Source: Ophelia neglecta
Lineage: Eukaryota
Length of the DNA: 64,000 nucleotides
Assembly: GCA_965285935.1 (NCBI GenBank)
Contig: OZ260664.1
Coordinates: 85,870,001 to 85,934,000 of the forward strand
Direction of reading: 5' to 3'
Below are positions 1 to 64,000 of this stretch, in pieces (positions within the stretch are counted from its first letter, which is position 1; the number at the start of each line of letters is the position of its first letter). The notes under the pieces are model-generated. The model did not search any database and was not told the DNA's origin. It saw only the letters and a program-made list of their open reading frames with translations. The position numbers and the translations under genes were made by a program.

Positions 1-130
1 TGCATTTGTATTTAAACGATGGATTCAAGATGGACTCAAGAAATACTCGTAGTCCTATTTAACATTTCCTTAATTCCGGATAATACTTGAACCGATGAAA
101 CATAGTGGATCCTTTGTGCAACTTGGCAGC

Positions 131-3100
131 TTAGGTGGTTTTTTTGGCGAATCTGAGTTGAACGTATGAAGCCAAGAGCAGGCACATGGATATGGAGACA
201 AGTGCCACTTCATTTTTCCATAAATCCCAACTGGATCCGTAGTCGATTTCCTGATGGCGTAAGTATTCATTTCCTGCGTGAGCATTGGGTTTGCTATAGA
301 ACAAATTATGATCAACGTAAATAAATTACTGATAGTATATTTAACCTAATAATGAAACGTAACGTGGGTGGTGAAATCAACTTGATGCAAGTTATATCAG
401 AGAGGATGAACCCTGAATCAAATAATGCGTGGTCAATAATCCTTCACAAAACTATAAACAGTATTTAAAACTACATGGATAATAGTATATACAACAAGTA
501 TATCGTAATGTCAACGATTTTCCTTAGCATAAACGTTTATGTATTACAACTTATCATTTTATGCACTGGTAATTTTCATCGGAGTTGGAACCTGACTAAT
601 CACTGTTTTCTTACCATGAACATTTGACGCTTTTAATAGAAGTTTGATTCATATTGAGAGGCTACACTTACTTGCTGAGTAAACAATCATTTGACTAAAA
701 CCTGCCTGAAAGACCATCTATATTCAGACGGCTTGTGAATTCAACCATTAATACGAAAATTATCTTCCACCCTTTCAATGTTATATAATCTGTCGAAACA
801 AACAACCTCCATAATCAGCAATTTGCAGTCCATCCGTTGCTTCCAAGTTTCAATTTATAATTTATAATAAGCATGTGTCCCCATGTACACTTACCAATAC
901 GATGTTCCGTTTGTATAGTTACAAAACGCCAAGTTTTCCATTTCATTGATCAGGAGAGCCTGCAGAAAATGTGTTCATGTTATTACTTAAAAAGGTAAGG
1001 TATTCTGTATATATTCCCATAAGCTATAACTTGTTACGGAGAACAGTATCACCATCTGTACGTAAATCATGTAATTTTTTTTTACTTTTTACGGCATGAA
1101 TTGAACCCAATACACGGATGTTAGGTGGTTAAACACGGTAATTTTTAAAAAAGGGAGTAAATAGCGTACTTATTAATTTGTAATAGTTTATTCAGAAGGT
1201 CATTTAGTTCTATTTCGCAATTGTTCCCATAAGAAAACATTATGGTATACGCGATTACACATGGGAATGTGAAGATAAATATATCGGAGAAGGTTGTCCT
1301 ATTGTAGCCTTTCATATATTTTGAAACTTACGTTAATGCTGTATCTGAAAATACTGATATATGACACCCATCGAATCCACCATCCTACTGAAGACAGTTT
1401 GACGAGTGTTCCACCAAATACCTGAATGTGGACGGATATTCTATATATTTGGCTAAGGCACTCTACTGTTTATCATTACATTATGTTTTCTATTACCAAC
1501 TTATAACCTTTAACAAATCCATCGAAACTTATAAATGACTGAAAGAGGATATGGAGGTAGAATTACTCAAGGATATGATATAAATCTGCAAGCAAAGACA
1601 CATATAGAGCTTCAAGCCGCGGGTAGCGCTGTTTTAGAGCTAAATATATCCCTAATAGTAACGATATGAATGCAAACTGATTGCCACCGGGATCATATCT
1701 GTACTAATAACGTAATTCGTGTGTTCCGAAAGCCTGAACCGGATCGGGACCCAAATTAGGGTAATTATAACATTGTGGTTCTCGCGCCACAGCCGTATGC
1801 TGGTCTTTAATCAGGTTTCTCCAAACACTTTGTTTTAAAATGCATTTAAATATTAAGATAGTTAAAACCATAAAGCCAATATATAGCATATTGACATATA
1901 AAATTTGGTTTCAATACTTGGCAAACCATGGCATGACCCCGTCTTGACCATTTCATACTATGCTTGCCTCTTTTGACTCACAACGTACTCACCATCATAA
2001 AAACGAATATCAGCGCCACCAGCAGATAAGCAATCTCAAACCGTTTGATTCTAGCGCTCACACAGAAACTAACCGACGAGGCTCCAAGAGTAGTCAAGAA
2101 AATGGTGAGAAAGTACACGAAGAACTTAGCTGCGTTCATTCGGAAACCTATGAATATTCAATTGCCACTTGTATTAAAAGCATGAACGAACAGTTATAAC
2201 AGATACTCAATTTTATGTTGTTTGGTGTTTGCCGTAAACAACGCTAAGATATAGATTAAAAAAATTTACCTATCATGAAGTATGAGATTAAAGAAAACAG
2301 TAAAGTTGGCTGCAGTCGCATCGGTATAATGTCGCATACAACTTTGGAAACGAAATATGCAAAACATCCATAAAAGCCAGCCGATTGTTCATGCCTAAAT
2401 AATACAAAAGTTGAACAAATTAATGAATGACTTGATTGAAAATTATGTGTTTGACTGACAAGAGTATTCACAGAAGTGATTACACATTACAAAGTAAATC
2501 CAGGGAATCATACTTAAAGACAACTCGTTCCCGAATAAACACTCCTACCGCTGACAAGTTTTGAAAAGTCTCAGTCATAACGATGAAGAAGACGGCTCCA
2601 GCCCTTTAAAAAAAAATACTATCTAGTTAAAATAAACAACCCAACGTAATTATGAAGTATTTGGTCGAACGCAGGCATTTTGTGTCGGCTTTATGGCCAC
2701 GATTGTAGTGAAAGTGGTCTTTTCCGGTAGCATTGATATCTCACCTATTTGGAATTCCATGTATTATGGTGTCGTCCAATTGAAAGTAAATTCCCCCTGA
2801 CAGAAGGGCAAACACAATAACAACACATAACTGAAAGTAATTCAATAAACCACGTGAGAGCACCAATAAAACAGCCAGGGAGAATAATGATGTATTAACA
2901 GGTAAAATAAAGAAAGTATAAAGGTTTTGGTTAGTAAGCTTTCTGACCTCATAACAATAAATACTGACCAATTTACTTAAAACCTTTGAGATGGCAAATA
3001 GCAGGAGCCAATATCACGGGTATGGTCCAGTAGGTAGTAAAAAGACTATATTAGAAAATAAAGTTGGAATCAGTAGCGGGATATTTCGATCACTCATCAC

Positions 3101-6100
3101 AATTTGCTGATAGAGAACATTAAAAAACATAATATCTGTTGATCAATATCTTCTCAGCTGCGGATTCCTTTTGTGTTAGGTCCAAAATAATGGAAGATTC
3201 CTAATTATTGATTGCCGTGGTCTGCAGAAATAAATGTAGATCTTAAACTTGTAAAAACAAGTTCATATCTACTTTTTTGTAATTGCAATACACTGCAATA
3301 ACCTATATCAAATAGATAATGGGTATCCCATAAATCGGTGCATTGGTCATGTGTCAGTTTTAAATACCAAGTAGCCAGGGGTAGAATGTTCATCTGTATA
3401 AAGGTTCTGCTTACCACAATAAGAAGTTAATTAATAGTGTGTACACACCTGTGTAATGTATGCTGAACGATTTCGGAAGATATTCTGTAAAATTCGCTTG
3501 GAAATATATTTGACCTAGAATGAGAAACGAAAGTCTATGGAAGGTGCCATGTGATAAGATTAAAAACACAATATAACACCATGAATTGTTATTGTACCAA
3601 ATTTAAACGTTTTACACACAAGAAGTTATATTCGAACTAAAATATAGTGGGTCAATTTGAGGCCACATACCTGCGAGCCGAATGATTCTTTTTTCTGCCT
3701 TTTTCTGAGAACTTTCTCTTTCGATATTATTTCAGAGTTCTCAAAAATGCGATCCAACTGGTCTTTTTGCCTGTAGTACAATAAGAACGTTGTTTCTTTA
3801 ACCTGTCTTCACTTTTAACTTCACTCGCTGAAAAGTATATTTTAAGTTTACTGTGTTCACAGTCTCCCAGAACTCTAGTCTATTCTGTCAGTTACCCCTA
3901 CCCCAGTTTTACAACAAACGTTTATAGAGCGCCCCAGTCTAGATATTCTAGTCCTTGAGAGTTCCGGTCAGGTAATTATTGTTTACTGCTCCCTCGGTCT
4001 CTCCCTACTAGTACGTATAGTCGCCGGAATGATTTTTATATTAAAGGCCTGTTTCGGTCTTAACTCGTATCTCAGATTAAAATTGGATTTAAGTATTTAT
4101 TATGTATTTACTTTCAAAGCAGGCTTTCTGGAAGCAGGATTTGGTCTTAAACCTAGCTATGTTAGTCTTAAACTTAGGCTTGGTCAATGGAAACACCGCT
4201 TAACGCCATCTCAGCTAATCGGTAATAGGCTAATATAATCCGCACACTTAAACTTCTAGAAACGCTTCTAGAAACTGGGCCCGGGAGTTTTGAGTAAGGT
4301 CGCGCAGTAGTCCCATACTACTGGTTAACAAGCACTGAGCTAGTTCATACGAATATTGACATTATAGTTGTCTTGCCTGTAATACATTTGTGAGTTCTTG
4401 AAAGTTTCCTCCAGGGTGTTGGCAGTGTTGGCACGTTCGATTTCGCATGACCTTTCCAACTGCTTGTAGGCAGATATCGCCGGTATTTCCAGATTTACTG
4501 CAGACGATGGTGAATTTGGATAGGCTTCAGCCTGACCTGAAGGCAATATCAAATCCAAGAGTTTCAGGATATAAAAAAATGCACTTCTCAAGACGAGCAT
4601 TCAAAACAACATCGGTTTGTCTTTCATTGTATGTTTCCCTAAGCAAGGGTTGCAATATATAAAACAAGGATTACAGCTTACTTACTGGCAAATATATATA
4701 CTTAAGCCGAAGCTATTATGCCATTTGATGTTGTAAATAATAGTGTTGTCCGATCCAACATTTTATATTATTCCTGACTTTATTTGATTCAAACGGATTA
4801 TTGACTATGCTTTTAATGCTTAATTCCGTTGTTACTATATTGTACTATTATGTTATGATGTAATTCTATTTATTAAATGTTAAACAATTGGCTAACATAT
4901 TCAACGTTTATGGCTATATGACAAAGAAATGAAGATATTATTTAACATTCGTTAGTTGTCTCCGTAACCATTTATTGATATCGCATATCACAAACCAAAA
5001 AAAAATGTTGGTCTTCTTCTTACCCGACCCGATTGCAGTCGCATTTGGCTTGTTAATGATGTCAAGATAAAAATCTGCCGGATTGTCATGTTCCTCACAT
5101 TCATATCCTTTAAAAAAGAAACCAATACATGTCAAGATTTATGCAATTTGGCCTTAACATTACTCTTTACTACTAATTTCACATAACTACTATAAATGAC
5201 CTGTAGCGGGTGGTTCTTTAATAATTTGTACTGAACACCAAAATAATAACTTTTAACTGAAAACGTATTGATTTTCTCAAAATAAGGGCAAGCAGGTCTA
5301 ACATGTAACTGTATACAGCTGTTGGATAACTGCGAAGCTAGTCCCATATGCCTTTATTGTTATTTAGCAAGACTCTCTCCCCGCTTACACAATGACGAGC
5401 ATATGTAACGTTCTTTTATGAAATGCACGAGGCGTTCAACGGTAAGGTGGGTCATATGCTACGGCGCTGGCAATTTTCGTTTGCTTGCAAATCACCTCTA
5501 TTAAAACTCCATATTTTTTCGATCGCTATCGACGCCAAGTAACTTGATCTGAATTGGATATTGACCCTGTCAATTTATATACCTGCCCCAATTTAGTGCT
5601 TTGTAATCATGGCAATGTTTAGGCCGACCCTGTAACACTACTCCAGAAAAGAGATAATTTCAAAGACGGACATGATATTAAAGCTGGGCATTAGGGAACG
5701 GGATAACCCATGACTATATACCCTTCTCTGGAAATTTCTCCTATCTTTTACAATTGAAGTATTTTGTTTAATGACCACTAGCGACTACACCAACTGTTGC
5801 GTGGGAGTATACCCACTGGTATGGGGAAGGAACGTCTACCAATATGTTGCCTAGTTAGCTGGATCCCTACTTATGCAATGTCTTAATATGAACAAAAACT
5901 AGTTTTAGTCTAAGTAATCACATATTATGACACAAAAAAGACACCAGTACATAGCATTCACGTCTTCGGTAAAATTAAGGAATGTCTTTGAATAAATATA
6001 ATTACACGTAATAATTTACTGAAAAAAGAGCCCAGTCAACGCTGTGTTTCTTGGTTGAAAGCGGTAGGTATCTATATACATAACAATAATTTTGCAGCGT

Positions 6101-9100
6101 TATGAATCCGTTCTTCAAAAATAAAAAGATAGTAAAGAACTATGTGGCCGGTTTATCTGTCCATCCGTCTACTCACCTAAATATGTTACATTTATCAGAA
6201 ATAGTAAGGTATATTTACCATTCTCTTTGAAGTACGCTATGCTTTCATCTGCAGGCCCATGATATGTTAACTTTCCCATAGACAAGAGTGTGATTTGATC
6301 AAATAATTTGAAGATGGAATAACGCGGTTGGTGAATAGAGAGAATGATCGTATGTCCAGCATTCGCTAGTCTGAAATGCAAAATTGAACATGGTGTAGCG
6401 TTTGGGAAAATATACCTTAGATAGGATAGATGCATATTTATATACAGTTTTAAAACTCGGACAGCAAAAAGAAACGATAAGTCTCGTGGATGATGTGGCG
6501 GAATATGCTAGAGTAATTTTTTAGTAATAATTAGCCTTGAACCTGGTGGTACGGCACCTTTGCAGTGTATTAATATAAAGAGCAAAGCTGTAACATCCCT
6601 ACGTCTTAAGTGTGTTAAGCAGATCAATGGCGGTGCTAGCATCCAAGCCGGTCGTAGGTTCATCAAGAACTATCACTTTTGGAGAAATCACGAGCTCCAT
6701 GCCGATGTTCGTTCGCTTCCTCTCTCCCCCAGACACTCCGCGAACGTCAATAGAACCCACCTGACGTGGAATAGAATTTTTCATAACGCTTATGAAGCTA
6801 ATACGAAAAGAAACTACACATATATATACATATAAACTACATATATAGATATAATGTGTTTTTATTCAGTAGACAAAGAATACAACATATGGATGTTATA
6901 TAAATCATGTTTCAGTCCAAACCTAAGGCTACTGATTAGACTTGAAGGTGCGGAACTATGAAGCCTACAACTGTCCATAGAGCAAAAACTTGGTTTCGGT
7001 TTCATTTTATTTTTACGGGAGTGGGTAAGGCTTGTTCAGGTATACTGTTGTGTCAAATTCTCATATATATTACTCCCACTACACTTCCAGCACCTCCGCC
7101 TTTCGTTTGAGTCCTAACTAAGCCAAATCCTATAAGACTATATGCTTGCATAATATTGATTACATACAGCATATATATGCATTATATTTTTTGAATATGC
7201 AGTGGTAATAGTGAAGAGTAGTGCTTAGTCTGAGTATATCTAAAGAGCATTTAAATAATATCATCATATTAGTAAACCCCGATTATATTAATACATCAAC
7301 GGTTTTCGGTTTTAATGATTCTTACTTTACCTTGGTATCTTTACAATCTCTTAATCCCAGGTCATGAAGAGTTTTCTTCACCAGTTCGTTTTTCTTCGGT
7401 TTTGATATATCTGGTACTAGTCGTAGATTTGCAGAAAATGCTAAGTTTTCCTTTACTGTCAAGGTTTCATAAAGGAAATCATCCTGTAAACGAGAAGTTT
7501 GGATGCCACAGATGCACATAAGTTTCTTTGCATTGAATTTGCGTTATTTGCCTAACTAAGGCTTTTAAACTGAACACATCTGTCGATTCTCATATCTAAT
7601 TGAAGGTAAATTTCTCACCTGCACAACATATCCAATGCGACGACAAATAATCTGGACGAGGTTTTCCATCAACCAATATTGTGCCCTTCTGTCCACATGG
7701 GTGCTTTCGGCCCGCAATAATGTCAAGTAGTCTGGTAAATTTAAAGAAAGTCGATAAAAAAGTTGTTTACAAAAATCCTAAATGGACAGTGGAACAATTA
7801 TATATATTACACTTCCCTTCACCACTTGCACTTATCAAGAGTAGGATTTTGAGGGCCCTGGAGGCATATCCCGTTTAACTTTGGGTGCATAAGGGAAGGT
7901 TCATAATTCTTTGGCTTTGGCTTTAACTTGAATAAACTTAATTGTTATTTTCATCAATTTTCCCAATAGCTTATTGTCATAACTTACGAGGTTTTTCCGC
8001 ATCCCGTTGGCCCCAGAATCGCATTCAAACCACCGGGAAACCTGCAGCTACAATCAGTTTGAAAAGAAGAATAGTAGAATGTAATAGGATTTGAATCCAT
8101 CAAGAGTAGTATTTGACGCCAGAAAAACTTGGAAAAATCGTCTGAAAACCGAAAAATTCTGTGTTATTATCAAAGCGATAAAATTTCATTTTTTTATTTC
8201 AGTGTTTTATACCCAGAAACATAGTTGTTATAATACAAACTGTCTATATCAGTAAGGGTTTGACAACATGTGCTTTACTTGCACTCAATAGTGTAGACAA
8301 AATAAATGCAATAATAATATAAATTCCTCCCCCTATGTTCAGCGACGTTTATAATTCATTTCCGCTGGATAATAAGCATCACAATGTACAATTCCGATTT
8401 GTTTACCCAGCCCCGTGCATGTTTTGTTTCAAACAACAAGTTATCTGTCAGGCCGATAACAAACTTATTCATTGCTTGAGTCTAAGATTACTCGCCACAT
8501 ATACACATATTTTATCATCCAATGATAATGCCAAACTTCCTTATGGTTAACCGCCCGTTAAAAAAATAAGAGCAAATACATACCAATGTTTTGGTGGTAA
8601 ATTGGTGTAAATTATGATGGATTAGGTATGCATTTCCTAACCATTAAGTTCAATATTCCAAGCAATCAATAATATTTTTATGTGCAACCTAGATATCAAA
8701 TACTTCTGAATATTGCAATTGCCTACATGATATTTTCCAATATCATTCTCCTCGATTTATTCTTGCCAATTTCATATGACACGTCATGTAATGTAACTTC
8801 AGCCCCTATCGCCTCCGTGTCTCTGTGCGAAGGTGAAGCAATCTTTATGGTCTCGGAGCTTTTTTCCTGAACCAATGCCGTCTCTTCGTGTGGGACCTCT
8901 TCTCCGGGAGTAGCCCCATCAAATTGCGTCTCGGTGACAATTTCCACGCTACATTCATCTCCTGGCAAGTTACTTTAGTCTCTTCGTCTACTGTCACAGG
9001 AACTTCAGCCTCGTTCGTCTCTATGGTTTGTCCCGTGGTAACTTCGATGCTTTTCGTCTCCAAGTCTTGCCCCGGAGTAAGTGCAAAGCCTTTAGTCTCC

Positions 9101-9102
9101 AT
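131..9102 (-). CDS. ABCG2-like (White/BCRP family) ABC half transporter, copy A; disrupted as assembled, possible pseudogene
   Basis: Exons in transcript order: ~9102/9184-8727, 8047-7988 (Walker A GPTGCGKTS), 7731-7619, 7483-7331, 6760-6603 (signature VSGGERKR, Walker B VLDEPTTGLD), 6370-6219 (H-loop SIHQPRYSIF), 5107-5024 (NPADFY), 4536-4377, 3770-3671, 3514-3449, 2830-2745, 2603-2514, 2394-2270, 2147-1993, 1421-1332, 959-895, 293-131 (stop). NBD precedes TMD, as in ABCG. Exon 3 is 113 nt versus 115 nt in copy B (frameshift), and the first exon also shifts frame near 8970. Confidence 0.9.
4025..4282 (-). mobile_element. Partial MITE-like interspersed repeat in an ABCG-A intron, related to the 12155-12388 element
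   Basis: Its reverse complement begins GGGCCCAGTTTCTAGAAGC and contains ATTAGCCTATTACCGATTAGCTGAGA. These match GGGCACGATTTCTAGAAGC and ATTAGCCTGTTGCCGATTAACTGAGA at 12154-12220. Confidence 0.5.
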
Positions 9103-9559
9103 ATTGTGTCCTTTTATAACTTTTACACCAACAGTCTACGTGTCTTGGCTCACTGGCAATTCGTCGAGCGATGATGCATCGAGGCTAACAACTAGTTTAT
9201 TTCAATAACCAGCGTGACAGGGTGTCACACAAAAACTTCCCTTGGCTTGATATGTATTATACCAGGACAAACATAGAGGTTATGAGAACATCTAAATTGA
9301 AATGAAATCAATTCTTATTCCTGGTATGCATATACATTTAAAATAAACAGCATGTGACATTTAATACAGGTAAATAGGACAGAAGCACACAGGAGCAAGG
9401 GTGGAGCCCGAAGTTTGACATGGCCATAGCTTAACGACTTTTTTTCAGGACGGCCATAGACTAGTCAACAATATGAACAAGCTTCTGAGATGCCATCACA
9501 TGTTAAAACAATAATGTACAATACAATTTAGAGTAAAGTTACATGATTTCAGACAAATT

Positions 9560-10620
9560 CACGCTGGTGTTATACTTCAAAACTCAAATAGACGCCACTG
9601 TCTTCAAATATGCAGGGAGATTATTCCAAAGCCGACATGCCTGGTACGAAATGTGATCTGACCAGTTTTACCCCTACACCTAGGAAGTACCAAATCATTT
9701 AAACTACTGCTTGTCACATATAGGTGCCTCCGTCTTAACTTATTGAAAACAGTTGATGGGTTAAGAGGGACAATATCATTCAAACACTTAAACAAGAACC
9801 AATGTGAGATGGTTCACTCTGCTGTTAATTTTTAGCCAAGACCTGTGAAACACCAAGCTGGGAACCAGGCGATAGGTCCAAAACAAAACTAATAGCCTTG
9901 TTCTGATGTCTAGTGCGTACATATTGAGTCAATCCATAATAAAAAAATTACATTCATAATCAATGAATAGTTGCGTAAGAAAAGAACACAAAAGTTTTCT
10001 AATGACTTGATTAAGAAAAGGCTTTTTTTCCAAACAAAACTATCTGGAAGTTCTTTACAACTTGCATACCCATGGGCTCTGCATTTAGGTTACAATCAAA
10101 GAGTCCTCCCAGATAGTTTGGAGTTGTCTAAATTTTATGTATACACCATTCCAAATAATGTTGAAACTGACCATTTTACCTAATTTTCTTTTCCTTACAA
10201 AATATATGCAGTCCGTTTTACCGAGATGCAGTGACACTTTGTTTTTAACTAGCCGACTGCTAATTAAATTCAATTCTGACGTTCAAGTGGCTTCAGTTTC
10301 AGCTATATCCATCACCACCAGAGCAGAGTCCTCAGCAAACAACACAATAAACCAATTACCTGATGATACCATATCATTCACGTACACCAAGAAACGACTA
10401 GAATAGAGCTTTTAGGTACCCCAAACTCTTTTAACCCTGATCTAGTGCCAGATACATCAACACACAGTTTGACAACACAAGTAAGTACGAAATCACTGTT
10501 TACAATGGTCCTCTGCTCCAATCGCCGTTGATTTACTAATCCTTACGTTGTGTTTGACTGCTTCAAAGGCCTTTGGAGGTTCCCATCGAAGTTCCCATTT
10601 TGATTCCATGTTTGTAAATT
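9560..10620 (-). mobile_element. Degenerate 3' fragment of an L2/CR1-clade LINE (RT C-terminal part), related to 12833-16555
   Basis: Broken frames give NKVSLHLGKTDCI and MFKCL...RGKTGQITF. These parallel NKLSLHLGKTESI and MFKCL...QGNTGKHTF in the 12833 ORF. Many stops and frameshifts. Confidence 0.75.
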
Positions 10621-12154
10621 TATGTTTTGCCGTATTTAGTAATACGTAAGTCAATGTTATTCCACATTATATCATATGTTATTGCTAGAATGTTTCTCGT
10701 ACTCAAAGCATGGCTTATGTTATTGCAATGGCACGTGCAACATGGGTTTTTCAGACTGGACTTAAATGCAGACATGCATAGTTGACTCTGCCCGAGGATC
10801 GCTGAAAATACGTCTATTGTGTCAATATTGGCCACATAATAAAATTGGTCTGTCTTCAAAAGTAGCAATGACCCGCAATTTAGAACATGACATGTAAAAT
10901 AAGGTCGAATTGCAGATACACATGTCTTCTTGGACACTCGGTAAAAGGAGAGCGAGTGAGAGGCGAGCTAAAACTAGAACACTTTAAGGTGATGGTGTGG
11001 CGTCGGTATAGATTCATGGGGTGTACGCTCAGCCTGAGGCTGAGTCCAGGCTTTTACGACATATTTGCCTGCACCAGGACAGCACTGCCCTACTGTGCTA
11101 AGCGACGTATAGGAGCCCTTATCAGCCAGCATCCCGGGTAACATGTCATTTGCTTGCGCATTCGACCGGCTTGAGAGAAACTAATCGTATTGGAATGTTA
11201 ACTATTTTTCTTTACTGATTAGAAACGAAAGTTGCTGTGAAACCAAAGGAGAAAAAGGCAAAACACGGTAGTGGACACCGGGTAAGTGAATTTTGTTTCG
11301 CATATCCCAATAACTGTAAAAAGAATCATAGTATCACATCATTCCATTTTGTTGCATTTTAATAGTTGCAAGACAACAACCATGGAATGTTGCTATCTTA
11401 GGGGCGGGTGGGAGGTTGGGTGGGGGTGGTGTAGAAGAAGGGAAGAGAGGGCGAGGATAAGGGAGATAAACACGATACAGTTTACAGGGCTTCTTTCATG
11501 CGTTAAATCATTGGATTGCTCACAGTAAGATAATTCAAATTGAATGATTAGCTCTTCCCTTAGACAGTTAAAATGATATAATGGTCATTTAGTCACCATT
11601 TCCGAGTAATGGTGTTTTCCGGCAGAGTCAAATATTATTTAAAAAGCTGATTTCACATGCAACTAGGAAAGATACATGCCCGTGTTGTTGAAATTATTGA
11701 CAGACTGGCTTCCTATTCACCTGAAATTAGGAAAAAGGGAGGTATGAATATACTTGTAAAGTAGAATTATTTGGCTTCCAAGTTCTAGTAACTGGCGTTC
11801 CCGTCAATTTCAATTTGAACTATTTGTACAGAGGAACAACACACGTATCTTGATTTGGTCTGTGTGAAGCAGTGTCTTCATCTACATCACGACTCATTCA
11901 TGTTCATGACAAATACCCGAAAATGTTTTACTTTAAATTTGGAAAGTGAAAAACATCATACCAATGTAAACATTGGACTATAAATAAACATGAACAGTTG
12001 AAGTGGGCGGATTCCAATGGTTTAGACTAGGCGGATGTAAACATATGCTATGCTCTAGGTCGAAGTTAAGTAATCTATGTCAGTCCGCATTATTTATTCT
12101 TTGTGTTCGATTTTTGTATTAGCTGAATCATGAAGGAGAATATCAAAATAGCTG

Positions 12155-12388
12155 GGCACGATTTCTAGAAGCCATCTTGAGTTTAACGATTAAATTAGCC
12201 TGTTGCCGATTAACTGAGACCGCTTTTTTTCGTGTTTTCATTAACCAGGAAAGTTAAGAACAAAATGGCTAAGGTCAAGACCAAATTCACGTCCCAAAAA
12301 TCCCGATTAGCAAGTTAAGAATAATTTAGAACTTGAATCCTGATTTTAGTCCGAGTTAACAAGTTAGACACTTTCCTGAGACTGGGCC
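12155..12388. mobile_element. MITE-like non-autonomous DNA element, possibly PIF/Harbinger-type
   Basis: Imperfect terminal inverted repeats (GGCACGATTTCTAGAA ... TTCCTGAGACTGGGCC), flanked by CTG on both sides (12152-12154 and 12389-12391). A related copy lies at about 4025-4282. Confidence 0.45.
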
Positions 12389-12832
12389 CTGGTTTCTATT
12401 GTAACTTAATTTTAATTTAACTTAACAACACACTCAATATGATTCTAGACATTTTTTGCCGATTTCGTTTGCCTGTGGAGTATCTGCCCCCTTGTTATGT
12501 CCTATATGTAGGTTGGGATGGTAGCGAATAGTGAGCAATTATAAGCGACAGAAAACACTTTGCTTATTAGCGACTAATTTGTTAACATGCTAACAGACAA
12601 CTTCGAATATTTAGCGAAATGCGCACATGTAGATATATAAAAAATGCTGATTTTAATTTGTTTAAATCTAATCTTAGTAAACAACGTTGTTCGTTTTGGT
12701 TTAGACACCCACATGCTGACACTCTTCGATTAATAGACATGCTTTATTTTGAATGCTTAATACAATATGTGAATTTACCTTAACAGAGTACAAATCAGAA
12801 TAATCCGAAGCTAAATTTCACTGCCTCAAAGC

Positions 12833-27000: not shown

Positions 27001-28349
27001 ACGGATCCGTCGCTGAACCGATTGGACTATTTAAGGAGCGAATATTGCAGTTGGTTCACAATTCGGTAAAATTCCGTAGAAATATGACAAGTTTCCTCAC
27101 CGTAGAGATTTCAAATTGCACTCTTACTCTAGAAACTTTGGCAGATATAATGAAAAGCATCATGCACAAGCTTCCGCATCTGAGGACTTCATTCCAAATC
27201 CATCCAGAAGGAGGCGCTTCCTTCCTTTTACGAACTGAGGACACTATTAAAGTTCCAGCCGCCAGCGTGACTTCACTGACTAGGCGACAAATTCAAGACA
27301 AGCTTATGTTTCTTGCCAAAGACCTGAACGTATCCACACAAATGCCTTTTAAGTTTCAAGTTCATTTCATCGCTTCCAATAAAAAGAGTGCTTTTGTGGG
27401 AATGATGTTTCACAGCGTGGTGGATGATTGCTATACGATGAATCAAGTCATTTCTCTGCTAGATAATTCTGTCAGACGCATTTCTCAGTCTTTGCCACTT
27501 TTTCTTGACGCGGACAACGCATTTCAAATTCAGGAAATTGTTAAGAGTAGATGCTCTGAAGACTTTTGGCGAGATTGTCTTTCTGGGTCATATGAGCGGG
27601 TAAAATTGCCTTTACGCTTTTTTCAATCGACTGAAAAGAGTGAGTTTTTTGATGGCAGCATGTGCAAAGTTTTGATTGATGGTCTTGACTACCAAACTGT
27701 GTTGGATGCTTCAAGAACAGCCGAAACCAGTTTGAAGCACTATTTGCTGTCCTTGTTTCAGCTATACATTCATCTCTGTTCTGATGCGAAAAAGTTAATT
27801 GTTAAAATGACTATAGATTGTAGGGAAGCATCACCTGATATTCTTGGCAATTTTTCTGGCAACTTGGACAATGAACTGCTCATAATTTCAAGACTTGATT
27901 CTATGTTTGGCACACGACTTGAAACATATGTAAAGCAACAGTGCATACAGATAGAGAAATGTATACAACATGGACTTGTTCCAACCCAATCGATGCTAGA
28001 TATGATCAATTTTGCAGGAAATAAATCGGATGAAATTATTGAATTCGCATTTGAATATCGCGAACTCCTACACTCTAACATGCCATCTGGGCCTGTGGAC
28101 ATGACTGTGACAGTGTCGGATAGTGAACCTTCGCCTACTAGCGAGCAAACTCTGAAGTTGTATGTTGTTGATAAGTCAGATAGAAACCTTGATCTCTTTA
28201 TTTTGTCTGGCCCACGAAACTACTCAGAGTATGGTGTCAAAATGTTTGCCAACGGATTTAAGACATTTGTGCAAACCTGTTCAAGAAATATTCTGTGTAA
28301 ACTCATAGAACTCCGTGTGGCTGTAGAGAGAGCAAATGGGGATCCTTAA
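18066..28349 (+). CDS. Type I iterative polyketide synthase, copy A (KS-AT-DH-psiER-KR-ACP-C-like); exon 5 donor missing as assembled
   Basis: Exons 18066-18274, 19143-19303, 19588-19791 (KS DTACSAG), 20778-20959, 21085-21259 (EAH), 21664-28349 (GTGT; KTNIGHTE; AT GLSVG and VAFHS; DH HRRAGKPLVP and HPAILD; KR GANKGMG and YGAAN; ACP GFNSM; FHSVVDD). About 2538 aa if spliced like copy B. The first five exon sizes (209/161/204/182/175) are identical to copy B. Confidence 0.92.
20398..20432. repeat. (ATT)n microsatellite in PKS-A intron 3
   Basis: Imperfect run of TAT/ATT triplets. Confidence 0.8.
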
Positions 28350-30114
28350 TCTGGCTACCAACATTGTTATTATTAACTTGAAGGCTGCAATAACATTGGT
28401 GCAGCGATTCTCTTTAGGTAGACGAAGTATCACATGTTTATAATGAAATATGCCCTTTTCAGACTGCGATGGCATCAAATGACACTGTTCAAATTAATAG
28501 ACTGGGTATCACCAATTGTACTGTGAACCAAGAGGACCATATAAGCACAAATCGTTTTGACTTTAGTTCCCTTTATTATAATGTACGGTATATTGTGTTA
28601 ATAATACCGAGCTGTATGGTAACTATAAAGTTTCTTTTTTTGTCAGAAACAAGTAGTATGGAGGGTAAAAATAACTTCCGGAGTTTAGTTTTTAGAAGCC
28701 GCTCCTATCGTTTTCTATTAGTTATGTATTATTATTTTCTGCCCGAAAAGCAACTATATATTTTTTGTTATAGATTTATTTAACAATGGTTATAAACGTA
28801 TTTTTCAATTCTGTAGTAGAAAATCAGCGTGACATGCTCTTCGTGCCAGTCATTTTGTCTGTGACCATTCCAGAACCGAAACAGATGATTTTCCTCTACT
28901 TATGATATTTCTAGAAATAGGTTAAATAAAATGTAACAAAAACTACACGCTTTTAGTTCTTTTATGTAAAAGAAACTTAATGTTATATTTGAACAACAGA
29001 AGCTACTTTAATGACCTTTAATGACATCAAATATATTTCATTATTCATGCTAACCAGGGACTCTTAAATAAAGAAGTAAGGCGGTCATAATGTTTAAAAT
29101 TAAAGCGTTTTGTTTGATATTCTTAATAAATAGTATGTTATTATTAGCGCATCGCATGCTAACCGAACAAATGCCATGAACCGTATTGAGTGCGTAAAGT
29201 ATATTATTATACGGCATAGTACAAGTATAATAATGTGTATCCGCGTTGATTATGATGACATCTGTTCCACAATATTGTAATTGAAAAATATTAGGGCAAT
29301 AATCTTAAATCTCGTTGCTAGTTTTATTTGCCGTAGCTGAGGCACTTATTTTAATTGATTAGTTATGAGAGTAATTTATCCAGCAGAGTTTGTTACAATT
29401 TCCTAGCGGTACCCCGCATCTACCACAGCTTATCAGAACCATTACAGTTCTGACAGTTTTAGCAATTTCGTTTAAATTCTTGTCAATGAACAAGCAGGAG
29501 CACCTCCAGACGCAGCGCTGGAACGTGTAAAATATATATTCGACAATAGTGGTGTGGGACACATGTGATTGACTATTAGTTTATGTCTAAAAAAGGCCAA
29601 TTTATCCGAAGTTTGAAAGGGAAGTCTAATTTTCAGCCACTCTAAATTCGCTTTTTAACGAATGACTAAGACAAGTTTAGTTCCGAGCAATAAAGGAAAT
29701 AGAAAACGTGCATCAAGATATTTGTGACTCTTGTGATTAACTGGAAACAACAGAACATATTTTGATAACATTAATGAAGGAGCGGCGATTATTAAGTAAA
29801 CTGTAAAATGAGCGTTCCCCGCTGACAATTGTTCTCTCTAAAATATATGGATAGAAATCTTTCTCCTCGTAGGATCATTCCACTTGATTTCCTTCAGTAG
29901 CGGTGCTAACATGTTTGTGTCCTCCGTCAGACTATATCGGCAACCGACACAATATATTACAAGAAAATCTCAGCTGACATGGGTGAATACATGTTTACAA
30001 AGTGTCTTTCTTTAAACCCTGTATGTCTAGTTGTCACACAACAACGAGCTCAGTTTTTAACATGTTTCAGATAATCAAACCATTTTCCGTCAGTTCCTGA
30101 AGAAAATTAAACTA

Positions 30115-33100
30115 TTAAGTAGTTTTCTTTATCAATCTAAGTTGAATGTATGCAAGGAAAAGCATAGACGTTGATATTGCAATCAATGCTAATTCATTCT
30201 TCCACAAACTCCAATTCGTCCCGTATTCTATTTCTTGATATTGCAAAAACTTATTTCCTGCGTCAGGATGGCTGAAAATAAAGTCAATATGACAGTACAT
30301 CAAATGAGCAAGTGATTAATCAACCTATTGAACAACACGGATCGTATAAAATGACGTGAACTCAATGTGAAGTTAATAATCAGGAATGAAATAAAGTTAC
30401 CAAATTGTCCTCGCAAAGAGATGAAGAATGTCAGAAACAAAAATATATAGTAGCAATACTCGTGTCGATATAAAATATACAATCACATACTTTGTCATCA
30501 TATCAGTGAAATGTATATTTGACCCTCTTTTGAATCTGTAACAACCACCCCCCCTCTCCTCCACCCCCAACCCCTTGAGATGGTACATGGCCGCCACGGG
30601 CACTTTGTAGCACATATGGACCTTAATAGTTATGTACCATACCTGACACTTACCAAGTTTTTGTTTCGTTGGTATTGTCACAAAACATCGTGTTTTCCAT
30701 TTCATTGACAAGAAGGGCCTACATAAAACAATGATTGTGTATCAAATTGCTGGACATTTTTTATAAAATCCATCTTTTTCTGACAAGATGCCATTCGTCC
30801 GGAACACAATGTATTGTTGTGCACATGACAACCAAATACGTCATCTTAAGCATAGACGAATCAGTATATTTATTCTAAGCGGTTTTGCAGCTAAAGTTGA
30901 AAATCGGTTTGTGTTCCTCGTTCAAGGTAGGACATTTTCAGAACTGCTGAATATGCTGTGATTTTATCGTAAAATGTGTTGAACAAAAACGCAACGGGGA
31001 ATATATATAACCAGTGAGATTTGAAAAGTAAATGTGTATACAATGCTTAAATATGAAACTTACGCTCATGCTGTATCTGAAGATACTCAAGTAAGAAACC
31101 CATCTTATCCACCAACCAACCGTTGATAGTTTGACGAGAAAACCACTAAAAACCTAAAAGAAGATAGAGATAAATGGAATTATTTGTATTATTCTGTATT
31201 GACCAGGTGTAAAATATATTTTTCTGTGAGTCAACACATGTGTTCCTTTACTTTTAAACCAAATTAATATTTATAAAAATAACATGTTTTCTTACCATCA
31301 TGAAGATAAATATAAGTGCGACAATTAGATTTGCCACAGCAAACCCTTGGATGCTAGCGCTGACGCAAAAACTAACAGATAGCGATCCAAGTGTTGTCAA
31401 AAAGAGGGTCAGAAGGAAGATAAAAAACTTAACTGTTGTCTTTTGTAAACCTAGAAATACGTCAAGTATAATTAACTACAGAGAAATACGTTGGCAGCAC
31501 CGGGAATGTACGTATTTATATGCGTCCTCCGGTTTAGCATAAACGTCTCTAGCGCTAAGTAATTTAATAGTATAACAAATAATAATGCACATTTCGTGAC
31601 TTGCGTAGGACTAGTACCATATACATATACACTGCGCTATAGGACAAATAAAATGGAGTAATACGCCCTGTAAAAGAACTAAAATAGGAATATGCGGTCA
31701 TAGAGGCACCGAGATACGCCCGTTTATTCCTGTATATCACAGTATGTCCAATATCCGTCATTATACGGTACTGGTTTTAGCAAGGGTTTGTAATTAAATT
31801 GCATTGCCATATACAATTAAATATTACCTATCATGAAGTAAGAGATAACAGAAAACAGTATAACTGGCTGTAGACGCATCGGTATGATATCGCACATTAC
31901 TTTTGACAGGAAATATGCAAAACTTCCATAAAAGCCAGCAGAATGTTCATGCCTAAATGAAAGAAATACAGAGATGTAATGATCCATACGTTAACTTTGT
32001 TAAATTTAATGAGTAGGGTCGATATGAATTTGATGATTACATCATATATTAACAAGACACTCACATAAATATAGCACGTTCGCGAATAAAAACTTCAACT
32101 GCTGACAAGTTTTGGAAAATAAGGTTCATAACGATGAAGAATACCACACCAGCCCTTTAAAGAAAAGATGAAATTAATGATGTAGATTGCGTTCTTGCAT
32201 TGGAGATGTTTGGGTATAGTTAGAATCCTAGCCATCTAGTGTTATCATCCTAAGTTATGGTCGTGGATTGAAGTTGGCTTCAAAGTGGCTTTGCTCACCT
32301 CTCATTATATTTGACTGACGAATATATTGAATTGTTGAGTATTACATGCTGAATGTGTTACGTTGTGTTTTTTTTCAAACCACTGACCATACGACGTACG
32401 TATGTTAGGTGTACACTGAAACCTTGACAGACTAGTGAATAAGCAATGTTTGAGACTGTTGTTGTTATTATTCTATGACGAATTAATTTTATTATTGTTA
32501 TTAGCTATAAGTTTGGGGCATCGGGATTATTTTCACTCACTGCATACTACAACAATTCAACTTATATTGCTTGTAACGTATTGCAAATACACGTCTAGAG
32601 CTTTCATATAAGATATTGTCAGGTGCTAAATTCACCGATAGGTTTTTTCACATACATGAAGACCTCACCTATTTGGAATTCCTCGATCGATGGAATCATC
32701 CAATTGAAAGTAGATTCCCCCCGTCAATAAGCCAAACACAACAACAACACATATCTGGAAACAAATGATATATACAACACTTTCAAGTTGATGTTAAAGA
32801 ATATGACTGGTATAAGTAACAAGAAATATGAAAATTCACCTTTCATGCCTCTAGGAACAGTTACTACAAATGTCACTTTAGCCATGTTGTTGTTCGCTTG
32901 AGCATGCCTAAGACTTGATTACCTTTTGAAATAGTATTAACTTGGCCACCAACTCGCATATAATGAAGATTTGTGTTTGACGGCCTGTTACAGCACGAAA
33001 GGAATTGTATTTCAGCTAAATCCGGAAAACCAAATAGCAGTAATGACGCATTTATGCCATGTCCGTCCGTCCGTCCCATTTGTCCGGAGGATTAAAGAAG

Positions 33101-36100
33101 TATCGTTTATGATGTGGTTATAAACTTGGCGTGCCTCTTCAGGGCGCCAACAGCTCGGATGGTATATTTAAACTTAATCCAGAAAAATAACAGATGACCT
33201 TCATGAAGCAATATGCGCCTTTCTGCAACTTGTGTGGTGTATTTAACAAAAACCGTTTGACATATGGTTATCTTACTCAACATGCATTTAATATTATTCG
33301 ACGGCTCAAATGGTATTTTGTTTCAGCATAATAAGAAAAGAAAAAACAAGTGTCATGACCAAAGAAGCTCGTTTCCATTCCTTCTCAAATCTTTTGTCTG
33401 AAGACTGCTATAATTATTGTAATTTAATGCAAGAAACTCTGTTGGCGAGGAGGAGTTTGACGTCATCGACGAATCTTGGTATCTTATTATGTATAAACAA
33501 GTAACCCACCCAGAAAATATCAAATGGATTAATAATTATTAAAGGCCATCCTGATAGATTCGTAGCCAATTATGAATAAATGCTTTTAACATTTCATGTA
33601 TTAACTATACATCGTCAAGGCCTTAAGGACGTTTAGCGATGAATGGCTGTCTGTACATAGTACACATTGACTGTTTGCAATGCACACAAAGCAATTGAAA
33701 AACTGTGTTTGATTATAGTTAAATGTGTTTTAAATTATTCACATTTATCAGAAATAAGGCACATAGTTACTATTGTTGTTACCAACTATTGTGCTGCTTC
33801 TTGCCATTATATGTCTTGAATATCCCATTGACTGTTACTTAGCGTGTCATGGCAATGTAATCACAGTGGGTGCCTGTGTATATATACAGGTTTGATTAAC
33901 CAATACATCATTTTTTTTTCATCTGAAAGGACTCTCAGTAGTAGATATATTATGTTATCAAAATCGAAATAATTTGAGATAAATAAGGGTCAACAATCAA
34001 ATAAAAGGATTTTTAGTTCTAAATTTTCCCTTGGTCATTGACGAAGCAATTGACGCTATAAAAGAGAGGCTGGTTATGTTCAAATAATGATTGAACACGC
34101 TTAGCCCTTGATATGACCCCAGCTTGGCTACACAAATCTTGTATTCCCCAAATCGGAAAACCAACGCTGGACACCAATTGTGGTAGGAACATTGTCAGGT
34201 CATTTGTGTATTCACAAAAGAATCTTTTTCTACTGTTACACTTACCTGTGTGAAATAGGTTGCAGGATTTCGAAACGTGTTCAGTAAATTTCGTTTTGAA
34301 ATATACTTCACCTGAAGTCACATGTAAAATGCATGAGGCAGTTAACGCCGAATTTGTAATGGCAGCTAATAGGTAAAAGAAACGGGTAATCAAGATTATG
34401 TTGATTATAATTTTCAATATCCTATCGGGATGTTAATTTTTAACAATGGTTATATAGCTGTAAATAAAAAATGCAATTACTTGTGTGCAGAATGACGCAT
34501 GATTCCGACTGATATGGAATTTCACCTGCTCCGATTTCATAAAATTATCATATATAAGGTCCAATTCGTCCTTTTGACTATAATACGAATAGAAACATTA
34601 TTCGGGGTAACACTCCTTGTAAATGTCAAAACGAACAAATACATAGATACTGTAAATATACGCATACAAAAAAATTTGCTGACCTGATACACATCGGGGA
34701 AATTTTGAATTTGAGTTCCAGCGTCCTGGCCATTGAGGTATGTTCTTTATTGGTATTCTGTTGTGGTTCGTCGCTTTTCTTTAATATAACGGCAGGACTA
34801 ACTTCTGCTTGTACCGTTAATACTCCAGCTAAAGGTTCGGCAGAACCTTCACGAGGTGGTTCTGGTGACGAAAAAAATGTTATTTGGATGCAGAATCTGA
34901 TTCCTGTTAAAAAGGTATTACATTTATTCATATTATTAAATTAGAGATGCAGTAAAACACTCTGCGGCAAACAGTTTCTTTATCACCCACCGTCTGGGTT
35001 CCTTAGCTAGGCACGGATCATGTTGATTTCGGGTTAAGAGTGATCCAACATACAATGTTTAATTTCTTCCATAAGTTATTTCTTTTTTGAATAATGTCCC
35101 TAAGATTTAACAATGAACCAACCACGTGATGTTAATTGACCCGTCTTATAAATTTGCAAACGTGTTACTGTTAGTTGTTGACCACTGCCCATTCCCATAA
35201 TTAACCACATATTATGGATTAAATTAGCAGCAAATCATGTGTTTGTTTATTATTACTGGTTTAACTAACTTCATTCCAAGTTCCTTTAATCGTCATAGTT
35301 TGCAATAATGTTGTTCACATATAACTACTACAACTAAGTACTTAGTATATCTGCCTTTCAGTTTCTGACAGAAAAAAGGACGTGGATTGATCATGATGCC
35401 CCCACAGTGATCCGTAAATGGAGTAATCTCATTCATTTAAATGGTTTCAAACCCCGCACCAATGGAACAAAACGTTTCAAAACGACCGACAATCTCAAAC
35501 CTTTGCAATCTATTAATTAGAATTGATAAATAGAATTTGATCTAAATGGTCTTAATTCGTCTTGAACTCACACATATCCCTCCCATTTAACTAGAAAAAA
35601 TCTATATATCAAAAGCAATTACTATCTCAAATCTCTGCAATCTATCAATCGGAATTGATCGATAAAATTTAACCTACATGGTGTTAATTCGTCTGGAACC
35701 CACACATATCCCTTCCATTTAACTAGAAAAAAAAATCTATATCAAATGCAATGAGTGAAGTTATCCACAAGGTGATTCAACCCATCGAACAACAAGTGAA
35801 GACTTAAGGTACGAGGTGGAGTCCACATGTTCTTGACGAGTCTATGGACGACTTGACTCTCTTAGTAACAAGTAACTGTCCTACATGTTGCAATTCCAGT
35901 GATTATCATAGGTGAGCTGTATTGTCCTGATATTTGCTTGGCATGATCACATAATTTGTAATCAATATGCCCTGAGTTGTCGGCATTTCAGGGATAATAG
36001 TTAAATAGTATATGCTTACTATGATGTGGCCATGGAGATATAGGGACCTATATAGTGGGTTGTATACGTCCCCGCATGCCGCAAATGTCATTAATTTATC

Positions 36101-38545
36101 TAAATCTATATGTAACAAACCGGCTAGATGTGGGTCACTGCATAACTACAAAACTCATTAATTTTATGTACTTGTCAATCACCTGTTAACACGGCGGCTG
36201 AGTCTGCATTAATGATGTCAAGAAAGAAATCTGCCGGGTTATTGTGTTCCTCACAGTGAAACCCTACGAAAATAAAACAAGAATTTTACCTAGTATATAT
36301 CATTTGTAAAAGAAATTTAAACCAATACAATACATCGCAAACACTATCCTCTCCTAGCTATTCCCAATTTTTGCTTAGAATATTAATACTACTACTATGC
36401 AAACAGTCCTTCCTTGTCATTTACTGTACAACAGACATTATGCACATGCAGTGTTATTCGTCATATATATTTAATTTGAGAATCAAGTAATGGGAGGGTA
36501 TGTATCCCATCAGGGTTCCAATCCTCATTGGTCTAAAGATATACATATTAAAATGTAATAAATCATTCTATCTATTTCTTTAAAATTTTACTTCAATATG
36601 TGAAAAAAGTCCGTGTAAATTTGTAATTATATGTATTTTCAATGAACCAATAAACAATTTTGATTAATAATTATAATGGTTATCACCAAAGGGTTTTCTG
36701 TCATAATATAAATGATAGATGACCACAGTGGTTTGGGAAAGTATCCGTTTCAAAACAAGCAACAACGGACTAATACAAATAAATTGCGTAGAATATCATT
36801 AACAAAAATTGATCTGAAGACACACTAAGACGAATGAGTGTAAAAAATGTATGTGAAGAATAAGCATATAACAAATTTAAGAGTTTTAATGACAGTAAAT
36901 AGGCATATCCACCACTTGGGCTTATTGATCTGCCTACTTTACTTACCAATGGCGAATAGGTGGAAAAGACATAGACAAAATAAATAGGGTAATGTATTTC
37001 TGCAGATTTAACACCATTATGGTCGATTCGAAAGCGATTTCCAATACACACGGGGTATCCCAGATAAAATTGCTGTATTAATTTCAAAAAAGCTAATGAA
37101 TGTAATTTCTATACATCTTTTGGTATTTGAACCTAAATATAAGAAGCATATTTGAAACATATTAGATTAATTGCTTTCTAAACTTGACTTTTTCAACTGT
37201 TGAAACAATGGCCACTTAACTTGGATTGAGTGGTAGCTCATGTTAATTGTAATAGGATTGTTATATGTATGTTTCGCTTTAGACTGCAGTGCCAGCTATG
37301 TGAAGGGCAGAATTAAAGTAGTAAGGAATCGTCGGAGAACATGTCACCATAACACTACATCGCACAACAACTTAGGTTTTACTAGGACAAGATTTTGTAT
37401 ACAGCCTGCACAAAATCCTTATCAAACATCAAAGAGTAATAAATCATTGTCCTATATCGCCATGTGTGCAAATACACAAGTTGTTCTTCCCGTCAACAAC
37501 GGATGTCGTACTACATCTCAAGTGACTCAGATACAACTTCCATAGCTATTGAGATTTTCGCTCGAGGGATCAGACAGTGGTATGAGAGTTAGCAATTTTA
37601 GTCGAGAACGAAATCTATTGCTGCGCTTATACGCGCGAACATTCGTCTTTAAGAAGCAACGGCACAATTATCCAAAACCATTGTATGTCATAAAGCAACC
37701 GATATATTATTAATACTAGCTCAAATCTGGGAAAAATATGAAAAGAAATCAAACATACCGATGTTTTCAAAGTACTCGATGCTTCGATTTCCAGGTCCAT
37801 GATATAATAATCTTCCCAGGGACAACAGTGTGATTTGATCAAATAATTTGAATATTGAATAACGGGGTTGGTGAATGGACAAGATAATGGTATGCCCGTG
37901 GTTGGCTAGGCTGAAAATATGCACAAAACTGTCCTTAGCTTAGTTGTGTTTTGTAATTTACTCCGAAAACTATATTAAATATGTGCTCAGGAATATACTG
38001 TTCTCTTCACACTATTATATTAAGAAAAACATTGGCGTAAAAGAAGTGTATGCATACTTGTCCTTCTTTATTCAAATTTTGTTACATCATATACATATAT
38101 TATTTAACCGGCTTTCGTCATCTACGCGGTAAAACAGTTGATATTTTAGACATTGGCAGGAAGGGTGGATATCGAAATAAGATTTATTCAGCTGGGACTA
38201 ATTGAATCTATTATATCTATCGATGCTAAAATGTTTATATGCGCTACTTGGTACATTGATATTAGATAGAAATGGAAAATATACACTGCGGGAACACGTA
38301 CGTTTTGAGAGTGTGCATTATAGCGTTGGCTGTGCTGGCATCAAGACCGGTGGTAGGTTCGTCAAGGAATATCACCTTTGGAGAAATTACAAGTTCCATG
38401 CCGATGTTCGTTCGTTTTCTCTCTCCTCCAGAAACTCCCCGGATGTAAATAGTCCCCACCTGACATACAAAATATATACATCTGTCGATAAATATTTTTT
38501 CTGTATGACATTGTGTACAAAAAAAATGAAATACACATAATCCAT

Positions 38546-38630
<85 letters not shown>

Positions 38631-41600
38631 AATTGACACCGGCGAAGATGAAGATAAGTCAGGCAAAACGTTATAGTAGTAATGTTTTTGTAAGCGGTCG
38701 CCGCAAAATTGCGACTACTACGCGGTCACTCGGCCGCCAAACCGACACCCTAGTCTCGCCGTTTTACGCGTAACGCGATACAGGTCGCAATTTTGCGGCG
38801 ATCGCTGTCAAACTTTTGCGGCCCGTGTATGTCCCAGCTCTGACGAACCCTATTGTTTTTGGTGTGTGCAGCTACCGGAAGTCAGCTTTTAGGGCTGAAA
38901 AACGTCTTTTTCGGGAAAACGCTGCCGTATCGTAGCGGAAATTGCTATTGACTTCCGGTTAGCGTCAACATGTCCTCTTTTCCATTGCCGATCCCGCTGT
39001 TGCCGAGCGGCACACTCGCACCGCTGAAAATTTTGCGCTATGACGTCATGAAGTTACGTATTTTAGCCTGTTTTTTCAAACCGGAAGTAGAATTCTGAAA
39101 TTTTTCAGGCATGTTGCCCCGACCACTAGTAGTCCTTGTGCCAAGTTTCAGATTTTTTGGTTCACGGGCGCCGTCTACAGAGCGTCCCAAAAGCGTTGCC
39201 GCGCGTTCGACAGCGAAACTTCCGCTAGGCGCCAAATCGCGATGATGCGTCGCACATGAAATTTTCCAGCGGCAATCGATAGACATTCTCAAAGTAGGTG
39301 TCCGCTCTTGTGCCCGGAAAAATTTCGTCCGTTAAGCTCTCAGATGCATAGTTTTCGAGATAACCGCCAAATCTCGTTTCAAGTCTCGTCGGCCATATCT
39401 CCCTTACCCGGGCACTTAGAGACTTCAATTTTTTTTTAAACTGCTTCAAATTTTGCCAATTTTTTTTTTTTTTTTTTCATATAGCAACTTATCGCTGAAA
39501 GAAAAAAGTCCTTTTGAGATTGTAGCAAATGTGGATGCCAATAGTGCCTCTCTATGGGGAACGTGCCGTCAGAATTTCGATTTGGGCCTTAGTTTTTGGA
39601 GATATCGCCGAATCTCGCCGTAAGCCACGTTTTGCTCTTGCGGCGTGACTATATGTCGTAGCCAGACGAAACTAACACCAAACGAACCGCAATGTCGCCA
39701 GTGGCAACATATATTGGAACCAGGTCGCTGCGCATGCGCGATTTTCCAGGAAAAGTCAAAACGTGTTTTAAAATTTGCCTATTTTTGTAAAATCGGGAAC
39801 GGGTGTTTCCAGGAGATTTTCGGAGATTTCTTACTCACATCTTTATCTCTTTTTTTTTACCCCTTTTTCGTCTATAATCCTGCGCATGGGTGCTTACGCC
39901 GAAGTCTACGACTGCTTGTTCTATATGCTGTGTCTCCTACACGCTGGATCGGTCCAATACCGAGAAGAGAAGTGTATTGTTGTGATAAAGTCTGTAGTGC
40001 GTACATTACCTTGGTATCGGCACAATGCGTCAATCCCATATCAAGAAGAATAGTGTCTACCAATCTATCTTTAACCTCTTTTGATAAATCTGTTCCTAGT
40101 CTCAGATTAGCAGAAAATGCTATATTTTCCTTTACTGTCAGAGTGCCATACACTGCATCTTCCTGTTGGCGAGAAGCAGTATGTAACATGAATAAATTTA
40201 CTGGTTGCGATCAGATGATTTTATACTCAGAAGTGACTGCAAAGTCGTTTCGCACCTGAACAACATATCCGATGCTTCTCCGAAAATTTTCTGGACGGCT
40301 TTTTCCATTTACCAAAACGAGGCCTGCTTGTCCATTTGGGTCCTTTCTGCCGGCAATTATGTCCAGGAGTCTAGTCAATTAAAGACTCATCAGTGAAAAG
40401 TAGTACGATTTGAATTTATTCAAAATGTATAATGACTAACAAGTTTAGACCAGCGAAATATTAATATCACTTACGACGTCTTTCCACATCCGGTTGGTCC
40501 AAGAATCGCATTCAAACCACTGGGATACTTGCAGCTGTACACAATATTGAAAGAAAGTCATGTTAATGAATCACCGCAAGTAAATTAGTTTGTACTTGAT
40601 AATACCTGACAAAATATATGTGGGTGTGAGAGACTTGGACGAAACGTGGATGAGTTGTTTGTGTATTAGAATACAAATAATAATTTTGACAATGGACATA
40701 ATGGGTATGGGTAACCTGGTTTTGTAGTAAAGCATGCTTATGATTGACATAACTTGAATAATACTTCAATGTGGCAGACTTCGTACAAATGTAGGCGACT
40801 TGGTTACATCATAATAATAGCTACAGTGTATGATAATTGGCTTAAAACGGAGTGTGAGAAACGTGGTACTGGTATTCCTTTTACTTAAAATACTTGATAA
40901 TAGTTGTGACTAAATATGTGGCTGTGGTGGACTTGGATGTTGAAATGTGTGTGAATGGTTTTTGTACTTAAATACCTATGACAGTTAATATAAAAAATAT
41001 AATATCTAATAAGTCTATGTTCTTGAGTCAAAAGTTGTCATAAGTCATATAAAACTATACTTAGAAATTCTTCCAATTATCAGAAGCTTTTTTTGATATT
41101 AGCCAAACATGAGGCAACGACATAGCACACGGACCTGTTGTCAAAATGTGATATCTTTGGCTAGATTTAGTACAATACAAGACAAGACAATTCCGGCAAT
41201 ACAGGTAGACGGGTCCGATTAATGCACTATTTGTTAATTATATTGCTTTGCCTGCCGGGTATCCACCCCCTTTTTGTATGGACTGAAGAGCATACGCCAC
41301 TCCCTTCCGTTTAAATGTATGATCAACCTTTATAAGGGGAAAACATACCGTCGTTATAGGAGGAAAATTTATTTGAATGTTGAACATGCAATTTAAAGCA
41401 GCACTCTGACATTCACACCAATTACTCTTACTGATCATTGAGCCATTATCTGACTACTAACAATTGCTAATGTTGCAGGGTTCTTAACGGATTAACTGCA
41501 TGTAAATGAGCTTGGTAATGGGTAATGCATTGTTAAAAGTACAAGTAACAATTAATCCCTGAGATTTAAATCCATGCCATGAACTGCTTTTTTTAAGTTG

Positions 41601-42281
41601 GCGGATTCAAGGTAATTAGCGAGATAATCCTGATGTTATTCTATGTGCATTATATCCTCTGAACTCAGTTAGGTTTATATGATTCTTTGATGGAGTTTGT
41701 GGATCGAATAAACAACACATGATTTGTTTTCCTAACATTCGTAATATTTTTCTGGATAGACAGAGACAGGAGCTAAGTATTTGATTTATTGTTCTCATAT
41801 ATCTTCGAAATAGGAGAAAGTGAAATCATAACGTATGTTGGGTGGGAATCTGCTTAGTGTAGATGCAGTCTGGTAAAACTCAATGTTCTTTAACAATTTG
41901 CCATCACATCAAGCATTACAAGGTCAAGCTCGAAACATCCAACCTGTTAGTTCGGGACCTTTTACTGAGTATCTTTTATTTCATTTATGTAATAATTTGA
42001 ATGATAGGAAATTATCATTATCATAACAATTACTCCTTAGTTATACAGTTTAGGCAATATCCACGGTATAGTGTGAAGTGAAGACGAGTTCGTTCACCTC
42101 CCTTAATATTAAGCCTCTACTATGTAGTAATTCACATTATACTGAAAATGTATGATAAATGCTTGACAAACCTAATATTTGCCAGTATATCCTTCCGTGG
42201 GGTCTTTCCGACAATTGCATATGACACATTATGTAAAGTGACTTCAGCTCCGATCGTGTCCATGTCTTTTGGCCCTGACAT
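30115..42281 (-). CDS. ABCG2-like (White/BCRP family) ABC half transporter, copy B, apparently intact, about 645 aa
   Basis: Exons: 42281-42172 (MSGPKDMDTIGAEVTLHNVSY), 40534-40475 (GPTGCGKTS), 40370-40256, 40162-40010, 38459-38302 (VSGGERKR, FLDEPTTGLD), 37910-37759 (SIHQPRY), 36263-36183 (NPADFF), 34861-34684, 34577-34481, 34311-34246, 32754-32669, 32154-32065, 31952-31828, 31450-31296, 31153-31064, 30718-30654, 30271-30115. All introns are GT-AG, phases are consistent, and the total is 1938 nt. An acceptor just upstream of the ATG implies a further 5' exon. Confidence 0.93.
35495..35752. repeat. Two-copy tandem duplication of a ~130-bp unit in an ABCG-B intron
   Basis: TGCAATCTAT...CACACATATCCCT.CCATTTAACTAGAAAAAA...ATCAAA.GCAAT occurs twice in tandem. 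Confidence 0.8.
38549..38627. repeat. (GA)n microsatellite
   Basis: About 39 perfect GA units; this is the source of the SLSLSL run in the 38262-38666 ORF. Confidence 0.98.
38640..39800. mobile_element. CpG-rich interspersed element, probably a non-autonomous DNA transposon, in ABCG-B intron 4
   Basis: Abrupt GC/CpG-rich block in an AT-rich intron, with a 22-bp inverted repeat (38694-38715 and 38784-38805) and no credible ORF. Confidence 0.5.
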
Positions 42282-44155
42282 GTTACTGAGATGAGCTATA
42301 TAGAGGCATATAGCTAAGAACTAATCATTCCTCCAATTCACAGGGCGCCCCAGAAACACATGTACCCTTTTATATACCCAAAAATTGGGAATAGTATTGC
42401 CACCGGGAACACGATCTTGTAGATCCACAAATGTTTGCCTTGCGATCGCACGCAAACTGATCAACCAATGGCGATCTATAGCAGTATGAGCACTATGAAT
42501 GGTAGTCCATTGCATTAACTGATCGCGTGATGGAGAAATGAAGTTTTTCATAACACAATGTAGGAAGGACAGTTCCAACTATGAACTGTTATCTTTTTTT
42601 TTTTTAAAAGCGTCGTATTCCGGAGGAATGTCGTAATATCGTAATTTTGTATGGCCCACTCTGTATCCGGGTAAACCTTTCAGTAAACGAATGCCCTTTG
42701 GCGTATTACAATAAATTTCGTTGGCCTCACATAAAAAGTGTGTAATTGGAATTTTTTGCTCCGGCACATGACTGTGTTAAAAGTTGGGACGCGTTTCTTG
42801 AAAACAGGAACCTTTTCTACATAGCGAGCCGCGGCTGTCTGGGTATATCCTGCTTACCCAGTTATATCCGCTTTACTAAGAATCAGCAGTAATCTTGCAA
42901 AAATAATATTCCTATTTGGACCCTGGATTAACATAATGGAATCCACTGACAAGTGTGCGGGCGTCTGGTGACGTATATAAGCCTATTCAAGATTGTTATT
43001 CCGTTATGTGCCATCATCTCCTTTCACAGAACGTTGATCAATAGTTGCTGAATCAGCACGAATGGTCATTGCTTCGATCGACAGCAGCTAACTTTGAATG
43101 GAAGAAAAAAAGGTAAATCAATTTTATCCATCTTTGAATGTTATTGGGAAAAAACAAAATATACAACAGGAACTTATCTTCTTCTAATAGTTAGTGCTTG
43201 AAAGTAGCAACCCTGTGTTTTCATTTTTATTTGCATTAGAATTTTATATGTTCTTTGGTGGCTGATCGGTTTTGTTGACGTCAGCCCGATTTTAAAGGAA
43301 TATTCTTGATTATTAATTTAACTAATTGTCAGTCGGTATGCACTACCAGCTCTTACACTTATGTGACATAATGAGGACGTTATCTCACTTTTATCATATT
43401 TCATGGCAGTCACTGGCATTTTTCATGGCGGTTCCGCATTTTTGATCTAAAATTTATAAACAAAAATTCGATGTGATTTCATAAAAAAATCTTACATTTC
43501 ACAACCGTCCACTTTAGTTAGAATTATAGTATGCAGCAAGTTCATTTAGTCTGTTATATATATTTAGTTTGTTATATGCTGACCTATTCTATAAAATCCA
43601 TACAACTTACCTCTTCTGCCGAAGAGGAGAATTTCCTGAGATATATACATGTAAATGCCCTTTGCTAAGGCGTGTCAAGTAAGCTTCTTGACAATATTAT
43701 GAGGACGGGCATAATTATGCAAAGCAATGTAACAGCGACCAAAGTACATTCGTTAAAAAAAATGCTTGCTTTTAAGAGCTGTTTACAGACAGACCTTTAA
43801 ACTGTGACGAAATCTCTATATGGCTAATACGAACATTTAAATATTCAAACATTCAAATGGTTCCATTATCTAGACCAATATTGTGCCCCAGCAGAAAACA
43901 GGCACTTGACGTGTCTTGTGAATTTGCCAGTCAGGCGCTTAGGATACCCATTTGGCGGACTTTGTACACGCCATTCATCAAGTTGAGGAATTCGAGGTCA
44001 TAAGGGTCATGCGAATAAGTATTAAGACTGGCTACAAGGCAAACTGAAGGTTGATGTACTTAATATACCACCACGGTTTGCAGGCATGTACTATAGGCGA
44101 CCGACAATTTACAATGATGAGAGCGGGAAGGGAGTGGGGAGAGGGGCGGCTACCC

Positions 44156-45761
44156 TATGCTACATCGGGAAAGAGGAATTAAAATTGAGTGTGGAAGTTT
44201 GAGTGTGGAAGTTAGTATGATATATTTCTAGAAGCATTATTATTAAGAACTATTTTGTTCCATGAAGCTAAAATCTTTGATTGATTTTGAGAAGCTAATG
44301 ATTATGTCCAAGAATAGACATTCGTAACCTTCCGCCAATATTTACATATCTTAAGAGTACTGAAGATATAATTTCACCAACATGTTTTTATAAGTGATCC
44401 AAGCCTCCCCACCCCTAACACTTCCTTTGATCGAACCAGTCTCGTCTCCAAGGGTTGTGAAATATCGTCATAAACAGTTGTTTTACCTGTAAACATTATT
44501 TTGTACAAGCTACACACAACAGAAATAAATAGGAATACGTTGCAGAACAAAGTGTATAAATGAAGAAACAATAGCCGGCAACTAAACATAGTTTGTTGAT
44601 CTAGTATGTTGTAAAATCAATATTTGCGTCAGATTCAATTTTCAAAGTTAAAAAGCGAAGGAGCCTGGTGTAATGCAAACGGTGCCAATTCAAGTTACTG
44701 GTTTACTCTTCCCTACAGTAACAATGGTAATTTTATGTTTTGTTTATGACATAGATTTTGCTGGAAAGCATGCTAATAGTTTTCTTGTAAATAGTGCAAA
44801 TAGTCCCCCGAGTTTAGTGGCGCCTTAATTGTATCGTTGCAGATCTAGACAGCAATAAATATCGGTTCTTTAAACTGCTATATTTTTAAACGAGCATGTA
44901 TAGTTTTTTTCTGTTTACATCAGCCTGCACGAAGTCAAATTCATTGATGAAATAATACAACAAAAGCTCGCTACTTCATCCAGCATGCTGTATAGAAATC
45001 ACAATAGGACAGAGTCACATCGCCTTGATATATTTCTGGAATTACTGTATTTTACTCGGAAAGAATCGATTTACTCCCAACGAGTTAGTAAGTTAGTAAG
45101 TTTTATATGCATCACAATAATCAACGAAAAACATGCTACAAGACACCAGTGCGAATGCTAATTATAGACAGTTTGTACTAAACAAAAAAATTAAACTTCA
45201 AGAATTAAGTATGGGTAATCCATCTCTTGCTTTGAAAAAGACTGCTGAATATGAAGTTATCTGAAATATGACATGAACATATTTGGATCGAGACATTATG
45301 CGACCATAAAACACATTAGAAGTTAGGTTATCGTGGAAAATCAACATCTATGACATATCAAGGCATCATTAAGGCCTTTTTATGAGGGCGATAGAAATGT
45401 CGTGCACAGCTAGCGATATATGTTCAAATATGACACGATTATCTAGAACGGTGGTCCAAATATTTTTCTTAGTGGTTTTCTATTTCAAATATTCATTTTA
45501 CACACGCCAAGAGAATTGTGTAAATCTATCAACGAAAAAAAATGTTATTGGATCTCCTCGATAGCGTAAAGTAGATTATATTTAAGCCAGCCGCCGGACA
45601 CATGCATGCATAAACTTTCACATTATTCGCGGGCCTGCTTCCATAATGTTTTCAGCAATTCTGGAAAACGCTAAAATTAAAATATCATTTTACTTCCTTA
45701 TGCTACATCGGGAAAGAGGAAGTAAAATTGAGCGTGGAAGTTTGAGTGTGGAAGTTAGTAT
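44156..45761. repeat. Pair of 63-bp direct repeats (44156-44218 and 45699-45761) between ABCG-B and PKS-B
   Basis: TATGCTACATCGGGAAAGAGGAA(T/G)TAAAATTGAG(T/C)GTGGAAGTTTGAGTGTGGAAGTTAGTAT, with 2 mismatches between the copies. Confidence 0.9.
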
Positions 45762-46689
45762 TACATACTACGAGTTCAAAAACAAAGTCTAATCATTTAG
45801 CCCGTAGTTCACACAACCCCGGGCGCCCTGACAAATTATTCATTTCGCATGATGACTTATCTTCTACGTCCTGCTGCATAATTTATCCAATCCCCGTCCG
45901 GTTTGAATCCAGTTCCATTTTTGTATTCGTAATGGCTTGATATTCCGAATTCACCGAATTACTGTTGCATAGTTTTCCCCACATCTAATACTTCCCGTTC
46001 GTTCACATTTCTTTTACAATTATCGTCATTAGGCAAAAAGTTTTTTTTCATAGACGTATTATGTCTAGAATCAAACCTCCTGACGGAAGATCTGTGCTAT
46101 ATGTGTGAATATATATTTTAAACGAGAAACTGTTTTTATTTCTGGGGCAACATTTTAATAATTGCAAAACAAATAGATTAATTAAAAAAATTGGCAAGTG
46201 TGCGAAAAGTTCAGAGCTGAACTTTTTAATTTAAAAAACACTTAATCTGAATAACACCGGATTGTTTTCGAGACAACTACACTTTATCTTGTTCTTAATT
46301 TCACTACCTGTATGCACAAAGACAATCAGTAATATTTCTAAACTAAACAGAAGATACAACATTTAAACAGTCACAATGTATCTGTGACGTTTCTTGGTAA
46401 CCAGATATGTACATTATTACTCCTCCAATTGTCCCGGTATAACGACTGGTTCATACTCGTGATTTTTACGAGAACAACACAGCGTGAGGATGAGAATTAC
46501 TAAATTTACTATGTTAATGTATAATGCCCTACATGTAGGCTCTCCCCTGTAAGACGGCAGGAGCGAAAATAATGAACAATTTCCTTTTTACCAAAGAAAA
46601 ATGAAAAATATTAACATGTAGCCTTTGCCAATGATTTACATTTATTTTTTCATCAGATGCTCTACATACAGTGAGTTGACATTGGCATC

Positions 46690-49600
46690 ATGGACTTGAA
46701 CCAGGCGGTGGCCATAGTTGGGGTCGCCTGCCGCTTTCCGGGAGGAGCTAACCTCGATGAATTCTGGAAAACGCTGGAGGAAGGGAAATGTCTTATGGAA
46801 GACATCCGGAAAGACAGATGGAGCATTGATGCTTTTTACGACCCAAACAAAGACGCCGCCGGCAAAACATACTCTAAACGGGCAGCTTTCATTGACAAGT
46901 AGGATTTTTATATTGTCGTACAGGGGCGAATACAGTTTTAAATAGTGACAAAATGCGTGCGATGCACCATTCCACAAAAGCTACAAAGTTTATTATCACA
47001 GCGACGTTGAGATTGTCTAAAATAATTGGTATATTGCGCGATATATATTCGATTACAGGGTAAATTTTTAACATTTGAAGGCAGTTATGAATAATATTTA
47101 AACAAGCATATCCGATAAAGGTGTGATTTAGTATGTTACATTGTAATTTAGATGGTAAATTATCAAACAAGTAATGTATTATTAAGTGTGTTCTTTAATG
47201 ATGCCTTTTACAAGTGGTCTGACTCTAGGAGCTTGCAAAACGAATTTTATTCAAACAGTATGAGCATTTATCACTATAGCCGGCTTATCTCGAGTACATG
47301 AGTCAGATCAAGGCACTTCTTGGCGGAGCCTCCCGCGGCGGCATTTGCAATAATTGAGCTTGTATTGCAAAACAACCGATTGGGATAATCGACTAGGTAT
47401 AAGTATAAGTCTGACGGGAATTGAAAATTGGCAATTTGCATTTACACCAACTAGTGAATAACAAATTACCACATGTACCTGGTTTCCTCTAGTATTATAA
47501 TAAAAGCAGGGTTTCTTATGCTGCTTTGATATTTTACACAAAGTGAGTGTCAAGCATAAGAGAAAATCTAGTTCCGCTTTGGCGAAATCAAACTGGCCTC
47601 CACTGATTTGTTATACTTAGTTCACTGAAATTTTTTCAATTTCAGACTCTCGACGAATATAGTTAACCTCATATAGCACAGAACTGAGGTGTTGTCTAAT
47701 TGAATTTTTTTTAAATATTCCAAATTTAGAGAATATAATATTACTTAATTTTTATCACACTACACATGTCTAGTTCACGGGGTCTCAGAATCTGATCCTC
47801 ACGAAGTTATTCAATTTCATTCGTCTCAGGAACGACAGAAGAAATCAAACAGATGCCAGATTTCAGCTGGTCAAATTTCACCCTCGTCAATTGCAACTAT
47901 CTTCAAAAATGGAGACTAGAAGAACCTGCTGTTGTAATGATTTTTTTCGTGGTTGTGCCTCGGTGTGCCCTGTTATATCAGAGTGTTTAATCCCACAATC
48001 TTCATTCCATTGTGCACATTTCATACAAGGATCTACAGAGGCTAGGCCGTTGACTAATTTATTACTTTTATGTACTCCCTCTCAATGTTACACACGATTA
48101 TTCTTATTATAGCCCAACGTCCGTATAACTGCTATAAATTCTAAGCCACTACTCTAGTCTATCACATTGTTATAGGATAATCGATTAATTCAATACCTAA
48201 TATGAGGTTGCAAACGTAGTGGGTAGGAGAATTCTAGACATGTACTGTTGCACCTAGGGCAGTAATCAACCAATATTTCATGATTTAGGCACAACAGTTT
48301 ATTCCAAGTTGGGTTTTTACAGGTAAACTGAATACACGGAGAGCTTTATTGGGAATATTTTATCAAAATGAGTCATTAAACCTTTAAGTACTTTTTTTAT
48401 AGAATCAAACGGGTGCAAAGATTCTAAAAGCAATTTATTACCTTTTTATATATAAAAAAACAGTATACGAGCAGAATTGTCCTTTGTTATATTCACAATG
48501 AAGCGGATAGTCCTCGCAGTCTAAAACACACGCTTCTATTGCAGCGGAAATGCCAGGTTTAGTGTTTGGCAGCATAAGCATAAATAAGTTAAAAACACGG
48601 CGAGGCAAGGCGCCGACGTGACGTGACTTGACTGGACACGTATATTGAAAACCTTAGTGTATATAACTGTAACGCGTCTATTCGAGACCTATAGCCTATA
48701 AGCTATAACCTATAACGCGTTTATTCCTGACCTATAGCCTATGGTACTATAACGCGTTTATTCCTGACCTATAGCCTACGGTACTAAATCGCGTCTATTC
48801 TAGACCTGACCTATAGCCTACGGTACTGTATCGCGTTTTTCTAGAACTATAGCCTTTGGTACTGTAAGGCGGTTATTCAAGACCTAGAGCTTATGCTACT
48901 GTAAGGCGTCTAATCGAGACTTATAGCCTATGGTAGTGTTAGAGGTCTTTGCGAGACATATAGCCTTTGGTAGTGTTAGATATCTATTCGAGACATAAAG
49001 CCTTTGGTACTGTAATGTGTCTATTTGAGACTCATAGCCAATGATATTGTAACGCGTCTATTCTGTAAATCTATTCGAGATCTATAGCCTTGTGTTACAT
49101 AACGCGTGTTTACGAGACCTATAGCCTATGCCACTATGAACCAAGTAACTTTTATGATACATGTATATTCATTTTCGGGATCTACGTGAAATTGATAAAT
49201 AGATATTCTTGCATGATCGTCTAAATCTTGATTTAAAACCCCACAAGAGTTTCAAACCATCGGATAGAAATATAAATTGCTTACTTTCTTTCAGCTGGGA
49301 CGAGTGGGACAATACCTTTTTTGAAGTCAGCGAGGCGGAGGCAGAACGAATGGATCCTCAACAAAAGATCGCGCTTGAATGCGTCTACAAAGCGATAGAG
49401 AACGCGGGCATCAGCATTGACGACCTCTGGGGCAGTAACACCAGTGTGTATATGGGTAAGTAGTATGGTAATCACCATCCTGATAAGCAAATACGATTTG
49501 CTGTTAGCAAGACGTGTACATTTTGCTGAATACATTTCATAGTAAGGATTTTTCAATTTTGTTGCGGGGGGGGGGGGGGAGAGATTATTGCATCCGAGTG

Positions 49601-52600
49601 ATTTCTTTACCAAATGGCTGTACATTCAGAATGCCTTGATTTCAGCCAATTTTTAAAGCAAATTCATTGACACGGTTTGCGATTGAGGCCTCCCAAAACG
49701 TTGGCCGAATTTTCAGCTTCATGGTCACAGCGATATCACCGAAATTGAAGGCCTTCACGGACAATATCTCGGCTGCCATTCTTAAAATCTGAACACTCGC
49801 ATCTCGACCGTTCCTTATGTAGCCCATTCATTTGTGTAGGTGTTGACACGTTTTTCATAACTTGCCATCGCCAACTTGGAGTAGTATTGCAGTATGGAAT
49901 TGTCTCCACACAGTGAGTTAATGTTACGTCATGACAAGTAGTGCAGGATCGGATCGTTTATACACCAGAATGCACTGGTTAACATTATTAAGAGCCATTG
50001 TCCGGCCACTTTTGAAGAAACCTGGTCTGGACAAAAACCTCTTGCAGAATTACAGACCTGTTTCAAATTTGCCCTTTGTGTCAAAAATTATTGAGAAGGC
50101 TGTTGCCGGGCAGATTGAGTCTCATTTGAATGTAAACAATCTCACCGACCCGCTTCAGTCTGCCTATCGTGTCGGTCACTCGACTGAAACAGCTCTGCTG
50201 AAGGTTCATTCAGATATTGCTGAAGCCCTGGACAGGGGTAACAATTATGTTGGATCTCCCCGCAGCCTTCGACACTCTTGACCATGGCATAGTGTTGAAG
50301 CGACTCGACCATATGTATCGCATTCGAGGCAACGCCCTAGAATGGGTAAGATCTTATTTAGAGGGACGGAGGCAGGTTGTGGCCGTCGGTGGCAAGTAGT
50401 CATGCGAGAAAACTTTGTGTTTTGCAGTGCCACAAGGCTCAGTATTAGGCCCGAAGATCTATTGCCTTTATTCCAAGCCGGTAGCAGCAATTATTTCTTG
50501 CCATGGCTTCCTTTATCATATCTATGCTGACGATTCTCAGCTTTACATAATTTTAAAACCTAATCAGGATTTGACATGTGTTGTTAGACAGGTAGAGAAT
50601 TGTGTAGCTGACATCCATGCCTGGATGAACAACAATTTGCTCAAGCTAAATGGCAGTAAGACTGAAGTAATATTTTTCAGTCCCAAATCTCGACCTTTAT
50701 CAACCATTGATGTTTTATTTAAATTTGAATCTACAAATATTCAGCCAGTGGCAGAGGTCAGAAATCTGGGTGTATTTTTTGATTCCCATCTTAGTATGGG
50801 TGCCCAGGTGCGTGCCATAGAAAGGTCCACCAATTTTCAGTTGCGGAATCTCCAGAGGCTTCGGAGATACATGTCTGCTGACACTAGTAAGACCCTTTTC
50901 CAGGCGACAGTTATCTCTCGCCTGGATTACGGCAATGCTCTGCTGATGGGTTTACCTAAAAGTAGTCTTGTCAGACTACAGAAGATACAGAATAGGGCCG
51001 CTAGGCTGATTTCTCTTATACCCATGCAGCAACATATTACTCCGGTGCTTAAGGAGCATCACTGGCTCCCGGTGGAGCAGCGAATTAAGTATAAGTTGTT
51101 GCTCTTGAATCATAAGTCAGTTCATGGCCGGGCCCCGCCATATTTGTCTGGCCTGGTGAGTCATCATACGCAAAACCGCACTCTAAGGTCTTCGTCCATG
51201 GCACTTTTATCTATCCCTCGTGCCACCACAAAAACATATGGAGATCGTTGTTTTAAACTGGTGGCACCAAGCCTCTGGAACCAGCTTCCTGGCCCCCTGA
51301 GACACATTGAGTCAGAATATGTTTTTAAAAAGGATCTAAAGACATTCTTGTTCAGACAGGCCTACAACTAGTCAATCTAGCTCTATAAATTAAATTCTGT
51401 ACAATTATTGTTTTTAACTGGTGGGGAATCTGTTCTTTTAGATAGAAATTTTAGTACTTCCCGCATGGCCTGGTATCATGAATCTGGTCACAGGCCTATA
51501 TCTAGTCGATGGTTAATTTTTAGACTGTAGTATTTGTATTATATTTCCAGTAATTTAAACTGTATATACTTTGATGTAAAGCGCTTAGAGCTTATAGGAT
51601 AAGCGCTATATAAATTTAATAAACATAATCATAAACATAACCATACCTCGGGAAACCCCTTTATAATGTTATGTATCATATCAATTGAACATACATAATA
51701 AACACATTCTTAAGGCAGTATTTCTTCGTTATATTAGTACGCATTAGAACTTGTCTTGGTAATTAAATAATATAGGTTTTAGATTTTGCCTTGTAAAAAA
51801 CACTTTCTCTTCGATTTTAATTATTTACAAGTGCTTTTTAAATTAAATTAGTTTTTGCTTTTGAAGGCTGATGACCGTGGCCAATTTCACTTGGACTCAA
51901 TTTTCCTGCTCAAGTTCTAAGACAATATATCATGTTTGTTGTTTCTTTTGTGGTGTGCTAATTTCTGGTATTTTATTACTTTTCACCTGGGCCTCTTGAG
52001 TGATGTATTTGGTCCTGTGGTTGGTATCTCCCGATGCTGTCAGAACTGTTAGATGGGCGGTGCTTCATTTATGATTTTGCGTTGTCAGCCGGCTATCCAC
52101 TCAGGTCTTTTTTCATCCTGATAATACTTAGCTACTTTGGATTTCATCAAAATAGCATGCATGAAAGATTAAGAATACCATATCACATAACAGATGGGAG
52201 CTGAGTGTTTGTGTGTTTATGTGTGTTGAAGCGAGGGGTGTCTTGTAAAAAGCCTGTTTGTTATCTTTCCTTTTCTTCGCAAAAGTATGTATGAATTGTT
52301 TATTTTCTAATTGGGACCATTCTATTCTTCCAAAATCGCCTATGTGTTCTTGTATTATTTGGAGAAAGAGAACACGGTTTGTGAGAAGGTGCTAATTCTG
52401 CCGAAAGGTGTTCATTTTAATTGAATATAGCCACCTTCAAGACAATGCTAATTTAAAACCACAGAATACATATTTGACATTAATATTTAAAACACTAAAT
52501 GTCTACATAAAACCGGATTCGGAGTTGTTTTTCTTTATTGAACCATATAAAAAGTAGAATGTTTATATTTCAGGACAAATGAATAATGATAAGGCGGGGC

Positions 52601-55600
52601 TGTCCGAGAGAGATTTGTCAGAGGTGTCCAGTTATACCAGTACCGGAATCGCTCGAAGTATGCTGTCCAACCGAGTGTCTTACACCTACAATCTCCAAGG
52701 CCCTTCTATGACCCTGGACACGGCCTGCTCGGCGGGACTCGTGGCGGTCCATCAGGGCATCCGCTCTATCTTGTCGGGTAAGATACATTTTGCGTGTTAG
52801 GGTATGCACTAACATCGATGTATTCAATAACAAAACGCACTTTTAAAAAAGAAACTAAAATCTGACCTACGTGCTAACCAGCTGGTATGTGTATATATTT
52901 GTAATGATTTTACCACGCCGGAAATATATCTTAATTGCTTAAGAGTTGATAAATTTACACTAATGCAACCTGCATCTCGATTTGGCACGGATAGCTCCTT
53001 GGTAAATAGTTATATAGGCGTTTTCTACAAGAAAAATTCCGACCATGAAATAGAACCAAATAAAATACAATATTGATACGGCTGCTTTCTGCCAAATAGC
53101 GCCATGTTACGTTGAATTTTTTTTTCCAATTATATGAAGGTTACGTAACAACTCCATGGTGGACACTGGACCATGTACACTTAAATAATCGAGTTTTTAG
53201 AAATCCAAAATATCGAGTTATTAGTTCGCAATGATGTGCTTATATAGATATCGTAATTTCGAGTGAAAAATGTCCCTTGATAACCTATTAGGTTTGCGTG
53301 TACTCTCGCACAAGAAATTACCTTTTAATCCAACGCGACCAAGTGGCTACCCTACGGCTGTCTGAATCAAACTATACTAAAAATGTATTTCAATAAAAAT
53401 ACATGCCGCCATACATTTGTTCGGAAATTATAACCATTTTTAATCAACCAGGTTCGTATTATGTATAAAGTGGTAATGTCCAAGTAAGATAGCAAAACGT
53501 AATGCAATGACATATATGAAGTATAAAATGAGTTCTTTAAGCGCCCTATGCAATATCTACCAGCCAGATAATTAGGGTATGCTATCGCTGTTATCGCTGA
53601 GAGGAGTCAGAGTTAGTGTTGGATACCGCATTATAATAGTTGTACTAAACTTGCCAACAAAATTTTCTTATTTGATTTAATCATTTCCAGGCGAATGCTG
53701 TGTATCAATATGTGGAGGTATTAGTCTCATACTCTCCCCATCACCATTTGTAGGCCTAAGTAAGGCCCGCATGTCTTCAGAGACCGGAACATGTCACGCC
53801 TTTTCTGACAAGGCCGATGGCTACGCCAGAGGTGAAGGGTGCGGTGTTCTCGTCCTCAAATCAGTCAAACAGGTGGATTATTTACTGTGATACTTAGAGA
53901 TATACAAAGTCCCAACGTATTAAAATGAGAACTTTTTTCCATTTATTCTAACTAAAGATACATTTGAAGTCGTTCTGACTATTTTAAGGCCAAAGAAGAC
54001 GGTGATTACATATGGGGTTTCATTGCATCAGCGGTCAACCAGGACGGCCACACTGTCACACCGATCACTGCACCAAGTGTTACCATGCAGGAGAAATTAC
54101 TAAGAGAGCTGTATGGAAAAATACAACTCGAACCTCAGGTGGTTCAATATGTGGAAGCACACGGTAGGCTACATCACGCGAGGGGCACTATGGTGGTCTG
54201 TAGAGAAAGAAAAAGGTTGCTAAAGTTGTCGTAAAAATGTGTCATATTATCACATTCTGGCGGGGCACATACGCCGATAGTTGTCCAGCTCCTTTTACCA
54301 TTGTATACTTCTTGTTTGGTTTATTACTATGATGTGTTATGTGAATTGTCACCATTATTTCCACAATGATGAAAGTGTACTTCAAGTGCCATTTTATAAC
54401 AAATATCCATCAACTATAGAATTGAGATATAAAGATAAAATAGCATCGGCAGCAGAAGTCAGAAATCAATTAATGGGTCCGTCACGCAAGCTTATTGTTT
54501 AAACAAACTCCAATAAGAGCCACAATAAATTAATGCACAGCACCATTCCAGCTCTTTTGATTAGCATGTGGCCAATTACATTTTATCACTATTTGTACTT
54601 AGTGTTTTCGTTGCCGGACCTTTCGACCTATATCAAAGCACAGCTATACAATTATCGTTTTGGTGTGTCTGTGAAAGTAAAAAAATATATAAATTGATCC
54701 TCAGAAATCTCGGGGAAGATGGCCCGTGCACGGTAGGTTTAGTCACTCCTATTTTCAAGGAAATTTGGTCTTAACATTGATTTTAGTTTACTTGTTTTCT
54801 ATAATTAACGGATTTCTGCTGTACACTATAGAACCTATATTCAAATGCGTGACCAAAAAAGCACTACTTTCATAGGTAAAACCAGGACCCATGGAAAGTA
54901 CGTCCTATTGTTCGACACGTGACCCATGTTTCCGTGAATCTACATTAAATGTAGTATCCTATCGATTGAAAGTGTTCAGATACTTGTTCTTTAAATGACA
55001 TTTGTTTTATTTTTCAGGGACTGGAACACGCGCAGGCGACCCGGTAGAAGTCGGTAGTCTGGGCCGTGTTATCGGCGCCGCCCACGACAAGAAAGATCCC
55101 TGTTGGATAGGTTCTGTGAAAACCAATATCGGTCATACAGAATCAGCGGCCGGTATTGCTGGAACAATCAAAGTTTTGCTGATGATGAGGCATGGTAAGA
55201 TCGTTCCGTCTTTACATTTTGATGTGCCCAACCCGAACATTGACTGGAATTCGTCAAACCTTGCGGTACCTACGTCGGTGATGCCTTGGCAAGTTAACCC
55301 GCAGGGATTACGCATCGCTGGCATAAATTCTTTTGGTTTCGGTGGAACAAATGCGCATGCTATTCTTGTGCAAGAAGAACATTTTCCAAAAACCAGCGGT
55401 CTGGGCGATAAAGGTAATCATGACCTGAACATAGTTACAATTTCGGGAAAGTGTCAAAATGCTTTAACACAATCTATGGCTGACCTTCTCGCTGCCATCA
55501 AATCAGGGCAAATTCAAAAGAATGTTCTTTCTCTGAGCTACACTTCAACTGCTCGTCGACGCCATTTCCGCTTTAGAAGAGCATTTACTGTTCACGACAC

Positions 55601-58600
55601 TTTAGAACTTGCAGCGCAGTTAGAAAAGAGGGCAGAAATGCCGACCCATACTTCTTTTAGCAAAGATAAATCCATTGTTTTTGTTTTCGGTGGCATGGGC
55701 ACTCACTGGTCTGGGATGGGAATGCAACTCATTCAATGTGAGAGGGTTTTCCGTGAGAAAATGGAAGAGATTGATTCCATTATACAGCAGTGCGAAGGTT
55801 GGGGGCTCCTTAGTGCAATACAGACTGGTAGCGATCTGTCTGACCCAACCGTAGGTCAGCCAGCTATCTTCGCTATTCAGGTTTCTTTGGCCACTCTTTG
55901 GAGGTCTTGGGGCGTCCTTCCCCGTGCTGTGATTGGCCTCTCCGTTGGAGAAATTGCCGCAGCTCACATTGCGGGTAAACTTAACCTCTCCGATGCAGTC
56001 AAGGTGATCTGTACTAGAGGCAAGCTCCTCAGCCAAGTAACTGGTGGAGCCATGCTTGTCATCGGGAACATGGACGTTTCCGCTGTCAAATTGTACATTA
56101 GTCAGTTTGGTGGCACGGTTGAAATAGGTGCACAAAATAGTCCAATAACCTGCACCATATCTGGCGATGAAAAACAAATTGATGCAATCCACAACGAGCT
56201 GAATTCTTTGAAAGCGACAGAAAACCCTCGCTTGTTTCTCAGAAAACTTCCGGTCAATATCGCCTTCCATAGCCATTTTATTGATTCGATTGTACAGCCT
56301 TTAGGAGAACAACTCGCACAGCTATCCGAAGCACATCTTGAGAATTCCACCGACATCATCTCATCAGTCTCTGGTAAAAAGGCAAGTACTGGGGATTTCA
56401 CTACAGCACACTACTGGCAAAAGAATGCTCGACAAGGGGCGGTGTTCTCTCAAGGTTTACAAACACTTACAAAAATGGTTAAGAATCCTATTTTCATCGA
56501 GATTAGCCCTAAACCTGCTTTAGGACGCAACATCACTGAAACTCTTAACGGTCAGCCGCCTTTAATAGTCCCATCGATGAAAGAGAATGAAGAATCAAGA
56601 ACGATTATAAAATCGCTGGCCGCGATTTATGCAAGTGGGGTTAACATTGCATGGAAGTCATTTTGGGGTAATGTCAAAGCGGAAATATCAACTTTCCCTC
56701 GATATCAATACCAGAGAAAGAGACTGTATAACGAAACTAAATCCGTTACAAAATGGCGATTGGGACAAAATGGAACAGATTGTCACAGTACACGTGAACA
56801 TGACACTGGCTTTCTTGTGCCAGAGGGGGAGGGTTGGCTCTGTCTGATTAACAAAGAAACAACGCCTTTTGTTTACGACCATCGACGCACCGGGAAGCCA
56901 TTAGTTCCCGCTGCAATGTATGCCGAGATCGGTTTGTCAGCATGTATTGCTACTTTGCAAAACAAGACCCATTTGAAAAACAGCACCACAAATGTTTCAC
57001 TAGTTAACGCACTTCACATAAATCAGGAAGATGCAGAATCCAAAATCCATGTTTTAGCTGACCAACAACCTGAGATGCCATGCAATTACTTGCGGTTCTT
57101 TATTAAAGGAGGCTCAATGCTGCTGGCAGAAGGTGATGTTCAGTTTCTCCAAGAAGAAGATACTGGTGATATATTTGACATTGAAGCCATCAAAGTAAGA
57201 TGTGCTGAGTACTTTGAAGCTGAACACTTATATGACCTACTGGAAACGCACAAATACACATATGGTAAACGTATGCGAGCTGTGGAAGAAGGTGTCAAAA
57301 ACAAGACTGAGTGCTTGACAAAAATTGTCCTCCCTAAGGACGTCCATCATGAGAGGAGGGGTGTTATCATTCATCCAGCCATTTTGGACTCCTGCTTTCA
57401 ACTGGTCGCCTTGCTGATTTCCCAGGACGCTCGGAAATCCCTGGCTGTTCCAGTCGCGCTCCATGGACTGAAAATACTAGGTGACCCTATGAATGCAAAA
57501 TGGATTTACATGAAGGTTATTTTTAAAACTAAATCCCAGTCAGAGTTTTCTGCGCATATCCTAGATATCAATGGCCATGAGCTTGCAAAAGCTAGTCGCA
57601 TTATCATTAAATCTATCGATGAGGTTTTGCTGCAGAATCCGTCTGAACTGCGTTACATGCAAGGTTGGATACTAACGAAACGTGACGCAAAAAAGGACCA
57701 GACTAATGATTATATAGATGAATCAGCCAAGAACACTAACATATGCCATATCTATGCCAACAGTGAGTTGAACCGAGATGTGACCACATCGTTAACAGGG
57801 CAAGGGGCTTGCGTAACGCCGATTGCGTGTCGTAATATCACAAGTGACATTGAGAAATGCTTCATAGAAGTTAGTCCAAAGGCCATTTTGTTTTCCATGG
57901 CTATACGCCCACAAGCTGCCACTCAGTTCACTGAACCTGACCTGGCAGTGTCCGAGGAATGTTGCTGGTGTCTCATGAACATTTTAAAGTATTGTTTGAA
58001 ACGCAAATACATCCTACCAGTATTTGTACTGACCAAGCACGTTTATTTGCGACAAGACCAGGCACCTTGGGCTCAGCTGCATGATTTACCACAACTGAAT
58101 GCCAACTCGAGTCTGATAGGCTCCGCACTGTGGGGTTTGGCCAGAACCGCTGTTCGTGAGGGTCTCCGAGTCATCTGTATTGACATGATTCGCTGTAACC
58201 TAGAAGAAATCAACAAAGTTTCTTCTCTGGTAATGAGCGACACAATGCCTTACCCTGAGTGGGTTCTCGCTGATTATTATTCATACAGAAATGAGTTTCT
58301 ACCCTACATGGGACCACCCGCTCACAACCATAGAGTCATACCCATGCGACATGACGATGTTGTACGGATTGTGTCTAAAACTAGTCATGGAAGTATAACA
58401 GTTCAACAAGATGTTGTGGAACTAAAGCAGGAAGACACACATGGACATGTTAAAGTAGTTAGTGCCAGACTCCATGATAACAGCTGGTTTCCTTCTTACT
58501 GGAATGACAATCCTCATGACGCGTGCACCATTAATGACGAGGCTCAGACAATATTGGCTTTGGATTACACGGCAAAGATGTTGAATCCTGATAGGCAAGG

Positions 58601-61600
58601 CGAATTTTTCGGCTGTCAGCCCATACCACTCGTGGAAGTAGCTCATGTAGATAGCAGAACGCTAGTTCCTGTATCGTTGCTCCCCAGCGACCAGCCAATG
58701 CTTTCCCTCTGGCTTGTTTCTTGGGATGTTTTACACAAACACGCCGCCGGAATTAATCACATTCGGGTTCACAACCTGGCTAACTGGCATATTCTGGAAT
58801 ACTGCATTAAGTCTGTTGCACAAGCTCTGACCTTTAGCGTTGAAGAAGACACGTCTGTTATTGTACCATTAGCAATAGTCTTCGCATGTAAGAACATGGC
58901 GCCCAAAGCGTTACATTCCATATTGCAAACCTCGGAAAAGGCAATAGTTATAACATCAGATGCCAATTTGAGAGTTGTCTGTGGATCATTAATGGACGAA
59001 GGGCATTTTAGAAATGTAACTTTCTACAACCATGTAGATTTATTTGTGCCCCATCAATTGGTTGAGCTGGTCCCAAATTTCAAAGCGTGGCTGCTAAAAT
59101 GCCCCCTTCCCAAAATTCCACTGCAATGCAAAGTCATTAAGCCAAAGCCAAACGAACTGCGAGAAGGCTTTGTTATTAATGGAATAAAAAACCAAGGGAA
59201 CAACATTGTTATGGAATTACCACAGAGAGACATTAGTACAATTCCAAGAATTACTTACCAAACACAAACTCTGTTCAGATCAAACGGTTGTTACATTTTG
59301 GTGGGTGCCAACAAAGGGCAGGGGTTAGCATTTCTAAAGCAAATGGCCGCACTTGGCGCTGGTGTTCTGATTGCTTTGTCACGAACTCCACCTACGAAGG
59401 CAGTATTTGAAGAATATGAGCTCATGTCAAAAGAAAACAATGTTCAAATTCATTGGGTTCAAACCGACGCTACAGACAAGAACAGTCTCATTGAGGCATT
59501 CCTCACCATTGACAGGCTGCGCGGAAAATGCCCTATAAGAGGGATATTCCAAGGAGCTGTAGTTCTCGCTGATGCGTTGGTGCAGAACTTAACATACGAA
59601 CAATTTGTCTATGCTTACAGGGTTAAAGTGCATGGCACATTTTACCTCCACTCTCTTACACAAGATATGGAATTGGATTACTTCGTGTTGCATTCATCCA
59701 TCACTGCTATATTAGGGAACATAGGACAGACAGCGTATGGGGCTGCAAATGAATTTATGAATTGTTTTGCTAGTTACCGGCGGTCTATTGGTCTCCCTGG
59801 CCAAAGCATCAATTGGTCGCCTCTTAAGTATGGGGTTATTCAGTGGAATACAGCTGCAAAGCGTCATTTAATGTCTGTTGGCATTGTTCCTTTAGAGAAT
59901 GATGAAGTGTGGTATTGCATGAAACATGCCTTGCTAGGCGATCTTACATACGTGACCTATGGCAAATTTGACCTGGAAAAATTGATAACTAAGGGTCACC
60001 AGGAAGCCTTTGGTATTTCAAGTAGACTGATATTTCTTGCCACAACTGCCTCTCTAAAAAGGAACGATCCCATAGACTCGCAAGTTATGTCTATCAATCT
60101 GTCCAAAATGGCTTCTGAAGCACAAGCGTCCAAATCAAAATCACAGTGTTATATTGAAGACATTATATCTGAACAGTTGTCAATCAGTTCACAAGAACTT
60201 GCTGGTAGCCACGCATTACCATTGGCCGATTTGGGATTCAATTCAATGGATGCGGTATATGTTGCTAGTAAAATTCAGCAAGATTTCAACATCCACATTG
60301 ACACCGATGGAAACTCTAGTATCGATAGTATGACAACTGATTTGTGGTCTAAGTTTGAAGGTTTGCAGACAGAGTCAACTGATGCTAAACCGTTTGGGCC
60401 ATTTGAACAGCGAATATTGCAACTTGTTCAGAACTCGGCCATGTATCGCCGTCACATGTCAAGCTTCTTGACGTTAGAGATTACAAACTGTTTTTTGAGC
60501 CCAGACTCCTTGGTAGATATGATGAAGGGCATCATTGAAAAGCTACCACATTTGAGGACTTCCACCAGAATTAACCATGAAGGCCGAGTTACCTTGATCA
60601 GGAGAAGTGTAGACAGTATTAACGTTCAAGCTGCGAGCGTAACAACTATATCCCTGGCTAAGATGCGAAACCATCTTATTTTTCTTGCAAACGATCTCAA
60701 TGTCTCGACGGAAACACCTTTTAAAGTCCAGGTTCATAACAGTTACGACAATCACCAGAGTATGTTCCTGGGAATGGTGTTTCACCGGGTTGTGGATGAT
60801 TGCCACACAATTCACCAGATCTTGAGTTTACTGATCAACGCCATGCAGCGCAAACCCCAACCTCTACCATTATACATGGTCAAGGATGATGCATATCGAA
60901 TTCAGGAAATAGTTGCTGAAAGATATTCAGAATACTTTTGGCGCCACGTCCTTCCAGATATGTATGAGATAGTTAAAATGCCGCAATGCTTTTTCCATTC
61001 ATCAGATAATAGTGAGAAATTTGACGGTAGCATGTTCAAAGTGCTGCTTGATGGTCGCAGCTATGAAAGCGCGTTAGATGCCTCAATGACTGCAGAAGTC
61101 AGCTTGAATCAGTATGTGTTGGCTTTGTTCCAGCTGTACATTCATTTCTGTTCTGACGCAAAAGTTGTTATAGTTGAAATGACTATTGATATGCGTGAAA
61201 TTTTACCTAAGGATTTCCGCGATTACTCCGGAAACTTGGACAACGAACTGCTTGTTGTTTCAACAATTGATCCCTCTATTAATTGTCAAACAAGACTATT
61301 GCAGGCACAGGTATTTGAACAGTGCAAACATATTCAAAAATGTGTCCAACATGGACTTTTCCCAAACCAATCAATGCTTGATATGATCCAATTTCCAGGC
61401 AGTAATTCAGGTAAATCGGTCCAATTCGCCTTTGAGTATCGCCAAGGCCACGAAACATGCGATGCAACTGAACTAATGGACATGGATGTGAGAGTGGTGG
61501 AAATTATACCTTCCTCTGTTGGAAAACAAACTCTGAAGTTGTATGTTGTTGAGAACAAGTCAGCTAAACAGCTTGAGCTTTATCTATTATCTGGCCCAGG

Positions 61601-61757
61601 CTATTTTTCAGAGTATGGTGTCAAAGCCTTTGCCACAGGTTTCCAGGCATTTTTAAATAACTGCTCGCTAAGTATGCAGCGTCCACTCAAAGAATTCAGT
61701 GTAGCTGTGGAGAAAGAACATGGAGGTGTTTTGACAGTGACAACTGACACCATTTAA
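46690..61757 (+). CDS. Type I iterative polyketide synthase, copy B, apparently intact, about 2556 aa (KS-AT-DH-psiER-KR-ACP-C-like)
   Basis: Exons 46690-46898, 49295-49455 (DPQQK), 52574-52777 (DTACSAG), 53691-53872 (DGYARGEG), 53989-54163 (EAH/G), 55018-61757. All introns are GT-AG and the total of 7671 nt is in frame. KS Cys-His-His present; AT GLSVG and IAFHS; [12 protein letters not shown] and HPAILD; KR VLAD and YGAAN; ACP GFNSM; terminal domain FHRVVDD. Confidence 0.95.
48668..49138. repeat. ~37-bp minisatellite, about 12-13 diverged units, in PKS-B intron 1
   Basis: Approximate consensus TGTAACGCGTCTATTCGAGACCTATAGCCTATGGTAC, repeated head-to-tail without spacers. Confidence 0.9.
49990..51640 (+). 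mobile_element. 5'-truncated, frameshifted L2-like LINE in PKS-B intron 2
   Basis: RT motifs split over three frames ([37 protein letters not shown]; stop at 51371). The 3' end has a GTAAAGCGC...GCGCTATATAA stem-like motif followed by CATAA(A/T) repeats. Confidence 0.9.
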
Positions 61758-64000
61758 TTTACTACACGATGGCAATAAAGCCTAAGAAAAAGTTTAGTTT
61801 GAGTAATACATTATATTCCATTAAAGGAACTTTGTTTGGTATATGTTTATTTAAGCAAAGCAATTATGATAGATACATTAGGCATTGAATACAGTTCAAG
61901 GCAAACGTGCTTGTGTTCCAACACGACTTGTGTTTAACAGTTTAAATTATAATCTAGAGAACTTAAAATAAAGTTTTTACGGGTCAACCCATGACACACA
62001 TCGGAGCATGATACTGTGGTGCTAAGATCCTGCATTTCAATGCCCAGCATATTTGTATGGATAGAATAACTGACCAAGGACGCTAAAAATGGCTGGATGT
62101 GTTCTGCGCGCCGCCCTCGCATTTACTTATATAAACCTATAATAATATAATTGATTATCGTGTTTGCTAATATGAGAGTTTGCGCGTGGGAATAACAATC
62201 ACTTTTATTTACTTTATTTAGAGTCTTTTTTACACTATTTATTCCTTTCTTTTGACTCCTTTATATATTTTGCAATCTAATACTATAGAATAAATAGAAA
62301 AAGTCAACCTATTGTAACAATGGAAAATGGCATTAAAGTCAAGAGTGTTGACTTTTTGGTGTTTCTGTTTTTTGATGAAGTGTATGGCTTTAACATCATT
62401 ACCTCATACACTTTAACAGTTTGTATCGGGAATAATTTTCTCCCTTCAGCACAATTTTTCCAGTAAACATTATAATTGTATCATTTATTTTGTATATTAT
62501 TCTTGATAAATATTACAAAAAATCTTGTTAAACCAAATATGTCACATTTTTGTTCCTTATCTCGATGTTGTATTCGTGTATAATGGTATTAGCCTCAACA
62601 TAGCAGCAAAACGTTCATAAACCATTTTGCATTTTTTCTGCACATCATGTCTTATTATATTATACCTATCAACATTAAAGTAGAGCTATTTTGCTAATTT
62701 GAATAGCATGTTATGGAAAAAGAAAGCCGAATAAATGTCGATATTTGTATAACCACAGAAGTGGTGCATTTATATCTGAATATTAGTTAATTAGTCTTAC
62801 AAGGCATGCTCTCGACGAAACAAATGAACCATAAGCTCATACAGCGCCATCTATGTTATGCTCTATCAATGTTAAATCGACAATATTGTATATTGTTGTC
62901 TTATTGATCAATAAAATGATATTTAACCCTTATTTTGTCTTTTCCTAATCTTATGATGACTAAAATCGCCATTATATTACTAGGTTGAATAAAACGCATA
63001 TTTTGAAAGGTGTTTTCTGAAATATATCTGAGAACATAAAGCCAGAATTATGGATTTTCACATTTGATATCGAAAGTGTAACCTAGAGTAATTCATGGCT
63101 CCATGAATTTCATAGGTTGCGAAACTATTTTTCGGTCGCTGCCAAAGTATAAGTTGTAAACGGTATAGACTTATGAGAGGTTCCAAATGAAAATGCCCGT
63201 GAATTAAAGTCATAATTGGAACCTTAACGAATGTTTTCCTCTGTGATGCTGATATTTTTATAGTTTGTAAAATGGGGATGAAATACCGCCAGACACTCAA
63301 AATTCAGTTATCCAAACTTGTTTTTTAAAATTGGTCAAAAGTTAGGGAAACCGTCACCTGCAGACCAACAAGTTTTCTGTGGTTCATAATTGATTCCCAG
63401 ATTTGTGATATTCAATACGATTGTGACGATAAGATTAAATAAAAGTAAAGAAACATAAAACTGTTCCCATGAAGTTTCCCATGAATATACATGTAGTTTA
63501 TTTACCAATGGGTGAGCACCTCGTACAGAGCTGCATTTAAACACTACTTAAACCCTTTCGATTAAAGGTGTATAATGTTTTAATGTTTTGGTAACTTTCG
63601 GCTCTTGCTTCACCTTATCCGTAATTCCGGAATTAATTTTTAAAAAGTACCTGAATAGTACACTGGGTCAGTAATATATCTATGTTAAGGAGCGGGAAGG
63701 TAATCAATGGCGTCACAATGCTATATGACATCAGTGGTATTTTTGAACTCTGTAAGCTGGAATAGATATTTAATAATAATCCTATATCAATAAACCGCTT
63801 CAATAAAACGTTCAATAAGTAAAATTTTCCTTTTTAAATGACCACTGAAACTTTTATTTCACAAATTCACAATGCACATGACCGTACCGAATTCCCATCG
63901 CCGAATCCACCCTTCCTTTCTATGTATAAAATCTACCACCTTCGAATGAAATAATTCAATCTTTGCATAAATATGTTCAATTAAAAGCATTCTTACAGAA

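Follow-up and report, generated by a model that had tools for sequence, protein, structure and literature searches.

Known associations of polyketide synthases with transporters

Fungal and bacterial polyketide clusters often include an ABC exporter (often ABC-G/PDR) or an MFS exporter for export or self-protection, with the synthase and the transporter adjacent and often divergently transcribed. The locus described here, in a 64,000-nucleotide stretch of Ophelia neglecta DNA (contig OZ260664.1, positions 85,870,001 to 85,934,000; hereafter, the window), shares this arrangement, but it lies in an animal nuclear genome, has introns and comprises only two gene types, and it belongs to a family of amplified pairs rather than being a single multi-gene cluster.

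Among animals, PTCHD3 neighbours almost all homologues of the clam polyketide synthase (PKS) MpES, a synteny that was used solely as an argument for animal origin and not for function (PMC9894158), and we found the Owenia and Glandiceps PKS homologues head-to-head with Patched/NPC1-family genes. Thus, the view in the original prediction that animal PKSs are usually stand-alone genes was too strong. That neighbourhood involves the same animal PKS clade as ours and a membrane lipid-transporter-type gene immediately adjacent, but the neighbour there is of the Patched/RND type, whereas here it is an ABCG2-type ABC transporter, and none of the 12 PKS copies in this genome has a Patched gene nearby. 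In sea urchin pigment cells, pks1 has been described as expressed together with ABCG11 (PMC7455242). This case also joins an animal PKS to an ABCG half transporter, both used in the same cells; however, the association is expression-based, and the relevant passages of the two reports describe no genomic linkage (PMC7455242, PMC11574130). ABCG11 is White-type and thus of a different subfamily, and there is no co-duplication.

With regard to architecture, the synthases share the order KS-AT-DH-(inactive ER)-KR-ACP-C with highly reducing PKSs of the LovB/MokA type, and our models matched the MokA condensation domain (6ad3) and a mycobacterial MAS-like DH-ER-KR structure (5bp4), but sequence identity is only about 12–16%, there is no methyltransferase, and the second condensation histidine is absent here. 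Mollusc PKSs with a C-terminal condensation domain are of the same architecture class, with 25–37% identity (PMC10764717), but they form a different subclade with no ABCG within 10 kb at the loci checked; the words “transporter” and “synteny” do not occur in that paper. More broadly, a search for PKS-ABCG linkage in other animals, as had been suggested, found no ABCG exon within 10 kb of any of 11 distant PKS homologues.

Organization of the window

The gene order is <-ABCG-A, PKS-A->, <-ABCG-B, PKS-B-> (positions 131–61757; Table 1), as originally described, and the start codons of cassette B (42281 and 46690) are indeed 4409 bases apart. The 16 ABCG exon blocks and the 6 PKS exons all follow the same order in both copies, while blastn similarity between A and B is confined to exons, in agreement with the earlier description of matching exon layouts and non-aligning introns. 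The PKS large exons share 62.6% protein identity, and synonymous divergence between A and B is about 1.0 for both the PKS and the ABCG; therefore, the duplication is old, as had been proposed. No tailoring enzymes or cluster regulator were found in the window. The flanks, which the original prediction had singled out for inspection, do contain more copies: the two-cassette unit occurs three times at a spacing of about 120 kb, with further, older pairs at other places on the chromosome.

Table 1. Features of the two cassettes, in window coordinates.
Feature	Position	Strand	Description	Basis
ABCG-A, ABCG2-like half-transporter gene	131..8974	-	16 exon blocks co-linear with ABCG-B; stop codon 131-133	
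ABCG-A nucleotide-binding exons	6603..8047	-	Walker A GPTGCGKT (7988-8047); signature VSGGE and Walker B VLDEP (6603-6760)	Motif scan, exon table
ABCG-A exon 3	7619..7731	-	Private 2-base deletion within ~7632-7649; 113 nt vs 115	
Cassette A divergent spacer	8825..18065	.	9.2 kb	Exon-1 positions
LINE ORF in cassette A spacer	12833..16180	+	1115 aa, uninterrupted; endonuclease and reverse transcriptase	Pfam RVT_1, Exo_endo_phos
PKS-A	18066..28349	+	2538 codons, 6 exons	Pfam, exon/phase table
PKS-A exons	18066-18274, 19143-19303, 19588-19791, 20778-20959, 21085-21259, 21664-28349	+		
PKS-A intron-5 splice donor	21260..21261	+	TT, not GT; private to this copy	
ABCG-B, ABCG2-like half-transporter	30115..42281	-	16 exons, all AG/GT; Walker A, signature, Walker B	Exon/phase table, motifs
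Cassette B divergent spacer	42282..46689	.	4.4 kb between start codons	
PKS-B	46690..61757	+	6 exons, 2556 codons, all AG/GT, intact	Pfam, exon/phase table
PKS-B exons	46690-46898, 49295-49455, 52574-52777, 53691-53872, 53989-54163, 55018-61757	+		
Reverse-transcriptase fragment, PKS-B intron 2	49931..51371	+		Pfam RVT_1
PKS-B acyltransferase	55677..56627	+	Active site GLSVGE (serine kept, histidine replaced)	Pfam, alignment
PKS-B dehydratase	56847..57566	+	HxxxGxxxxP and DxxxQ motifs	
PKS-B DH-KR spacer	57654..59285	+	~550 aa	
PKS-B ketoreductase	59286..59825	+	GANKGMG nucleotide-binding loop; YGAAN catalytic motif; LAD motif, B type	
PKS-B acyl carrier domain	60150..60305	+	Attachment serine in GFNSM	
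PKS-B C-terminal condensation-like domain	60495..61718	+	37.9 bits (cut-off 30.6)	Pfam Condensation

In cassette B, ABCG-B reads through 583 codons without interruption, starting at its ATG and ending with the stop at 30115-30117; its least certain junction joins exons 7 and 8, in the linker. The spacer is a candidate shared regulatory region. From exon 1 to the large exon, PKS-B measures about 1.6 kb more than either of the sister B copies.

Cassette A has fared differently. ABCG-A keeps AG/GT in all 15 introns, and its exon 1 is open upstream of 8824, where no ATG was found, but the deletion in exon 3 causes a frameshift inside the nucleotide-binding domain, and from there on the gene is out of frame. 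At this site, the other paralogues, including the two A-type sisters, read ...RPD(N/Y)FRxxIGYV(V/I)Q in a single frame. DNA read contigs report no indel there, but their pieces break near the site without bridging it. From its sequence, ABCG-A looks like a recent pseudogene. The altered donor of PKS-A, whose domain order is KS-AT-DH-spacer-KR-ACP-condensation-like, sits in the HGTGT active-site motif that intron 5 splits; all 11 other genomic PKS copies have GT (CAY G|GT), and splicing at the sole nearby GT, which lies one base upstream, would put the gene out of frame. The spacer exceeds the 5.5 kb of the two sister A-type cassettes by about 3.8 kb, so its LINE is probably also private to the window copy. 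These three events occur together, and, as far as can be read from the assembled bases, the private disabling lesions in both genes show window cassette A to be a freshly dead pair. The original statement that both genes were retained thus fails for this cassette. Across the pair family, both genes are under purifying selection. A third A-type unit has a PKS with two stop codons and an ABCG whose exons 1–6 are still in frame. Pair copies are born and die.

Predicted synthases and transporters

The synthases have the order KS-AT-DH-(ER-like spacer)-KR-ACP-condensation-like, and motif scans and alignment found the KS, AT, DH, KR, and ACP catalytic motifs. By predicted domains and phylogenetic placement, the synthase is an iterative animal type I PKS of the clade containing clam MpES and Owenia, hemichordate, amphioxus, and vertebrate PKSs. 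The IAFH motif of the PKS-B acyltransferase is of the malonyl type. The DH-KR spacer gave no Pfam match even at an E-value of 10, and no GGVG motif was found in it, but a model across it (pLDDT 71.8) had the MAS-like DH-ER-KR structure as its top Foldseek match (E 7e-43); this modelled fold suggests that the spacer is probably an inactive ER-like part plus a structural KR part. The model of the condensation-like domain matched NRPS PCP-C didomains (E 5e-24). In PKS-B, however, FHRVVDD falls into the alignment as H-R-x-x-x-D: the second histidine, normally catalytic, has given way to R in B and to S in A.

The nearest solved relative of the transporters is human ABCG2, with 61 bits as opposed to 33–36 for ABCG5, ABCG1, and ABCG25. 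This rules out the White-type identity that had been proposed for them and, consequently, weakens the analogy with White and pigment transport.

The pair as a gene family

This genome holds 12 PKS genes of this type, all on one chromosome, and 10 of them have a divergent, head-to-head ABCG2-like partner; the copies at 95.91 and 90.42 Mb have none. Conversely, 11 out of 14 ABCG2-like genes are linked to a PKS; these group in a single clade (100/100), separate from the unlinked ones, which lie on three other chromosomes. An extra ABCG lies at 17.48 Mb. For the same pairs of units, dS values of the two partner genes are closely matched (0.039 and 0.028; 0.97 and 1.05; 1.07 and 1.00; 1.57 and 1.54), and neither the PKS tree nor the ABCG tree rejects the grouping of its partner (p-AU 0.24 and 0.10), as would be expected under the co-duplication that the original prediction proposed to check. 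Estimated dN/dS ratios of 0.18–0.37 for the PKS and 0.08–0.28 for the ABCG show long-term purifying selection on both. Together with the matching divergences and the single clade of linked ABCGs, this indicates that the two genes were duplicated jointly and have remained neighbours, in line with the block duplication first proposed; judging from these comparisons, the pair arose once and, through copying of the whole unit, came to occupy at least 10 places on one chromosome. The same head-to-head pair persists in at least five lineages that are old (dS about 1 or more) and that lie in three chromosomal regions, which argues for retention well beyond the two window copies.

Large PKS exons are open in nine copies (2247–2327 codons). 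The 90.42 Mb copy has a truncated large ORF in which no C-terminal domain could be detected. A stray fragment of such a domain occurs at 95.878 Mb. The divergent spacers span 3.8–11 kb and so do not form a classic bidirectional promoter, and no conserved non-coding blocks were detectable among the old ones.

Possible functions and alternative explanations

We regard the PKS-ABCG2 pairs as a candidate animal “make-and-move” gene cluster, that is, a lineage-specific co-duplicating unit of an iterative PKS and a divergent ABCG2-type half transporter, and we give this functional reading about even credence. Of the make-and-export interpretation first proposed, block duplication is upheld by dS, trees, and selection, with retention extending beyond the two copies, whereas the long spacers lend no support to a bidirectional promoter, no tailoring genes are present, and the White analogy is weakened. 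A less favoured, rather doubtful possibility is that an ancestral ABCG2-like neighbour was passively co-copied by segmental duplication, with unrelated functions such as xenobiotic efflux. The two genes, only 4–11 kb apart, are close enough to travel together, the recent 120 kb triplication appears to have copied far more than the pair, and segmental duplication is by itself enough to copy neighbours together. The spacers without conserved sequence, the two partnerless synthases, the extra ABCG, and the lack of linkage at distant homologues also fit such hitch-hiking; the long spacers, their lack of shared conserved sequence, the partnerless copies, the distant homologues, and the third A-type unit were likewise counted against make-and-move. 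Nevertheless, mere hitch-hiking sits poorly with the persistence of the pair in the old lineages under purifying selection, with the fact that most ABCG2-like genes arose by PKS-linked duplication and were kept instead of being lost as redundant, with the joint decay of both genes in window cassette A, and with the linkage of the wider PKS family to another lipid-transporter family elsewhere (PMC9894158).

It is improbable that the pairs are the remains of an expansion that was useful in the past and that most of them no longer function. Although cassette A, the third A-type PKS, the truncated 90.42 Mb copy, and the stray fragment show that decay occurs, nine synthases keep open large exons, the frames of PKS-B and ABCG-B are complete and their splice sites canonical, and dN/dS is far below 1 even for recent copies. 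Marine invertebrates can be highly heterozygous, and the three 120 kb units differ by just 3–9% at synonymous sites, with read contigs breaking near the ABCG-A lesion, so uncollapsed haplotypes or mis-joined copies were also considered. However, we judge an assembly artefact very improbable: there are three units and not two, with differing insertions and lesions; A and B cannot be alleles given a dS of about 1; and tens of megabases separate these units from the older pairs.

Under the make-and-move reading, the synthase would use malonyl units to build a lipophilic, partly reduced chain and might hand it off through its condensation-like end domain, although that domain lacks the canonical catalytic histidine, a point against this reading. 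An ABCG2-like homodimer encoded next door could then clear this product, or else a toxic intermediate, from the cytosol, sending it through the plasma membrane or into a compartment for storage or secretion. Every synthase paralogue would retain a transporter paralogue of its own, and the shared spacer would probably hold common regulatory elements. Precedents for a PKS with a membrane lipid transporter are the Patched/NPC1 genes of Owenia and Glandiceps, PTCHD3 (PMC9894158), and, in the pigment-cell passages of PMC7455242, sea urchin ABCG11.

Gene models and layout of the window

The window holds three very long open reading frames, namely, two PKS exons of about 2250 codons each and one LINE. 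When the open frames of its first half were compared with those of its second half, 16 co-linear blocks were found on the minus strand, corresponding to the two ABCG genes, and 6 on the plus strand, corresponding to the two PKS genes; at the DNA level, the likeness of the two halves is confined to exons. Exon borders were set by conserved AG/GT sites, and phases were checked exon by exon, unjoined. In the same manner, the sequence and fold searches of the spliced genes were run per exon, never on joined proteins. The resulting models and other features are listed in the table.

Features of the two cassettes, with positions in the window
Feature	Position	Strand	Description
PKS-B	46690-61757	plus	6 exons, 2556 codons, intact, by AG/GT borders and phases
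ABCG-B	42281 down to 30115	minus	16 exons, open frame of 583 codons
LINE	12833-16180		Uninterrupted 1115-codon frame with endonuclease and reverse transcriptase; cassette A spacer
Reverse-transcriptase fragment	49931-51371		PKS-B intron 2
(CT)n microsatellite	38541-38585		ABCG-B intron, just upstream of the signature/Walker B exon

In ABCG-B, the only uncertain junction is that of exons 7 and 8, in the linker. The start codons of cassette B, first described as about 4.4 kb apart, are separated by 4409 bases, and the tandem arrangement of PKS and ABCG cassettes is confirmed as well, as part of a larger family of 12 PKS genes, 10 of which have an ABCG partner. In the sister copies of PKS-B, the distance from exon 1 to the large exon is about 1.6 kb shorter than in PKS-B, which carries the reverse-transcriptase fragment in its intron 2.

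A family of paired genes

All 12 PKS genes of this family lie on the same chromosome as the window (C7, where the window occupies 85870001-85934000). Six belong to a unit of about 120 kb that is present three times, with three A-type and three B-type copies, and further copies are found at 16.88, 17.22, 17.46, 90.42, 93.93 and 95.91 Mb. Using two different ABCG exons as probes, we sought ABCG2-like genes genome-wide and found 14, all sharing the 16-exon layout; 11 of the 14 are located head-to-head beside ten PKS genes, and the remaining three are unlinked, on other chromosomes. The pair is therefore kept in 10 of the 12 paralogous units, that is, the adjacency is conserved among the paralogues of this genome, and two PKS copies have no ABCG partner.

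A tree of 529 columns unites the PKS-linked ABCGs in a single clade (100/100) that excludes the unlinked genes. The co-duplication of synthase and transporter put forward in the original prediction is compatible with the PKS and ABCG trees, each of which can be constrained to the supported grouping of the other without rejection (p-AU 0.24 and 0.10). Synonymous divergence also agrees between partner genes for the same unit pairs: dS for ABCG and PKS, respectively, is 0.039 and 0.028 between the 16.9 and 17.2 Mb units, 0.97 and 1.05 between B and the 93.9 Mb unit, 1.07 and 1.00 between A and B, and 1.57 and 1.54 between B and the 16.9 Mb unit. Given the single clade of linked ABCGs, the compatible trees, the matching dS values and dN/dS ratios of 0.18-0.37 for PKS and 0.08-0.28 for ABCG, the PKS-ABCG pair has a single origin; it has duplicated as one block, both long ago and recently, and selection has maintained it throughout.

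Between the three 120 kb units, dS is 0.03-0.09, and there are insertions and lesions private to individual units, so we rejected the possibility that they are an assembly artefact and consider them paralogues.

Some members of the family depart from the common arrangement. Beside the 17.46 Mb PKS there are two complete tandem ABCG2-like genes (G000:C7:17466794-17482724, loci L015-L017), which are 71% identical with a dS of about 1.7 and represent the sole ABCG duplication without a PKS. The 90.42 Mb PKS (G000:C7:90422678-90427899), with no ABCG partner, has a shortened large frame of 1796 codons with no detectable end domain, and a lone end-domain fragment is found on the minus strand at G000:C7:95878185-95878924, 34 kb before the 95.91 Mb PKS.

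Identity of the transporter

A motif scan of the window found the Walker A, signature and Walker B motifs of ABC type twice, on the minus strand, and the genes have the reverse topology of ABCG transporters, with the nucleotide-binding domain, carrying these motifs, first and the membrane domain second. The transporters had been proposed to be of the White type, a claim that did not hold. One of the exons for the nucleotide-binding domain scores 61 bits to human ABCG2 versus 29-36 bits for ABCG5/8, ABCG1 and plant ABCG25, and ABCG2 is the sole match of a membrane exon. These matches point to the ABCG2 type, although the contrast is indirect because the list of PDB structures includes none of the White type.

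Identity and domains of the synthase

When placed in a tree with PKSs from animals and bacteria, the family groups within a clade made up solely of animal sequences (SH-aLRT 100), with the PKSs of the annelid Owenia as its sister group (support 96). This animal rather than bacterial grouping, together with the presence of spliceosomal introns (six exons with AG/GT borders), identifies the genes as animal type I PKSs. The Cys-His-His triad of the ketosynthase is found in DTACSA in exon 3, HGTGT split over exons 5 and 6, and NIGH in the large exon. According to Pfam, both large exons encode the C-terminal part of KS followed by AT, DH, KR, carrier and Condensation domains; AT, DH, KR and the carrier domain are above the Pfam cut-offs, and their catalytic motifs are present, with variants in AT and ACP. 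For instance, the AT active site (window 55900-55930 in PKS-B and the matching place in PKS-A) is GLSVGE, the usual form being GHSxG and the consensus in the aligned animal homologues GQSVGE. The same domain contains an (I/V)AFH motif of malonyl type. The two DH motifs are both present, KR has the LAD motif of the B-type, and the carrier motif is GFNSM.

The region of about 550 residues between DH and KR has no Pfam match, even at E 10. Nevertheless, an AlphaFold model spanning DH to KR (pLDDT 71.8) has its best match in DH-ER-KR modifying regions (MAS-like PKS 5bp4, E 7e-43), and this match suggests that the spacer likely includes an ER-like part, which is probably inactive.

The last 450 residues or so of the PKS correspond to a condensation-like domain, with Pfam scores of 37.9 and 41.6 bits, both above the cut-off of 30.6. 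A model of KR, ACP and this end domain (pLDDT 70.6) matches the PCP-C didomains of NRPSs (E 5e-24, TM 0.69 by target), as well as the glycopeptide X-domain and the end domain of MokA, and it presents, after the carrier domain, the two-lobed chloramphenicol-acetyltransferase-like fold that characterizes NRPS-type condensation domains. In an alignment with KR as the anchor, HHxxxDG lines up with FH(R/S)VVDD (H-R-V-V-D-D in PKS-B, H-S-V-V-D-D in PKS-A), so that its first histidine and its aspartate remain, whereas the second, catalytic histidine has given way to R or S, a loss that is also seen in many animal homologues. The HRxxxDD form of PKS-B presumably resembles the inactive X-domain motif of glycopeptide synthetases. 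The C-terminal 455 aa of PKS-B (window 60390-61754) had no match in a word-indexed search, nor at E 0.001 in a set of 1.84 billion representative proteins. The domain nevertheless passes the Pfam cut-off and has a PCP-C-like fold, which suggests that it is evolving very fast.

Lesions in cassette A

PKS-A shares the six-exon structure of PKS-B, but at its intron-5 donor, which falls within the HGTGT active-site motif, TT (21260-21261) stands in place of the GT of all 11 other genomic copies. In ABCG-A, exon 3 has 113 bases instead of 115, and the frame is lost from that exon on, with all splice sites kept; neither of the two sister A-type copies is shifted at this point. In addition, the spacer of cassette A measures 9.2 kb versus 5.5 kb in the sister copies, an excess that matches the intact LINE. 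The two sister A-type units, with spacers 3.8 kb shorter, apparently lack this element, which is possibly young and active. From these three private events, the LINE insertion, the loss of the PKS-A donor and the apparent ABCG-A frameshift, cassette A looks like a freshly dead pair. Between 6500 and 9000, read contigs from three DNA runs of one sample show no indel, but the listed pieces end at 7638 and resume at 7667 and so do not span the exact site of the ABCG-A frameshift. The gap between these positions, seen in all three runs, may correspond to heterozygous sites, in which case the other haplotype might differ there.

Neighbours of PKS genes in other animals

At 11 loci of distant animal PKS homologues (25-40% identity), no ABCG exon was found within 10 kb. 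In Owenia fusiformis (locus L053:1298-4580) and Glandiceps talaboti (locus L010:1943-5571 and 35598-36768), the PKS homologue is head-to-head with a gene of the Patched/NPC1 (sterol-sensing) family 4-5 kb away, and in Glandiceps, a second such gene lies downstream. These neighbours match a published remark that homologues of the clam PKS MpES almost all have PTCHD3 next to them, an observation that was used solely as a sign of animal origin (PMC9894158). No Patched genes were found beside the PKS copies of the Ophelia genome. Thus, this PKS clade tends to adjoin a gene of membrane lipid-transporter type, the partner in this lineage being ABCG2. As for the literature, we found no paper on a PKS-ABCG2 pair in an animal. 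The words transporter and synteny are absent from a broad survey of animal PKSs (PMC10764717), and sea urchin pks1 is co-expressed with the White-type ABCG11 (PMC7455242).

Possible functional coupling of synthase and transporter

An important question is whether the PKS and ABCG genes are functionally coupled or whether the transporter has been carried along passively with the synthase. We consider the chances of coupling to be about even. In its favour, the arrangement persists in at least five old lineages spread over three regions, almost all ABCG2-like genes of the genome exist solely as partners of PKS genes, and both genes of cassette A, which have a LINE between them, appear to have died together. 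On the other hand, coupling is opposed by spacers of 3.8-11 kb that have no common conserved non-coding blocks, by the two partnerless PKS copies, and by the case of one dead A-type PKS whose ABCG partner keeps its first six exons in frame. Passive hitch-hiking is the alternative, which we regard as less likely than coupling. Start codons are 3.8-11.2 kb apart across units, beyond the spacing of less than about 1 kb that would be expected of a bidirectional promoter, and no conserved non-coding blocks were found between old spacers. Weighing these observations, the originally proposed make-and-export module seems plausible, and it is better supported than before by linkage, co-duplication and selection as read from the sequences.

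Gene clusters for the synthesis of small molecules are still rare in animals. Of what defines such clusters in microbes, the adjacency of different gene families is found here among paralogues; no tailoring enzymes or pathway regulator were found in the window, where the other ORFs of at least 100 aa have no Pfam family except for retroelement pieces. It is conceivable, although we think it doubtful, that the PKS and ABCG2 genes together make up a true minimal biosynthetic gene cluster of animals, in which each synthase paralogue needs its own dedicated lipid exporter, with duplication of the unit diversifying the secreted or stored polyketides of this lineage and ABCG2 taking over the role of the PTCHD3 neighbour found in other phyla. 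If this minimal-cluster reading were true, cooperation between a PKS and a membrane lipid transporter encoded next to it would be a general rule in animals. Such a wider rule is suggested by the parallel with the published PKS-PTCHD3 neighbourhood, and it could guide the mining of animal genomes. Copied and kept about ten times, the unit would also offer a compact and testable model for the evolution and diversification of animal chemical defences, pigments or signals, and for how producing cells handle lipophilic products. Furthermore, matched synthase and transporter pairs could be used for heterologous expression, with cassette A as a natural dead-pair control.

As a minor observation on the same genome, TGA is a sense codon in the mitochondrial COI gene (G000:C223:4697-6037, locus L052), where it occurs eight times in frame.

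Follow-up and report, generated by a model that had tools for sequence, protein, structure and literature searches.

PKSs encoded by animals are a young field, and most of them have neither an assigned product nor an assigned release mechanism. C domains are on record in mollusc PKSs, whose introns are confined to the N-terminus (Lin et al. 2024, PMC10764717), in a study that does not appear to discuss the state of the catalytic motif. In the fungal PKS LovB, the CON domain has an HRxxxD motif, and its authors tie the mutated motif to an inability to form amide bonds. Acceptor entry to LovB CON is blocked, yet the domain is needed for the correct product (PMC6260248). The same His-to-Arg replacement is found in the glycopeptide X-domain, which recruits oxygenases instead of condensing (PMC6260248; PMC11546977). 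Fungal CT domains carry SHxxxD, in which the second His is kept and the first is lost, and they need no downstream acceptor (PMC6260248). Mutation of the second His leaves some C domains active, and activity has also been reported for one with HQxxxDM (PMC11546977).

Here we examine the terminal domain of two PKS genes, PKS-A and PKS-B, in a 64,000-nucleotide stretch of Ophelia neglecta DNA (the window, to which all coordinates refer; Table 1). The large 3' open frame of PKS-B spans 55002–61757, with a splice acceptor CAG ending at 55017, and Pfam assigns to it the C-terminal part of KS, AT, DH, KR and PP-binding (residues 1717–1768). Neither an ER nor an MT domain was found in the PKS by Pfam. 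For the exon model of PKS-B, exons were inspected one at a time, placing the upstream KS exons at about 46690–46899, 49281–49460, 52579–52790 (with DTACSAG) and 54085–54170 (ending in EAH-G). An RT fragment lies inside a PKS-B intron at 50415–51371. For PKS-A, the first exon is at 18066, and the stretch matched to Pfam spans 21552–28349. The predicted phosphopantetheine Ser of the ACP is invariant in 11 paralogs.

Table 1. Features of the PKS-A and PKS-B loci, with positions numbered from the first letter of the window.
Feature	Position	Strand	Basis
ABCG-A exons, head-to-head with PKS-A (first exon 18066)	6211..8824	-	tblastn
C-like terminal domain, PKS-A, 443 aa + stop	27018..28349	+	Pfam, paralog comparison
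HSVVDD motif, PKS-A	27411..27428	+	translation
ABCG-B, visible nucleotide-binding-domain exons, head-to-head with PKS-B, 5' ends about 4.4 kb apart	37721..42281	-	ORF translations
PKS-B upstream KS exons	46690..54231	+	exons read singly
PKS-B last exon: KS C-terminal part, AT, DH, non-catalytic middle region, KR, ACP, C-like	55018..61757	+	ORF, Pfam
PKS-B ACP; GFNSMD at 60234-60251; predicted phosphopantetheine Ser codon 60243-60245	60126..60371	+	PF00550, 23 bits
C-like (CON-like) terminal domain, PKS-B, 455 aa + stop	60390..61757	+	PF00668, AF2, Foldseek, VIA
LPHLRTS = core motif C2 (xxLRT); R56 conserved in at least 90% of sequences	60543..60563	+	alignment
H132-R133-V-V-D136-D137 motif = H-H-x-x-x-D of HHxxxDG; C138 at Gly position	60783..60800	+	MAFFT, hhalign, phmmer, model
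FWR = core motif C4; W184 invariant in all aligned animal and bacterial C domains	60936..60944	+	alignment
GNLDNELL = core motif C5 (GxFVNxL)	61230..61253	+	alignment
QHGLFP = core motif C6 (HQxxPF)	61347..61364	+	alignment
AATAAA polyadenylation signal, 17 nt past PKS-B stop	61774..61779	+	

The original prediction described about 450 residues after the ACP in both copies, ending without an adenylation, TE or reductase domain, and both statements hold. The tail comprises 455 residues in PKS-B (60390–61754, forward strand), closed by a TAA stop at 61755–61757, and 443 residues in PKS-A (27018–28346, forward strand), again followed by a stop. No A, TE or R domain lies 3' of the C-like domain in either copy, and a search downstream of PKS-B for forward-strand ORFs of at least 60 residues found none. 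The stop falls 443–477 residues after the start of the C-like domain in all 11 genomic paralogs. Translation of both copies also recovered the motif strings at the positions given for them: 60777–60806 of PKS-B reads [10 protein letters not shown], 27405–27434 of PKS-A reads MFHSVVDDCY, and [18 protein letters not shown] and QHGL are present in both.

The assignment of this tail to the condensation family, proposed from motifs, was confirmed by profile and by structure. PF00668 (Condensation) matches the PKS-B tail with an E-value of 1.2e-9 and 37.9 bits over profile positions 39–451 of 456, against a gathering cut-off of 30.6 bits, and matches PKS-A (21552–28349) with an E-value of 4.3e-9. 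Each of the 11 genomic paralogs independently exceeds the gathering score, with a best E-value of 1.8e-11. Comparison with canonical C domains by hhalign gave 94.5% probability and an E-value of 8e-8 over 391 columns, and in a joint alignment, the core motifs C2, C4, C5 and C6 fall column by column on those of canonical and animal C domains. A first AlphaFold run, in which the alignment contained only the 11 paralogs, was unusable (pLDDT 45.6). Once ten PKS-terminal domains from animals, three proteins with canonical C domains and three full-length animal PKSs had joined the alignment, the run yielded an AF2 model with a pLDDT of 83 and a pTM of 0.86. With this model, Foldseek returned solved C domains at E-values down to 1e-24 and TM-scores of 0.65–0.75. 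VIA superimposed it on CDA-C1 (Z 31, rmsd 3.0 Å, 400 residues), MokA CON (6ad3; Z 29.7, rmsd 3.2 Å, 405 residues) and SgcC5 (Z 28.5), and every match in the ESM Atlas was a C-domain cluster, with TM-scores up to 0.81. These structure searches do not tell CON and X domains from active C domains, as their Z scores spread over only about 2 units.

In sequence searches, the PDB gave one weak match, 8xjz, with an E-value of 0.8 for the single domain and 0.011 for the family profile, and an NCBIfam scan of the domain gave none. A word-index protein search with the C-like region inside the full-length protein produced 2563 candidates, none at an E-value of 0.001 or below, which reflects the huge database and the divergence of the domain and not an absence of relatives. 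The corresponding profile word search with alignment A3 gave only 3 matches. The PKS tail is a true condensation-superfamily domain, V-shaped with two CAT-like lobes, that occupies the usual place of a thioesterase, and its PF00668, hhalign and Foldseek results lie far outside what chance would give.

The active-site motif had been read as FH(S/R)VVDD paired with HHxxxDG, that is, as an HxxxDD variant in which the catalytic His is kept. This pairing proved to be one residue out of register. In the MAFFT alignment, the canonical HHxxxDG proteins (P0121–P0123) place their first His at H132, their second at R133 and their Asp at D137, and the animal domains that bear HH (P0029, P0049 and L031) show the identical register. 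hhalign against canonical C domains and phmmer against 8xjz agree, and in the AF2 model a strand (124–132) ends at H132 and a helix (138–153) starts at 138. H132 is therefore the first His of HHxxxDG, R133 takes the place of the second and catalytic one, and the motif Asp is D137. MAFFT, hhalign, phmmer and the strand and helix boundaries of the model all speak against the original register, in which H132 would be the catalytic His and D136 the motif Asp, and we reject it. H132, D136 and D137 are invariant across the 11 paralogs; an extra Asp precedes the motif Asp, and Cys, Arg or Ser fills the Gly position. Position 133 is Arg in 8 paralogs and Ser in 3, with Ser in the A copies. B-type copies thus read HRxxxD and A-type copies HSxxxD; the second His, the mark of a canonical amide- or ester-forming C domain, is absent from 11 of 11 paralogs, and the catalytic His is lost.

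With Arg or Ser at the catalytic position, the proposed off-loading of the polyketide to a free acceptor, with an amide or ester formed, is left without its chief support in the sequence. Replacement of the catalytic His, together with the precedent of LovB CON and the X-domain, weakens the case for release by canonical condensation. The domain might still actively transfer the ACP-bound polyketide to a free amine or alcohol at a non-canonical site, for example through positioning alone or with a conserved His, such as H132, acting as base, and we consider this possible but doubtful. Its location favours such a role, as it is terminal, follows the ACP directly and has no TE or R domain beside it, and so do the full C fold with its four core motifs, the purifying selection described below and the presence of the free-standing ester- and amide-forming SgcC5 and CmnI among the structural matches. 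The identity of the catalytic residue, however, varies even within the family. To our knowledge, the terminal or free-standing releasing C-type enzymes (fungal CT, VibH, PapA5 and SgcC5) all keep the second His, which also counts against active release. Published C domains that work without this residue (PMC11546977) speak for it, but the His-to-Arg change is a mark of LovB CON, whose authors report that it makes no amide bonds, and of the oxygenase-recruiting X-domain (PMC6260248; PMC11546977). The C-like domain moreover evolves with an omega three times that of KR.

Release could also proceed without an external acceptor, by hydrolysis or by intramolecular cyclization to a lactone or pyrone, as CT does for macrocycles. 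A terminal domain in a PKS that lacks a TE would suit this role, and CT-type terminal C domains provide the example; yet CT loses the first His and keeps the second (PMC6260248), the opposite of the pattern seen here, and we judge acceptor-free release improbable.

The wider family shows that the domain is maintained. At least 11 PKS paralogs lie on one chromosome, and their C-like domains are 41–98% identical to that of PKS-B, with the oldest copies at 41–43%. Omega is 0.30 for the C-like domain, 0.10 for KR, 0.15 for DH, 0.17 for KS and 0.31 for the non-catalytic middle region. These values show that the C-like domain is conserved under purifying selection in the 11 paralogs. A search of sequencing-run records returned three runs from one sample, their type unrecorded and none on record as RNA. 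The family data bear on whether the domain could be a functionless relic of an NRPS module that travels with the PKS. The missing catalytic His would fit a relic, as would the low Pfam score (38 bits, compared with 74–126 in other animal PKS-C domains) and an omega that is the highest among the named domains. On the other hand, an omega of about 0.3 is not 1, the reading frame is open in 11 of 11 copies even though dS exceeds 1 between older copies (synonymous divergence at or near saturation), 77 columns are invariant across a family spanning 41–98% identity and the AF2 model is confident. A functionless relic is accordingly very unlikely.

The adjacent ABCG gene noted in the original prediction is a regular companion of these PKSs. 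A divergently transcribed ABCG paralog lies 16–31 kb from the PKS in 10 of 11 cases, the oldest included, according to the paralog map, in the head-to-head orientation seen in the window. The translations of ABCG-B contain Walker B, the ABC signature and ABCG-type motifs. The PKS–ABCG pairing is conserved across paralogs, which amounts to conserved biosynthetic gene clustering, rare in an animal genome, and offers a compact two-gene unit for heterologous expression.

Given these results, the reading that we favor, though it falls just short of an even call, is a CON-like role in which the domain holds or shapes the chain or docks a partner enzyme and does not perform base-catalyzed amide or ester release. 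By analogy with LovB and MokA CON, it would take the ACP-tethered polyketide into its donor-side channel and either serve as a chamber that holds or shapes the chain or offer a surface on which a trans-acting enzyme docks. Product release would then need some other activity, and the divergently transcribed ABCG would presumably export the product. The missing catalytic His shifts the search from an amine or alcohol acceptor to such a role and a separate release activity. As counterpoints to a CON-like role, loss of the second His is not proof of inactivity (PMC11546977), the invariant H132, D136, H252 and H321 could form a different catalytic site, and the LovB analogy may be convergent. A broader proposal, which we put forward with considerable doubt, is an animal lineage that keeps up an expanded family of two-gene cassettes, 11 or more in number, in which a reducing PKS stands head-to-head with its own ABCG exporter and the LovB-like CON (HRxxxD) of the PKS serves non-condensing catalysis, as a pericyclase or cyclase chamber, or recruits a trans-acting tailoring or release enzyme. 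If true, the logic of fungal CON and bacterial X-domains would here have its first counterpart in an animal.

Several animal PKSs share this architecture. The Ophelia neglecta genes share with the clade of Lin et al. 2024 (PMC10764717) the KS-AT-DH-KR-ACP-C order, the clustering of their few introns in the N-terminal KS and a single, very large exon at the 3' end. With BLASTP, proteins of Saccoglossus, Ruditapes, Gigantopelta and Liolophura align from KS into the C domain. Domain order, introns in the 5' KS part and whole-length homology thus all place the family among animal PKSs with a terminal C domain. To call the architecture unusual for an intron-containing animal gene was an overstatement, as the molluscs precede it (Lin et al. 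2024, PMC10764717). Animal PKS-C architecture is already known from molluscs, and the Ophelia neglecta family is a new, divergent member. It differs from the Lin et al. 2024 clade (PMC10764717) in number, with at least 11 paralogs sharing one chromosome and an ABCG partner for 10 of these, and from other animal PKS-C proteins by its far more divergent C domain, which shows 10–15% identity to theirs and scores 38 bits versus 74–126. In a C-domain tree of animal and three bacterial sequences only, the PKS-B/A family sits alone on a long branch; support is weak (0.65), which makes any sister group tentative, and long-branch attraction towards the bacterial outgroup may have affected its place.

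Loss of the second His extends beyond this family, as it is absent from 9 of 13 other animal PKS-terminal C domains sampled, and among tandem Liolophura paralogs one has HH and the other HP. If a CON-like role is correct, this recurrent loss would point to the general function of such domains in animals. Saccoglossus P0029 reads KS-AT-DH-KR-ACP-C(HH) followed by an A-domain fragment. This layout is in line with our view that the C-like domain is probably what remains of an NRPS module in an ancestral PKS–NRPS hybrid.

Among characterized domains outside animals, the C-terminus of mycobacterial PpsE, PapA5, fungal CT, SgcC5 and VibH are likewise C-superfamily members that end an assembly line or acylate free nucleophiles; these keep the second His, whereas the domain described here lacks it. 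The X-domain (4tx2/4tx3) has the same C fold and Arg for the second His, with a Foldseek E-value of 4e-20, and is a recruitment platform for which bond formation is not reported. It differs in reading HRxxxDD, with Asp at the Gly position where the Ophelia neglecta copies have Cys, Arg or Ser, and in residing in the final NRPS module, where it recruits P450 oxygenases, rather than in a PKS. These two differences, at the Gly position and in the PKS context, led us to reject identity with the glycopeptide X-domain. The comparison with LovB-type enzymes in the original prediction is apt for a terminal C-like domain with HRxxxD. As with the CON domain of the fungal highly reducing PKSs LovB and MokA (6ad3; PMC6260248), the ACP of an iterative reducing type I PKS leads straight into the domain, which forms the C-terminus with no A, T or R domain behind it, and B-type copies carry HRxxxD in register. 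In contrast to LovB/MokA CON, it is animal and not fungal, sequence identity is only 11–13% and A-type copies have Ser instead of Arg; LovB, in addition, has the MT domain that Pfam does not find here.

The window carries two tandem animal type I PKS paralogs, PKS-A and PKS-B, whose giant last exons share 63% identity. In both copies, Pfam places the C-terminal part of the KS, then AT, DH, KR, and PP-binding domains, and finally a Condensation (PF00668) match in the last ~450 aa. Against a Pfam cut-off of 30.6 bits, the C-like domain of PKS-B scores 37.9 bits (E 1.2e-9; profile positions 39-451 of 456); that of PKS-A gives E 4.3e-9. An AATAAA lies 17 nt past the PKS-B stop codon, and no plus-strand ORF of at least 60 aa was found 3' of that stop in the window, so nothing A-, TE-, or R-like stands beyond the C-like domain. 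The terminal position of this domain is confirmed. PKS-B is a true intron-containing gene. A CAG acceptor ending at 55017 precedes its last exon and, with the exons read singly, the penultimate exon end (EAH-G) and last exon start ((G)TGT) together yield the KS His motif.

Features of the PKS-ABCG region and related loci (window coordinates unless a contig or locus is named; G000:C7 is the contig carrying the PKS paralogs)
Feature	Position	Strand	Basis or motif
PKS-A last exon (frame)	21552-28349	+	ORF
PKS-B last exon (frame)	55002-61757	+	ORF
PKS-B stop codon TAA	61755-61757	+	sequence
PKS-B KS exons	starts ~46690, 49281, 52579, 54085	+	exon-by-exon reading
AT active site, PKS-B	about 55940-55960; residues 311-318 of exon frame		GLSVGE
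ACP attachment motif	60234-60251 (PKS-B); 26865-26882 (PKS-A)		GF(N/T)SMD
ABCG-B, ABCG-type nucleotide-binding exons	37721-42281	-	
Cassette A	ABCG-A 6211-8824 / PKS-A 18066	- / +	
Cassette B	ABCG-B 37721-42281 / PKS-B 46690	- / +	
LINE ORF2	12833-16180	+	
Reverse-transcriptase fragment	50415-51371	+	
ABCG-PKS pairs	G000:C7 at 16.85-17.48 Mb, 85.75-86.05 Mb, 93.91-93.94 Mb		
Triplicated A+B cassettes, window inside	G000:C7:85772662-86049125		
C-like domain fragment (L012, L013)	G000:C7:95878185-95878924	-	
Stand-alone acyltransferase ORFs L027-L029	G000:C2:87174530-87276996; ORF L027:1378-2856		
P0094 double C-like domains	L020:14283-17975		

The usual AT nucleophile motif in type I PKS/FAS enzymes is GHSxGE; both copies have GLSVGE, in which Leu replaces the His beside the active Ser. 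The ACP Ser is kept in all 11 paralogs of the genome within GF(N/T)SMD, preceded throughout by N or T rather than the Asp of the usual G-x-D-S motif; N also occurs here in both Liolophura paralogs. An intact LINE ORF2 (1115 aa; endonuclease and reverse transcriptase) occupies part of the interval separating ABCG-A from PKS-A, and a reverse-transcriptase fragment lies inside a PKS-B intron.

The original prediction that the tail is a condensation-like domain was borne out. Each of the 11 paralogs matches PF00668 independently. An AlphaFold model built from these alone reached a pLDDT of 45.6. The alignment was enlarged with ten animal PKS-terminal domains (Gigantopelta, Ruditapes, Liolophura, Patella, and three further assemblies), three canonical C-domain proteins, and three full-length animal PKS proteins; every one of the ten domains matches PF00668, with scores of 74-97 bits for nine of them and 51.5 bits for the tenth. 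The resulting model (pLDDT 83.1, pTM 0.86) matched only NRPS C-type domains in a Foldseek search of the PDB (E 9e-24 to ~1e-20, TM-score 0.65-0.75) and superposed by VIA-align on CDA-C1 (Z 31.0, rmsd 3.0 Å over 400 residues), the MokA CON domain 6ad3 (Z 29.7), and SgcC5 (Z 28.5). ESM Atlas comparisons by features and shapes all led to Condensation clusters (cosine score 0.99, TM-score ≤0.81). A CAT-like/condensation fold was thereby found, and its assignment is secure.

The motif strings reported earlier sit at their claimed coordinates; the pairing of FH(S/R)VVDD with HHxxxDG, which made H132 the catalytic second His and D136 the motif Asp (PKS-B domain numbering), proved one residue out of register on four lines of evidence. 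In a joint alignment, the first His of the canonical proteins P0121-P0123 (HHxxxDG or HHxxxDE) falls on H132, the second on R133, and the Asp on D137. The HH-bearing animal terminal domains (Saccoglossus P0029, P0049, Liolophura P0105) pair identically, and D137 and W184 are the sole invariant columns among all 25 aligned sequences. Profile-profile alignment of the paralog family with canonical C domains gave the same pairing (94.5% probability, E 8e-8, 391 columns), as did phmmer, in a weak alignment with the experimental NRPS structure 8xjz. In the model, a β-strand ends at H132 and a long helix starts at 138, in agreement with the published location of HHxxxDG in the loop joining the central strand to the long helix (PMC11546977). 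In canonical register, the motif therefore reads H-R-V-V-D-D-C, i.e., HRxxxD, and HSxxxD in the three A-type copies. With Arg in eight paralogs and Ser in three, the catalytic-His position is unconserved even inside the family.

Searching the genome (762 Mb, 223 contigs) returned 11 full-length C-like domains, all on the window's own chromosome-scale contig and 41-98% identical to the PKS-B copy. All 11 reading frames are open and end 443-477 aa past the ACP linker; their alignment holds 77 invariant columns, including F131, H132, V134, D136, and D137. Between PKS-A and PKS-B, dN/dS is 0.30 for the C-like domain, 0.31 for the non-catalytic middle region, 0.17 for KS, 0.15 for both DH and ACP, and 0.10 for KR. 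In other paralog comparisons, the C-like domain has values of 0.26-0.5, except for 0.84 in one nearly identical pair. These values indicate purifying selection on the C-like domain, with constraint below that of the catalytic domains; that it is a functionless relic seems very improbable.

The A+B double cassette occurs as three tandem copies spaced ~120 kb apart. Among these, B copies are 93-98% identical to one another, and nonsynonymous divergence between A copies is ~1%. An upstream lesion is possible in the third A copy (C7:86016974), since its open frame spans just 1655 aa versus 2252 and 2282 aa for its two counterparts. A further fragment of the C-like domain (residues ~4-249, 52% identity) lies ~40 kb from the complete copy at 95.92 Mb; its two pieces are offset by a frame shift, and it is probably part of a pseudogene.

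The second His has been lost in other animals too. Among 13 other PKS-terminal C domains sampled (including loci L014-L020, L030, and L031 and proteins P0029, P0049, and P0075), it is absent in nine (K, S, A, or P) and kept in four. The tandem Liolophura paralogs share 49% identity in the C domain but differ at this position, with HH in one and HP in its partner. Domains with HH are dispersed over the C-domain tree, suggesting repeated loss. Three Gigantopelta copies lack the first His too (N-S). The Patella caerulea gene model P0094 has two consecutive C-like domains (~25% mutual identity), the second with QHxxxD, in which only the first His is lost; the pair may be a genuine tandem or come from gene-model fusion. 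In Saccoglossus P0029, KS-AT-DH-KR-ACP-C(HH) is followed by an A domain fragment, a layout that fits terminal domains left over from PKS-NRPS hybrids, an origin for which LovB would be a parallel case.

The predicted ABCG adjacency also held. The 5' end of ABCG-B, a transporter gene, faces the first PKS-B exon ~4.4 kb away, and the two genes of cassette A also stand head-to-head. Across the genome, 10 of the 11 PKS paralogs have an ABCG paralog in divergent orientation at a distance of 16-31 kb. The oldest PKS copies, whose synonymous sites are saturated, are among them, so the pairing is old and conserved; only the paralog at 95.92 Mb has no ABCG match nearby. Just three ABCG matches occur elsewhere in the genome. 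This pairing supports, but does not prove, a functional link, for example through export or common regulation, and has the appearance of an ancient, conserved animal biosynthetic cassette made up of two genes. Separately, three clustered single-exon ORFs (~492-494 aa) encode stand-alone C-superfamily acyltransferases; one, L027, matches AATase (E 3.6e-13), the N-terminal half of Condensation (7e-8), and PapA_C (9e-4), and has a canonical RHEIIDG (HxxxDG). Their sequences make them candidate enzymes for acyl transfer in trans.

The architecture was thought unusual for an intron-containing animal gene. Lin et al. 2024 (PMC10764717) already describe mollusc PKSs with or without C domains, their few introns being N-terminal; PKS-C architecture itself is thus known, and the PKS here is a new, very divergent member. 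Relative to that work, the HRxxxD/HSxxxD state of the motif here, the recurrent second-His loss in animal terminal C domains, and the conserved PKS-ABCG cassette appear to be new.

Of the proposal that a terminal condensation domain off-loads the polyketide as an amide or ester, the first part stands: a condensation-superfamily domain is present with no TE after it. The catalytic His is missing, however, which removes the chief argument for off-loading by condensation chemistry. Release onto a free acceptor through a non-canonical catalytic arrangement is a less likely reading. What the second His contributes is a matter of debate, and some C domains are active despite its mutation, one with HQxxxDM (PMC11546977); against this, the position here is Arg or Ser and varies within the family. 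Self-release through cyclization or hydrolysis appears improbable. We tentatively prefer, at close to an even chance, a non-condensing domain akin to LovB CON, which would hold or shape the chain in a chamber or serve as a docking platform; release would then come from a separate activity.

The crystal structure of the LovB CON domain shows Arg in place of the second His, giving HRxxxD, and a blocked acceptor entry to the channel; its inability to form amide bonds was tied to the mutated motif (PMC6260248). CON is nonetheless required for the correct product, as LovB without it yields truncated pyrones and CON in trans rescues (PMC6260248). LovB CON thus shares HRxxxD with the B-type copies, whereas the A-type copies have HSxxxD. 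The glycopeptide X-domain bears the identical His replacement (PMC6260248), within HRxxxDD (PMC11546977), and the same Arg occupies this position in 8 of the 11 paralogs.
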